Source: Ginglymostoma cirratum (Eukaryota). From it: DNA of 64,000 nt. Where the stretch lies: positions 21,251,288 through 21,315,287 of the forward strand of contig JAHRHZ010000045.1 in assembly GCA_024137785.1 (NCBI GenBank), written 5' to 3'. Position 1 is the first letter of the stretch. Each line of letters starts with the position of its first letter. The notes under the pieces are model-generated. The model was not told the origin of the DNA. It did no database searches and worked only from the letters and a program-made list of their open reading frames with translations. Positions 1 through 64,000 of this stretch are shown here, one piece after another. The position numbers and the translations under genes are program-made.

Positions 1-239
1 AGGGCTTTGGCACTGTGTTGATGTTTTAAAGAAAAGCTTACCCAAACCTACCCAAACATCAACCATTGGCAGACCTCAGGACCAATGCTGAGATTACTTA
101 AAGTTCTTAAGTGCTGATTGCAGACTTCTTTTAAATAACTCACTTTGATTGGGAGCAGGAGAAGTTGGATGGAGATGGAGCTCAGAAAGAGAGAGAAAAA
201 AGTAGGCAGACAAAGGGATGGATAATAGCAAGCCAAAGA

Positions 240-560
240 AGAAGAAAAGCTAGTTAGGTGACAATGGAGACAATGACAGGGTGAAAATGGGTTAGCTGTG
301 CTGCAAGTAGCCCATGTCGTGATAGGACCTGGGGTGTGGAGATCGGTAAAAGATATGGAAGGAGGTATCAGACTTTAAAATTATTGAACTTATTGTTGAG
401 TCCCAAAGGCTGCTGGGTCTATAAGTGAAAAATAGATGCTGTTCCTCCAGCTTGCACTGAGCATCGCTGGGGTACTGCAGCAAGCCTGAGACAGAGATGT
501 TGGCATGGGAACACAATAATGTTTTGAAGTGGCAGGCAATTGGAAGCTCGGGGTCATTTT
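240..560 (-). mobile_element. Old Penelope-like (Neptune-type) fragment, end of the GIY-YIG domain plus 3' UTR
   Basis: ORF 292..516 ANISVSGLLQYPSDAQCKLEEQHLFF resembles [25 protein letters not shown] in the 40730..41935 ORF. Confidence 0.65.
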
Positions 561-573
561 TATGGATGTTATT

Positions 574-1970
574 TGTTATAGACCCATTTCAAAGTGTCTA
601 TAACCACATGAAGCTGTCAAACAAACTGAAATGGCAGGAACCTTACTGTGATAATGTGATTTCATGAATGGGTAGTTATAACATATATTTGGTAAAGAAA
701 ATTAACCTATCTTTAAAAAGAGACCTGAGGAGACTTGCATAATGACTCCCAAAGATCCAAGACTTTCCTTGTGAATTTGTAAGAAGGGACTGGTGTATGG
801 CATATGGGAATCATGGGTTTCTAGGCTTAAAACTGAAAGCTGCTAAAACTTGGGAACAATTTATCCTTCTTTAGGAGATCTTAAGAGGAGATCAGATCAA
901 ACCAAGGGACAGGGAATAGTTAATGAGATCAGATGAAGAGACAGGCAGTCATATGAAAAGATAAGGTTAGGAGAAGATGACATCTGAGAAGGGACACAGA
1001 TTATTTAAACCAGATGTAGAAGCTGGCCTAGTGGACTTCTGTAAAGTAGAAATTGATTGTCTAAACATTGTATTAGTAGAACTGTTTGTTTCAACAAGAC
1101 ATCATACTCTTACGATATTCTTTGTTCCAGAGCAAGCCTCCCCTTTCATCTGGTGGTAAGAATGGAATATGCCATTTCAGGAGCATATCAGAGAGGAGAT
1201 TGTTCAAGGGATGCACCTCTTGTTTTATATTTTATTTTATCAGGTGTACTGTGGAAAGATTTACTTAAGAATCATGGGATCGATAATATAAGTAGTGTCA
1301 GAGAACCAAAGCCTGGAAACTTGAAGCATGATTCAACAGTTTGGGATAGCAGCCATTTTTACATTTTGGAACTTTATAAAAGTCCAGCTGTGATCAACCA
1401 TTTTGTGCAGAAATCTCATCTGAACACCATTATGAAACATCCTCTGAACAGTGAGACAGAGACTACTGTATCTTAACCTGAGAACCAAGAGCCACAAATT
1501 GCAATGCCATAAAATTGAATGAAAGGAGTCTCCACTCAGACACAGGATCTGTTTGTTTCAGTTTGCCTATGGGAACAACCTCCAACCACTGGATTCCAGA
1601 AGCCAAAGTTGCAGAATTTAATTTCAATTTTCAAACCCACCACTTAAGAAAAACAATCTTCAATCAAGTCAGACCTGCAATGAAATTGGAGATTGACCTT
1701 ATTTTTTATCTTAACATGTAACTTTTATCTTACTCACTTAAAATCTTTAAATCTGTGTTTCATCTAATAATGTTGCAATTTTTTAATGTAAATACTTTCT
1801 AACAATAAATGTTTTATAAATTAACCTTTTACTTTGTTAAAAACAAAGTTGTGTTACAAATTAAATTTAAATTAAAGCAGTCAAAAACTGAAAGAGCTCT
1901 ACAGACAAGATTGTACAAATTCTCAGATCACAGACCACTCTGAGAGTATGCCTGAAGTGTGGTCATGACA
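574..1970. mobile_element. Possible solo LTR
   Basis: Begins TGTTATAGACC and ends GGTCATGACA (imperfect TG...CA inverted ends); internal AATAAA near 1804; no TSD found. Confidence 0.3.
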
Positions 1971-2475
1971 AGAAGGTTGTAAAATCAGTTAAGCAGCAGC
2001 AACCTGATAATGGTAACCCTCAGGGTATTGCCAATAGGCAGAGTGAAACAGCAAGGAATTTTTTAAAACTGTGACAATACATTTTCAATTAATGGAAATG
2101 TAGGCGTTTTAATCACCTTTAAATCACAAAAGCTCCATTTCACAGTTCCTCTTGTTTTTTGACAAATGCATTTGCCATTTCCTTTTGATAGCTGTGTTGA
2201 CAATTATAATAGACTCAATGTGAATGAGCTTATGCACCTTTTATGCACATTCATGTCTACTTTTAACAAGTCGAACACACACACTTTACCTCTCCCAAAG
2301 GGCAATTCAACTCTACCGAAAGGTGTCCTGGCACTATATCCGAAGGGATACCCTACCTTTCCAAAAAGATATTCTCGATATAAAAACAAATCCACAAACT
2401 TCAGACCCTCTAAACTAGATCTAATTTGTGCAAGTGGCTTTTCACACACCTGGGTCACTGCAGAGAATAGAGAAT

Positions 2476-2553
2476 CTGAGATAATAAGGTGTAGAGCTGG
2501 ATGAACACAGCAGGCCACGCAGCATCAGAGAAGCAGGAAAGCTGACGCTATCT
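2476..2553 (-). mobile_element. 78-bp Neptune pLTR mini-insertion
   Basis: Matches the end of the element at 19292; flanked by CAGAGAATAGAGAAT (2461-2475) and CAGAGAGTAGAGAAT (2554-2568). Confidence 0.8.
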
Positions 2554-3125
2554 CAGAGAGTAGAGAATGTTGTGTTTGGGCTGGGGTGGGTAGGGTTAAT
2601 CTTCTGAGTTTTGGGCTCCTTTGCCACTTTCACAATGATGAAGAGATTCTCTTTCATTTCAAAGATCCAGGTCTATGTTTCAAAGATATTTAATTGGCTG
2701 GAACGTACTTTGGAATATCCTGAGGTCATGAAAGCTCTAAAAAAAAGTACAAGTCTATATTTTTCTATTGTATGGTTGCTAATTACTGACTAACTTGAAA
2801 TTGACAACAATAGCAAGTGTGCAATTTAACACTGTGCTTCACTCATGATAGTGGGTGCTGATAGCCAGATGTAAGTCCCTCAACCCATAGACCAAATTAC
2901 AATAATTAAAATACAGTTTATTTCTGATATTAACAATGTATCTCAAGAACAAGAAACCCTTTAATCTTTACTATTACACTACAAACACACCGAGAGCTGA
3001 TTCAATTCAGGATAATATAAAGTTGAATTAAGTTTGTTGATGCTAATTGATGTTGCTGAGAAAAAAACTGGATATAGCTGAGCCAGAATCTAATAAACAG
3101 AAATGATGCAGCTGACTGGAGTTGT

Positions 3126-3158
3126 AGCTCTAACATTTTAACAGCTCTAACATTTTAA
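3126..3158. repeat. Tandem duplication, 17-bp period
   Basis: agctctaacattttaa-c-agctctaacattttaa. Confidence 0.9.
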
Positions 3159-3159
3159 A

Positions 3160-4030
3160 CTAAGGACCCTTTCCTACTAGCTCTCAAAGTACGGCACCTC
3201 TCCCTATCGATTAAGATCAATGCCACGATCCTGTAAAATGTGGACCATTTTATACAACTTGGGTGCCTCCTCTTGATGAAGGCAGACAGATTATGACATC
3301 TATTATCACCTCCAATGTGCCAGCTCAGCCTATGGTGCATTGAAAAAAGTATCTGAGAAGCAGGATCTCAAATATGAAACTAAGATCATGGTTTGCTGAG
3401 CACTAGTGAATGCCACACTTTTTTGCTTTGGAGCATAGAAAACATATAGGAAGCAACTGAGAGCATCGTTGAAGTACCATCAGTGGAGCTTTTGCAAGAT
3501 CCTCCAAATCCAGACAAGGAATGCAATTCAATAGCAATGTCCTGTCTCAAATCATTATATCCAACATCAGGGTATTAATCACCCAAAAATCTGACCCAGT
3601 GCAGGGGCAGAACATTTGCTCATAAGCCAAACAGCAGTCACTTAAAGCTACTGCTCTACTTGGTACTTAGTGGTGGCAGGACCACCCCCAACCCCACAGG
3701 AAGACAATGAAAATACTTTAGGGCAAACCTTGAATCATTCCGAAGAGGCTAAACGTCCAAGCAGACTCATGGAAATCCTTGGCTTGACTGACCAAAATAG
3801 AGACGGTTCAATTGGGAAAATAGCAAACCCATTAAGGGGAATGAACAAAGGTAGTCAAGGAGCCAAAGGTCTGAGTGCACGAACCTCCCAACAACTCATC
3901 TACCTACCCTTCCAAGCACACCTACCCCATATGTCACCGGGTCTGCAGAATGAACTTGTCAGCTACCTCAGAACCCATTGAACACAAAGTGAAAGCAAAT
4001 CATCCTCAATTCTAAGGCACTGCCTATAAA
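3160..4030 (+). mobile_element. Decayed RTE-clade LINE 3' fragment
   Basis: NVDHFIQLGCLLLMKAD-like remnants parallel QTVDHFQCLRTVLSAKAD of the RTE copy near 58.7 kb; RTE-like 3' end tcatcctc...aaggcactgcc. Confidence 0.6.
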
Positions 4031-4304
4031 AGAGACAAAAATTCAATCAAAAGGAGAGTGACATTGAAGGCTAGTTTATCACTCAGTAACCATGGTAAGC
4101 ATCAACAAAAAAACGTGAACACTACTCAGATATATTTAAAACTGATCAACGTTGACATTGCTGAAGATTGTCTTGTTTCTTCAAGCAAGCCTTCCAAGAC
4201 TAACAATGCTACAATTAAGGCTGTCCTATTTTGCACTCTATCAGTCCTGCCTTTTCATTCCTTTTCCTGCGCCCACGTCCTTCCTCAAAACCTATTACAT
4301 TTCT

Positions 4305-4610
4305 AGAATAAAACAAAGAACTACAGATGCTGGAAATCTGAAACAAAAAACGTAAAATGCCAGAGAAACTCAGCAGGTCTGGCTACTTGTGTAGTGACCC
4401 TTTGTCAATGGACTCGAAATTCTAACTTTTTTTTCCTCCACTGATGCTGCCAGACCTACTGAGTTTCTCCAGAACTCTTTCTATTACATTACTAACCTTT
4501 TTCCACAATTCTGAATTAAAGGTAACTGATATGAAACGTTAGCTCTGATTCCCCTCTTCACAGATGTTATTCGATCTGCTGAGAACTCTCTGTATTTTGT
4601 TTTCGTTTTT
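4305..4610. mobile_element. PLE pLTR-like mini-elements (family B): one inverted pair plus one decayed copy
   Basis: gagaaactcagcaggtctggc is followed by its reverse complement gatgctgccagacctactgagtttctc; a second copy lies at 4510-4610. Confidence 0.7.
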
Positions 4611-4619
4611 TAAATAGAT

Positions 4620-4850
4620 TCGGGTTCCTCCGCCCACAAACTACAAGTCCCAGTGTGCTGCGTGTTCACACACCTGCGCAGTAGGATCTCGGGTCGTGGG
4701 GTGAAAGTTCATGGAAGGAGGTTTTGGCGCGTGAGAGGCTGATTAACCCGGGAAGGAGACGGTGTTAGGGTCGCGTGGTAATTTTGATTAATGGTTACGG
4801 TTGGTGAGTGCCGGACTAGCATTGGGAATTGATTCCGTACTTTCCGCGGA
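4620..4850 (+). promoter_or_regulatory. CpG-rich TATA-less ORC5 promoter with GC box, ZNF143/THAP11-type motif and E2F site
   Basis: Local CpG cluster in non-repeat DNA. CCTCCGCCC 4627-4635; ACTACAAGTCCCAG 4640-4653 (ACTACAnnTCCCA consensus); TTTGGCGC 4723-4730 (E2F TTTSSCGC). Lies about 2 kb upstream of the first coding exon. Confidence 0.75.
4680..4803 (+). other. ORC5: Predicted non-coding first exon of ORC5 (start approximate)
   Basis: Donor TTG|GTGAGT at 4803/4804, with an alternative GTG|GTAATT at 4777/4778. The ATG-containing exon has its own acceptor (cctacag|6808), which implies an upstream exon. Confidence 0.6.
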
Positions 4851-6274
4851 TCTAAAAAAGAGTGCCAGTTGGTTTCAAACACATTGGAGTATGAAGTTGG
4901 TTTTAAACTTTGACGTGTCTTTCTTTTAAAAATAACAATTCATCTTAAGAAGATTTGGTCCAAGTGAGGAAAACAACAAGTAGCGGCCTCTCTAGGTGGG
5001 TGGCATTTTTTTTTGACGATCGGTTAACTGTTAAATTGTTTAAAGGCTATGATGCATTTCGCAAAACGTTTTGGCATCTTAAATGGATTCAGTAAGGTGG
5101 ATTCACACAAGAGTTTTCAGTTTTTACACAAAATGTTTTTAGATTGAACAACCCCCCCCCCCCATATGTTTTCGTTGCAAACATTTTTATCTTCATACAG
5201 GCAAATTTTAGAAATAAACACCCCTACAGCTTTCGTGCTGACAATTCAAAACAATAAGGGGAATGAGTGTTCTGTCGAGAATGCTCAATTTTGTATTTCA
5301 GTCTGGAGGAATCCCAGTTTGTTTTTTCCGTCTCACTTGCCTGTTTTTAAAATTTTCTTTGCTTTTTTAAAAAATCTTGTGTGTTTCTGCTGTGCTCCAC
5401 CCTCTTACAAAATTTCCCTTTTGATTATATTTTCCACCTTAACCACTCATACCTTCCCTTGACCCTTTTCACTTGCTCAAAACTTGATGCACTTTTTTCC
5501 TTGTCCTACTCTGGTCGGAAACATCTGAGATGTTTACGTGGTTTTGCTCTGCATATGTTTTGTCAGGCCTGTTGTATTTCCAGCATTTTCTGTTATTTCA
5601 AATTTCTGCCATCTGCAGTATTTTTTCTTCGTTTGAGAGACAGGAAATAATTCGATGCATGCAGCTCGTTTTTACTTATGATGTAATGTGAACTATGTTG
5701 CAACTTAAATCTTAATGGAAATTTTAGAAATTAATGCTGACCACAAATATTTAAGTAAATGTTTGTATATTTGGATGCAGAAACATGACCTATTAAACCA
5801 CAGATCGGAGTTGCCTACGATTGCTTCTGTTTCAAGTTTGTTGTATTATTAACTTGAAATTCTCATTTTTGTTTCTAAATTCCTTAATGTCATTGCTTCA
5901 ACTTCCATGCTGTTCCGACTCTGACTTCTGTGCACCGTCTTCTGTCTTTGCCCAACCGTTGGTGAATTGCCTTCAGTCCTAAGCTGTAGAGATTTCTACT
6001 TCTAACTTTGTGCTTTTTGAGATGCTTATTAAATCTTCCACCTCCTCTTTCAAGTGCACCTCATGATGTTTTTGTTGTGCTGATTCTGATTCTATGAGGG
6101 AACGCCTTAGGATATTTTCTGATGCTTAAAAATATTATGTAAATGCTAATTGTTGTTGTAGCCGTGAAGGTGAGAACAGTGAGGCTGCAGATCCAAAAAA
6201 AGTCCAGAAGTTAAATAATGTCACATAAGACTTGATTAATTGAATACCATAGATGATTTTATTGATATTTTCTT

Positions 6275-6369
6275 ATCAACCTGTTTGGAGTGGTCATTAC
6301 ACATCTCTGGAGCAGATGGGACTTGAACCTAGGCCTCCTGGCTCAGAGGTAGCACTGCACCACAAGAGC
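6275..6369 (-). mobile_element. Short tRNA-derived SINE
   Basis: Reverse strand has A-box-like TGTGGTGCAGTG and B box GGTTCAAGTCCC (6318-6329); related copies near 16755-16830, 43255-43345 and 63113-63165. Confidence 0.7.
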
Positions 6370-6816
6370 ATTTTTAGACATCTTATATACATTTGCAGGG
6401 TGCAGACACCAATCTCATGACAGGGTAGCCCAAGAAAGGGATTCATGTTATGCCCCTCTTCCTGTCCTTGAGGTATGCCATTACTGTACCATGTCTTTAT
6501 GACTGAAATTTGCAGTCAGTTATTTTTCTCTGCAACCTCATTTGCTATTATTCAAAAATAGAAGCCTTTCATTGTGAAGGTTTAAGTGTCCCATTTTTTC
6601 CAAATGTGATAGGCCTGTTTCCTTTGACATTACACCTTAGAAATTATTTTGAATATGAATAGTGTAGGTAAACAAAGTATCACATTCTTCAAAGCATCAA
6701 TAATTGCTTAAGTTAATACCTATACAAAATAGTGAGAATAATCTTTCAATATGTTTAATTTAATTCGTTCTTATTTTGTAATCTATGGGGGAACTTTGTT
6801 CCTACAGTTTGTAAAG

Positions 6817-6927
6817 ATGTCTAAAGTTGATCATGGCGAATATCCAGACGACAGAATCCTCTTACTGAAAGAGAAATTGATTTGTCGGGATCCTCAGATT
6901 TTAACTCTGCAGTCAATACTGGGAGAG
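6817..6927 (+). CDS. ORC5: ORC5 coding exon 1 (exon starts at 6808)
   Basis: [37 protein letters not shown]; acceptor ctttgttcctacag, donor GAG|gtaatt. Confidence 0.88.
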
Positions 6928-9900
6928 GTAATTTTATATTTTAAATGAATTGGCTGAATTTTGATACCATATTTTTAGGCCAAAATTCTGAGGTGGACCT
7001 TTGCTGTTCGTGCCTTTGAGGGATTGACATGCATGCTTAATTTGTGCCCAGGAAAGACCATTGTAAGGAATAAAATAGATAACACTAAAGAATGTAAATT
7101 GATTCAGTAATATTTATTTTATATTGTATTAATATAAACATTCAATTTAATTCAATATTAATAAAATGATAAAGCAACTACAACACTTCATATTGAATTC
7201 CTTCAAAATCACTAACCTCTGTCTGAATCACCAAACGATTTGTCCTAATATCCTGATTGTATAACAGCATGTGGACCTTCGTCATCGTCTTCGTTATTGT
7301 TTGACATTGGCCTTCAATTCTGAAATCCCATAGTTCTTTGTATCTGCTGTGGGTGCAGGGTTGGTTGGTGCTGCAGTTGATAATACAGCGATTTTACTAA
7401 TGCTTGTTAACTCGTTCTGCCAAATTTTTCTTTAGTTTAAATCAGGCTTTATACTTGTTATTCTGGGTCAAAGTTATCATGATAGATTATGTTGCACATT
7501 AGTCTCATTGGTTGGGAGATAATTAGTAGAAAAAATCTAAAGTTTCCACAGGTACTTTGAATAAATACAGTTCATTAATTTACTATGCAATATTAATAAT
7601 CACAGCCTATATTTCAGATAACCGTGGGTGTGAAAAATCTAGTTAGATCAGATTCTCTAGAACTTTGTTTTAAGAAATGCATACCTCCTTTAGACGTTTC
7701 AGGATTTGTGAAAATATTTCATTTGACCTTCCAGCCTCACCATTATAGTTATCCATCCATTTTTGTGTACGGACATACTGCCACAGGGAAAACCTATGTG
7801 ACGCAAACATTGCTGAAGACGTTGAAGGTAAGATGAAATGAGAGCTCCAGTTGCCAAACAAGCGTATTACTTATTAATTGTAGTAACCTGGGAACCTTAA
7901 GTTGTAGATTTGCCACATCAGTGATACGGATTTCCAAAAACTTGCATTTGTATCGTGCCAATGGTGTAGAAAACGTCCGAAGGTCTGCAAAATGTAATGA
8001 AAATAGGCGAGAATAAGATAAATCTCCATTTGCATGCTGTAATATGATCTTGGGGGGAGTGAGAAAGAAAACTGGAGATGTGAATGATTACACCAGCTAG
8101 AGAAAAGGTGGAAGCTGGAAATGTTAGAATGACAACTTGTCAGATGATGAGCTTTCCCAGTACTGTTATGTGGTGCAAGAGTATGCCAGAAAGCCGACCT
8201 ACTCAAAGCTGTATTAAAATCAAGGGGCATGTTTGTCATTTGAGTTGTTAAGGTGAAAAATAACGTTTATTGTCAACTAGGAGTGTGAAATATGATGAAC
8301 TTTGCAAATCAAGATATTATATTCAAATGTGAATGAAACTGGTCTGTTTTCAACGGTGTAAGTCTTACCTTATTTTGTATTTGAAATGTTTGATACCTCA
8401 CATTTCTACCATTGTATTTTACTGTGAAGTTTGATGCTGGTATCGCATTGATCGTTATTTTTGACAATTTAAGGATTGCAGTTTCTAGCAGTTCTCATTG
8501 TCACAATAAAAGTAGTCATACTTCATCTAATACATACATCATGTTGTGAGACATTTTGAAAAGCAGACGCAAATAAGAATTGCAAAATCGTGATGTGATT
8601 TAAGAAATTGACTGTAAAACTTCATTATGTTTTTGTACTCTGCATTCTAAGCTCAGGAACTAATATATTCTCTTGAATGGCAATTGTGCTTAGTTTGTGA
8701 AATGACTACAAATTTCAAATCATTTTTATAATGAAGTAGTTAAAAGTGAAGTTGCTGTTTTTCTGGAGCAGAGATCTGAACATTGATTATTTTGCTAGAA
8801 TGGTACTTTGAACGGTGGGCAAAATAACTTTGCTGGCTTGATCTCAAAGCTGTCTTGTCTTTTTTTTTAGAAAAGAAGCCCACTTCCTACTGACTGTGGG
8901 ATAAACTAACACATGTTGAAAGGTTTGACCATATTTTCTCAACTGAAAGAATGATGACTGAGAAGCAGTTGTTGAAATCTGAATGGAGGTGATATGGACA
9001 ATATGCATTGCTATGCAATTACCCCAATTTATTTGATAAATAAAGAGGACCTCATTATCTGCAAAAGGCATTTATAAATCTTGTCTGACTGGAATAGATT
9101 TATTGTGCTACGTGTTTTCCTTTTTATGTATTTTGCTGTAGAAGGTAGGAAGAGTTTTCCTTTGAAGTAAAATCACTTCATTTAGATTTAATGGTGATTA
9201 TTTGAACTTTCTGCTATCTCAGCATTGCATGTAGTGTTCCATTTGCAAGTCATATATTATTTCTTTTGCAAACATTTGAACTGATATAGTATATCTTTGC
9301 ATTATACAACTAAGGTTACGTCAGAATCATTGTCTGTAAGGTGCAAAATAAATGCTCATTTCTTTACTCAAGTTGAGCCACAGTTGTTTAAAATATGTTA
9401 AATATCATGTCACAAGTATGGAAGCTTGTGTAAATTTAGGTTCTGCTATTTGCATAGTATGCACTGGCCCGCTTGACTGGGATCTTGATGAATGAACTGC
9501 ACTTGTCATTTGGCTGATTTGAGTTGTACTGTCTGTTTTGCGCACAAGGTCATGAAGCAGATAGGTGTTGATGTGTCACATTGATAACATGAGTGATCCT
9601 TGAGAAATGCTTGGATTTAATTGTGCCTTTCATGTTGACCGGAAACCCCAAAGTGCTTCACAGACAAGTATTGTTACTATTGTTGTATTAGAAACATGGT
9701 AGCCAATTTCTGACTTGCAGGCTCCTCGAAGATATGCTAATGGCCAGAGAATCTTTTTGTAAGATTTCAAGGTTCAATATTGGTTAAGATGCCAGTATTA
9801 ACTTGGAGCTGTTCTTCAGAATTGAGATATAGGGAGTTTGTATCACCTGAGAGGGTAGATTGGCCCTCAATTTAACATATCATCTGAAGCCAATACATTT

Positions 9901-12900
9901 GACAGCAGTAACTTCTGTATGGTCACATTGGAGCACTTATGTTGACTTCCGTGCTTAAGTCTTTCGGTGTAAGTTTTGAATTCACAACGTTCTGCAACCT
10001 GCAGTGATGTGCAACGGTCAATATACTCCCTTTCTCTTTGTTTTTGAAAGCATAAGTAAGAGGGATTTCATAATCTTCTAATTCACTCACCAGTAATCCA
10101 AAAGTCGCCTGCAACCAGCTTTAATTGGAAATTCTAACGTGGTGGCATTTCCTTTTCCTAATGAGTCAGTCAATCATTAACTCTTCCCTGAAAATTAGGG
10201 AGAGAAAAAAATACAGGATTTCAATATTAAAGCTGCAACATAAGGATGATTTAAAAACAAGCAAGTGATAACATATCTTCTGACTCCACTGGGAGATCCA
10301 TTATTGGATTTAAATATATAAGCCAGTGGTACCAGCAGACGATGGTCTCACGATTGTGACCACTGTGTGAGGGGAAATAGATGCTTCTGTGCAGTGACTG
10401 AAAGAAGGTGAATATGGGATTTTCACATGTATGATATTGCTATCAGATGATTGTCATGATTTTGAATCCTGTCACAGTCAGATTATGTCACCATCAAGTT
10501 CAACTTCATGAAACCAAATCATGTTTCTGCTCAGTAGTTGAGTGCTGAAATTTCCTGATGTGGAGATGCCGGTGTTAGACTGGGGTGGACAAAGTCAGAA
10601 GTCACATGACACCAGGTATTGGTCCTTTCAGAACACTTTTTACCAGATGAAGGAGTAGCACTCCAAAAACTTGTGATTTTAAGTAAACCTGTTGGGCTAT
10701 CACCTGGTGGCATGTAACTTCTGACTGAATTTTCCTGTTCAAGGTGGCCATAAACATCAGCTGGTTGAGCAGGGTTGTTTGGCCTTACTGCCTGTCTCGC
10801 TTCTTGAGTTATGTCCATGTTCTTGGAGTAGACTTGTGTGGTGTCCATGCTCAAAGCCTTCAATGGCTGTTGGCCAATTCAGGAGTTAGTGTGCATTGTT
10901 ATTTTTCAACTGTTTTTAATTCGAATTTTGTGTTTTTTAATTTTATACTTCTGGTTTCCGCGACAGAGCCCCTTTTTAAGGGACTAACACCTTTTTTTAA
11001 TTTCTATATAATTTGATCTAATTTGGCTCAGACAGCAGCTCCCACTATCACTGTGTATGCTTGTAACAACAACATAATTAAATATTCTACTTTTAAGGTT
11101 TTGGAGTAGATTTGTATCTTGGGTTGTGGGTGTTGAGCCCTCTACGTGCTAAAAAGACTTAAACAAACTGGACAGTTCAACAAAACAGACTTCTTAAGAA
11201 CGAAACCCGAAGGAACCAACACACCCCGATTCTACGGCCTCCTGAAAGTGCACAAGCTGGAAGTACCCCTTAGATCCATAGTCTCCCTACCAGGCACTCC
11301 ATCACACAGATTAGCCAAGGAACTACAAAGGAGACTCGGGCATCGAGTTAACAAGTCACCCCACTCCATCCACTCAGCCCAAGAATTCCTCAACTCCATC
11401 AAAGACATAAAGATAGACGACGAGGAGACCATGATATCGTTTGATGTCACTGCCCTATTTATATCAATAGACATACCACTAGCAAGGGAAAGAATCACAG
11501 CACGACTGGAACAACGGTAAGGCCCCAGTGAAACCATCTCCACAGACAACCTGCTCCAACTACTGGACCTATGCTTCACCACCCACTTCACTTTCAACGG
11601 CCAAACATACGAACAAATCAACGGGACACCCATGGGATCACCTATCTCCGGACTCATAGCAGAAGCAGTGATGCAAAGACTAGAAGGGACTGCCCTTTGG
11701 CTAATCCAACCAAAACGGACCAAACTCGCGGAGGCGCACAAACTCATGAACAACACCATCACTGGAATAAAATTCACCAGAGAGGAGGAGAAGAACAAAC
11801 GGCTCTCATTCCTGGACGTCATGGTAGAGCACAAGACAAATGGGGAACTCCAAACGAAAGTACACAAAAAAAAGCCACACACACAGACCAGGTACTGAAC
11901 TTCAACAGTAACCATCCCAACACACACAAACGAAGCTGCGTGCGAACACTATTTAAACGGGCAGCAATACAGAACTACGCCAAGAGGAAGAATGTTACCT
12001 CTTCCAAGTATTCAAGGATAATGGATATCCAAAAAACTGGGTCAGAAGATGCCTATACGAACAACATCAGGAAGATACTGCAAGCCCTGACACACTCATC
12101 ATACCACCCTACATCAGGAACACATCGGAAATCACCACAAGACTTCTACGACCGCTGGGCGTCAGAGTGGCACACAAGCCCACATCAACCCTACGACAAC
12201 TGCTCACCCGAACTAAAGACCCATTCCTGCCATGGCCAGGACCAGGGTCATCTACAAGATCCGCTGCAGAGACCGTGAGAAACACTACATTGGACAAACA
12301 GGAAGGAAACTAACAACAAGGGTACACGAACACCAACTGGCTACAAAAAGACCACAACCAATACTCATTCATCTCAATCCACATGGATAAGGAGAACCAC
12401 CAATTCGACTGGGGCAACACCAAAATCCTGGGACAAGCTAAGCAGAGACAGGCACGGGAATTCCTAGAAGCCTGGTACTCCTCGAAGCATACTATTAATA
12501 AACATATTGAACTCGTCCCCATATACACTCTGCTATGAAGGAAAACCTGAAGTGAGGCAATCCAGCTCAACAGACTCCAGAGTTTAAAAACCAGGTGGGA
12601 AAACACACTGATGCTTCATTGGAGGCTGCACTGATGATGTTACCCAGCAGGGTAATGAAACGTCTGCGGAACAACAAACCAGCTCGGCGAGCCAACCGAC
12701 CTCAAAGTTCTACTTTTTTTTAGTAAAAGATGAATAGGACTGTTGATTCTTTACATAGTGTTCTGTTTCAATGTTTGTCCATTCTACAAATGCGTTTTGA
12801 GATCTGATTATTCATATCATAATGTTACTTAGAAAACAAATGTTACATTATGGTCACTGTTATTTCATAAAGAATCAGGTATGATGTGATGAAACTGGTC

Positions 12901-15900
12901 CGTTTCCTGTTTCAGTAAAATCAATTTATATTGTTGCTCAGTGATGACATTTAGCGAGCAAATTTGTTTTCTTTGTGCGAAGAGTAAGAAGTCACGTAAT
13001 TATTAAAGATGTACTTCTGGGACGTATACTTTGAAGCTAGATTGGATCTTGGGTGTTTGTGTAGGTTAAGTGAGTGAACAAATCTGACAAATTATGTATA
13101 ATGTAGGCAAAGGTGAAATTATCCATTTTGGCACAAAATAAAAAGAAATTATTATCTAAATGATGAAAGATTACAGAATTATGAGGGCCCAAGTACATGA
13201 ATCTCAAAATCTAATAGGCAGGTACAGCGAGTAAGTAGGAAAGCTAATAGAATGTTATTGTTTATTGTGAGAATTGAAATCAAAAATTCAGAGGTTACAC
13301 TTGAGTCATACAGGGCACAGGTAAGACCTTATCTGGAGTGGTGTTCTAAGTTCTTCCCTCAGTCTTTTTTGTAAATTCAGCATTTTTTCTTGTAAGGGGA
13401 AATCATTTTCATGATAATGGGCAAAGCGATCTTTGGTTCATTTCAATGTTTTTTTTGAAAGGACTTTAATTGGATTCTGCTATCTCCTGCGCAATGAATG
13501 TTTATCATAAGTTGAGCATCAAAGTAGTTTGGTAAATAAAAGTTAATTTTCAGATGAGAGCTTTTTTTTAATCGCCTGGAAGTATTGTACTGAAGTTATT
13601 TGCTGGTTTCTATCAATAAGGTAGTACTTATAAGAAAATAAATATTAGTTGCTCGGTGGTCTAGGTGCAGATTTTTATGTGGTCAGGCCATTAGCCATTA
13701 TAATTCCAAGCATTGGAATTCTCTTTAAACAGAAAATGGAATTAGGTTTTTGAATAGATTTGTAGCTTGGGTTGTGGATGGTTGGCTCGCCGAGCTGGTT
13801 TGTTGTTTTTCCGCAGATGTTTCATTACCCTGCTGGGTAACGTCATTAGTGCAGCCTCCGATGAAGCGCCATTGTGTTTGCCTGCCTATTATGAAAATGG
13901 AATAGCAAGAATCGTACAGCATGGAAACAGGCCCTTTGGTCCAACTTGTTCACACTGACCAGACATCTCAATCTGATCTAATCCCATTTAGCAGCATTTG
14001 TCCCATATCCCTCTGAAACCCTTCCTATTCAGGTACCCATCCAGATGCCTTTTAATGTTGTAATTGTACCTGTCTCCCCCACGTCACACTTTCCTACATT
14101 AATTACTTCCTGCTCCTGCATGCTAACCTTGTGTTTCATGCACGAGAACACTCAATCCTGCTGTGTTGCACCTTTAATGGAGTCTTTCCATTTTTGTTCT
14201 GTCACTGGCCAAACCTATGTAGTCCTGTTGCCTAGAGTTGCCGCTGGCCACTGCAATGCTTAAGTCAAGGGAGTATGTAGAGTGGGGCAAATAGTTTCAA
14301 AGTACCCTGTCTATTTCCCTTTTTTTTTTCCATTCATCCCAATTGCACTCACTTCCTGGGATAGCCTGTTGAAAGGTTGTGTTAGACTTGAAATGACAGT
14401 GACAACGGGGCTCAAATATTATAAATGGATGGAAAAAGCCTATAAAAAAGATCTTTTGAGTACCGGCAGAATGCCTGGTCTCCTGACTTGGGGGAACTGG
14501 GTTGGTGTTGCAGGTTGTTTGTAACTGAACTTGTAAAGGCAGGGAAAGAGAAACCTAGCCCCAAATGTTGAAACAGTCTTTCTCGTCTGTTAGGGCTTCA
14601 TATTTATATTCCTTGTAATGTGATGATACATTAGGAGTACTTGCAGATTTTTATTCTGTTCCTGTTGTAGTTAATATATTGTTTTTGCTTCTTTACAGTT
14701 TCCTCATGTGATTGTGAATTGTGTGGAATGCTTTTCTTCAAGGATGCTTTTTGAACAAATACTTAATGAGCTGCAGGGTCATTCGCTATCCCCCAAGAAT
14801 GAATACTCTTCTTGTCTACAGTGTAACACACTCAATGAATTTGTTCTACTTTATAAGCAAGTGGTCCACAAACAGAATTTGCGCAATCAAACTGTCTACA
14901 TTGTAAGTAAATGATTATGAAATTACTCAACTTCTTTTAAAAATTAGCATTTCGGGGGGTCACATAACAAAAAGGAATAAATCTGATGGCTTTATCATAT
15001 TATTGGCACAGTAGGGTGGCTCTGTGCTGTACTTTTGAGGTTAGCTTGGTTGTGATTCAAAATTACTAATCTTATTAAAAGACATGTTTCCTTTTTGCAC
15101 CCATATTGCCCCTTGCCAGATGTGGTTTCATGCTCTCCTAATATGCATTCCTCATGTTTTCCTTTTTCTGAGTGTTGTAGGCAATAATACCATGGAGCTA
15201 ATCAGAAGGCAGTTCAAATTTTCCCTTACTTGTTGCCCATAATTCTAATTCAATCAAGGATTTTGCAATACTGATAAGGAGTCAAAGTGCTGGTTTATCA
15301 TTTGCTTTCCTCATGATCAGTCTTGCTGAAGCTGTTGGTGTTATTGAATCTGTCTGCCAGAGAGCTAACTCAGTGCAGATCCCCAGAATTGAATCAGAGA
15401 CTTGGTTGATCTTTGCAAATCAGTTTATTACTGAATTGTTGAGAAATTCTATATTCACTGTTTTTGGCAGCGGATGGTTTCACATCAAAGAATAGAGAAT
15501 AATTTGATGTATCAAAAAAGGGTGAGAAAGGTTATTAATGTTCACTACCCCTCCAACTTATTGAAAAGCCAACTCTTAGGAGAGGCCGGAAATGAGAGGG
15601 GAGGCAGAAATCTTTAGCCAACTTTTACTTAAAGTGGTGAGGAATTTTCCAAACTCTGAAACAAATAATTGAAGTTCAGGATGACATGGTTAGTTCAACT
15701 TGTCACTAAACGAGCCATTTCTTCTGTTAGATGCTTGTAAGGAAGGGGATGCTTCCTGATATCTAACCGCAATGTTTGTTTCTGTATTTTTTTTTTAAAC
15801 ATATCCCTTTGGTTCTATTTGCTTCTAGTTGTTCTATCCATTTCAGGTAAAACTTGTATCTAAAAACTAACATCTGTAATTCTGCCTCTGAGCCTATGTT

Positions 15901-18900
15901 TCTCCAAAATAAATACCATTAGCTATAAGTCATTTCTAGTAATTGAAGATCATTAATTTTGGGTATAACAATGGTGAGGGTATAAAATACAATCACATTC
16001 TTGAGAGGTAGGTATCAAAATTAAATAGTCAAAACCTTAGGCAGTCTAGTAGTCTATTTTGATCATTTGTTAGTTTAATAAAGTATGTTACGTTAAGTTG
16101 GCAAGGAACTTACTTTCTTTAATGAATGGAAGTGTCTTGGTGGCCCCTTGGAATTAGGTGGATGCTTGCTGTGGAGTTCCCAGAAAAGAGAGAAAGGGAT
16201 GTAATCAGTGGAAGCTAGAGGACGTGAAAAAGGGAAATGAAATGGCTAACGGAGAAACAGCATTTTAAAACCATATTCCGCATTGCCAATCAGTCTGTGG
16301 TCAATGAGTGGTTGTGCACCTTTTCTGCTATTACATTTTCAGCTGCTTTAATCTGCATTGTGGACAGTCCACTGCATTCTTCCCAATTTTCAAATAGCTT
16401 TTCAGGTTAATTTTGGAATATTGTTGCTGGCCGTCCTATGACATTTTACCAGTCATGAGCTGGGAGTAGAGTGTGCACTTTGGGAGGTCATTCTGATACA
16501 GTGGCATGTCCAGAGCAGCTGTGGTTTTGACAATGGTTGGTTGCCTCCGTGCTTGGGTTACCTCCTTCATGGAGGATGCTAGTATTTATGTAGTGATCCA
16601 TCCAGTTGACACACAAGATTTTACATAGGCAGCACTGATGGTATGGACTAGGCATTCTTTTATTGTTGGTAATAAGTCACCCAGGTTTTGCAGCCGAAGA
16701 AAAGATTTGGAAGGATGATGGCGTAGTAGATATTTTTGGTCAGATTGTTCTTGCATATCTCTGGAGCAGGTGGAACTTCACCTGGGCCTTCAAGCTCAGA
16801 GGTTAAGGACACTAGCACTGTGTCACAACAACATTTTACTGCTTTTGGCCCTTTCAGCATGCCTTACTGTGAGATATGCTAAAGGATGATCTCTTGTTGT
16901 CTCAGCTCCACTTTGCTGTCTTCTCTCCATCATCCTTGACTCCCTTGTCTTTCAAAAATCTATCCAAATCTGCCTTGAATCAATGATTCAGCCTCCAGTG
17001 AGAAAGGGAATTCCACTGACAAACAATCCTCCTGGAAGAAAGAAATCTCCCCTTCTGTGTTAAAGGAATGAGTTCTTCATTTTAAATTGTGTTCCCTACT
17101 TCCAGACTTCACAAAGTATTTTCTTGATGTCCACCCTCTTGAGTCCCATCATCAAAAGTTTTTCAAAAAGCTGCATAGCCATACAGCTGCTCGGAAGCTC
17201 CGCACTCGTGCCAGTGCATGGCTTTTGCACACCTGTACTTGCTACACGATGCAAAGTGACTCTTTCTTGAACATAGGTTATATAAATATTTTACGGTGTT
17301 ATGCATTTCTTCCAGAATGTAAAAAATTTTGAAACATTGTTTGCAATGCTGCTTCTGTCGCACAGCTGCCTTTTATCACCCTAGGATGCAAGTGATGAGC
17401 TTCCTGGGACTTACGACTTTTTGGGAGTCAGTAGCTACTCCCTGTTAGATACTGTTTAAAGATTTTTAGCTAACTGTAAGAAGAATATCACATTTTTTTA
17501 AAATTATTTTTTTAAATTTTGAATAAAATGATAAGATGGAAGATTCATGTGTGATTTGTGTTGATGTAGGCTAAGTATCTTGTGTAAATGCTAAATCGAA
17601 TACCTGCCTTCATTCAAGGTGTTGGATAAAGCAGAACATTTGAGGGAAATGGATTCAAACCTGTTGCCTGGATTTCTGAGGTTTCAAGAATTGGTAAGTA
17701 GCTGGTCTCTTAGTGGCTATAATTATTTCCTGTAACAATCTTGTATTATTTTCATTCTCAAATATTTTGAAATCTTAAGAATATTGTTAGTAAAATAAGT
17801 GTACAGTCCAACAGAAAATGGCTTTGAACTTGCTGTTAGATGCAAAGTTTCTAATTTTGTTGTTGAGTGTATTATGTTTGCTATGCATGTGGAGCTACCT
17901 CTTTCCCTATAGCTGGAACCCAGCTAAAGACCAGAAGAGGACCAGAAGTTGATGTACATGCTTTTAGTGCTGTTGCGGTAGCAGTAAATTCTTCCTCGCA
18001 AATCTTCACAGCCTTGGTATTTTCTAAATCGTGTTTCTGCAAACTGCATACTTTTATCCTTTACCTATTTGTTCAAACATGATGCAATTTGTGCAGATTG
18101 GGACAAACCGCAAAGCATGTTTGCTTCAGAATTACTGCAGCTTTGGACAACCAGAGGTAAAATGATTACTGTGGTGCATGGAACTTTTCAGAGGATTATG
18201 TTTGATAGTCTGGAAATATACTTAATTGCTATGGAGGATTAACAAAGAATATTTATCATAGAAAATTGTTGATAGAACTGAATCCATGATTGGTTTGATT
18301 ACATTAAAATTTGTTGCAAGGACTGAAGCTGTTGCCCTTGCTCCCCACAATGAGCATTGGCTTACAATCCCAAACACCCTCCATCAAAAAGTCAGCCTAC
18401 TTGCACCACCATGGTAATGGGTGTCTCTGTTCTGTTTCAACTTCCTTGGTGCTAAAACCCTCATCCATACTTTTCTCTTGTTTAAACCTGAGACGTGACT
18501 ATTCCATTGTTCTCTTTTTATTGGTCTCCCATCTTACACTAAAAGAAAGTGTCTCCAGCACTCATCTGTTCCGATCTTAACTTGGCACTTAGTCCTGTTC
18601 ACTTATCACTCCTGTGCTTACTGACCTACACTGATTTCTGGTCTTAAAAAGGTCTCAATTTTAATATTCTTGTCCTTGCTTGCAATTCCCTCCATATCTT
18701 TGCCCATTTCATCCTGCAATCTTTTCCAGCCTAGATCAGAGATCTCTGCATTGTTCAATTTCTGGCTTTTTCATAACTCCGGTTTTGTTCATATCTCTGC
18801 TGATGGTTGTCTCTTCAATTTTTTTAGGCCATGCAGTTTAGGGAAGGTGTTCCAAACCTCTAAATATCGAACTTAATTTCATAGTGACTACTAGTTGAGT

Positions 18901-21900
18901 GCCAATTGGGTGTGAAAATGGTGTTCAATATGTGCACTTCAATGGTGAATCGTGCAAGATGCCATATTGGTGAAGATAATGGGAAGTGCATAATGAATTC
19001 TCATTGGAAGTATAAAGGAGAGTGGCACATCTTAAAAGATTAAATTATCTTCATGTTAGGCCCCTACTCCTGGACTCCAGGAGTACTCCACACATGGGTT
19101 CTTGGAATCCACTGTGTAGAGTAACGAACCAATGAAGCTGGTTGCGCAAAGATCAGTCTCAGAATCTCCTGGCCTTTTACCCAAGTTAAACAATCAGTAC
19201 TTGTGAAAGTATGACTACAAGAAAAGGCAGTCCTGTACTGATGACCATGCAAGTTGAGACAGCAGGAAGAGTCAGGCTAGGTAAGAAAAGGGATAACAAG
19301 GTGTGGAGCTGGATGAACACAGCGGGCCAAGCAGCATCATAGGAGCAGGAAAGCTTGACGTTTCGGGCCTAGACCCTTCTTCAGAAATGGGGGAGGGGAA
19401 GGGGGTTCTGAAATAAATAGGGAGAGAGGGGGAGGCGGATAGAGGAGAAGATAGGTGGAGAGGAGACAGACCGGTCAAAAAGGCGGGGATGGAGCCAGTA
19501 AAGGTGAGTGTAGGTGGGGAGGTAGGGAGGAGATAGGTCAGTCCAGGGAGGACGGACAGGTCAAGGGGGCGGGATGAGGTTAGTAGGCAGGAGCTGGGGG
19601 TGGGGCTTGAGGTGGGAGGAGGGGATAGGTGAGAGGAAGGACAGGTTAGGGAGTCGGGGACGAGCTGGGCTGGTTTTGGGATGCGGTAGGGGGAGGGGAG
19701 ATTTTGAAGCTTGTGAAGTCCACATTGATACCATTGGGCTGCAGGGTTCCCAAGTGAAATATGATTCGCTGTTCCTGCAACCTTCAGGTAGCATTGTTAT
19801 GGCACTGCAGGAGGCCCAGGATGGACATGTCTGCGGAAAGGGAGGGGGAGTTGTAATGGTTCGCGACTGGGAGGTGCAGTTGTTTAGGTGTTCTGCAAAG
19901 CGGTCCGCAAGCCTCCACTTGGTTTCCCCGATGTAGAGGAGGCCACAACGGGAACAGCGGATGCAGTATACCACATTAGTAGATGTGTAGGTGAACATCT
20001 GCCTGATGTGGAAAGTCTTCTTGGGGCCTGGGATGGGGGTGAAAGGTTGCAGGAACGGCAACTCATATTCCGCTTGGGAACCCTGTAGCCCAATGGTATC
20101 AATGTGGACTTCACAAGCTTCAAAATCTCTCTTTCCTTCCTACCTACCACCGCATCCCAAAACCAGCCCAGCTTGTCCCTTCCTCCCACCTATCCCCTCC
20201 TCCCACCTCAAGCCCCACCCCCAGCTCCTACCTACCAACCTCATCCCACCCCCTTGACCTGTCCGTCCTCCCTGGACTGACCTATCTCCTCCCTACCCCC
20301 CACCTACACTCACCTTTACTGGCTCCATCCCCGCCTCTTTGACCGGTCTGTCTCCTCTCCACCTATCTTCTCCTCCTATCCATCTTCTATCAGCCTCCCC
20401 CTGTCTCCCAATTTATTTCAGAACCCCCTTCCCCTCCCCCATTTCTGAAGAAGGGTCTAGGCCCGAAACATCAAGTTTTCCTGCTTTTATGATGCTGCTT
20501 GGCCTGCTGTGTTCATCCAGCTCTACGCCTTGTTATCTCAGGAACTGCAGATGCTGGAGAATCTACTACCTCGGTAAGAAAAGGACTGGATGTATAGCAG
20601 GCATCTGAAAACAGACAGAAGGAAGAATGACAGTGAAGAGAAATCAGTTAACATTTCGGGTTGAGCGACCCTTCCTCACTCGACCCATGACATTAACTCT
20701 GCTTTCTCTCCACGGATGCTGCCGAACCTGTTGAGCTTTTCCAGCAATTTGTTTTTGTTTCTGATTTACAGCATCTGCAGTTCTTTTTTTCTTTTTATGA
20801 AGAATGACAGTACTTTGCAGAACAGCACTGAACAGAGAAGTGCTTACAGCCCTTCTTGTACTGTGGCTATTTAGAGTCGATTAAGGGGCAGAAAGGTCTT
20901 GAATCAGCATGCACTGCTGAATCGCTGTCAGTGCTGCAATTTAGCAGCTCTAGCTCTAGCTTTCTTAAATTCTGCATAGCTAAACATGTTAAACAGCAGG
21001 GAAGTCTAACTCTGCTACTTGCCTGTCCTTTCTCAGAATAATTAAATTGGTTGAATTCTTGTAGCTATGTCAACTCTTGTTTTTTTCAATAGATAAAAAT
21101 GTAAAAGTCTGCAAGGAGTTGGGGGTAGGGTGTAGGTTGTGCAGGTGCTATAGGTTTTTTTTTGTGGATTTCAAAGCACTGCATAAACTAATTGCTCCTG
21201 GGCATGGAGGATATAGGAAGGCGTCTTTTTGATATTGAACAGAATTTAGGTGTTGGACGTGACTTGGGAGAATCTGCGTAGACTATGCAGAGCAGAAGGA
21301 GGGCCTTCAGGGAGAAGATCTGTTCAAGATTTTTTTTGCGATCTGATATCCAGAGCCATGATCGCAGGAGTCTGAACTTCCATTGCAACACTTGAATGAT
21401 GTTTGTGCTGGAACAGAAGTAGCAATATTTGTCATCAGATAATGCATTGTTGTTTACTCCATGGGAATCCCTAATGTCAAACAAAAACAAAACTGCATGG
21501 ACACTTGGCCTCGACCTAGGGTCTAGCACTATTTTAAAAAAAAAACCTAGCCCAGTCAACCCCACAAAGTCTCCCTTGCTGTCAGTTGTGTACTTGTCTA
21601 TCACACGGGTCTTCCCCTTTTTGACATGTCAAACAGGAGCCTAACATTACTATTCTCCAGCCAAAAGCCTTGATTCTTCAGTCACCATCCCTGAATATGT
21701 CCTGTCTCTGTAAAACCACAGAGCAACATTTGCAGCATGATGTTATCAGCAGCATTGTTTTCCACAATTTGCCACCTCAGTGCTAAGCCTGCTCTTTGTT
21801 CTGTGGCTGCCATGGAGACAGGACGTCAATCTTTGTTCAATAGGACTGTAAAAGAGCATGTCAGAAGTGGCACCAGCACCTAGTGGGGAGGTGCAAACAT

Positions 21901-24900
21901 AGTCAGTACAGCACAAAAACATGCATTTGGCCCATATCCCTGTAAACCTTTCCTAGTCATATACTTGTCCAAATGTCTCTTAAATGTTGTTACTGTGCAT
22001 GCATCTGCCACTTCCTCTGGCAGTTCATTCCACATATGATCCACCCTCTGTATGAAAATCTTGCCCCCCAGGTCCCTTTTGAAATCTTTCACCTCTCACC
22101 TTAAAGTTATGCTGTGTGGACCTTTATCTGTGCCCCCCATGATTTTATAAATCTCAGTATATAAACTTAAATACTTCAGTGAAGAAGTCCCAGCCTCTCC
22201 AAATAACTCGAACCCTCCAGTCTTGGTAACGTCCTTGCACATCTTTTTCGCACTATCCCCAATTTAATAATATCCTTCCTAGAGCAGGGCAACCAGAACT
22301 GTAGTCCCCTAAAGTTAACAGTATAAATCCTGTCCTTGTTCATTTTACCAAAATGCAACACCTCTCATTTATTTAAATTGAACTCCATGTGCACCTCCTC
22401 AGCCCATACACCCAATTAATCAAGATTCCTTTGTGATCTTAGATAACCGTGACTGTCTACTATACCATCAATTTTGGTCTCATTGGCAAACTTACTAACC
22501 ACGCATTCTATATTCTCATCCAAATTGTTTTATATAAATGACAAACAGAGACCCAGCACCGATCTCTGCGGAACACTGCTAGTTGCAGGCCTCCAGTCCG
22601 AAAAACAACCCTCCACTCTTTTAAATGAGAGGTGTGAATAGGAATAAAAAAACCAAGACTCCACCCCCACCTGACACTGTCCCCACCAGACACTCCCAGG
22701 ACTGGACAGCAGCGGGTGAAACGCAAAGGAAGGTCCACTCTGCTCTTTCGAAACAGAAGATAAGGCTACCTTGACTTTGTTAAACAAAAATAAAGACGCT
22801 ATCACCCTGGGGGAGAAACAAAAGCAGATAAACGAGCAAAAAAAATGGCTCTGCCTTGACTGTGTCCCTGCCAACCACTTTTGGGCAGGGACCAGAGGGG
22901 CCAAAATAAAAATAAATTCAAGCAAAATCAAATAAAACTAATAATTAAGCAAACAAATAACCAACTAAATACATAAATGCCCTCTGTTCTGTCCCCATCG
23001 ATCACTCCTGTGATAAGGACAACAATAGTTTAAAATCCAGAGGATGTTACCCTGCTCGTTTCAACTAAAGATAAAATTCCCCTCACACCGATCTCTGTCA
23101 AGCACATCTGAGACAGGAATAGAACGGAACTAAAAACAAGTGCTGTTGGGCCTTCCAAGAGGTCCAAAATCGGAACAAAGGGAAAATAAGACAGCCCTCT
23201 TCCCGGGGCACCAAACTGAAAACAAGCGCAAATTCAAAAGGCAAAACGGAAACTTATACTACAGAGAAAATTAACTAAATCAGAATATCATTATCCAGGC
23301 TGATAATGCACTCCAGTCCCCACGGCACCCAGCAGTCTCAAAGCCTCAACCGTGCCGGTGAGCACTGCATGCTTCCTCTTGAGGGACACCCAATCATGGA
23401 CGTAACTGTGAAAGAGGGACAGACAGCCAGGAACAATGACCCCCTCTTCGGTCAGCTGCCTGGACCTGTTGATGGCCAGGAGCAAAGCTACGAGAAGGCT
23501 GGTAGACTTGTTCCCTCCAGCCAAACACCACCACCACCACCGGGTGCCCATAGATCAGGGGCAGAAGTGCAACCAAAATTTTAACAACAACTCCTTCAAA
23601 AACTAACAAAAGAGGCTACAGATAAATGCATTTTGCATAAGTGGAAGACCGTCTTCTCCAGGCCACAGAACGTGCCTGTGAACTGGCACCCGATGAACTT
23701 GCTCAGTTGCCAGTTACAAGGGATCTCCGCATGAAGCACAGACCACCCCAGATCCCTGATATAAGAGGAGAGGATCCTCCGCTGGGGATCTCTGTCGCTG
23801 GAGGGCAAAATATTACACCAACGTGTGTCTGGACAGCGGGTGAAGGTATGGCAATGGAGAATGTGCAGCATCAACCTGTACAAAAATGCCTCTGTGCAGT
23901 TCAAAAGGGCGCTGGATATCCCTCAGATGGCTCAGATTGTAGGGCACCACATCATGGGGGAGGGCCCGTGCCACAGAGGCAAAATCGAGTTCCGAACCGA
24001 CAGATCAATTGGTCTGGAAGCCCATCAAGTGCATGCGAGGTGTTGGGCCGAGTGCCTCATCTGTCAAGTTCCGGATGGCTCAGATCACGAGGTGGACTGA
24101 CACCAACACAGTTGACTATGAGGGCATTATCCAGGCTGCTTTTCTGCTATCTAGTGTGTTCCTGACTCTGGTCAGCCCTGCATCCCAAGCTCTCTCCTCC
24201 CTCGGCTATCGCAAACCGCGCTCGATGAGGAACCTGTTCCTGAGCAGCAGCTCCCTGACAAGCTCTGTTGTGAGCTGATCATGTCCCAGACAGTGATTCC
24301 TGGAAGAAGACCTGACCACTCCACGAACAGGAGCTGCATGTCGTAACAGAGGCCTTGCACCTGACGGAGAAGTACGTCACCAGGGTCTGAAGATGACTGT
24401 GCACATCTCTGCAGGGTCTAAAAATGAAAAGTCACTACCCGGATGCGAAGGCACAGCAGCACCTGACAACCCTCCTCAGGGAGTCTCTGAACTGTAGCAG
24501 TGACCCAGTGTTGCCTCTTGTCCTAGAAAAATTCGATGATCTTTTCTGGATGGTGGTGACGAAGCTGGGGGAGGGACCAAAGCTAGTACCACAACATGGC
24601 GTCCAGCAGCTGATTTATGACTAGCACTTGTGCCCTGTAGGACAACATTTGAAGCAGCTCTGTCCAGCATGCTAGGCGAGTGGTCACTTTGGTCTCTGAC
24701 TTGTCACTTTGCTGGCCAGGATTTCTAAGTAGGGCAAGATGGGCTCCTCGGTAGGGGTGGTGAGTGGTACTCCACGTGAAGCACCAGAGCTCCTTTGGCA
24801 AGGGGTCCATCTGCCACAGACCAACCAGAAATCCCAAACACTTGCTCCAGTTAATTCTTGTGGTGGATGCTTCATTCATGCATCCTCTGTAGGTCAGCGG

Positions 24901-27900
24901 GGTCTGTGAACATGAGCAGCACGTTGTCACTGTACGCAGAAAGAACCACCTCTATCCCCAGCCTGCACATAGCCAAACTCGAAAGCTGTTTATGCAAGAG
25001 GCACAGGAATGGCTCCACGTAGGGAGGATAAAGTTGGCTGGACAGGGGCAGCCTTGAGGCACTGCTCTTCCAAAACGCAGGGGCACCATTAGGGACCGGT
25101 TAACCTTCACTAGGCACTCTGCAGCAACATACAGAAGTTGGATCCGGGCAAGAAAGTGCGTACCGAATCTGAATGCTCACGGAGTCCTGAGTAGGTACTA
25201 GTGATCCATTCTGTCAAATGCCTTTTCCTGATCAAGGGAGAGAAAAGTGCTTGATGGGCCAGCCCTCTGGGAATAATGGATCACCACCTGGCCCGGGTGG
25301 ATGTTGTCATGGATGGTCCAGCCTGGGATGGTGTAGGACTGGTCTGGGTGGATCATGTGGTCCAACATAGTGCCAAATTGAGTTGAAAGTGCCGTGGCAA
25401 GGATTTTGCAATCCGTGTTGAGGAGGGAGGCGCTATGCCAATTCTTTAACAAGCAGAGATCTCTCTTAGACAACAAGGTGATGATGGCCCTGGCCAAGAA
25501 AGGGGCATCTTTCTAGTCACGATAACCCACCCCCACCCCCTTACTGGTGAATTCTTGCTGAAATTTTGTGGGGAACTGATACATGAAACCCTTCAAAATA
25601 ATCTGAAGGCCTTGGGGATGTTGATGAGAGATTTATTTGAAACAGAGCTGAAACATTTCAGTTATGTGGGAAGATTAGGGAAACTGTTTGTTTTCTTCGA
25701 ACAGAAATTATAAGGAGAATTGATGAACATTCTCAAATTCATGAAGGGTTTTCATTGAGTAAGTAAATTGTTTCCTGTGATAGCCGGAGAACACAGGTAA
25801 TTGGCAAAAGAACCAGGCGCAGTGTGAGGGGAAAAACATGATATATGGTGAGTTATAATCTGAATTGTCTTGCCTTATAGGATAGTGGAAACAGATGTAG
25901 TCTCTTAAGTGAATTGGGTAAATCACTAGTATCACTGAAAGTTATTCACCCTATTGTCTGTGCTAGCTGTCTGCAATCTAGTACTACCTCCTGCCTTTTC
26001 TCTTTTATCCCTTTTGAAATGTTGTTCAGATAATGATGCAAGTTTCTCTTGATAAACCACGAATGAATCTTCCTCCGTCTCGTGCTTAACTGACAAAAGG
26101 CACAATGAGCCAGATGGCTGTTTCCCATGTTCATCATTCTATGATTCCATGAAGTTGGATAAGATATCCAAATAGAGCAATTGCATGAGGTTTCACATAA
26201 ATTGTTTGATAGTGTGCAGAAAAAAATAAGTTTGATGTGTGCTGCCTGGATTATTTTGAAGCAGTTATGAAGGAATTTGAAAAGGATAGAAGAGGTTTAT
26301 TAGTTTCAAAATATTTAATTCAGAGCAACAATCATCAAGAGCATTGAATGATGGAACGAGAAAAATAAAAATATAGGTGAGAATGTTGTGATCAAACTAC
26401 TGTGATTTGAGGCCATCTTGTAAGTACTGTCTGGCTCAATCACTTGATACACAAAGCTGCTATTCAGTCAAAAAGTTAAGACAATGCATTATAGAATCAC
26501 TGCTGATCCCTGCATCAACAGGCCTGGGCTGTGAGGAAAGATTGAGAAGACTGGAACTTTCAACTGTGAGAACATTGAACATAGAACATTACAGCACAGT
26601 ACAGGCCCTTCGGCCCTCTGTTGTGCCAACATGTGAAACCAATCTGAAGCCCATCTAACCTACACTATTCCATTATCATCTATATGTTTATCCAATGACC
26701 ATTTAAGTGCCCTTAAAGTTGGTGAGTCGACTACTGTCGCAGGCAGGGCATTCCACGCCCTTACTACTCTCTGAGTAAAGAATCTACCTCTGATATCTGT
26801 CCTATATCTATCACCCCTCAATTTAAAGCTATGTCCCCTCGTGCTAGCCATCACCATCTGTGGAAAAAGGCTGTCACTGTCCACCCTATTGACCCTCTGA
26901 TCATCTTGTATGTCTCTATTAAGTCACCTCTTAACCTTCTTCTCTCTAAAGAAAACAGCCTCAAGTCCCTCAGCTTTTCCTCATAAGACCTTCTCTCCAT
27001 ACCAGGCAACATCCTGGTAAATCTCCTCTGCACCCTTTCCAATGCTTCCACATCCTTCCTATAATGTGGCGACCAGAGCTGCACGCAGTACTCCAAGTGC
27101 AGCCGTGCCAGAGTTTTGTACAGCTGCAACATGACCTCACGGCTCCGAAACTCAATCCCTCTACCAATAAAACCTAACACACCGTACGCCTTCTTACCAA
27201 CCCTATCAACCTGGGTGGGAACTTTCAGGGATCTATGCACATGGACACCGAGATCTCTCTGCTCGTCCACACTACCAAGAATCTTACCATTAGCCCAGTA
27301 CTCTGTATTCCTGTTACTCCTTCCAAAGTGAATCACTTCACACTTTTTTCCGCATTAAACTCTATTTGCCACCTCTCAGCCCAGCTCTGCAGCTTATCTA
27401 TGTCCCTCTGTAACCTGCAACATTCTTCCGCACTATCCACAACTCCACCGACTTTAGTGTCATCCGCAAATTTACTAACCCATCCTTCTACGTCCTCATC
27501 CAGGTCATTTATAAAAATGACAAACAGGCCCCAAAACAGATCCTTGCGGTACGCCACTAGTAACTGAACTCCAGGATGAACATTTCCCATCAACCACCAC
27601 CCTCTGTCTTCTTACAGCTAGCTAATTTCTGATCCAAACCGCGAAATCACCCTCCATCTCATGCCTCCGTATTTTCTGCAATAGCCTACCATGGGAAACC
27701 TTATCAAACGCTTTACTGAAATCCATATACACTACATCAACTGCTTTACCCTCATCCACCTGTTTAGTCACCTTCTCAAAGAACTCAATAAGATTTGTGA
27801 GGCACGACCTACCCTTCACAAAACCGTGTTGACTATCCCTAATCAAATTATTCCTTTCTAGATGATTATAAACCCTATCTCTTATAATCCTTTCCAACAC

Positions 27901-30900
27901 TTTACCCACAACCGAAGTAAGGCTCACTGGTCTATGATTACCAGGGTTGTCTCTACTCCCCTTCTTGAACAAGGGGACAACATTTGCTATCCTCCAGTCT
28001 TCTGGCACTATTCCTGTAGACAATGATGACATAAAGATCAAAGCCAAAGGCTCTTCAATCTCATCCCTAGCTTCCCAGAGAATCCTAGAATAAGTCCCAA
28101 ACGGCCCAAGGGACTTATCTATTTTCACACTTACCAGAATTGCTAACACCTCCTCCTTATGAACCTCAATCCTGTCTAGTCTAATAGCCTGTATCTCAGT
28201 ATTCTCCTCGACAACATTGTCTTTTTCATGTGTGAATACCGACGAAAAATATTCATTTAGTGCCTCTCCTATCTCTTCGGACACGATGCACAACTTCCCA
28301 CTACTGTCCTTGACTGGCCCTAATCTTACTCTAGTCATTCTTTTATTCCTGACATACCTATAGAAAGCTTTAGGGTTTTCCTTGATCCTACCTGCCAAAG
28401 ACTTCTCATGTCCCCTCCTGGCTGTTCTTGGCTCTCTCTTTAGGTCCTTCCTAGCTAACTTGTAACTCTCAAGTGCCCTAACTGAGCCTTCACACCTTAT
28501 CTTTACATAAGCCTCCTTCTCCCTCCTTGACAAGAGATTCAACTTCTTTAGTAAACCATGGTTCCCTCGCTCGACCACTTCCTCCCTGCCTGACAGGTAT
28601 ACATTTATCATGGACACGCAGTAGCTGTTCCTTGAACAAGCTCCACATTTCAATTGTGCCCAGCTCTTGCAGTTTCCTTCACCATCCTATGCGTCCTAAA
28701 TCTTGCCTAATCGCCTCATAATTGCCTTGCCCCCAGCGGTAACTCTTGCCCCGCGGTATATACCTATCCCTTTCCGTCGCTAAAGTAAACGTAACCGAAT
28801 TGTGGTCACTATCACCGAAGTGCTCACCTACCTCCAATTCTAACACCTGGCCTGGTTCATTACCCAGTACCAAATCCAATGTTGCCTCGCCTCTTGTTGG
28901 CCTATCTGCATGCTTTGTCAGGAAACCCTCCTGCACACAGTGGACAAAAACTGACCCATCTAAAGTACTCGAACTATAGCGTTTCCACTCAATACTTGGA
29001 AAGGTAAAGTCCCCCATAACAACTACCCTGTTTCTTTCGGTCCTATCCAGAATCATCTCTGCAGTCCTTTCCTCTACATCTCTGGAACTTTTCAGACGCC
29101 TGTAGAAAACTCCCAACAGGGTGACCTCTCCTTTCCTGTTTCTAACCTCAGCCCATACTACCTCAGTAGACGAGTCCTCATCAAACGTCCTTTCTACCAC
29201 TGTAATACTGTCCTTGACTAACAATGGATCCCCCTCTTTTGCCACCTTCCCTGATCTCACTGAAACATCTAAACCCCGGAACCTGCAACAACCATTCCTG
29301 TCCCTGCTCTATCCATGTCTCCGAAATGGCCACAACATCGAAGTCCCAGGTACCAACCCATGCTGCAAGTTCACCCACCTTATTCCGGATGCTCCTGGCG
29401 TTGAAGTAGACACACTTCAACCCACCTTCATGCCTGCCGGTACACTCCTGCAACCTTGAAACCTTATTCACGACCTCACTACTATCAATCTCCTGTTCAC
29501 TGGAGCTACAATTCAGGTTCCCACCCCCTGCTGAATTAGTTTAAACCCTCCCGAAGAGCATTAACAAATTCCCCCCCCCCCCCCCCAGATATTGGTACCC
29601 CTCTGGTTCAGGTATAGACCATCCTGTTTGTTGAGGTCCCATCTACCCCAGAATGAGCCCCAATTATTCAGGTATCTGAATCCCTCCCTCCTGCACCATC
29701 CATGTAGCCACGTGTTCAACTGCTGTCTCTCCCTATTCCTTGCCTCGCTAGCACGTGGCATGGGTAACAAACCAGAGATAACAACTCTGCTTGTTCTAGC
29801 TCTAAGCTTCCACCCTAGCTCTTTGAATTTTGCCTTACATCCCCATCCCTTTTCCTGCCTATGTGGACCACGACTTGGGGCTGGTCACCCTCTCCCTTCA
29901 GGACCCCAAAAACACGATCCGAGACATCACGGACCCTGGCACCTGGGAGGCAGCACACCAATCGCGAGTCTCTCTCGTTCCCACAGAATCTCCTATCTGT
30001 CCCCCTAACTATGGAGTCCCCAATGACTAATGCTGTCCTCCTCTTCCCCCGCTTCCCTTCTGAGCAACAGGGACAGACTCTGCGCCAGAGACCTGTACCC
30101 CATGGTTTGCCCCTGTTAAGTCGCTTCCCCCCAAACAGTATCCAAACCGGTGTACTTGTTATTGAGGGGAACGGCCACAGGGGATCCCTGCACTGTCAGC
30201 CTGTTCCCTTTCTGTCCCCTGACTGTAACCCATCTACCTTTTTCCTGTACCTGAGGTGTGGCTACCTCTCTAACTCCTCTCAATTACCCCTGAATGATCC
30301 GAAGTTCATCCGGCTGCAGCTCCAGTTCCCTAACGCGGTTTCCGAGGAGCTGGAGTTGGGTGCTCTTCCCGCAGATGAAGTCAGTGGGGATACTAGTGGT
30401 GACCCTTGCTTCCCACATGCGACAGGAAGAGCATGCAACTGCCCTAACATCCATTCCCAAACAGACTATTGAGAGGAAAAAAAACTAGTAACCTTACCAA
30501 GTCAATGCTCAGAACCTTTTTTTTTTGGTTAGAGGAGGAGGATGGGTGGGAGACACTACCTAAGTAGTGATTTGGGTAAAGCAACCGCCCAAATATATTA
30601 CCTCACTTACTCAGCCGTCCCATGTCGGCTTCTACTAAACCTTCCCAGCAGTCCCCTCGCACTCTCACCCGACTCCCACCGCTGAACAAACGGAGGCCGC
30701 CGACTCCACGAGGCAAGTCCCGCTAAGTGATAAGCAGCAGTCCCCTCGCACTCTCTCGACTTCCACTGCCGAATAGTTGGAGGCCGCCGACTCCACGAGG
30801 TAAGCCTTTTAAAAGCTCACCTTCCCAGCAGTCCCCTTGCACTCTCACCCAATACCTGCCGCGGAACAAACGGAGGCTGCAGACTCCACAAGGCAAGTCC

Positions 30901-33900
30901 CACTAAGTGATAAGCAGCAGTCCCCTCGCACTCTCTCGACTCCCCCCGCTGAACAATTGGGGAGACATGTATGAGGTGATCCTGTGTATTTTTGAAGAAA
31001 ACTGGCTAAATTATGCTGGATGTTGAGGGTTATTGAAGCAACAAGTTGTTGGAAGATAACTTTTTTGGTGGGGTGGTGGGGTCAAGCATTTGGTTTGGGA
31101 TGCAGTCATAATACCCTTGAATTTAAGTGTTACTAAGATGGTAATCAATTTATCCAGGGCAACTCACGATGAGGCTCTGCCTATTTATGGAAAAACTCAA
31201 ATACAAACTTTCAAATTTTTTTTCAAGATGAAGCAAAATGATTTTTTAAAATGTTCTGACAGTTTTTCTTCATGTGCTTTTTCATTGTTCGTTTCTGAAG
31301 GTGCTCTTCAGTTTGTGTTAATTAAAGGCTAGAATATATTGTGCTGCATTGTACATAAGATATATGCATAGCTCAGAATTGATAAATAGCTGTGTTGTCT
31401 TGTATCTGGAGTGTCACATACAACTAGCTATTGCTTTTGACCCCAGTAATCATGCTATCAGTTTTCAGTTATCAGTGAGTAAATGCAGTATTGTTCATTC
31501 TGTTAGTTAGGATCCCTCAACTGTCCTTTACATGAATAGTTGTCTTATCAAATAGCCTGAAAATATCTTAACAAGATTAAGGCAAATTAAGAAGTATTTT
31601 TCACTGACGTTGCTTGCATCTAATTTTTAATGACCTTTGAAAGGTTTTTCATTTTTCATTTCAGTAGACATTGCTAGTGTATTTGTGCTGCATTTGATAC
31701 GTGGCCTCTGTCTTGCCTATTTGCAGTTATCAGCCAGTGTGTTTGGTGAAAGTGTTAGAATAAATATGCTATTTTAAGGTATATTAGCCAGTGCCATGAG
31801 AAGTTTGACAGTTTATACGGTAGAACTGGATGAATTTTCCAAACATCCTGAAGTGTTATAATTGAAAATAAAATGAATTGTTACTGGATAATTATCAATG
31901 TACTTTTTTTAGAATACATGTGGGGGAACCTGAGTTGGCAAGAATTTGCTGGGTAATAGTAAGCAGTTCTGTAGTTTTAATAGACTGAATTTTACATTGA
32001 CGCTTTTATAGGAAGAATTTCAAATTATCATTCTTAAAGAGGAGCTTGCTTCTATTGTTTACGGATTGCATTTTTTTATTAATTTAGGTTTAATACAATG
32101 ACACAAACAGTTTGTTTTTCAGAATATTTTAGCACAAGTTTGTTTTGTTTTTTTAACAGTCTCGCAAATGATCCAGTTTCAGCACGTGAAAATCCATAAA
32201 TTCTGAGGACATTCAAAACTACACCAACTTAATTTACAAAGTGTGGTGCTGGAGGAACACAGCAGGCCGGACAGCATCAGACGAAGATAAAGCTGACGTT
32301 TCGGGTCGGGACCCTTCCTCCATCTCCACACTTTGTTATCTCTGACTCCAGCATCTGCAGTTTTTGTTATCCCACTTAATTTACATTATTTTTAGTTCAT
32401 TTGTTACTTTTTTGGATGACCTTTTTAGCTGTTGCCTCAATTTGAAAATTTCTGTCATTATTTTTAAATTTCTCTGGGGCCTCACTAGTCTGAAAACCCC
32501 CCAAGCCCCTCAACTCTCCAAGGTTTCAACATTCTTCTAATTCTGAGCTTTTGGATGTCACCAAATTTCTTTGCTTCACCTTTTGGTAATCTTACCTTCA
32601 CCTGCGTGTCCTTAGCTCCCTACCTGCCTATTTTCTCCCCAAAACTGTCTCTATCACTCCTCTTCTTATGAAGTTCCCGAAAATCTTCCTGTTCAATCTG
32701 GTGACTGAGCGGAAGCTTGATCAAATATGTTGTTATTTGGTGTAGTATCACATTTTGTGAAATATATCAATGTTTAGCTACATTTAAGGGTGCTATGTAA
32801 ATGTAGTATTAGATCAGCTTTTTTTGCTGAACACCAGCATCTGCAGTCTTTAACTTTTGCAGACTTAATACATGGAACTTCATTTTGGATAAGAGTAATT
32901 TAGTTTTGTACTACTACCTCACTCTGAAGAGGTCTGTAAAATAGGAATATCATAGAAAAGGGGAGATAGATAGTACATCTGAAAAGAGGGGGATAGGGCG
33001 AAGTCTTTCAATATATACTGCTGCAGTACATTTGAGATTTTCTGTTGGTGGTATGGTTCAGGGTAGGTCAAAGCGACTCCCTGAAGTGTGATGTTAAGTG
33101 CAATAAGACTGTATTTCTACCCCAGTAGCTGCTACAAATGCAGATAGCTATTTCAAACAGAGTTTAACTTTTTTGAATTCAGTTTAATTGTCTGAAGATT
33201 TTTCGACAATGTAAAACAGTAATGATTTTTCTTCTTTTTAGTTATTTTTATCTACTTTTTAAAAACTTTTATTGTCGCACTTGCATGAAATAGAGCATTT
33301 ACCCCTTCTGAGATGCTATGGTGACCCAAATTGAGAAATGGCCTGTATCCTACAGGATTACTTCAATACAAACAAAATGGAAAAACCAGCAGATCAGCTA
33401 AAGAGAATCTGCCCTTTGTAGCATGGTTTTGCAGGATCAATCAAGATCTCCTTAGTACATAGTTCCCTTGCTTGGGAATCATACTGTTGTATCTCTGAAG
33501 ATTCTTTGGTCAAGTGTTTAGACATTTGTAACACTTTTCTGAAGGATTTGCAAATTTATGTTGAAATTCACATTAACAATCTGCCATGATATTAATATAA
33601 AGTGGGACCAAAATTATTTTCTACATGTTTCTTTAGAAATATAGTGTACTATGTCTTGATCCATCTAAATGTGCATTTTAATATTGTGAATTTTTGTCTT
33701 GTTTACAGGCTGAAGAAAATGCAACCGTTATTTTCCTCAGTGAGATTGTTTGGGAAAAATTTCGGCCAAGTACAGGCTGCTTTGAGCCTTTAATTTTACA
33801 TTTTCCTGACTACAGCAAAGGTACAATGCCACTATTTATAACTTTCATTCTTTGATAAATACAATAACTATAACAAGTGATTTCCTCTAGTTTTGACACC

Positions 33901-36900
33901 CCCACCGTAGGGAAAAGATCCTTTGCTGTTCGCATTATCTGTGCCCCTCATGATTTTATAAACGTCTATAAGGTCACTCCACAACCTTCTATGATCCAGT
34001 GAAAAAAGTCTCAGTCTATCCAGCTTCTCCCTATAACTCAAACCCTACAGTTCGGGCAACGTCCTGGTAAATCTTTTCTGAGCCATTTCCAAAAGTGGCC
34101 TCCCTAACATCCTGTACAACCTCAACACGACATCCCAACTCCTATACTCAGTGGTCTGAGCAATGAAGGCGACTGTGCTAATAACCTTCTTACCACTCTG
34201 TTTGTGATACAACTTTCAAAGAACTATGTACCTGAACCTCTAAGTCTCTGTTTGGCAACACTACCCAAAGCCTTACCATTAACTATATAAGTCCTGCTCT
34301 TGCCTGTTTGATTGAAATGCAATACTTTGTAGTTATGATAATTAAACTCCAGCTGCCAGTCTTCAGCCCAACAATGATGTTAGACTCACTGGCCTATAGT
34401 TCCTAGGCTCCACCTTGGCAGTCTTCCTTAAATGAGGTATGACATTAGACATCCTCCGCTCTCCTGGCACTTGACCCATGGCTATAGATGATATAAGTAT
34501 CTCTGCTAGGGACCCGCACAATTTCTTCACTAACTTCCCACAACGTCCTGGGATATACTTGATCAGGTCCATTGCCTCTTTAAGTAAGGGATCACTAATT
34601 ATACGCACTGTGGCAGGTATTTTCCAAAGTCTTCCACTTGAAAGTTACAAGGATTTTGCTGTCTCTAATCCTCTAACAGGATGCATATGTGGATATACCT
34701 TTTTGGCTTAATGGGAACAAGGTGATAAATGTGATCAGGCCTGTTTATTCATGAAGGTAAACTGATTAGGCAAAATGGTCTGTTTTCTTGTTGTAATTTC
34801 GGTGTGTTTCTTTATATGTACATTTTTATCTCTCTGATTTCTCTCTATGCCTTTTGGAAATATCTTTTCATCACCCTCAAACTGAAGCTTTTGGTAACAT
34901 ATCCAAAGTGTGAGCAGAGCAACCTATCCATTCATTCTTTTTCATCAATTGGAGGTGTCCTGTGGTTACGTATGGCCATTTGATTGCTAATAATAGGGTA
35001 TCATGACATCTGATTTTGTTTGCTATTGCAGAAAATTATTTTCTGCAAGATGTAGAAATAATAGCCATGTTCTGCATTTTGACTTGATAGAAATTTCTCA
35101 AAATGATGTAAGAAATTTTGTAATTTTTTTTTACACTTTGACCACTGACTGAATCTGTGTAAAGCTGTCATAATGCAAAGCCAAGATATTTTGTTTGTTG
35201 TCTTAATTAGGAAACTAATGTATTGTTAGTTGTTACTACCCGTACCAGAGAGAACAAAAGAACATTTGACATGATTGCACATGTTTGTGTATTAATTGAG
35301 AAATAATTACATTTTGACCTGTTGGATTCTGATCAACAAGGGTATTTTGAAATGTGGTTATGTAGGGATGTTTAAATGATTTAAGTATATGGTCTGCATA
35401 GATAATAGTTGAAAGAAATGAATACATGTGAAATGATAATTGCCATCCCTGAAACTACTTACTTTTGACTTCAGCTGATCTCCAGAAAATTCTTTCACGA
35501 GACCATCCTCCAGGATTTTCTGCAGATTTTTATGCCACTTATATTAACATTCTGCTTGGAGTGTTCTACGCTGTCTGTCGAGACTTAAAAGAGCTGCGAC
35601 ATCTCGTAAGTTTTTCATGCTTTGTGGGAAGGTGAATGGGTCTCCCCCAAACTTCTACCTTAATGTTTAATGTGGAAAAGGAAAACAGAATATGAAAGTA
35701 AGCTAGTGGAAAACGTAAAACCTGACTGCAAGAGCTTCTGTAGATATGTGAAGCGAAAAAGACTGCATTTAGAATCCAGTGAAGTCATAATAGAGAACAA
35801 AGAAGTGGTAAACCAGTTGAACAAATACTTTGGACCAGTCATCATAAAGAAGGACACCAATAACCTTCAGGAAATGCTAGAGAACGGAGGGTGAAGCATG
35901 AAGGAGGAACTGAAGGAAATCCTTATTAGTCAGGAAATGGTACTGGGGAAATTGATGGGATTAAAATCCGATGAGTGCCTTGGGCCTGATGCTCTGCATC
36001 CCAGTGTACTTAAGGAAGTGGCACTAGAAATAGTGGATGTGTTGGTGATCATTTTCCAGCATTCTGTAAACTCTGGAAGAGTTCTAAATGGACTAGAGGG
36101 TAGCTAATGTTACTTCACTCTTTAAAAAAGGAGGGAGAGAGAAAATGGGGAATCATAGGCCGTTTAGCCTGACATCGGTGGTGGGGAAATGCTGGAGTCA
36201 ATCATTAAGGATGTAGTAACTGAGCATTTGGAAAGTGGTGACAGAATCTATGCTAGTCAGTGTAGATTCAATAAAGGGAAATCATGCTTGACAAATCTTC
36301 TGGAATTTTTTTGAGGATGTGACCAATGGCGTGAACATTCAAAAGGCTTTTGACAAGGTTCTACACAAGACATTAGTAAGGAAAACTAAAGCTCATGGTA
36401 GCAGAAATGTATTGACATGGATAGAGAACTGGTTGGCAGACAGGAAGCAGAGTGTTAGAATAAACAGGTCCTTTTCAGAGTGGCAGGCAGTGACGAGTGG
36501 GGTGCCGCAGGGTTCAGTGCTGGGACCTCAGCTGTTAAGAATAGATATTAACGATTTGGACAAAGGAATTGAATGCCATGTCTCCAGATTTGTAGATGAC
36601 ACCGAGCTGGGTGGCAGTGTGTGCTGTGAGGAGGATGCTAAGAAGCTGCAGGGTGGCTTGGACAGACAGCACATACTTGGCAAGTGCTATATAATATGGA
36701 AAAATGTGATGTTGTCCACTTTGGCCACAAAAACAGGAGGGCAGTTTGTTATCTGAATGGTGGCAATTTATGACAAAGTGAAGTGCAATGAGACCTGGGT
36801 GTCATGGTGGAACAGTTGCTGAAAGTTGACGCGCAGGTGCAGCAGCTTGTAAAGAAGGCTAATGGTGTGCGCTCCTGCGTTGTGAGAGGATTGGAGTATC

Positions 36901-39900
36901 TGAGTAATGATGTCTTGCTGCAGTTGTACAGGGCATTGGTGGGGCCACACCTTGATTACCGTGTGCAGGTTTGGCTTCCTTGTTTGAGGAAGGACATTCT
37001 TTTTATTGAGGGAGTCCAGCAAAGGTTCAGCAGACTGACATATGAGGAAAAATTGGATTGACTAGACTTGTATTTGCTGGAATTTAGGAGAATGAGGGGG
37101 ATCTGTCTGAAATATATAAAATCCTAATGGGACTGAACAGGCCACATGTTCCCAGTGTTGGGGAAGTCCAGAACAAGGGGTCACAATCTACGAATAAGAG
37201 GTAAGCCATTCAGGACTGAGATGAGGAAGAATTTCTTTAATTAGAGTTGTGAACCTGTGGAATTCCACCGCACAGCAAGCTGTTGGGGCCTGTTCATTAG
37301 ATATATTTAGGAGGGAGCTGGCCGTGGCCCTTGCGGCTGAAGGAATCAAGAGATATGGGGAGAGGACGGGAATGGGACACTGAGATTTCAAGATCAGCTT
37401 TGATTGTATTGAATGGTGGTGCAGGCTCAAAGGGCCATATAGCCTACTCCTGCACCTATTTTCTATGTTTCTGCATCCCTGGGTGCTATATCAGCTGCAT
37501 CCTGAAGAAGTCAAATGTCTTGCATTTTTCTGAAGAAGTATCTAGGTCTGAAACGTCAGCCTTCCTGCTCCTCTGATTCTGCTTGGCCTGCTGTCTTCAT
37601 TCAGCTCTACACCTTGTTATCTCAAATGTCTTGCAATGATGCTTTGAAGTGGCCACCACAATGCTGATTGTTGGATGTAATTCTTTGGCATTGCAGTAGT
37701 GCTGAGTGGGGAAACACATCAAGTGGATGTCCTCTTGTGAACATTTGGTAATTTACTAACCTATCCAGCTCAGTAATAGAATATTGGAGTAGTTGTCCAC
37801 CTACTGGAGGTTTAAATTCTTGATGCTTTGTTACAATAAACTGCCTAATTCACTGCCTGGACAGGTTGGGTTGGATTTGCAGCTTGAAACTTGTCTTTAC
37901 TTTGTGCTTTAAACCTGTGAGGGCATTGTTTTAGCTGGGGTATTAGACTAAGGACAGCATATCAGATTGAGCTAGTAATAAAGCTAGAGGTGCGCTTGTT
38001 ATTGTGGGAGTGGGATCTGACTTTTTTTTTGAAAGTGTTCAGCCCCAAGTGCAGAGTAAGGAGTTTGAAGTTGAAATATTGCATTGAGAAGAGGCTAAAG
38101 GAAAAGAAAGAGGCTAGAAATGTAAACAAAAACTGATCACCAACTGGGACATTTGGCCAAAATGTGGAGACTAAGGTACATTAGCTGGGTCCTAAAGGTA
38201 TAAAATTGAAAGATCTAGGGATCGGATGCCTAATTGGCCTGGAATACCTTTCTGGCAACAGGGCAGGAAGGATCAGTAAACCAATTTTGAATCTTGAGGA
38301 AACAAGTATTGGCTTTTTCAAAGTCGAGGTGCAAAGTAAATTTGAGGAGGATGGATGGGAGTCACCAGTGATTGGGCAGATAATTGTTACAGGCATGTGT
38401 TGACATTGAAACTTCAAAGAAATTCTTCATATAATAATGTGGTATTGTAAAATGAGCATTCAGGTATTACCAACGAATGTTGATTTGAAAATGATTTGTG
38501 GACAGGAAGTGCACACTAGCTGGCAAGAATAAATATGAAGTTGGAACACAATGGGACAAAGACCTGGATACAATAAGTAAAATTTTGGAGGCTGAAAATG
38601 TCTCTGAACATACAATACTTCTTTTAGCTAGGTTGAAACTTGTCAGTGCTTTAAACTTGTGAGGGCATTGTTTTAGTTTTGCCTGCACTGGGAGCAAAGG
38701 TTAATTATCAAACTGCGATCTTTGCAGATACTACTAGTTGTATTCACTTAGTTAGCACATAGATCAGATGTTTAAGAAAAAAGTATGTGTCTATATAAAA
38801 GACTATTTGAAAGCATAAATTATGCAAGGATTTCAGCATCCAGTTTAATTCACCTCTGAAATAAATATGGCAGAAATCAAAAGATGGCGTCTGCAAATAT
38901 TAAGCATTCTGGCATTAGAAACAAAGAAAGAGTTTGATATTAATCGGCTGTGTCTCAGTGTTTACTGTTTTCATCGTTGGTACACTGGCTGGACAGGCTT
39001 CTCAGTACTAAATTAAAGTTATGCCAGAACAGTTTATTTTATCCTGATGATAAAGGCAGGTAAATGGTGTATGCTGCCAGAGGTTACGTTAATGTTTGGA
39101 TTAGTTGTTTTGTTGTCTGGTGATCTTTATAATATGCCTCGCACAAGATTGCATGTATTTGTTATCATTTAGACGTTTCTTTTCAGTTATGATGCCAGGT
39201 AGGTTTTGTTGAATTTCTATGAATAACATGGTGTTTCCATGAGCTGACCTTGTATTATTTTCTAAATTGAAATGAAAGTACTGCAGTAATCTGAAATGAA
39301 ACTAGCAAATGTCCGAAAGCATCAGTTTAGACATCATTTGCGTAGGCCATGTAGAGGTTCATTTGAATCCAGCTGGGAGTGAGATGGGAAATGAGCGCAT
39401 TAGGTTAGCGTCATGAAGCATTCCAGCTTCCTGTAACCTTGCCAGAGGCAGATGAAGTTCAGGAGTGACTACTGGGTGCCGGTGGCTGGTAGTCGAGATC
39501 AATGAGAGGAATAAGTGTCAGAATCTAACTAACATTGGAGAAGACTGCATGTCGGTGTGCAGCCAGGTGATTCCATTGCCAGGGCCTCCTGGCAATAGTT
39601 TAGGTGGGCATCAGAGTCACAGTCTGCATGTCTCAATGGTAGGTTCATGGGTATGAAAGGCTGCATCTGTTACCCAAACAAATCCTCCACTAAGGTTTCT
39701 GTTCAATGTAATGCCATCTTGGCTTTAAAACTCTATTTTTGAAGTTGAATGCAGCTCCTGCTTGGCTGGTCAGCCATTCAAAGCTGCTGGCTGTCTACGG
39801 CATGAGCCCTGTCCTTAATTGAATGCTGGAGGTGACCAATCAAGAAGCTGCTTCTTAGCAGATAAAGCTAGAGCATGCATGGCAGATGTGTGAAGAATCA

Positions 39901-42900
39901 GGATCTGGAAATGTTGTTAGCACAAGATTCTAACAGTGTTTCAGCTCTGTGACATTTTATCAGAACAGCATGATCTCAGTGGATCATAGGTGCAAATGCT
40001 AGTGATGTGATAATCAGAGAGAATTGTGATAAATAGGTTGTATTTAGTGGCTATATTTAAAATGTACTAGTGTTTGATTTAATTTTAAATGTAATCATGA
40101 ATTAAATTTTGATCTTGAAGTAAAGGTTTTAGTCCTGTTACAATTCAGACACTTGATCATTTATGTATTGTCTTGAAGTCTTCAGCATAAGTATGTTTTG
40201 TTAAACTAACAATGTGATTTAGCTTATTCAATTTAAAAAAAACTGCAGATGGTGGAAGTCAGAAACAAAAAGAAATTCGTGGGAAGGACAGTTCTAAAGA
40301 AGGATCACTGGACCGGAAATCTTAACTCTGCTTTCTCTCCACAGATGCTGCCAGACCTTAGATAACAAGGCGTGGGGCTGGATGAACACAGCAGGCCAAG
40401 CAGCATCATAGGAGCAGGAAAACTTGACGTTTTGGGCCGAGACCCTTTATCAGAAATGGGGGAGGGGAAGAGGGTTCTGAAATAAATAGGGAGAGAGGGG
40501 GAGGCGGATAGAGGAGAGGATAGGTGGAGAGGAGGCAGACAAGTCGAAGAGGCGGGGATGGAGCCAGTAAAGGTGAGTGTAGGTGGGGGGGTAGGGAGGA
40601 GATAGGGCAGTCCCGGGCGGACGGACCGGGCCCGGGGGCGGGCGGCGGTTCGGAGCTCGGCGGGGGGGGTGGGGCTTGAGGTGGGAGGAGGGGATAGGTG
40701 AGAGGAAAAACAGGTTAGGGAGGTGGAGATTAGCTGGGCTGGTTTTGGGATGCGGTTGGGGGAGGGGAGATTTTGAAGCTTGTGAAATCCACATTGATAC
40801 CATTGGGCTGCAGGGTTCCCAGGCTGAATATGATTTGCTGTTCCTGCAGCCTTCGGGTGGCATCACTGTGGCATTGCAGGAGGCCCAGGATGGACATGTC
40901 GTATGAGGAATGGGAGGGGGAGTTGAAATGGTTCGCGACTGGGAGGTGCAGTTGTTTGTTGCGGACTGAGCGCAGGTGTTCTGCAAAGCGGTCCCCAAGC
41001 CTCCGCTTGGTTTCCCCGATGTAGAGGAGGCCACAACGGGTACAGCGGATGCAGTATACCACATTGGCAGATGTGCAGGTGAACATCTGCCTGATGTGGA
41101 AAGTCTTCTTGGGGCCTGGGATTGGGGTGAGGGAGGAGGTGTGCGGGCAGGTGTAGCACTTCCTGCAGTTGCAAGGAAAAGTGCTGGGTGTGGTGGGGCT
41201 GGAGGGGAGTGTGGAGCGGACAAGGGAGTCGCGGAGGGAGTGGTCCCTCTGGAAGGCAGACAAGGGTGGGGAGGGAAAAATGTCTTTGGTGGTGGGGTCT
41301 GATTGCAGGTGGCGGAAGTGTCGGAGGATGATGCGTTGGATCCGGAGGTTGGTGGGGTGGTATGTGAGGACGAGGGGGATTCTTTTTTGGTTATTATTGC
41401 GGGGACGGGGCGTGAGGGATGTGTTACGGGAAATGCGGGAGACTCGGTCGAGGGCGTTCTCGACCACTGTGGGGGGGAAGTTGCGGTCCTCGAAGAATGA
41501 GGACATCTGAGATGTATGGGAGTGGAATGTCTCATCCTGGGAGCAGATGCAGCGGAGGTGAAGGAATTGGGAATAGGGGATGGCATTTTTGCAGGAAGGT
41601 GGGTGGGAGGAGGTGTATTCCAGGTAGCTGTGGGAGTCAGTGGTCTTGAAATGGACATCGTTTTCTAGGTGGTTACCCGAGATGGAGACAGAGAGGTCCA
41701 AGAAGGAGAGAGAAGTGTTGGAGATGGTCCAGGTGAACTTCAGGTTGGGGTGGAAGGTGTTGGTGAAGTGGATGAACTGTTCGAGCTCCTCGTGGGAGCA
41801 TGAGGCGGCGCCGATACAGTCATCAATGTAATGGAGGAAGAGGTGGGGTTTAGGGCCAGTGTCGGTACGGAAGAGGGATTGTTCCGCGTAACCTACAAAG
41901 AGGCAGCCATAGCTTGGGCCCATGTGGGTACCCATTGGCCACCCCCTTTGTCTGTAGGAAGTGGGAGGAATTGAAAGAGAAGTTGTTGAGGGTGAGGACG
42001 AATTCGGCTAAGGATGAGGGTGTCGGTGGAGGGGGATTGGTCAGTTCTGCGGGACAGGAAGAAGCGGAGGGCTTTTCAAAATCTCCCCTCCCCCAACTGC
42101 ATCCCAAAACCAGCCCAGCTCATCTCCACCTCCCTAACCTGTTTTTCCTCTCACCTATCCCCTCCTCCCACCTCAAGCCCTACCCCCATCTCCTATCTAC
42201 AAACATCATCCCGCCCCCTTGACCTGTCCGTCCTCCCTGGACTGACCCATCTCCTCCCTACCCCCCCACCTACACTCACCTTTACTGGCTCCGTCCCCGC
42301 CTCTTCGACTTGTCTGCCTCCTCTCCACCTATCCTCTCCTCTATCCACCTCCCCCTCTCTCCCTATTTATTTCAGAACCCTCTTCCCCTCCCCCATTTCT
42401 GATGAAGGGTCTCGGCCCGAAACGTAGAGTCTCCTGCTCCTATGATGCTGCTTGACCTGCTGTGTTCATCCAGCCCCACGCCTTGTTATCTCGGATTCTG
42501 CAGCATCTGCAGTACCTTTTATCTCTGCTGCCAGACCTTGCTGAGTTTTCCTAGCAATTTCAGTTTTTGTTTGCTCATTTTAAAGTTGGTTTTCGATTAT
42601 CAAGATTAAATGTTAAAACTGGGGAGTGGAATGTTATTCATCTCGTGCACTGCACTGTTACTACCAAATAGTCCCAAGAGGAGAGATTATTTTCATTCTA
42701 TGATAAGATCAGGACATTGCCGGCAGGGTCAGCACTTGTTGCTGATCCCTGATTATCCTAGAACTGTATTGTATTGCAACAGGTCTGAAGTCGTAGGTAG
42801 GTCTGACTAAAGGATGTTAGTCAACTAAAAGGTTTTACAGCAATCACTGATGGTGAGCATGAAACTGATTGTGTTGCTAAATTGTACGTTCCAGAATTAC

Positions 42901-45900
42901 CAATTGAAATTTAACTCCATGAGTTGTCATTGCTGGATTTAAATCCATGTCCCCAGAGCATTAGATTGGTTACTACTTCAGTAACATTACCATTGTACCA
43001 CAGACTTCGCTTGAATTCCACACACTTTCAAGTGGAATTTTCCTCCCAACACTTTGTCACAGCAGTGTTCCTCATTTTCAAATCTTAGAACAAACTCAAT
43101 TGCAATGTTGTGAAATGTTTGTTTTTCTCACCTTTGCTGCTCTGATCACTTGGATTATCATTGTTAATTTACCAGTGAATGGAAGAGACTATGTTAATGC
43201 TGCTTGAAGATGATTAATTTAAAACTGCAAGGTCATTATTTTCTTTTAGATATTTTCTGATCTGCCTGTTCAGAGATGTTATCATACCCCTCTGGAACAG
43301 GTGAGATTTGAACCAGGGTTTCCTGGTGCAGAGGTAGGACAGTACCACTGCACCACAAGCACCCTCATCATAATTTTCTATTTTACACCCAAGAGGTGAA
43401 GTTTGATTTAATGATTAATGGCAATGAATTGAGCTAACATTTTTATTGAAATGTTTATCTGTTCTATTTCAGGCTGCAATGAATTTCCCAAAGTTCTGTG
43501 AACCTGTACAAAAAGGAGATGGTAAGTTTTGGAGAAGAGAATGAGGATAAAATTCCATCTGAAAAATTGGTTTCAGTTAATCATTTCTATTTTAGGATTA
43601 TTTGACAATTGGGAAGTGTAAGTAGCATACATAAATATATACCTTGCTCTATCATTCATGTTGTACTGGGATGTGAATGCAATCGTGAATAAAAGAATTG
43701 AAAGAAAAGGTAACTGTGATTTCTAGGAATAGCTTTATTTTTCTAAAATTACTGATGGCCCAAATTCCTTTTTGAGCAGCTACTTAAGTCTGCTTTCTTT
43801 CAAAGGAGGGCATGACTGACCATACATGCTGCTATTTAATGACTAGTTGAAAATAAATACTGCTCTGCAAAATAAAGTTGATGTGCAGCAACTTGCAGTT
43901 GAACAAGGTGCCATCTAAAGATTCAGATGCGAGCTAACGGATTGTTTCAAACAATGCACATTCACAAATGGATCAGGATAATGAAGCGTACTCTCCCATC
44001 CTCGATGAATTTTGCAGAAGGAATGTGCTTTCCGCCCTCTTCCTAACATACAAAAAATCGCCAAATATTTTACTGAACCCCTATATCTTTTAAGACCATA
44101 AAGTGTTGGATCACTTTTAATCCTAAAATCACATTTGAGTAACTGTCATGTGATAGTCTAGGTTTGCCTTTTATGAGTTTGCCACCTTGTATTCTTCTCA
44201 AGATGGTCTCTTCTCTGGCACTAGTGTTCATCATGCTTCCAGTCTTTCTTTGTGATAAATTCTTTGATGCTAGGAATCTGCTTCCATATGACTTCTGCAT
44301 CTTTGTGATCAAACCTGTCTGAGTTACGAAACTGTAAACAGTGATACGTTTGCTGCTTGTTGCTGCTCCAAGTAGGCACGCATTAGATGTCAAATGTACT
44401 ATTTTTAGTTCCACTAGGTTAACATTTTAAATTCAGTGTTTCCACACTGCTTATGGAATAATAACAGCAACCAATATTTCTCTCTCTACACTACTTAAAC
44501 TAAATTTGAAATGAGCATATATATGATTGTTCATTTTACTTATAGCCAAAGAAGAGGATACCCGACGGCTGTGGAGAAACATTGAACCGCATCTGAAAAA
44601 AACAATTGAAACTGTTTATTTACGAGAAGTCTCAAGGTAATTATCTTTATAATTAATAAGCATAGTCACTCAGTAGTACTTTGGCAGCTAAAATTAGGGA
44701 AGTAAAGAGGAGCATCCCAGAATATTACTGGAATCAAAATCTATTCTTAAATATATGGCTAGCGTGGGTCTAATTATTCTTCACAGGCTGCAAACACTTT
44801 ATGATTGGTTTTACATGGTAGCTCAGCAGAGGTGTGACATGATTAAGATGACAAAGATCAAAGACCAATTACCAAGGCACTGACTGGTTAGGAACAGTTT
44901 ACTAGTGACTGCAATGTTGACTAAAAATGTTCACTTGACTTTCCTTAAGCTGGTCGTGTTAAACTAAAACAAGAGTTGAATATTTCCCATTTCCAGATTA
45001 TCCACATGATGCATCTCCCATACGTGCAAATCTAGTTACCTTAATTAAATTTCCTTCTGTCAGTCCAGTAGCTTTCACTGAATGGATGAAGAAATGCTAT
45101 CATTGACATACCAATAGACTCCTTTTTGTTTGTTTGTTCTTTTGTTCTTTCATTCTTAGTTGTAACATACTGTGTACACCCTAATTCAACCTGATAGAGG
45201 ATCGTGACCCAAATATTAAGTCTCTCAGCTTATTGTACTCAATATCCCTTGGATTCTTAACATGGTTTCTGTATGGAATGTGATGTGCTGAATGTATCCC
45301 AATTCAAGATGCTTGTTCTGTTTCTATCTAGCTGCTATGTCATTATTTAGGTTTACACACACTGTTTCAGAACAGACTTTCTTTTTTAAAAAAAAAAGCT
45401 TTGTGGAATACTTGTATTGTTAGCTAGGCAAGCATTTATTGCCTGTCCCTAATTATCTTTAAGAATACTATCCCATTATCTTTGTTTTTCTTATGATGCA
45501 CTGTTGGTGGTACTGAGGAACTAGTTGTAGTTAAGGACATATGTGGAAATATGAGAGTATAGTTTCATAATTGCCACACCATCCACCAATATAAACATTG
45601 GTTTCTCCAACAGTGGTTCATAGTGCCATCAGTGTACACCACCCACAAGGTACAGGCAACTCACCAAGTCTCTTTTTTTGATTATATATCCCAAACCTGC
45701 AACCTCAACCACCTGAAAGAACTCGAGCAACTGGCTCATGAGGACACCAACACATGGAAGATCTTCTCTAAATCATGCACATTCCTGAATTATAATTATA
45801 TCACCATTCCTTCATTGTTGCTGAGTCAAAGCCCTTGAGCTCCCTAGCTAACTGATGTGGGAGGACTTTACCACATGGACTGCAGGAGTTCAGGAAACTC

Positions 45901-48900
45901 ACCAATGCTTTCTGGGGAGCAATTAGCAATAGCCAATAAATGCTGAAGTTAACAATAACATCCACGTCCTATGAGTGACTTTGAAAAAGCTTGTTTGAAA
46001 TAAAACCTCCCAAAAAAAAATAGAATGCAAAAGCAATTGATTTTGTTCGAATTTGATTTTGATTTTGTGACGAAAATGTTATTTAGCTAAATATGTTATC
46101 CTGTATGTTTCAGTTCTCAATGGGAGAGGCTGCAGCAAGAAGGTAAAGAAGGTGGACAGCTGAAAGGTGAACCAACCCTGGTTTAGTTGACCAGAGGAAA
46201 CTTTTCTTTAATTGCAGCTGGTTGGATGATGAATTTTGTAATAGTGTGAATCGTAACCTTAAATTATAACTTAATTATATAAATTATGATCTTAATCAAT
46301 TTTGTAATGCCTATGGGATAAATAATGTACGATAATTATCTACTTTAGTTCATGTTGAATTGGCAGTTCAACATATTGCCACTTTGTATCCAATCCTTAA
46401 ACCATTCTTCTGGACAGAAATATTATAAAATCACTTACCTGTATTCCTGATTGAGCAGAAAAAGTGATAAGTGCAGAAAATGTTTTAGCAGGAAGCAATG
46501 ACTTGATTCGCTACAGGCTGAACCATGGAGAATTCCTGCCCACCTGAGGTCATTTTTGGTGTACTGACTTGCTTCACATCTTGAGCATGTGCTAGATTGT
46601 CTATTGCTTATCAGTGCTACTTATTTATATGTTTGAAGTGTTCTCCTGGTGGTTTATTGTTAGTGTTTTTTAAAAATCTATCTGCTCCCTATTATTGCTA
46701 TTGTGGAAATGCCAAGAAGGTTCACCAGACTTGTTCCTGGGATGGTGAGATTAACCCATGAAGAGACACTGGGAAAATTGGCCTGTATTCTCAAGAATTT
46801 TAAAGAATGATAAGCAGTAACAAAGGAAATAGGAATGTATAAAGAACTTTACTGCAGTTGTAAATGTCACATTAACTTAAATTTGAGTATTGTCAAATTG
46901 TGGTATTGATCATTTTTTAGATCAAAACGTTATTTCCATTTTCAATAACAAAAAGGCTGGACTTACTTCCAAATTGATCAGCTTAGTTGTCTATGATTCA
47001 AAAGCCTTAGTTTTCACACTGTCCTCTCCATTTTAAATTTGTGCCTATGAATTATTATCCTTTACCCCCTTTGAAAGTGAGTGCACTGAATTAATGAAAT
47101 TTCATATTATGCTATCTTTTGAATGCACTGGTATCTTTTGAATAGTGTTGCATTAGATTTCCAGATTTTCTTGACATCATAAAAGGAAATGGGAAGCATG
47201 TGCTTGTCAATTTCCTAACTAGCAATAATGTGCACACAGTATTGTGCTTTATACTACAGTTATATCTAGAAGAGCGTTGTAATAATTATCTGCAGTCTTA
47301 ATCAAAAGCAGTACCTGGAATGAAATATCCAAGATAGAAATTGAGCAAGTGTTATACTTCAGCACAAGTCCATCTCTGTCCACATAATTATTTTAGCTCA
47401 AGGTATGTATTTTGAAGGACTTCTCAGACTCAAGCCTTTTTCTTTGTTTTTAATGCTCAGGACTTTCTGCTCATGCACATGTTGAACTTCCATTTTACTC
47501 CAAATTCCTGCTGATTGCAGCCTACCTGTCCTCTTACAATCCTGCTAGAACAGACAAAAGGTTTTTCTCAAAGGTAGTTCAATCTATTTTTGTAATCTTA
47601 GCTTTTAATTGTTTTTATGAATGCATGTAGAATGTTTCCAGATTTTTTATTCCAATCAGGCGCTTTGGCAGAATCAGCAGAGAGAGAAATTGTTAATATT
47701 TTAGATGTGAGAACTTTCTTTGGAATCCTTACATTTCACGCTGTGCACGATAAAATGTACAAGTAGTGATGGTGTGGTTAACTGGTCAAGGAGAAATGTA
47801 ACAGCAATGAATCAAAAATGCAGTGCTTTAAGAAACTTGTTCTGCAGGGTGAACATTCTGAAATATGTTCAGGTTTGACATGCAAGGATGATAAATTTTT
47901 GCTGTCCTTGGGTAGATATGTTCTTTACCTTTTTGATTTAAGTTAGAAAAAATAAAATTTACAGCACTAACAGTTCATAATATTGGGAGTGATTATGCGG
48001 ATTTCCTCTGAAGATACTAAAACACTTTCAGAAGTATTAATTTAAAATAATCATATGGCTTATGAAAAGAAAATGAGTTGCTAGGTTACAGCGTAATTGG
48101 AAATGAACTTTCTTCCTCTCACCTGACTATTGCTTTTGTACAGCCTTGAGTAGGGATTGAGTTAACCCAGTTTTTGTCTTTGAAAAATAACTGCAGATTA
48201 TATGTATAGTTCTCACACATGGAAAATAAATTGATTAATGGGACAGTTAATTTTCAGGTTTAAAATTAAATGGCTCTAGCCAGTCTGAAAGGAAATGATT
48301 TGTGTTGCTTGATTATGATAGTGAGAGTTTCTACAATATTTTAGTAGGTAAAGAATAGCTAAAGCCAGTCTTAGTCCATTAGAGAGAGTGAGTGCCCAGG
48401 AATGATTGTGGTAAGTAAGTAAAGGGTGGAAGCTTTGAACAGGTATTTTGGTTGTCTTCACAGTAGAAGAAAAGTTTACAAAAGTAATTGAAAATCAGGA
48501 AATGATCAAGAGGAACAGGTGCTAGAAAATCTATTGGACTTAAAGGCAGACAAGTCTCCAGAACAGAGGCCTACATCTTGGGATTTTAAAAACAGTGACA
48601 CTGATATTAGACACATTGAGTTGTAGATTTTGAACAAGGGATGCAGTACGATGTGAAAAGGAATAGTTTTATACAATGGTGATGATGACATAGAGCATTC
48701 TCATAATCTCTGTTTCCACACTTTCATAGGCAATAATTTCAAAAGGAAATAGGATGGATGGTGAGGGGAAATAATTATGCAAGACTATAGGGATAGAGTG
48801 GGACGAACTAGATTACTCTGCAGGGAGTTGGCATGGAATCTGTGCTGTAATGACTTGCCATAATGACTGTATATTAAGTAAGTTTTGTATGGCTGTGTGG

Positions 48901-51900
48901 CATTAGTCAATATTAGCAAAAGGGCACTTTATTTTTAATTTCCTCTTGACCAACATGTTGCCTTTGACCATTATGGACTTACTGAGCTAAGTAGTAGATA
49001 GTAAATGGAGGGCCATAACAGCCGGCTTTATTTTTTTCCCTCAGATACACTGGTTCTATATTACAACATTATATATGCCAGTAAGTGTGTCGAAGGACTG
49101 AAGGAAGTGTTATAATATGTTGCAAACTGTGCTGCTGCTGTTTATGAAATCTAAATTGCATATTGGAGTATTTAGTTTTATTATTGACATTAAAATGTAT
49201 AGCTATAAATTTTTCTTAACATCTTGAGAATGGATGAAGGAGTAGAGACATGGTGATACCATTAAGACAATTGTTTACAGTTGTAAACTTTGCTCTTGAG
49301 GTTGTCCAAATTTAAAAAAGATTCAATTTTAGACTCTAGTAAGCTGGTTCACGTCATTGAGGTTGAGAGCATATCCTTAATGTCAGGGCAGCACTATTGT
49401 GACATCCCGACCTGAATAGCTCTGCAGAGCCAGTTATTTCAGGTGGTTAAAAATATGGTGCTTAGTGGTGCATTTATTTGCCTTTTGTGTGATATCGTGG
49501 AATTACTGAGCCTTGATAGAATGGAATATTCTTCTGATGTCTTTTTGAATGTTGTTCCAACAATACTGAAGATGACAAAGTAGTCTGCTTGCTTGGAACC
49601 ACCTTTTGATCCTTTGCCAGTGATACATAGGTGGTAGCATGTGTACCACCTACAAGATGCACTGCAATAACTTGGAAGGAACCTTTGACAACACCTTCCA
49701 TATCTACAATGCCTACTGTCTGGAAGGGCAAAGCAGCAGATGCATGGGAACACCATTGTTTGCTCCAAGCCACACAGTAAATTGACTTCAAACTGTATTG
49801 CCATCCCTTCATTGGGTCAAGTGCCTGGATCTCCCTCCCTAACAGCATTGTGACGTTTCTACACCCAAGGAATGTGGCAGTTCATGAAAGCAGGTCACCA
49901 TCACCTTCTGCAAGACAATTAGGGATGGGCAATAAACATTAGCCCAGCCAGAGATTCTCTCATCCCATCAGCAAATCAAATAAAATCTTTAAAAAAGAAT
50001 GTTAGTTGGGAGTTTTTTTTAGTAGACCAGGAAGGTTTACTTCCTTTTTCATAAGCACGACATGAAGCTTCATGATATTATGTTCATGTTATGGAATAGG
50101 ATTTGAATTCACAACTGCTGACTTTGAAGGTGAACATGCTATCACTGAACCAAGTCTGACACCTTAATATTTGGTTTGTGTTTCAGATCAAAATCATGCA
50201 TTTTGTTTCAAAGGGATTGTGTAATCTGTAGGGATTACCCTTGAGTTTGCAGGATTTGTGTTGGTAGGCTATTAGTACTTAATAATGAAATCTCTTGTTT
50301 TAATTGGAAATACTACTTTAATCTGATAGTATCTTGTGAATTAAGCAACATTGTGCATTTACTCTAAAATAGTTACAATCATAAACTTATGTTGATGTGT
50401 TGAAAAAAACATTTAAAGTTTGAGAAACAATTTTTTTTGTTGCATATATATAACTACCTTGAGTACTTAAGTGCTAAAACAGAAAATTGCTGCCGAAACT
50501 CAGCAGATGCTGCCATACCTTTTGAGTTTTACCAGCAATTTCTGTTTCTGTTTCAGATCTCCAGCATCTGTAATTCTTTGTTTTCTTACAATGTTTTAAG
50601 TTTTTTTTTTCTCCATGTTTTGTTTTCCAGCATCATGGGAAAATTAAGAAAACCTCATTCCTGAAAAAACATGAAAAGGTGATTATTTATATTGTTATTT
50701 TCTAAATCCCTGTTGGATCAATGTCTGTGTTGCAACTCGTATTACTCCTGAAATGGCACCAGTTTTACAGATGCTAACATTTACTAACTTGTGGATTATT
50801 CCAAATTTAATAATAATTTTAAATGTTACACTGTACACATCATAACATGGCTGGGGAAAATGCTTTCTTTAAAGAAAACTGATCAGTTGTGTGATGAAAT
50901 TGCACATTTTCTCTTACATTTCACATTGGTTTTAACATTGACTGGAATTGCTTTGTTTTACATCATGACCTATGCGGGGAAAATTCATTAGGTTTCCGCA
51001 AAGCTCTATTTAGGCAGTAATGCAAATTTTAGCATCAAGATATTTTGTTTGCAGTAGAACTAAAGGGATAGTATGGATCTTTCATACTTGGCTTTTTGGG
51101 TTATATTTCATTGTTGTTTGTTTTGGTGCTTGTAGTAAGGAGCTGCTTTCTTTTTCGCCCCCTTCTAATGTTGACCTATCCCCCATGAGGGAGATGTGGT
51201 TTGATATTTTTGGAGTTTAAATTCATCTGCGTTTCCAAGAAGCTGTCCTGACTGGGATATCCTGTTAATTGAGCGTAGTTACTGTATCCAACCTGTCTGT
51301 GTAGTTCAGTTTCACTTCATATTATCAAGTTATCATATTACTTAATAAATTGTGTAATGTTTGCACGTAATATTTATTACATTCATTAAAAATTACAATA
51401 GACTTTTGACTGGAAGTTCTGTGGTGAGAAACATATCTCCTGACTTCCCTGTCCACCGTCTGGAAGACAAGTCAGAAATATAGTGGAATTACAAGTACCT
51501 GGAATGGGAGCTGCTCCAACAATACTGAAGAAGCTCAGCACCATCCGTGACTAAAATAGTTTGCTTAATTGAAAACTGATCCATCCCCTTAAACATTCAC
51601 TCCTTCCATCAACACCCAAGGCCGTGTGTGCCATCTTACAAGATGCATTGCTGCAGCTCACCTAGTTTCCTTTGACAGCAGCTTCCAAAACTTACGCCTC
51701 TACACCCAGCAACAGAAGAGCAGCAGTGCAATGCAGCAACTCCACCTGCAAGTTCCCCAAGAAGCCATGTGCCTCATGATTTGGAATTATATATTACTGT
51801 TCCCTCAATATTTCTGGACAAAAATTCTGGAGCTCTCTCACTAACAGCTGTGTGGGTAGACCTACATCACATGGGCTGCAATAATTTGAGCAAGTGGCTC

Positions 51901-54477
51901 ACCACGGTCTCCTTGAGGGCATTTGGGGATGGACAACAGATGCTCGTCTTGTCAGCAATGCACACATCCCATGAAAGATTTTTTAAAAATCTGTTCTTGT
52001 ATAATACAAGTCGAATGTGACTTAACCAGTCATTGTGAAATAGTTTCCATGTACCATTTATGGTTGTCAGACCCCAGGGAGATAACTTTAGTCAGTGAAT
52101 CATCCTGCACATCAGATGTTGATATTCGTATTTCCATCAACCGTACATCTGCTCATGTGCTTCGTTATTCCTTAATCAGAAAGATAATGTTCTTTCTTTC
52201 CCCTATGTGATTTTTTTATGCATGTCTCTGAGATGTAGGAACTTTTTATGCCTAAAGCACGTGGTCCCTGAGCTCCATTTTGTTTCTACTATTTCATTCA
52301 TACTACTTCATTCATTTCTAATGAATGAAGAGTGTCATTTCTATAAACAGATAGTAAAGAACAGTTATGGGTAACAGGAGTATTATCCTGTCTGCTCTTG
52401 TTTTTTTTCAATTTCCTCCTGAGCAGTAAAGGAGCTCATGGATTCCAAGGATATGCAACAATCACCTCCTTATGTATAATGCATACCAATTTGATGGTAC
52501 ATCTTGATCCCTGACTCCAAATAATATGTGTTCATTCTGCTCCATCTCTTAATCTCTTACACAAACATTCAGGTTTGGCTCTATTAACTACTTATTTCTT
52601 TTGTTGGGCTATGATCCTCATTACCCAGAATGACTATTTCTATTAGTGCTGCTACACCAAGTCTTTCCCTCTGCTGGTATTTTTCTTCCCAACTCACCAT
52701 GTATCTTCAAGGCATTAGGGCCCATTTGTAGTGTCATTTCTACTGTATATTTATTGGCCACTCTCCTCAGTTAGTGGCTGAAAATTCTGACCTGTCTTAA
52801 TTTCAGTGGCAGCACAACTTTGGTTCTTGTAAATTACTAAACACTTTTGAGTACCTTCAAAATTGCCAACAAGGTTGTTTATGCAGTGCCTATGCTAGTC
52901 TGAGTTTTAAGGATAAGTACACTTAAGATGGGTATTTTCTAATGTGTATTTGTTGATGCTGTCTGTGACTCAGCTTAAATATCATACTTCACTGTAATCT
53001 GTTTGGCTCTTTACCGTACAAGATATTACTTGCACTGTTGGATGTATGTTTTCTGTTGTGAATTCTGTGATGAGTCATGTGAGTGATGACAAAAGATATA
53101 TAACCTACTTTGCACTCTCACAATTGGAGTAAGATCCAATGTGACATGAAATGAAATAAGTCTCTCCTTGTTTTTATATACCTTTTTATATATCAGAAGT
53201 GCTGCTGAAAGCCTGACAAGTTCAGCTGTTTAAAATTTTCAGTAACTTTGTTTTTCTGCTTCAGTTCAGGAAATGGCAGATAAAATTTCCAGTGTTTAGG
53301 TTTGTAGTCAGAACTTGCTTGTGCCTTGTTATTTTATTTGACTACACACCATCCTGATGAGCTGTTCATGAATGACTTTTTGTAAATTGCTGTGGATTTA
53401 GCTTGCATGCATGTTTTGTTGAATTATTAAATAGCCCTTAAATTGCCTGATAAAGTATTCAACGGAATCATCTTTAGATCAGAAGTGCTTGCCTGCTTGA
53501 CCTCTCTTAGGTTTTACATGTGACTCTTTTGGAGGTGCCTTCACATTGCAATGCTCTGTCTACTCTTTATGACAGCTTCTCATGAAGATGCCGAGGCTTC
53601 AGAGTTGCCAGCCCTTTACTAGGCTAGCACCACTGGGAGACTGCCCAAGGCATTGAGCTATTAGGAGCCTTTCTGAAGGAATATTACCAAGCTAGTCTGA
53701 TTGTCGACAAGCTGTTCTGGAATCTCTCTTTTTGCTCTGAAGATGGGACCAATTATTTTTGAGACTGTTACAGATTACGTATTATGTGGGCAGGATGTAA
53801 GATGTTTGAAGTGAGATGCCCCGAGGAACATTATTAAAGAACAACAACAAAACAAGACTAGGACCATTGAAATTGTGTAGTCGAAAGTGAAGCTAAACAG
53901 TTGATGCATAGACCGGTGAATCAGAGCAAAAAAAAAGCCGTGCGCCACCTGTGATTGATCTGATGCTTTTTTCAGTAGACTTGCATTTGATCAGATTCAC
54001 GTTATGAATTGCAATTGAAAAGATAGACACGTTCACAGGAAGTAAGAAACTTCTGAGTTTTTCCTTTCTATCTGGGTTTTTGTTGACATCATTTTAAGTG
54101 TTTTATGAAACAAGTGTAGAGGGAAACAGTGATTGATATTTTGTCTTTAGTGTTGTCATTATTGACTTACAAATCTTCAGCTATTCTCCTCAACATTCAT
54201 CACATTAATTAGTGTTAGTTGTGGTTTGAAAACATGGTGCACAACAGATTAAGAAAGTGAACTCAATAAACAAGTGGTTGTTCACATAATTGGAATGCAG
54301 GCATATAACGTCCCTTGATGCACTATTACTAAGACGGATCAGTCTGATTAATCTTGTTTGTTACAGACCAGCAATCACCTCCTTGGCCCCAAACCATTCC
54401 CACTGGATAGGTTGTTGGCAATTTTCTACAGCATTGTTGATAGCAGAGTGACTCCCACTGCAAATATTTTCTCTCAG
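6817..54477 (+). CDS. ORC5: Origin recognition complex subunit 5, spliced CDS, 12 coding exons, 3'-incomplete
   Basis: Twelve GT-AG exons (111+93+204+75+112+131+49+91+53+113+48+111 = 1191 nt) join in one frame with matching phases. The translation follows vertebrate ORC5 as recalled: Walker A GHTATGKT, Walker B region [65 protein letters not shown]. Confidence 0.97.
7735..7827 (+). CDS. ORC5: ORC5 coding exon 2 (Walker A)
   Basis: [31 protein letters not shown]; ccttccag| and |gtaaga. Confidence 0.96.
9615..10015 (-). mobile_element. Decayed Deu-domain SINE (SacSINE1/AmnSINE1-like)
   Basis: cacctgagagggtagattggccctcaatttaacatatcatctgaag...tttgacagc resembles the reverse-complemented Deu domain as recalled; L2-like tail cccaaagtgcttcaca; tRNA-like head ttgaattcacaacgttctg. 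Confidence 0.6.
10558..10724. mobile_element. Inverted-repeat mini-element (family C) with a decayed hammerhead
   Basis: agtcagaagtcacatgacaccagg and cctggtggcatgtaacttctgact are inverted arms; ccagatgaaggagtagcactccaaaaactt is a decayed HHR; TSD CTGAA(A/T)TTTCCTG at 10545-10557 and 10725-10737. Confidence 0.7.
11095..12707 (+). mobile_element. Penelope-like retroelement (Poseidon-type), 5'-truncated, inactivated RT plus GIY-YIG
   Basis: [78 protein letters not shown]. The YVDD segment is deleted and there are frameshifts. TSD TTCTACTTTT at 11085-11094 and 12708-12717. Confidence 0.92.
12627..12668 (+). ncRNA. Minimal type I hammerhead ribozyme motif in the Poseidon pLTR
   Basis: TGCA-CTGATGA-T-GTTACCC-agca-GGGTAAT-GAAA-CG-TC-TGCG: core intact, 7-bp stem II, 4-bp stem I, palindromic ACGT in place of stem III; predicted cut after 12664. 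Confidence 0.75.
13745..13870 (-). mobile_element. Solo Poseidon pLTR with a mutated hammerhead (CTAATGA, GAAACATC)
   Basis: Reverse complement of about 12610-12700, extended by the tail also seen at 11097-11133. Confidence 0.85.
13900..14085 (-). mobile_element. CR1 LINE 3' end
   Basis: tacagcatggaaacaggccctttggtccaac...acccttcctattc; reverse complement of the CR1 tail at 57040-57330. Confidence 0.75.
14699..14902 (+). CDS. ORC5: ORC5 coding exon 3
   Basis: [25 protein letters not shown]...NLRNQTVYI; ctttacag| and |gtaagt. Confidence 0.96.
16500..16870 (-). mobile_element. Decayed RTE fragment interrupted by a tRNA-SINE
   Basis: [24 protein letters not shown] is an RTE-type motif; the SINE lies at about 16755-16830. 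Confidence 0.55.
17619..17693 (+). CDS. ORC5: ORC5 coding exon 4
   Basis: [25 protein letters not shown]; cattcaag| and |gtaagt. Confidence 0.95.
18330..18870 (+). mobile_element. Decayed L2-like LINE fragment
   Basis: gactattccattgttctc...atcactcctgtgcttactgacctacactg (DYS...ITPVLTDLH) is typical of the L2 RT C-terminus; L2-like 3' ends also near 5860-6160 and 32480-32815. Confidence 0.5.
19292..20572 (-). mobile_element. Neptune-type PLE remnant forming a long inverted repeat
   Basis: [30 protein letters not shown] (GIY-YIG); arms about 19292-19784 and 20043-20536; TSD GGTAAGAAAAGG at 19280-19291 and 20573-20584. Confidence 0.92.
19354..19387 (-). ncRNA. Minimal hammerhead ribozyme motif in a Neptune pLTR
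   Basis: Minus strand reads TTT-CTGAAGA-A-GGG-tctagg-CCC-GAAA-CG-TC-AAG; core intact, stem I only 3 bp. Confidence 0.6.
20635..20798. mobile_element. pLTR-like mini-element (family B), partially inverted
   Basis: Perfect 13-bp TSD GAAGAATGACAGT at 20622-20634 and 20799-20811. Confidence 0.8.
21895..22618 (-). mobile_element. CR1 LINE 3' fragment
   Basis: [48 protein letters not shown]. Confidence 0.85.
22620..25515 (-). mobile_element. Tx1-like (L1 clade) LINE, 5'-truncated, decayed ORF2 plus about 650 bp of 3' UTR
   Basis: [32 protein letters not shown]...[17 protein letters not shown]...[15 protein letters not shown] resembles Tx1 ORF2; [10 protein letters not shown] (decayed YADD) near 24925-24950. 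Confidence 0.85.
26569..30958 (-). mobile_element. Near full-length CR1 LINE, inactivated (5' UTR repeats, ORF1, ORF2 with APE and RT)
   Basis: ORF1 from about 30454: CSSC zinc-finger/leucine-zipper part, then an esterase-like region ([15 protein letters not shown]...DGLYLN..G). ORF2: [49 protein letters not shown]. (ATGTTCT)n-like tail at about 26569-26590. Confidence 0.95.
30640..30955. repeat. CpG-rich tandem repeat in the CR1 5' UTR (about 90-bp units, 180-bp higher-order period)
   Basis: cagcagtcccct(c/t)gcactctc starts at 30646, 30735, 30826 and 30915. Confidence 0.9.
32239..32373. mobile_element. Neptune pLTR mini-element with inverted ends
   Basis: aagtgtgg... and ...ccacactttgttatctc plus tail; TSD ACTTAATTTACA at 32227-32238 and 32374-32385. 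Confidence 0.82.
33709..33820 (+). CDS. ORC5: ORC5 coding exon 5
   Basis: [37 protein letters not shown]; gtttacag| and |gtacaa. Confidence 0.96.
33880..34580 (-). mobile_element. CR1 LINE fragment with internal deletions
   Basis: [20 protein letters not shown]...[10 protein letters not shown] plus RT C-terminal remnants. Confidence 0.8.
35475..35605 (+). CDS. ORC5: ORC5 coding exon 6
   Basis: (A)[43 protein letters not shown]; acttcag| and |gtaagt. Confidence 0.96.
35660..37473 (+). mobile_element. CR1 LINE, 5'-truncated decayed ORF2
   Basis: [56 protein letters not shown]; ends cctactcctgcacctattttctatgtttct. Confidence 0.92.
37525..37621 (+). mobile_element. 97-bp Neptune pLTR mini-insertion starting at the hammerhead
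   Basis: ttttctgaagaagtatctaggtctgaaacgtc...ccttgttatc; perfect 14-bp TSD TCAAATGTCTTGCA at 37511-37524 and 37622-37635. Confidence 0.85.
40360..42525 (-). mobile_element. Penelope-like retroelement (Neptune-type), 5'-truncated, with an inverted pLTR
   Basis: 401-aa ORF 40730..41935: [18 protein letters not shown], Cys-rich linker [24 protein letters not shown] (GIY-YIG). Inverted arms about 40360-40778 and 42072-42491. TSD TGCTGCCAGACCTT at 40346-40359 and 42526-42539. Confidence 0.95.
42396..42429 (+). ncRNA. Minimal hammerhead ribozyme motif in the inverted pLTR
   Basis: TTT-CTGATGA-A-GGG-tctcgg-CCC-GAAA-CG-TA-GAG; canonical CUGAUGA/GAAA core, weak stem I. Confidence 0.55.
42695..43002 (-). 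mobile_element. tRNA-derived SINE with a LINE-related tail
   Basis: Head on the minus strand: gtggtacaatggtaatgttactg...ggacatggatttaaatcc. Tail cagggatcagcaacaagtgctgaccctgccggcaatg resembles the LINE 3' ends near 49.9 and 51.9 kb. Confidence 0.6.
43473..43521 (+). CDS. ORC5: ORC5 coding exon 7
   Basis: [16 protein letters not shown]; tatttcag| and |gtaagt. Confidence 0.94.
44546..44636 (+). CDS. ORC5: ORC5 coding exon 8
   Basis: (A)[29 protein letters not shown]; acttatag| and |gtaatt. Confidence 0.95.
45575..45990 (+). mobile_element. LINE 3' fragment (CR1-group, clade uncertain), copy 1
   Basis: Aligns by eye with 49540-49990 and 51470-51990. Confidence 0.65.
46114..46166 (+). CDS. ORC5: ORC5 coding exon 9
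   Basis: (S)[17 protein letters not shown]; gtttcag| and |gtgaac. Confidence 0.88.
47461..47573 (+). CDS. ORC5: ORC5 coding exon 10
   Basis: (G)[37 protein letters not shown]; tgctcag| and |gtagtt. Confidence 0.96.
48250..48860 (+). mobile_element. Highly decayed CR1 fragments
   Basis: ggacttaaaggcagacaagtctccag and a CR1-like 3' end tctgtgctgtaatgac. Confidence 0.5.
49540..49990 (+). mobile_element. LINE 3' fragment, copy 2
   Basis: tgtgtaccacctacaagatgcactgca...caattagggatgggcaataaa followed by an A-rich end. Confidence 0.7.
50472..50586. mobile_element. Family B mini-element just upstream of an ORC5 acceptor
   Basis: aacagaaaattgctg... and ...cagcaatttctgtt are inverted arms, followed by the tail ctccagcatctgtaattc. 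Confidence 0.7.
50631..50678 (+). CDS. ORC5: ORC5 coding exon 11
   Basis: [16 protein letters not shown]; ttttccag| and |gtgatt. Confidence 0.94.
51470..51990 (+). mobile_element. LINE 3' fragment, copy 3
   Basis: Same family as 49540-49990. Confidence 0.7.
54367..54477 (+). CDS. ORC5: ORC5 coding exon 12
   Basis: [37 protein letters not shown]; tttgttacag| and |gtaagt. Confidence 0.96.
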
Positions 54478-54756
54478 GTAAGTTGGAATATGTGTTAACT
54501 AGTTCCATGGAGAAAAACTTGAAAAGGTTATAGTTTGAGTTGAAAAGGTTACAACATTCCATGAATGTGAAGCAGATCAGTCATAATCTTTTGAAAGCTT
54601 ATTGAAAAGTGAATTAAAAAGCATGTAATGCTAATGTTGCAAATGCTTGGTAATACTATACGTTATTGATTTTAATCTGATAATGAAACTTATTTTGTGA
54701 TCTGCACCATTCCATGTTCGATATCTGTTTAATCTAAATATACTTACTTTGCACAT

Positions 54757-56410
54757 TCTGATTTGATTTATTATTTTCTCATGTTCCGAGATACAGTGAA
54801 AAGTATTGTTTTGCATACTAACCAGACAAATCATAATTTACAGAAGTACTTCAGAGTAAGATACTAAATAAAAACCGAAAGAACTACAGATGTTGTAAAT
54901 CAGGAACAAAAGCAGAAGTTTCTGGAAAAGCTCAGCAGGTCTGGCAGCATCTGTGAAGAAAACATCAAAGTTAACTGTTTTTGTTACGTCAAAGTAAGAG
55001 TTCAGAATGCAGAGTATAGTGTTACAGCTGCAAAGAAGGTGCAGAGAAGGATCAACTCTAATGTTTGAGAGGTCCATTCATAAGCCTGGTAACAGCAGGG
55101 AAGAAGCTGTTTTTGAATCTCTTGGTACATGTTTCCAAACTTTCGTATCTTTTGTTTGATGGAAGAGGGTGGAAGAGTGTATTAACCTGGGCGGGAATGG
55201 TCCTTAATTATGTTGGCTGCTTTCCTGAGGCAGTGGGAAGTGTAGATGTAGTCAGTGGAAGGAAGGATGGTTTTTGTGATTGATTGGACTGCGTTCAAAA
55301 CTAATTTGTTGCAGTTTTAGACCATGAGCAGTTGCCATACCAAGCTGCGATGCATCCGGATAGGATGCTTTCTATGGTGCACCTATTAATATTGGTAACA
55401 GTTATTGTGGACATGCTGAATTTCCTTAGCCTTCTGAGGAAGTAGAGGCATTTGTGTGCTTTCTTGACTGTAGAGTCGATGTGGATGGCCCAGGATGGAT
55501 TGTTGGTGATAATTACTCCTAGGAACTTGAAGCTGTCGACCACTCCCACCTCAGCACTATCGATACAGACACAGGGGCGTATCCTCCACTCCACTTCCTG
55601 AAGCAGATAACAAGTTCATTTGTTTTGCTAAAATTGAGGGAGAGAGATTGTTGTCTTTACACCATGCCACTGAGCTGTCTTTTTCTTGCACTCTGTCTCG
55701 TCGTGTTTTGAGATCCGACCCACTGTAGTGGTGTCATCAGCAAATTTGCGAATGGAATTAGAGCTGAATTTGGCTACGTAGACCTGTATAGTAGGTGGCT
55801 GAGTACGCAGCCTTGAGGGGCCATGGTGTTGAGGATTATTGTGGAGAAGATGTTGTCACCCTATTCCTACCGATTGCAGCCTGCGGGCCAGGAAGTTGAG
55901 GATCCAATTGCAGGCTGCGGGGAGCAGAGTCCTAGGTTTCTGAGTTTATAGATGGATTTGGCAGGAATTATGGTATTGAAGGTGAGCTAAAGTCAGTAAA
56001 TAAGGGTTTGACATAGGTGTTCTCGTTATCCAGATGTTCCAGGGATCAGTGTAGGGCCAGGGAGATGGTGTCTGCTGTGGAACTATTGTGACGGTCGGCG
56101 AATTGTGGTGGATCAAGGCAGTCTGGAAGGTTGCAGTTGACGTGTGCCATTACTAACCTCCTGGAAGCATTTCATAATGCTGGATGTCACAACCACTGAG
56201 TAGTAATCATTGAGGTATGTTGCCTGATTTTTCTTTGGTACCGGGCTGATAGTGGCCTTCTTGAAGCAGGTAGCACTTCCCATCTTAGTAAGGAGAGGTT
56301 AAAGATGTCTGCAAATACTCCCGCCATGCAGGATCTGAGTGCACGACCAGGGACTCTATCTGGGCCAGTCGCTTTCTGGGAGTTCACTGTCAGGAAGGCT
56401 GATTTGTTTC
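54757..56410 (-). mobile_element. Rex1/Babar-clade LINE, 5'-truncated, interrupted by a family B mini-element (about 54865-54982)
   Basis: [80 protein letters not shown]. Confidence 0.88.
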
Positions 56411-56549
56411 CCAACCCCTCCGTCATTCTACAGCATGAGGACAAGCATAACTTAATAGAGCGAATGCAGGGCTTAGAAGCTTAATTGTATAATGTTCAAC
56501 AGCAGGCAGGGTAAGTGGGAGAGGGGAAAAAAGAACACCGAGATAGAAA

Positions 56550-56668
56550 GGAGTCTTCAGAACTGTTCTGAAAAAGGGTCACTGGATCAGAAATGTTGTC
56601 ATTGCTTTCTTTCCACAGATGCTGCCAGACCTGCTGAGTTTCCCCCGGAATTTCTGATTTTGTTTCAC
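56550..56668 (+). mobile_element. Family B mini-element
   Basis: cttcagaactgttctgaaaaagggtcactggatcagaaatgtt...gatgctgccagacctgctgag. Confidence 0.75.
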
Positions 56669-57039
56669 ACTTTTTAAAGTTTGACAAGCCTTCATGTAAC
56701 AACCTTATTCAGAACAATGAAAAAAAATTTAAATTCAAACAAAGAAAAACTGAGTGCGCTGAAATTAACAACAGTAGAGTCAACAGAATAACTTTCAAAG
56801 TAGAAAATCCATTCTAAATGCAATTCTGAAGGCACACACACAGCTGGATGAAACAAAACAAAAAGCAAAAGACAAATAACGCAACAAATACGTTGCTACT
56901 GATATTCGTGGAATGGCCCCATCATAGTACAAGTATGACTGTGTCTGAAGTGCTTACAGAAGGCAAAAGAATGGCAGAAGAATCAATATTCAGTCCCCTC
57001 ACATGAACTGAAAGATCACAGATCTCGTTATGAGAGTTC

Positions 57040-57330
57040 AAACATTCTTAAAACAAAAAAGCAATAATTTGTTTAAAGAGGACCTGAGGGGTAACTTTTT
57101 CACTTAGAGAGTGGTGCATGTATGGACCAAGCTGCCAGATGAAGTGGTGGAGGTGGGTACGCTTACAACATTTTAAAAGGCATCTGCTTGGGTATATGAA
57201 TAGGAAGGGTTTAGAGGGATATAGGCCAAATGTTGGCAAATGGGACTAAGTCAGTTTGGGATGTCTGGTCGGCATGGACGAATGGGACTGAAGGGTCAGT
57301 TTCTGTGCTGTATGATTCGAAGATTCTATT
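57040..57330 (+). mobile_element. CR1 LINE 3' end
   Basis: ggacctgaggggtaacttttt...ggactgaagggtcagtttctgtgctgtatgattc. Confidence 0.8.
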
Positions 57331-57939
57331 TAACTAGATTATCTGTGTAATATGCAGAATTATTATGCCAGTAAAGTGTGCCAGTTTGAATTAAAGGTAT
57401 CTAGGTGTATATTACCATATCATTGTTCAACAAATAGGAACAGTTTTTTAGTTTATTTTTCCAAAATGCTACAATGTATAGGTGTATACACTTCAAGAAA
57501 TGCAGATTGTGAGGTAAGTTTTCAAAATAGAGGTTAATTGTTATTGGTACACATGGATAGGTATACTGATGTTTTAGTAAATATATGAACCTGGTTGCTC
57601 CCAAATTCCTGACCACTTAAATGTTCAAATTGTGTTTAATGTGATAATTTTAGCTTCAAGATTAATTGACAACTTGCTGGCCTATGCTATTGAATTCATG
57701 CATTTTCTTAACTGTTTTTGCGGCTAACTGGTAGCCAATGCCTTAGAAAAACACAAATGTTTTAATTATGAAAAAAGGAGCTGCTGTGTTTTCAAAGAGG
57801 AGCAATAAGATCTCAACTATTGATACATTTAACTTGTAATTGCTCTAGGCAAACCTTTATGGTCCTAGCAACTCCAGGGAATTCACTGTTTCTTGGCTGC
57901 CAGTTTAAAACAACTTTTCAACCAACATGCTGTTTCTAA

Positions 57940-59480
57940 AAGTTGTTGTCATCGTTGGTGGTCCCTTGCAAATGCGGATGACTCTTCCACTCAGGGTGAG
58001 ACCGTAGTTGGCTGTACAGATCGATGCAACTACTGCAGGCTCTGTATGCTTGGGGCAGAAGGTGGTCACAGGAATGGGTAGGTGGGGCATTGGTGTGGCA
58101 GCGTGCACCTTTCGCTATTTTCACCTGGCTTCCGCTTTTTCCTCTGGCAAGCCTTGAGGTGCTCAATGCCTTCCCAGATGTTCCTCTTCCGTTGTGGACG
58201 GTCTTGGGCCTGTCATTCTCAGGTATCTGTGGGAATACTGCACTTCACCAGACAGGCCATGAAGGTATCACTGAAGTGCTTCCTCTGTCCACCTGAGGTT
58301 AGCTACCATTTTGAAGGTGGGAGTAGAGCATCTGCTTGGAAAGTCTTGTGTCAGTCATGCAGGCGACATACCCAGCCCCTCGTAGCCAGTCGAGCCTCGA
58401 TGCTGGAAACATTGGCCTGGTCAAGAGCACTGGTGTTGGAGCGTCTGTCTTCCCAGTGGATTCTCAGGATTATGCACAGGCAGCGTTGGTGGTACTGCTG
58501 CAGACAATCCATGTCTCAGAGCAGTATAGGAAGGCGGGGAACCACCGCAGCTGTAAACCACGATCTTGGTGTTGGATCTGACGTTGTCCTTAAGCACCCT
58601 TTTCCACAGGGGGCCACAGGCTGTGCTGGCATACTGGAGGTGATGCTTAATCACTTCTTTAATATCTGCTTTGGCTGACAGAACAGTCCTGAGGCATTGA
58701 AAGTGATCAACGGTCTGTAAGGCCTCCCCATGGACTTTGATGATTGTGGGTTCACTGCTCAATGCTAGGCCAAGTTGGGGTGGAGGACCTTCATCTTGCA
58801 GATATTCTGGGTGAGACCTATGCTCTCATATGCCTCTCTAGAGTGTCTGATAATGGTCTAGAATACGTCTTCTGAGATTGCAGAGAGGCAAGCGTAATCT
58901 GTGTACTGCAGCTTAATAACACTGGTTGGGATGACTTTAGTTTTAGCTTGAAAGCAGCGGAGGTTGGATAATTTCCTGCAGGTTCTGTAAGTTAGCTCCA
59001 CTCCAACAAGGTGCTTGTTGGCAGCAAGGTGAAGCATTGCAGCGAGGTAGATTGAGAATAGTGTTGGTGGCGATTGATGCAGGCCTGCTTGACACCAGAC
59101 AGGAATGAGGAATGGGTCAGCGGTGGAGCCATTTGTCATTACCATGGCTCCTATGTCATCGTTGAGCAGGTAAAGGATGATGACTAATTCCATTGCGCAA
59201 CCAAAGTGGAAAAGAATGCTCCATAATGCTTCCCGATTGACTATGTCAAAGGCCTTTGTTAGGTCGAAGAAGGCGGGTAGGCTCTTTTCTCTGCATTTCT
59301 CCTGCATCTGTTGCCTGGTGAAAATCATTTCCCTCGTGCCCCTCTGTGGTCAAAAGCCACACTGTGATTCCAGGAGGAGTTCTTCAGCCACAGGGAGGAG
59401 ACAGTTGAGGAGGTCCTTGACTGTGACTTTTCCAATGGTCAACAGTCGACTGTAGTTACCACAGTTGGGCTTGTTTCCTT
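57940..59480 (-). mobile_element. RTE-clade LINE, 5'-truncated and decayed
   Basis: MIFTRQQMQEKCREK, FFDLTKAFDIVNREALW, PTLFSIYLAAML, VDHFQCL..VLS; short (CAA/CGA)-like tail near 57942. Confidence 0.88.
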
Positions 59481-60655
59481 TTATTCTAAAACCATACCTG
59501 GTATTACAATAACATGCAATTTTCAAGATCTGAAATAGTTTTATTACTTTAAATTTAAGCTTTATATGAAGATTCCCCCATCTATCCTTTTGGTTTCCTT
59601 ATCACTGTTTTAATTGTTCAGTTTTATTTGTAAGTTTCTTGGTTTTCTTATGCTACTTCTCTTGGTAATCTTTGAATGCATTCAAATGCATTTTTTTTTA
59701 CACTAATGACTTTTTTATTGTTTTCTGTCTCGCTTTTCACATTCCCTTCCATATAATGCTTTTTTTTTAACTCTTCAAAACCATTGGGAAAAGCAGCAGA
59801 AAAGAAATTTGATTTCTGGCTTGGTGGAAAGCGACTAAGCCAGCAAACTCTCAAACCACTCCTGGAACTATCCTGGAGTTTAGAATTGTGTGAGTGGTTG
59901 TTGACAGCCACATGCTGATGTATTTCCGGTTGAGGATTGTTTTGAGTTGCTCAGGTGAAGAGACAAGGTTGCCTCATAATTTCTTATTAAAGAGCTGCAA
60001 TTAGTGACATGACAAACCACTTTCCCCCAACCTACCTACCTACCTACATGCTGTGTTAGTAGAAATCAGAATTTAGTAATTTAGGATGTGTGAAAAAACA
60101 TAGTTGGCATCATAAATTATATCTTTATAGAATAATGGATTCCTCTCACCTGGTGGATTAATCCCATTACAGAGACTTGTTCTCTGGACATGAAATGAGA
60201 GATCAGTTGTTTTAAGGACAGAAGTTCTCGGCTGAGAATAATTACCAGCTTCCTGAACTCCCATTGAAATGCTGTTGGTCAGCAAATGAAAAATAAGCAA
60301 TTTCTCTAAACAGCTGTCTTCTGTTTGTTTAGGCTGTTTGAAATAGGGAGCAATATGAATTTGGGTGTAGAGTTGACTATTTTTGGTGTACATAAAGTCT
60401 TTCTTTTCAAGTTTTAAATGTTGCATTAAACAGTTCTAACACTGAGTGGCACCATTGTGCTATGATTTGCAGAGCGTTATTCTCCAAGTGGTTTGTGGAA
60501 AAGAAATTTATTGACTAGCAATCCAGGAGATTACTTTGGAATTACATCCTCTGGGAGTCCATGCTACTAACCTTAGTGTGTTTTCATAATCAGTTGATAG
60601 CTCCTATCCTGCTAGCAAAGGTATCTAACATATAAAATAAGTCTCTGTTCCCCTA

Positions 60656-60767
60656 ACATAAACAAAACTGCTGGGAAACCTCAGCAGGTCTGACAGCATC
60701 TGTGGCGTAAAAATCAGAGTGAACATTTCGGATCCGATGACCCTTCCTCAGAACTGAAGTGTGTTTT
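60656..60767 (-). mobile_element. Family B mini-element with a hammerhead-like core
   Basis: Minus strand CTGAGGA-A-GGGTC-atcg-GATCC-GAAA-TG-TT; perfect 15-bp TSD GTCTCTGTTCCCCTA at 60641-60655 and 60768-60782. Confidence 0.85.
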
Positions 60768-61867
60768 GTCTCTGTTCCCCTACCCTGTCCTTTCTTTGTT
60801 TGGAATTGTAGTAAAGAGGCAGAATTTTAACTGATGAATCTGTGCAATAGGCAATTTGGAACTGGGCTTGTGGAACAGGTTTTGCCAGGCTCTAACTCAG
60901 CCATGACAGTAGCATCTTTTCTCTGGGTTTCCTGCCCATTTGGAGCAAATGGCCTGATCATGACCCACATCTGACTGCAATTCTCTTTCAATTAAGTTGA
61001 ATTTATTTGGATATTTGGACCTTGTATGAAAAGTCTGTGACGACAAAAATTCTTCACGTAAAGAATGTTAAAACACTGATGACTGGCAAAAGGATCGTAG
61101 TAGGAATAGAGCATTTGGTCACTTCAGCCTTCTGTGCCATTCATTGTGTCCATGGCTGTTTACCTACCTCATCTCTATTTTCCATTCTGCTCCTATGTTC
61201 AAAAGGAGACATTACCACACAGTTGAATGACTGATGAAACCAAAAGTCTGTCTGTGTTCAAAATTTGTGCGCAATCTAATAGTTTAAATGTCAGTACAGT
61301 CTGGAATTTTTAGATTTGAAATTTACTTAGTCCTTATATAACCTTAAACTCCATGATATATTCTTTCATAGACTCATTGTCCACCTTCTTAAGTTAGCCA
61401 GTGTTGTTCAAGCTTTGTAGGCTTCTAACAAGTTATCGTTTTTTGTAAATTTTGTCCATAGTTGTATTGGAATCTACAATTTCTCCTAAGTATCCAGGTC
61501 ACATATCTAGTCCTGGATATACTCTATTTCTGATTTTTAATTCTTGTTGGTGAGGATAAAACCATAGCCATACTTTGCCTCTTGGTTAGAGAAAGGACCT
61601 GAATCTATACCTGCGCTTTATTCTTCCACTGCTTGTGTGGTTCCAGTTCTGAAAACACTGATGAGTAATCAGAATTTGTGACCCTGCAGCATGACTTGGC
61701 CGTTTACCTTTGAAAAGCAACTGGGAGCTTTGCTTCTGTCAGAAGCAAGGATTACCTAGTGCATTCTTTGTCTACCAACTGATGTTAGCCCTCAGCTACT
61801 ATGTTTAACAGAGCAATATCCAATATTGAATTTGGCAGCAAGAAGATTTGAGATTTATAAGGGGTAG

Positions 61868-62243
61868 CAAGAACTGCAGATGCAGGAGTCAGAGACTCTG
61901 GAGTTTGTCCAGTCTGGAGCTGGAGGAACACAGCTGGCCAGAATACATCTGAGGAGCAGGAAAGTTGGAAGGGTCACCGGACCTGAAATGTTAACTCTGA
62001 TTTTTTGTGTTCTTCACAGATGCTGCCAGACCTGCTGAACTTTTCCAGCAATTTCTATTTTTGTTCTTGATTTACAGCGTCCACAGTTCTTATAGTTTTT
62101 ATTCAGTTTTTATTAGGAATGTTGATGTTTTGGGTCAGGATACTTCTTCAGAATTGGGTTGTTTCTGAAGAAGGGTCCCGACCCGAAATGTCAACTTTCC
62201 TGCTCCTCTGCTGCCTGGCCTGCTGTGTTCCTCCAGCTCCACC
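61868..62243. mobile_element. Neptune-pLTR inverted mini-element with a nested family B element (61968-62114)
   Basis: Arms tggagctggaggaacacagc and gctgtgttcctccagctcca; insert flanked by AGGAAAGTTG (61958-61967) and AGGAATGTTG (62115-62124). Confidence 0.75.
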
Positions 62244-62472
62244 CTGAAATTTACAAGGATTTTATTGTTAGCCTGTAACTTAGCACAAATGCCAGTTTCT
62301 ATCTTTCTCCTCTGGATCCTTTTCCTGTCGAGAAGCCAACTGTCCACAAGGAAAGAACACAACTCTTCATTTAAATAAACCCAGTCACCAATGAATCATC
62401 CAATAACAAACATTGAACACCAGGGCAGAAGAACTTTGCTCTTTTTTTAATCAACCTTTCCAGATGTGTTAT

Positions 62473-63112
62473 TGTTATGGTCCAGACCAAGCCCCCTTCA
62501 GATATATCAAGGAGATAGAATCTAGGCTATCTTTTATTTATGGCAAGTGGTAAGGTGTTGTGTTCCAGATATAATTCGATTGGTCATACTACTCAGCTTT
62601 AAGTAAAACACACTTTATCCTTACGCCTAGTTAAGATACAAACAAAACAAAGGAGAATTGGTATAGCTTTAGCTCTGTAGAAAATCTTAACAGAATAATA
62701 GATTATTTAACTACTAAACAGCAACTGTTCCAATACAGTAACATCTCATAAATACACCCTTGACAAAGGCAAATTCAGTAAAATAGATTGTCTCACGTTC
62801 AGTGTTTTTCTAGTCCAGGAGAAAGAACACAGAGAAAATTTTGGCAGAGAGAGAACGAACTCAAGCTTTTTGCTGTGGCAGAGAGAAATGAAACCGCCTC
62901 AAAACCCGACCAACTGAAAGTTAAAACCCTGGTTCTGTGGGAGCCTGACAGCTCCCATTCATGCTGTTTCCATTGTTCTGACTTAAAAAAAAGCATCACG
63001 AGCTGTTTATTTTATTGGCTTGGAAGAGACAATTCGGGCCCTCTGGCTCAAAACCTGTATTCAAAAAAAACCCAGGACAGAATACACCTCTTAAAGCTGT
63101 AGTATTGTCACA
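62473..63112. mobile_element. Probable solo LTR (640 bp) splitting a tRNA-SINE
   Basis: TGTTAT...GTCACA ends; the left flank atcaacctttccagatgtgttat and the right flank gtgggact...tcagaggt are the two halves of the SINE family seen at 6275; no clean TSD. Confidence 0.5.
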
Positions 63113-64000
63113 GTGGGACTTCCAGACTTTCTAGTTCAGAGGTGCAAACAGTACCTCTAAGAACTCAGCTCTTGCATACAAAGTCCATGTACAGAGCCCT
63201 GAACTTGCTGTGTAGCTGTTCTGTTTTGACCCTTAAGCAGATCTGCATTTCTAATATTGACATCAAGACTCAATAAGAGTGTAGAAAGTTATGAGTTGAT
63301 GGTCACAATGACAGATTCAGTGTAGCATATGATAAATTACTGTCTGTTCTATTGTTCTTGCAGCATAGTGAATGCAAACAACACACTGAATGAATAATGC
63401 AGTGTTTAAGTATTAGTGTATGTATCTTTTAAATTATTTTTCAAGCAATGTTACAATGGCTTCTTAGCTGTGTTGTTTTAAGTTAGGTAAAAATTTCTTG
63501 GAAATTAATGTCTACCCCCTGTTCTCTCTCCACTCGTGGTTACGTAGATTGAATAAATAAAATTCTGTCTTGTAACAACAGTCAGTAGTAACATGACTTT
63601 AACCAGAGTCATTGGCTTTTCTGTTGTGTTCTTAAAGAATACATAGAAATTTTTTCATATGCATCATTAGTTGCAAGGAATTCAGTTACTCATTTTTATT
63701 GATTATTTCTGATATATTTTTCCAGGTTTGTTATCTAAGCAATGTTGTCACCTTCAGTTGTGGAATTAAAGAATCATATTTACAGATATGCTGAGGTCAC
63801 TTGGCAAAAACATGAACAGGAAATTCTTTTGGCATTGTTTGAAATAAATATGACCTATTGAAGAGATGTTTCTTCCTTCAGTCTACTTTCCAGCCTTTCA
63901 GCTGCAGTCATTGCACAAAGTATAAACATGGATTCAGTACTATCAAGTCACAGAATTACATGGCAGTTTTACAAAACACCTTCTTTAAAGCATAAAAAGC

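Follow-up and report, generated by a model that had tools for sequence, protein, structure and literature searches.

This 64-kb stretch of shark DNA, referred to as the window, contains many short inserts with hammerhead-like motifs, and the question arises whether they form a mobile class of their own or are remains of Penelope-type elements (PLEs). The initial annotation regarded them as a three-family population inserted by PLE machinery, possibly a distinct non-autonomous, ribozyme-bearing class. We found 20 PLE-derived loci in the window, and 16 of the 20 are shorter than 400 bp. Short inserts (minis) occur 16 times beside three ORF-bearing PLEs, and were assigned to family B (10 loci), family A (four), family C (one) and a Poseidon-type family P (one). 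Where no strand is given below, none is assigned.

The ORF-bearing copies serve as reference for the minis. The element at 11095..12707 (+) is frameshifted and 5'-truncated, with an inverted short tail arm at 11096-11140, an intact hammerhead core at 12631 and a target site duplication (TSD) of 10 bp at 11085/12708; it is termed Poseidon-like because the Cys-rich linker is absent (criterion from PMC3846280). A Neptune-like copy at 19292..20570 consists of arms of 751 and about 530 nt with a GIY-YIG fragment, hammerheads at 19384 (−) and 20445 (+), and a TSD at 19280/20571 with a 12-bp exact core. The third copy, 40360..42525 (−), has an inverted 450-nt arm with tail at 42075-42525 and a 14-bp TSD at 40346/42526 that is derived from a family-B target. 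Its ORF at 40730-42004 encodes 424 amino acids with RT thumb, Cys-rich linker and GIY-YIG, and the product is 90% identical to a protein of Rhincodon typus (P0004). A carpet shark is the probable host. The translation shows CxCxxCxxC between RT and GIY-YIG. As a Cys-rich motif in this position is the criterion for the Neptune clade (PMC3846280), this PLE appears to be Neptune-like, by motif rather than by tree.

Minis and ORF copies have a common anatomy. The 3' ends point outward and fall on two fixed sites about 33-36 nt apart, which lie, relative to the hammerhead cleavage site, at +66/+97 in A, about +67/+99..109 in B and +54/about +90 in C; two sites are also found in P. The segment between both sites is the optional PLE tail of 30-40 nt. 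Within this one anatomy the shortest arms measure about 11 nt and the longest about 1.7 kb. The inverted-pair arrangement noted earlier is present in 10 out of 16 minis, and an inverted 5'-truncated second arm is also found in all three ORF copies.

Among the family-B minis, 4306..4480 has a left arm with tail (+18..+102) and a right arm (−20..+61), flanked by a TSD of 14 bp with one mismatch (4292-4305/4481-4494). An older arm at 4506..4608 (+) spans −35..+68 with an unbounded upstream edge, and an old arm with tail at 5527..5629 (+) spans −8..+99. At 20635..20798 the left arm (−29..+15) ends internally and the right arm (−19..+104) has the tail (TSD 20622/20799, 13 bp). The two-armed mini at 40238..40359, whose right part with the site-1 end continues at 42540..42574 (+), was split by the later 2.2-kb Neptune insertion and is flanked by 10 bp with one mismatch (40228/42575). 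Arms of +34..+63 and +19..+103 make up 50476..50597, which is without hammerhead. The mini 54862..54988 combines a left arm with tail (−3..+109) and a right arm of 11 nt at site 1 (TSD 54851/54989, 11 bp, one mismatch), 56554..56666 has an arm of −33..+69 whose 5' end carries a fold-back palindrome of 12 nt, and in 60656..60767 a left arm (−39..+67) is accompanied by a tiny site-1 right arm overlapping the TSD (60641/60768, 15 bp). The last one, 61968..62114 (+), with tail (−25..+109) and a TSD at 61958/62115 (10 bp, one mismatch), sits in the hammerhead cleavage region of an A2 element.

This A2 element, 61863..62248, has a tail arm reaching to −35 and a site-1 arm reaching to −31, with the B insert nested inside (TSD 61853/62249, 10 bp, one mismatch). 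The other A2 mini, 32239..32373, joins an arm from −26 to site 1 with a tail arm (+39..+97) by a 6-nt microhomology (TSD 32227/32374, 12 bp). Single arms are found in the A1 minis 2476..2553 (−), from −5 to site 1 with a possible second arm of 6 nt (TSD 2461-2475/2554-2568, 15 bp, one mismatch), and 37525..37621 (+), −31..+66 (TSD 37511/37622, 14 bp). The family-C mini, 10558..10724, has a left arm with a 36-nt tail and a right arm that ends at site 1 and contains a degenerate minimal hammerhead with its core from 10644 (TSD 10545/10725, 13 bp, one mismatch). The Poseidon-type mini 13743..13892 (−) has a tail and a TSD at 13732/13893 (11 bp).

All seven TSD pairs listed previously for minis were found in place with the same length and mismatch count, as were the 10, 12 and 14 bp of the ORF copies. 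In a boundary-anchored search, for which the element edges were set from alignments, 15 out of 19 elements (12 of 16 minis, three of three ORF copies) reached a score of at least 8, compared to 1.6% of 3000 random position pairs. The same search found no TSD at 4506, 5527, 50476 and 56554. It added five TSDs (those starting at 4292, 13732, 40228, 54851 and 61853), three of which score just 8-9. TSD length varies between 10 and 15 bp among the 15 elements, and the proposal that minis and ORF copies share one size range is confirmed.

The about a dozen short inserts reported earlier are genuine, while their division into three families has to be revised: A and B are 64-77% alike across the hammerhead and downstream part, and C is a single locus. 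By this alignment the pLTR ends of A and B are homologous sisters, and the two families are not independent. Family C comprises the two arms of one insert, and the only other candidate for a second copy in the window, 63575-63621, has E=0.19. Family A had been equated with the Neptune PLE ends, which is correct for two of four loci (2476 and 37525, with 88-91% identity to the long arm at 19 kb), whereas 32239 and 61863 form a second subfamily with 66-87% identity to the four long arms. The long arms are mutually 89-95% identical. The Poseidon-type mini, absent from the earlier list, matches 12593-12705 in the ORF copy 1 kb away colinearly and with 86% identity; A1, A2 and Poseidon minis alike align to ORF copies and run colinearly along the 3' end (pLTR) of elements with RT and GIY-YIG. 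At one diagnostic site five of five mini-A arms (four insertions) differ from four of four long arms (two insertions), which suggests that the mini-A arms derive from masters other than the two ORF copies present here.

The hammerhead fold, minimal type I and located in the pLTR, occurs with covariation in A, B, C and the Poseidon-type family. Stems I and II are 80% paired, a value reached by none of 500 shuffles and compared to 25-52% in slid controls; the row of family C is one column off in this pairing alignment, and its hammerhead was tested separately by descriptor. The null rate of the descriptor scan was 0-0.33 per 128 kb. Four hammerheads are intact, all within ORF-bearing copies, and none of the 16 minis has a predicted motif passing the strict descriptor. 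A cmscan against Rfam returned no hammerhead family at E<=5. For the minis, the term hammerhead-associated refers to decayed motifs.

As annotated before, no coding partner of B or C is visible in the window: ORFs are attached to none of 10 B loci and not to the C locus. The same holds for both A2 loci, giving 0 out of 13 in the window for B, C and A2 together. None of the minis was matched by tblastn with 264 PLE proteins at E<0.01, and a GTDB scan for a coding partner of B or C gave one chance match. A remnant overlooked previously lies at 213..585 (−), where a GIY-YIG C-terminus and a C/T-rich 3' UTR of a second Neptune-like family were found (tblastn 67% to P0103, E=7e-16; endonuclease HMM E=4e-8; 60-65% DNA identity to the family-A endonuclease end). 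It breaks off short of any hammerhead, and a protein search with it as query found nothing. This remnant is a candidate for an unlinked coding relative of family B.

These observations favor the explanation, which we consider probable, that the minis were left by ordinary, endonuclease-bearing PLEs as dead-on-arrival insertions with extreme 5' truncation, the sources being Neptune-type subfamilies A1, A2 and B, one Poseidon-type family, and C without clade label. Insertion by PLE machinery in independent events, as proposed, agrees with the ORF copies, which have the same TSD range, the same pair of 3' end sites and likewise inverted arms. The distinct ribozyme-bearing class was not upheld, given the lack of a shared unit or junction and of an intact hammerhead, and the one anatomy with the ORF copies. 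A truncated, inverted structure with the tail on one end is typical of PLEs according to the literature, and Cervera and de la Pena (2014, PMC4209133) interpreted dispersed minimal hammerheads, alone or on opposite strands, as truncated PLEs.

In a possible mechanism the GIY-YIG/RT protein would nick both target strands 10-15 nt apart, as the TSDs suggest; the anole element PAc has been shown to cleave both strands in vitro (PMC11167929). Reverse transcription could then start internally from each freed 3'-OH, with uncleaved PLE RNA as template and at either of two positions separated by about 33-36 nt. This was shown for PAc, and the pair of fixed 3' ends found in all four families (A, B, C and P) indicates it here. 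At least 17 mini arms cross the cleavage site and none demonstrably starts there, which argues for uncleaved or religated RNA as template, as reported for PAc. Synthesis would often stop early, typically just past the hammerhead, and the two cDNAs might be joined head-to-head via microhomology or fold-back, so that a short inverted insert results with the tail usually on one side only. In PAc reverse transcription starts at 111-118, yet the first 172 nt of the ORF are required (PMC11167929). If Neptune elements behave alike, internal initiation would leave the downstream RNA segment needed by the protein uncopied, and a monomeric mini could therefore not be its own master. The hammerhead would be a passenger that decays afterwards.

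The arms provide further hints. Exactly one tail is present in 10 out of 11 scorable two-armed inserts, i.e. one arm from each site, and all 11 informative sites (from two insertions only) group the arms by insertion, pointing to a shared donor. Relative to the cleavage site, 17 out of 22 arms have their 5' end at −3 to −72 and none at −78 to −351 (constant-hazard P=4e-6, under a crude null with non-independent arms and partly hand-entered values); 11 of the 22 end at −25..−47. Ten B arms cross the cleavage site and none aligns past −39, which is the limit of the reference, one arm being unbounded. The earlier note had held that a continuous spread of truncation lengths without mini-specific subfamilies would mark ordinary truncated copies. 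Given the bimodal 5' ends and the diagnostic mini-A site, such a pattern is seen only in part.

A more tentative reading, to which we give clearly less than an even chance, is that of a systematic PLE product instead of random truncation. A protein dimer would prime both nicked strands on the same RNA, one per start site, so that each insert would receive exactly one tail and stem from a single donor. Where the bound site is the 5' pLTR/ORF junction of the mRNA, or a short pLTR-only master in the case of B and C, the cDNA would run off or stall 25-45 nt upstream of the cleavage site. If true, the way in which PLEs integrate would have left a very large fossil record in shark genomes, and B and C might be non-autonomous families scattered as monomers.

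It is unlikely that B, C and A2 are dedicated non-autonomous derivatives, in which the Neptune protein acts in trans on a short non-coding master (one pLTR or a tandem, equipped with an own promoter and a downstream segment for binding) and the cDNA runs off at the 5' end of the master RNA near −35 to −45. This would fit the missing ORFs at the 13 loci, the clustered 5' ends including the B arms that stay within the −39 reference limit, and the site separating mini-A from long-A arms; according to the literature pLTRs suffice for mobilisation in trans, and non-autonomous PLEs are known in other organisms. However, no two minis in the window share an internal junction or a unit length; 5' ends and junctions vary in every copy, and the central junction is different in every two-armed insert. 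The Poseidon and A1 minis, with coding relatives at hand, have the same anatomy, run-off at an ordinary mRNA 5' end predicts identical clustering, and the endonuclease remnant of another Neptune-like family is present.

We regard it as rather improbable that the inverted arm arose by self-priming (fold-back), e.g. with an antisense template, a model put forward by Arkhipova et al. (2013), instead of priming at the second nick; this would be compatible with the truncated-PLE explanation. Junctions that are nearly palindromic (62158 and 54975), the perfect 12-nt fold-back at 56554 and the internal end of the 20635 left arm at +15 speak for it, and a shared donor of both arms would also be expected. 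On the other hand, the second arm does not adjoin the 5' end of the first arm in 32239, 54862, 40238 and 11096, so that simple fold-back cannot yield these, and PAc extends both strands from sense RNA in vitro.

Monomeric offspring of non-LTR retrozymes, amplifying via hammerhead-released circular RNAs, is a very improbable source. Retrozymes are pLTR-related, were found in a chondrichthyan and have monomer derivatives according to the literature, and the type I minimal fold with covariation is in line with them. The 10 TRF rows contain no hammerhead-bearing tandem, no mini has two hammerheads on one strand, none of 16 motifs is intact, the ends match two RT start sites and not the cleavage site, and the arms are inverted instead of head-to-tail. 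MITEs of a DNA transposon can be practically dismissed despite small size, hairpin potential and direct repeats at the ends: TSDs of variable length (10-15 bp) and absent terminal inverted repeats (in all 16 segments the terminal 12-mers agree at just 0-7 of their 12 positions) refute this reading, and the resemblance to MITEs noted earlier is superficial. The inserts are homologous to PLE 3' ends. A SINE origin was rejected as well (ARAGORN 0 genes, exact B box in 0 of 16 segments, non-PLE head absent).

The inserts probably belong to an already described class, namely truncated, inverted PLE ends with decayed minimal hammerheads. The class itself matters little, and its main use is as a fossil record of how PLEs insert. 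The one-tail rule, the shared donor and the 5'-end clustering bear on how PLEs form the inverted arms and the one-sided tail, and are cheaply testable with thousands of genomic copies and the PAc in-vitro assay. Inserts with clean TSDs could be presence/absence markers in sharks. Annotation may mistake such inserts for MITEs or for hairpins of miRNAs; an Rfam miRNA match below threshold lies on 4357-4475.

Among known systems, truncated or solo pLTRs of EN+ PLEs (Neptune, Penelope/Poseidon) and their minimal hammerheads (PMC4209133) likewise show 5' truncation, an inverted head-to-head arm, a 30-40 nt tail at one end and TSDs around 10 bp. Their motifs are also of type I, stem II being preceded by an unpaired base and stem III being palindromic, and occur singly or as opposite-strand pairs 100-700 bp apart. 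In contrast to these precedents, 5' ends here cluster at the upstream edge of the hammerhead, TSDs reach 15 bp and short loci predominate among the PLE-derived ones. No mention of these shark families was found in the literature searched, on which this comparison rests. Non-autonomous PLEs such as Chlamys MRC1 (PMC8557442) and the short Penelope of Heliconius (PMC6685494) are likewise non-coding with PLE-like 3' ends, but are curated families with their own consensus, whereas no fixed unit is demonstrable here. Non-LTR retrozymes (Cervera and de la Pena 2020, PMC7229834; Li, Clavereau and Pollet, bioRxiv 10.64898/2026.07.22.740005) share the non-coding, pLTR-related nature, type I hammerhead, TSDs >4 bp, chondrichthyan occurrence and monomers; they are fixed-length head-to-tail tandems with intact hammerheads, whereas the inserts here are inverted, length-variable and decayed. 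PAc, the Poseidon of Anolis carolinensis (Frangieh et al. 2024, PMC11167929), was studied in vitro. For PAc no strand difference in start site was reported, whereas 10 out of 11 two-armed inserts here have one arm from each site. PAc resembles the inserts in that its tail is delimited by a pair of internal RT start sites, that cutting and extension affect both strands, and that hammerhead cleavage is dispensable.

Self-comparison of the window yielded 16 short non-coding inserts derived from Penelope-like elements (PLEs), here called minis: 4 of family A, 10 of family B, 1 of family C and 1 of Poseidon type. Besides these, the window holds an endonuclease remnant and three PLE copies with ORFs. 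With the edges fixed by alignment, 15 of 19 elements reached a target-site duplication (TSD) score of at least 8, namely all three ORF-bearing copies and 12 of the 16 minis, compared to 1.6% of 3000 random position pairs. The minis are therefore real and independent insertions. The TSDs are 10-15 bp long, and all seven pairs named in the initial annotation are present with the lengths and mismatches given there. The boundary-anchored search found no TSD of this score at the inserts starting at 4506, 5527, 50476 and 56554. The GC content of the TSDs is 34% compared to 41% in the window, and no clear sequence motif was seen in them. At 2461-2475, 6 nt at the end of the TSD agree with the sequence by which the element would continue into its tail; at other A junctions such microhomology is about 0-3 nt.

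Two insertions are nested. The 2.2-kb Neptune copy starting at 40360 sits within a B mini (joint span 40238-42574), and the B mini at 61968 sits within the A2 mini at 61863-62248, at its hammerhead cleavage region. Two definite cases among 19 insertions are no more than expected by chance (P=0.14), and a preference for other PLE ends as targets was rejected. The 4306 insert may similarly occupy the upstream part of an older B copy at 4506.

Many inserts consist of two inverted arms, each a 5'-truncated PLE 3' end. Counted from the hammerhead cleavage site, the outer ends lie at about +66 or +97 in A arms, at about +67 or +99 to +109 in B arms, and at +54 or about +90 in C arms (offset set by hand). 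Exceptions to this two-site rule are the left arm of the 20635 insert, which ends at +15, and the 56554 insert with a 12-nt fold-back. The two end positions are those of the PLE tail, which Frangieh et al. 2024 (PMC11167929) traced to a pair of internal RT start sites in Poseidon of Anolis carolinensis (PAc). Together with the TSDs, these end positions bear out the proposal that the inserts were made independently by PLE machinery.

A head-to-head two-armed structure is found in 10 of 16 minis and in all three ORF-bearing copies. The position of the arm junction differs in every copy, and several junctions have 1-6 nt overlaps or near-palindromes. The number of tails could be scored in 11 of the 19 elements, five being single-armed and three unscorable (2476, 20635, 56554), and exactly one tail occurs in 10 of these 11 two-armed elements (P=0.006, fair coin). 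Whether the arm ending at the nearer, untailed site reaches further 5' than the tailed arm was also considered; this was so in 7 of 10 cases (P=0.17, not significant). In the two long Neptune copies both arms of one insertion group together at 11 of 11 informative sites, which argues for one donor per event, while later gene conversion would have the same appearance. The arms of the 20635-20798 insert apparently belong to different B subtypes (two positions and a 2-nt gap). This could be due either to the use of two templates, contrary to the one-donor pattern, or to mere decay. At 20542-20564, about 23 nt within the tail of the right arm of the 19 kb element (19292-20570) are in inverted orientation.

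Taken together we consider it likely that the minis are truncated two-armed copies of ordinary PLEs. The most telling case, overlooked in the initial inventory, is the Poseidon-type mini at 13743-13892, which is flanked by an 11-bp TSD of its own. It is colinear with the 3' end of the Poseidon-like copy with an ORF that lies 1 kb from it, at 86% identity. Family A had been described as identical in type to the ends of the Neptune copies. This holds for two A minis, which are 88-91% identical to the long arm of the 19 kb copy (long arms being 89-95% identical to each other), but not for the other two A loci, which form a second subfamily, A2. The division into three separate families needs qualification as well, as A and B are homologous (64-77% identity over the aligned parts) and C is one insert only and not a population. 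A second C copy at 63575-63621 (E=0.19) was not accepted. A lone 33-nt fragment at 32819-32851 resembles the A/B tail. In the 3' UTR of the left arm of the 40 kb copy (40360-42525), dense substitutions to G/C relative to three other copies occur at 40625-40665, possibly a local sequencing or assembly artefact.

The main alternative, which we regard as unlikely, is that B, C and A2 stem from dedicated non-autonomous masters, even so a known kind of element. In its favor, at one diagnostic site all five mini-A arms are distinct from all four long arms, although these stem from only 4 and 2 insertions, respectively. The 5' ends are also bimodal. Of the 22 arms that extend across the cleavage site, 17 have their 5' end at -3 to -72 (11 of the 22 at -25 to -47) and five reach further, with no end falling at -78 to -351. 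The B reference extends only to -39, and one of the B arms is unbounded. The data reject a constant-hazard null (P=4e-6 for all arms pooled, P=0.001 when only A is considered), although this null is crude, the arms are not independent and some values were entered by hand. Such bimodality is predicted alike by run-off at the mRNA 5' end, by stalling or fold-back at the hammerhead and by a short master, and the clustering therefore leaves truncation or a short master undecided. The continuous spread of truncation lengths that the initial annotation had associated with ordinary truncated copies is seen in so far as the 5' ends vary by copy, but they are bimodal. Hammerhead cleavage was rejected as their origin: at most one arm (54862, ambiguous junction) could end there, and the others run through. 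A spliced template was likewise rejected; in D. virilis, helix I marks the end of the intron (PMC4209133), and the B arms, inspected by eye, retain bases upstream of helix I and have no exon-1 signature.

Dedicated masters would also agree with the negative partner searches. None of the B, C and A2 loci in the window is joined to an ORF, tblastn of 123 and then 264 PLE proteins against the window gave no match on any mini at E<0.01, and an endonuclease HMM in six frames of the window found no remnant adjoining any B or C mini. This confirms that no coding partner of B or C is visible there. We presume that B-like ends occur downstream of Neptune ORFs in carpet-shark sequence. The remnant at 213-585 (minus strand) combines a Neptune-like GIY-YIG C-terminus with a 3' UTR rich in pyrimidines, both from a family that is not A, is broken off before the hammerhead, and is a possible coding relative of family B; its part 427-582, used as protein query for longer proteins, gave three candidates, none significant. 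The Stegostoma protein P0005 extends across a 3' UTR of A type and on into the hammerhead region, a link for A only. A 21-base B motif matched one GTDB locus (L001) with nothing alike outside the motif and was dismissed as chance; a literature text search for the motif letters returned nothing related. The ORF at 40730-42004 encodes 424 aa with a GIY-YIG domain. Its product shares 90% identity with a protein of Rhincodon typus and 86% with one of Stegostoma tigrinum, which points to a carpet shark as the probable host. It has a Cys-rich motif between RT and endonuclease, a Neptune mark (PMC3846280). The element at 11095-12707 is without this motif, and we call it Poseidon-like for that reason.

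The distinct class of mini elements proposed initially is not supported, as the copies share no unit or junction, the anatomy is uniform across arms from 11 nt to 1.7 kb, none of the 10 TRF rows of the window is a hammerhead-bearing tandem, and the minis have no tRNA gene, B box or TIRs. Terminal repeats with a fixed 2-9 bp TSD, named at the outset as counter-evidence, were likewise not found, given the lack of TIRs and the longer TSDs. As truncated copies, the minis may be unable to spread further. PAc RNA needs the first 172 nt of the ORF, yet RT starts at 111-118 (PMC11167929), and if Neptune works alike, a mini would be without the RNA segment needed for recopying.

A relaxed minimal type I hammerhead descriptor detected four intact motifs in the window, all within ORF-bearing copies. 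When one or two core mismatches were allowed, further motifs were detected in the Poseidon mini, in family C and in the 40 kb copy's left arm; the null is 0-0.33 per 128 kb. Across 14 aligned motifs, among which the C row is shifted by one column, pairing in stems I and II amounts to 80%, and 21 changes are two-sided. Slid controls gave 25-52%, and none of 500 shuffles reached this pairing, which is not a probability because the aligned rows are related. The hammerhead fold is real, family C included. The description of the minis as hammerhead-associated thus holds for the fold, but none of the 16 passes the strict descriptor. An Rfam scan of the window gave no hammerhead family at E<=5, and six sub-threshold matches were taken as chance. 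A sub-threshold MIR2118_2 match at 4357-4475 (28.5 bits compared to a gathering score of 120) is explained by the hairpin that a two-armed B mini forms. The same two stem II substitutions occur in two separate A-type copies (37538-37542 and 62138-62142).

Among neighboring repeats, a long APE and RT LINE remnant lies at 26850-30470 (minus strand; Pfam RVT_1, Exo_endo_phos), with an 87-89 bp tandem repeat upstream of it (30646-30956, TRF). Further RT remnants are located at 25.2, 36.3 and 58.9 kb. A dispersed family (13909-14086, 21923-22079 and 57075-57318; 74-79% alike, not PLE-like) directly adjoins the Poseidon mini and is probably a LINE or SINE 3' end.

In the literature searched, which included few subscription journals, no publication was found on these shark families or on PLE twin priming; the families could be listed in the tables of Li et al. 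The value of the present inserts lies in mechanistic regularities that are amenable to a genome-wide count. Cervera and de la Pena 2014 reported thousands of dispersed minimal hammerheads per genome, ascribed to truncated PLEs, and opposite-strand hammerhead pairs 100-700 bp apart (PMC4209133). Arkhipova et al. 2013 (PMC3846280) described solo and inverted pLTRs (PLE terminal repeats), TSDs of 8-10 bp and mobilisation in trans, together with a model of self-priming; the biochemistry of PAc was described by Frangieh et al. 2024 (PMC11167929). According to Craig et al. 2021, PLE copies may be truncated at the 5' end or inverted, the tail is often confined to one end, and Chlamys has non-autonomous elements (PMC8557442); see also PMC7229834, PMC6765202, PMC2377424 and PMC6685494. 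Li et al. 2026 describe tandem retrozymes and monomers derived from pLTRs, one chondrichthyan included (bioRxiv 10.64898/2026.07.22.740005).

Follow-up and report, generated by a model that had tools for sequence, protein, structure and literature searches.

Why should repeat families with different sequences, scattered over one stretch of the nurse shark (Ginglymostoma cirratum) genome, share a single hammerhead architecture, and if selection preserved it, on which molecules did selection act? We approached this question in a window of 64,000 nucleotides, for which a first-pass annotation had proposed four such families and selection on an RNA structure across several lineages of Penelope-like elements (PLEs). 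Most of the repeat copies (Table 1) are held by introns of ORC5, an ordinary replication gene recognizable here by matches to the ORC5_C (E 2e-11 and 5e-08) and ORC5_lid (E 8e-06) domains; the span given for it is that of the mapped exons, the ends of the gene lying outside the mapping.

Table 1. Elements, hammerhead motifs and host gene in the 64,000-nt window (C3, core position; pLTR, pseudo-LTR; TD, target duplication).
Feature	Position (strand)	Hammerhead	Structure and flanks
Family A tail	2457..2547 (-)	no core	
Family B inverted pair	4307..4485	truncated in stem II	10-nt TD
ORC5	7735..54477 (+)		exons include 7735-7827, 14699-14902, 35475-35605, 47461-47573, 54367-54477
Family C unit	10558..10730 (+)	C3 at 10644, decayed; predicted cut after 10672	inverted tail arm ~10558-10625 (minus), hammerhead, tail; 7-nt direct repeat
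Poseidon-type PLE	11095..12707 (+)	12626..12669 (+); intact core, ACGT link, predicted cut after 12664	5'-truncated; short inverted tail, broken RT and GIY-YIG ORF, pLTR; 10-nt TD
Short Poseidon copy	13743..13892 (-)	C3 at 13849; G5A, ACAT link	long tail; 11-nt TD
Family A element	19292..20572	19384 (minus, intact, ACGT); 20445 (plus, intact core, ACAT)	inverted pLTRs, GIY-YIG fragment; 12-nt TD
Family B inverted pair	20600..20795	20679 (minus), truncated within first box	
A2 subfamily inverted pair	32239..32373	32322 (minus), truncated at first box	12-nt TD
Short family A copy	37525..37621 (+)	C3 at 37530; core intact, stem II broken	starts a few bases before C3; 14-nt TD
Family B copy	40235..40359 (+)	C3 at 40294, decayed	split by family A element 40360..42525; continues at 42540
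Family A element	40360..42525 (-)	40453 (minus, G8A and G12A); 42399 (plus, intact)	RT-thumb and GIY-YIG ORF 40730-42007 (minus), Zn-finger linker (Neptune/Nematis-type); 14-nt TD
Family B tail	50476..50597 (+)	no core	
Family B tail	54863..54975 (-)		starts near link
Family B copy	56556..56670 (+)	C3 at 56568; G8A, first stem II pair broken	
Family B copy	60656..60767 (-)	C3 at 60751; intact core, ATGT link	15-nt TD
A2 inverted pair	61863..62245	62151 (minus, decayed); 62165 (plus, intact core)	next to cut site of minus arm: inserted family B copy (61969-62114)

All seven sites that had been annotated are present to within 1 nt (12631, 20445, 42399, 62165 and 10644 on the plus strand, 19384 and 60751 on the minus strand), the core of family C being decayed as described (U4A and G12A). 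Ten further copies, decayed or truncated, were found in the window, and the CUGANGA / GAAA / UH core is intact in 7 of the 17. With the core-only pattern, these seven intact cores compare with a mean of 0.91 in shuffled versions of the window (none of 100 reached seven), while the core combined with a stem II of at least 3 bp gave six matches against 0.053 expected (0/300 shuffles). The hammerhead motifs in the window are real. A case for chance resemblance to a short consensus, or for four independent origins, could be built on the brevity of the core, on an Rfam scan, in which no hammerhead matched up to E 10 (all eight matches up to that value were something else), and on two of 19 metagenome motifs, L014 and L016, that resemble chance matches in GC-rich DNA. 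This case is extremely improbable, having already been refuted by the shuffles, by the homology of families A and B and by the location of the motifs at the expected place in PLE ends.

The initial reading of the motifs as minimal type I PLE hammerheads was correct, and the class is already published (Cervera and De la Pena 2014; PMC4209133). As described there, the min-HHRs of metazoan PLEs have a type I core without helix III, an extra base between positions 9 and 10.1, a G10.1-C11.1 pair, a palindromic 15.2-16.2 link and a short helix I; they form many families per genome, with stem II varying from family to family and mostly solo truncated copies, and occur in Poseidon and Neptune PLEs of fish. 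The window motifs share the extra base, the palindromic link and the varying stem II. The extra base after CTGANGA, which had been noted before, is seen in all copies whose first box can be read. The 10.1-11.1 pair is G-C in C and in most copies of A, A2 and B; A37530, B61963 and the two Poseidon copies have G-U instead, and in two B copies the pair is broken. Canonical type I hammerheads have the same core boxes, whereas the window motifs lack helix III and have no Rfam match.

Stem II conformed to the earlier description in part. At 12631 it has 7 bp, the first pair being G-U, and at 60751 it has 5 bp, both as annotated; in family A it has 4 bp (GGGT/GCCC, including a U-G pair) rather than 3 bp, and the GGGTC/GACCC stem proposed at 62165 would leave a loop of 2 nt, the site folding instead as 4 bp with a 4-nt loop. 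Stem II of A and B, at 4-5 bp, does not reach the 7-8 bp known from the Schistosoma families (PMC4209133). For the statement that it changes sequence and keeps pairing there are three independent lineages, distinguished below, whose stems cannot be aligned by homology; within A/B covariation was not significant (71/500 shuffles reach the score), and two copies of different subfamilies share a GG to TA change that breaks the stem. The palindromic ACGT link is found in the best Poseidon and A copies, but family C reads AACT, which is closest to AGCT (one change, against two from ACGT). Positions 15.2-16.2 are CG in 6 of the 16 non-C copies and TG or CA in eight more, C reading AC, one change from GC; of 19 distinct metagenome motifs, 17 have a self-complementary link (CG or GC).

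Stem I, left out of the first-pass annotation and of every search pattern, pairs in all three lineages: the two Poseidon copies have 5 bp, four young A copies 3-4 bp, and B40294 and C 4 bp each, while the stem is weak in A37530 and the A2 copies (2 bp) and in B60751 and B56568 (0-1 bp). In family C, one wobble becomes a C-G pair by 10641 T>C, a change carried by 8, 10 and 5 contigs from three sequencing runs, and U4 is present in one sequencing-run contig. The mean length of stem I in these metagenome motifs is 2.9 bp, compared to 0.93 bp after swapping of partners (0/5000 swaps reach it). In folding predictions, homodimers paired via stem II and not via the link, and five monomers did not outdo shuffled sequence (z -1.95 to +1.65); the catalytic fold was favoured in neither form.

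The four families reduce to three lineages (Poseidon; A, A2 and B; C) because A and B have homologous tails past the predicted cut: all 200 shuffles were beaten by 11 of 16 A/B pairs, and by 0 of 36 pairs in which C or Poseidon was compared with another lineage. Poseidon and A motifs are on the same strand as the GIY-YIG ORFs upstream of them. In the published scheme (10.1101/2021.04.23.441226), the Penelope/Poseidon clade has a C-terminal GIY-YIG on the RT and no Zn-finger linker, and Neptune/Nematis elements have a CX2-5CxxC linker. Such a CX2-5CxxC Zn-finger lies between RT and GIY-YIG (E 8.8e-6) in the 40730-42007 frame, by which token family A is Neptune/Nematis-type, of either of the two clades. 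The Poseidon-type copy has broken frames and a GIY-YIG match (E 2.8e-4) just under the Pfam cut-off, and CX2-5CxxC was not seen in the three (broken) frames of 11881-12420. No ORF is attached to family B or C in the window; the putative tie of family C to PLEs rests on two distant relatives, L009 and L011, whose C-like motifs lie downstream of GIY-YIG-like coding sequence in BLAST-type comparisons, while Pfam found nothing in their frames. In L005/L011 and L009 the core of the C-like motifs is intact and the link is AGCT, and L009, which looks like a mixed contig, has a tail motif in common with family C. PLE protein matches accompany 8 of 23 metagenome motif loci. Scans of viral contigs for A and C motifs gave no match, and the single match of a genome-contig scan (L024) had no hammerhead upstream and was taken as chance.

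Many of the copies are 5'-truncated stubs, often inverted, with target duplications, and 8 of the 15 units examined lie between direct repeats of 10 nt or more. Arms start between -5 and +11 of C3 in 10 of 18 cases, and tails extend 43-99 nt past the cut. In the Poseidon element of Anolis carolinensis (PAc), as described by Frangieh et al. 2024 (PMC11167929), the hammerhead sits at the pLTR-ORF junction and overlaps the ORF start, tails come in two lengths, and copies derive from uncut RNA. The tail length derived from that work, 85-92 nt, falls within the overall range here, although the two Poseidon tails of the window measure 43 and 73 nt past the predicted cut. For PAc, protein-assisted cleavage was shown. 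Window copies include the whole uncut motif, and no arm beginning exactly at the cut was seen among them. An arm at 61968 that appeared to do so was rejected, the junction having been made by the family B insertion.

The majority sequences of A and B agree at 11 of 11 core sites, compared to 36 of 60 tail sites (p=0.007); with the pairing of stem I, this indicates that selection most likely acted on mobile source RNAs rather than on the window copies. Among the genomic copies, an excess of core conservation over the flanking tail was not significant (2/55 vs 15/280, p=1.0; 3/44 vs 39/267, p=0.23), and variation is mostly CpG-type decay, changes at two CpG sites being to TG or CA in 7/9 and 8/10 instances. 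It might be argued from the intact cores on the ORC5 sense strand (12631, 20445, 42399 and 62165) that the window copies are themselves selected, as intronic ribozymes acting on ORC5 pre-mRNA; with 10 of 17 cores broken or truncated, core and tail decaying alike and G12 lost through CpG-type change in three copies, we find this scarcely credible. The proposed selection on RNA structure across lineages is supported for the source elements, by the A/B core, stem I and the link, and is weaker than proposed in that the lineages are three, A/B covariation and the core excess among genomic copies are not significant, and the Poseidon motif overlaps a probable ORF start.

This last point bears on another explanation, in which PLE ends retain the motif chiefly for non-catalytic roles (ORF start, promoter or start site, protein-binding fold) and cleavage is marginal. 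The Poseidon hammerhead overlaps an open frame starting at 12634, and in both Poseidon copies a frame opens at an ATG within the first core box and runs on to the end of the tail, a 3-nt indel leaving it in register, so that an ORF start is a probable second source of constraint. In the anole element, whose ORF starts at stem II, insertion in vitro was not impaired in hammerhead mutants (PMC11167929). The uncut copies of the window point the same way, as does the share of motif-bearing arms on the plus (ORC5) strand (10/17, and 4/6 of those with intact core and stem II), which gives no sign of purging on that strand. However, all 11 catalytic-core bases are common to lineages whose tails are 60% alike (A vs B) or unalignable, and the self-complementary link is CG in some motifs and GC in others; neither the sharing of the core nor this switch is expected from a coding or promoter role, and we judge this explanation unlikely.

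Very probably, then, these are minimal type I hammerheads in the pLTRs of three PLE lineages (Poseidon; the Neptune/Nematis-type A, A2 and B; family C), selected in active sources and dead in the window. In the RNA of the source element the motif would lie where pLTR and ORF meet. Since the hammerhead should be unable to close helix III alone, it would cut only as a dimer paired through the link (ACGU or AGCU) or with help from the element's protein, as is established for other PLEs (for dimer cleavage, PMC6765202). Reverse transcription would start within the RNA, some 40-100 nt past the cut, and mostly copy uncut RNA, and such copying, by a mechanism modelled on PMC11167929, would yield stubs that are 5'-truncated, often inverted and flanked by target duplications. 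In active source elements selection would preserve core, stem I, stem II and link, and the dead genomic copies would decay by CpG deamination. More tentatively, family B, with the short units of A2 and C, may be SINE-like non-coding PLE mini-elements (~100-170 nt), with an RNA running from stem I to the internal RT start that a Neptune-type protein would copy uncut, the link palindrome (ACGU vs AGCU) and a family-specific stem I acting as a pairing code that restricts cutting dimers to like elements; we consider this possible but doubtful. Non-LTR retrozymes, which are non-coding derivatives of PLE pLTRs, carry a type I hammerhead and have been reported from one chondrichthyan genome (10.64898/2026.07.22.740005), are defined by head-to-tail tandem arrays, whereas the window copies are dispersed singles or inverted pairs.

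Families A, B, C and Poseidon of this window were not found in the text or searchable supplements of Cervera and De la Pena 2014 (PMC4209133); as stated, the result extends that class by shark-like families and alters little. With so many copies, this genome would offer good data on the purpose of the PLE hammerhead: its thousands of stubs preserve the points at which reverse transcription began and ended, and seem to derive from uncut RNA starting at the ribozyme.

All seven hammerhead sites proposed in the first-pass annotation were found. A pattern for the core alone matched seven times in the window, against 0.91 expected (0/100 shuffles reach seven), and one combining core and stem II matched six times, against 0.053 expected (0/300 shuffles reach six); an Rfam scan of the window gave no matching model. 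With further copies from a window self-search, 17 motif-bearing arms (an arm being one copy bearing the motif or tail) were scored, one further row being excluded as out of register, and the core is intact in seven of them. Stem II required two corrections: in family A, annotated as GGG/CCC, it comprises 4 bp including a U-G pair, and at 62165 it is 4 bp long with a 4-nt loop, because the annotated 5-bp form would leave two loop bases only.

The window is eukaryotic, with 41% G+C and a CpG observed/expected ratio of 0.31. Plus-strand exons match ORC5 (ORC5_C, E 2e-11 and 5e-08; ORC5_lid, E 8e-06), and the remainder is dense in CR1/L2-type and Penelope-like fragments; an expansion of Penelope-like elements (PLEs) in whale shark introns has been published (10.1101/443036). 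Akin to the known PLE layout, which combines a partial tandem and inverted arrangement with an extension of the tail (10.1101/2021.04.23.441226), the Poseidon and family A elements of the window have the anatomy listed in the table. Family A contains the CX2-5CxxC linker, and the Atlas neighbours of its protein carry HTH_animal, RVT_1 and GIY-YIG (score 0.95-0.96). Flanking direct repeats measured at least 10 nt in 8 of 15 units examined and 7-8 nt in 4, with none in 3, and the tails beyond the predicted cut extend 64-66 or 99 nt in A, 66 nt in the B copy at 60751, 43 and 73 nt in Poseidon, and 58 and 89 nt in C. No hammerhead was seen within the window downstream of the decayed GIY-YIG fragment. 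According to a review (PMC6765202), new PLE insertions tend to land within or next to older ones; nested cases in the window number two.

Elements and other features, by window position
Feature	Position	Strand	Description
Poseidon element	11095-12707		broken RT and GIY-YIG ORF; motif downstream on ORF strand; short inverted tail at 5' end; 10-nt target duplication
Family A element	19292-20572		inverted pLTRs (pseudo-LTRs); GIY-YIG ORF (E 8.9e-5); 12-nt duplication
Family A element	40360-42525		inverted pLTRs; GIY-YIG ORF (E 8.8e-6); 14-nt duplication
Nested insertion	40346-42539		family A element within family B tail; 14-nt duplication
Nested insertion	61960-62123		B copy adjoining cut site of A2 arm; ~9-nt duplication, one mismatch
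Decayed GIY-YIG fragment	371-546	minus	related to family A protein (E 5e-6)
CR1-type LINE, near-complete	26850-30470	minus	endonuclease and RT frames (Pfam)
Short tandem repeat	30639-30960

The 5' starts of 18 arms fell between -5 and +11 of C3 (the first core-box reference position) in 10 cases, further upstream in 3 and at +27 or later in 5; they were called by local alignment, in which indels cause some undercalling, and the A2 and B references hold 6-10 upstream bases only, which limits the test. Compared with each other, B copies have nothing in common beyond -5.

Stem I, which was part of no search pattern, measures 5 bp in each of the two Poseidon copies. Four young A copies have 3-4 bp, C and the B copy at 40294 have 4 bp, and the remaining nine arms, several of which are truncated there, have 0-2 bp. 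Scanning metagenomes for a degenerate form of the motif yielded 23 loci; in the 19 distinct motifs left after removal of four duplicates, some still close relatives, stem I averages 2.9 bp compared to 0.93 after partner swap (0/5000 swaps reach 2.9) and reaches at least 3 bp in 11. The link, the 2-nt stretch 15.2-16.2, is self-complementary in 17 of the 19 (15 CG, 2 GC; p=0.0004 against one half, the pattern permitting four links). Between the majority sequences of A and B, the core is identical at 11/11 positions and the tail at 36/60 (one-sided p=0.007). From copy to copy, the core has decayed to much the same degree as the tail (2/55 vs 15/280 in A; 3/44 vs 39/267 in B). The CpG at 11.1/12 is changed in 9/17 copies, seven of these nine reading TG or CA, and that of the link in 10/16, eight of them to TG or CA. 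The ACGT that had been ascribed to the best copies represents the undecayed state of the link. The TG state of the two Poseidon copies may be ancestral, since its T belongs to an in-frame ATG. Two copies of different subfamilies, at 37538-37542 and 62143-62139 (minus), have the same stem-breaking change of GG to TA at 10.2-10.3, which could be either a coincidence or an amplified non-cutting variant.

The number of lineages was assessed on tails alone, with the motif excluded, against 200 shuffles per pair. A-type and B tails beat all shuffles in 11 of 16 pairs, whereas none of the 36 pairs setting C or Poseidon against another lineage did so. A, A2 and B accordingly belong to a single lineage, and the four different families initially described are reduced to three lineages. 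The 5' strand of stem II is identical in A, A2 and B; the stem as a whole differs by a 2-nt indel and by U-G vs U-A. Paired change of stem II, as had been proposed, was not borne out in A/B: the covariation score of a 13-copy alignment was reached by 71/500 shuffles and is therefore not evidence for covariation.

Family C occurs in the window as a single copy with the core changes U4A and G12A, and contigs of four sequencing runs reveal a highly repeated element, with a summed depth of 14,779-475,085 vs 11-15 for the flanking sequence in run X2 (depth being no copy number) and a sharp contig end at 10556 (1246, 1400, 948 and 138 contigs in the four runs). Among the variants listed, 10641 reads C in contigs of three runs, so that the pair in stem I becomes a clean C-G. 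A single contig has U4, and its innermost stem II pair is C-G instead of the window's T-A. Two metagenome loci, L009 and L011, bear C-like motifs downstream of GIY-YIG-like sequence, with the core intact, a stem I of 5 bp and AGCT as the link; L011 shares 37% identity with the family A protein (E 1e-13), and the two loci match each other at E 9e-8 and 2e-5. Judged by these distant relatives, family C probably represents the end of a PLE, with AGCT as its link. A 19-nt tail motif common to L009 and C is identical to the window copy in 14/19 columns (z 2.9, below the shuffle maximum) and closer to C's loose-end consensus from the run contigs. The C-like hammerhead and GIY-YIG C-terminus of L009 (496-955) lie in a marine metagenome contig with apparently unrelated flanks, probably a mixed assembly. 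At another locus, L010 (117-1237), an A-like hammerhead, in which no contiguous stem I was found, lies downstream of an ORF that shares 43% identity with the family A protein (E 4e-74).

The window itself displays the motif, its pLTR position, the stub anatomy and decay; in cutting and insertion, its families would behave as other PLE hammerheads do. A single Schistosoma minimal hammerhead was reported not to cut, dimers and trimers cutting weakly (PMC4209133), and 1/9 Xenopus retrozyme dimers cut. For the anole Poseidon hammerhead, cleavage requires the protein of the element, mutants remain able to insert in vitro, and reverse transcription begins 111-118 nt into the ORF, the cut being at ORF base 26 (PMC11167929). 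Two predictions for the window count against an easy dimer: (i) homodimers pair via stem II; (ii) monomer folds are no better than shuffles. At 19384 (minus) and 20445, stem II and its loop form a nearly full palindrome, where the predicted homodimer has a 12-bp intermolecular duplex. In both Poseidon copies a frame is open from the ATG in the first box on through the tail, and coding therefore adds constraint over the motif. Just 3' of the cut, the sequence of family B includes a TTAAC resembling a branch point, a pyrimidine tract, and CAG then ATG (e.g. 61988-62022, 56594-56621), and family A has an ATG at the matching position; in the 12 copies read, the frame after this ATG runs for 12-28 codons without a stop. 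From its sequence, the post-cut B segment could provide a 3' splice site and the start of an ORF.

The annotated architecture corresponds to the features listed by Cervera and De la Pena (PMC4209133), namely consensus families with compensatory changes, a base between 9 and 10.1, G10.1-C11.1 and palindromic 15.2-16.2, in a paper that also reports the motif in fish Poseidon and Neptune elements. A literature search on hammerhead ribozyme, Penelope and shark gave no shark report, 'shark' in the matching paper being a motif shape, and neither shark nor skate is named in the two searchable supplements of Cervera and De la Pena 2014. A 2026 retrozyme preprint (bioRxiv 10.64898/2026.07.22.740005) includes one chondrichthyan, and its supplements may list the families of the window. 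The initial observation is thus largely upheld, and its interpretation as selection on an RNA structure across several PLE lineages is right in kind but overstated in degree: the motif families of the window add to an already described hammerhead class.
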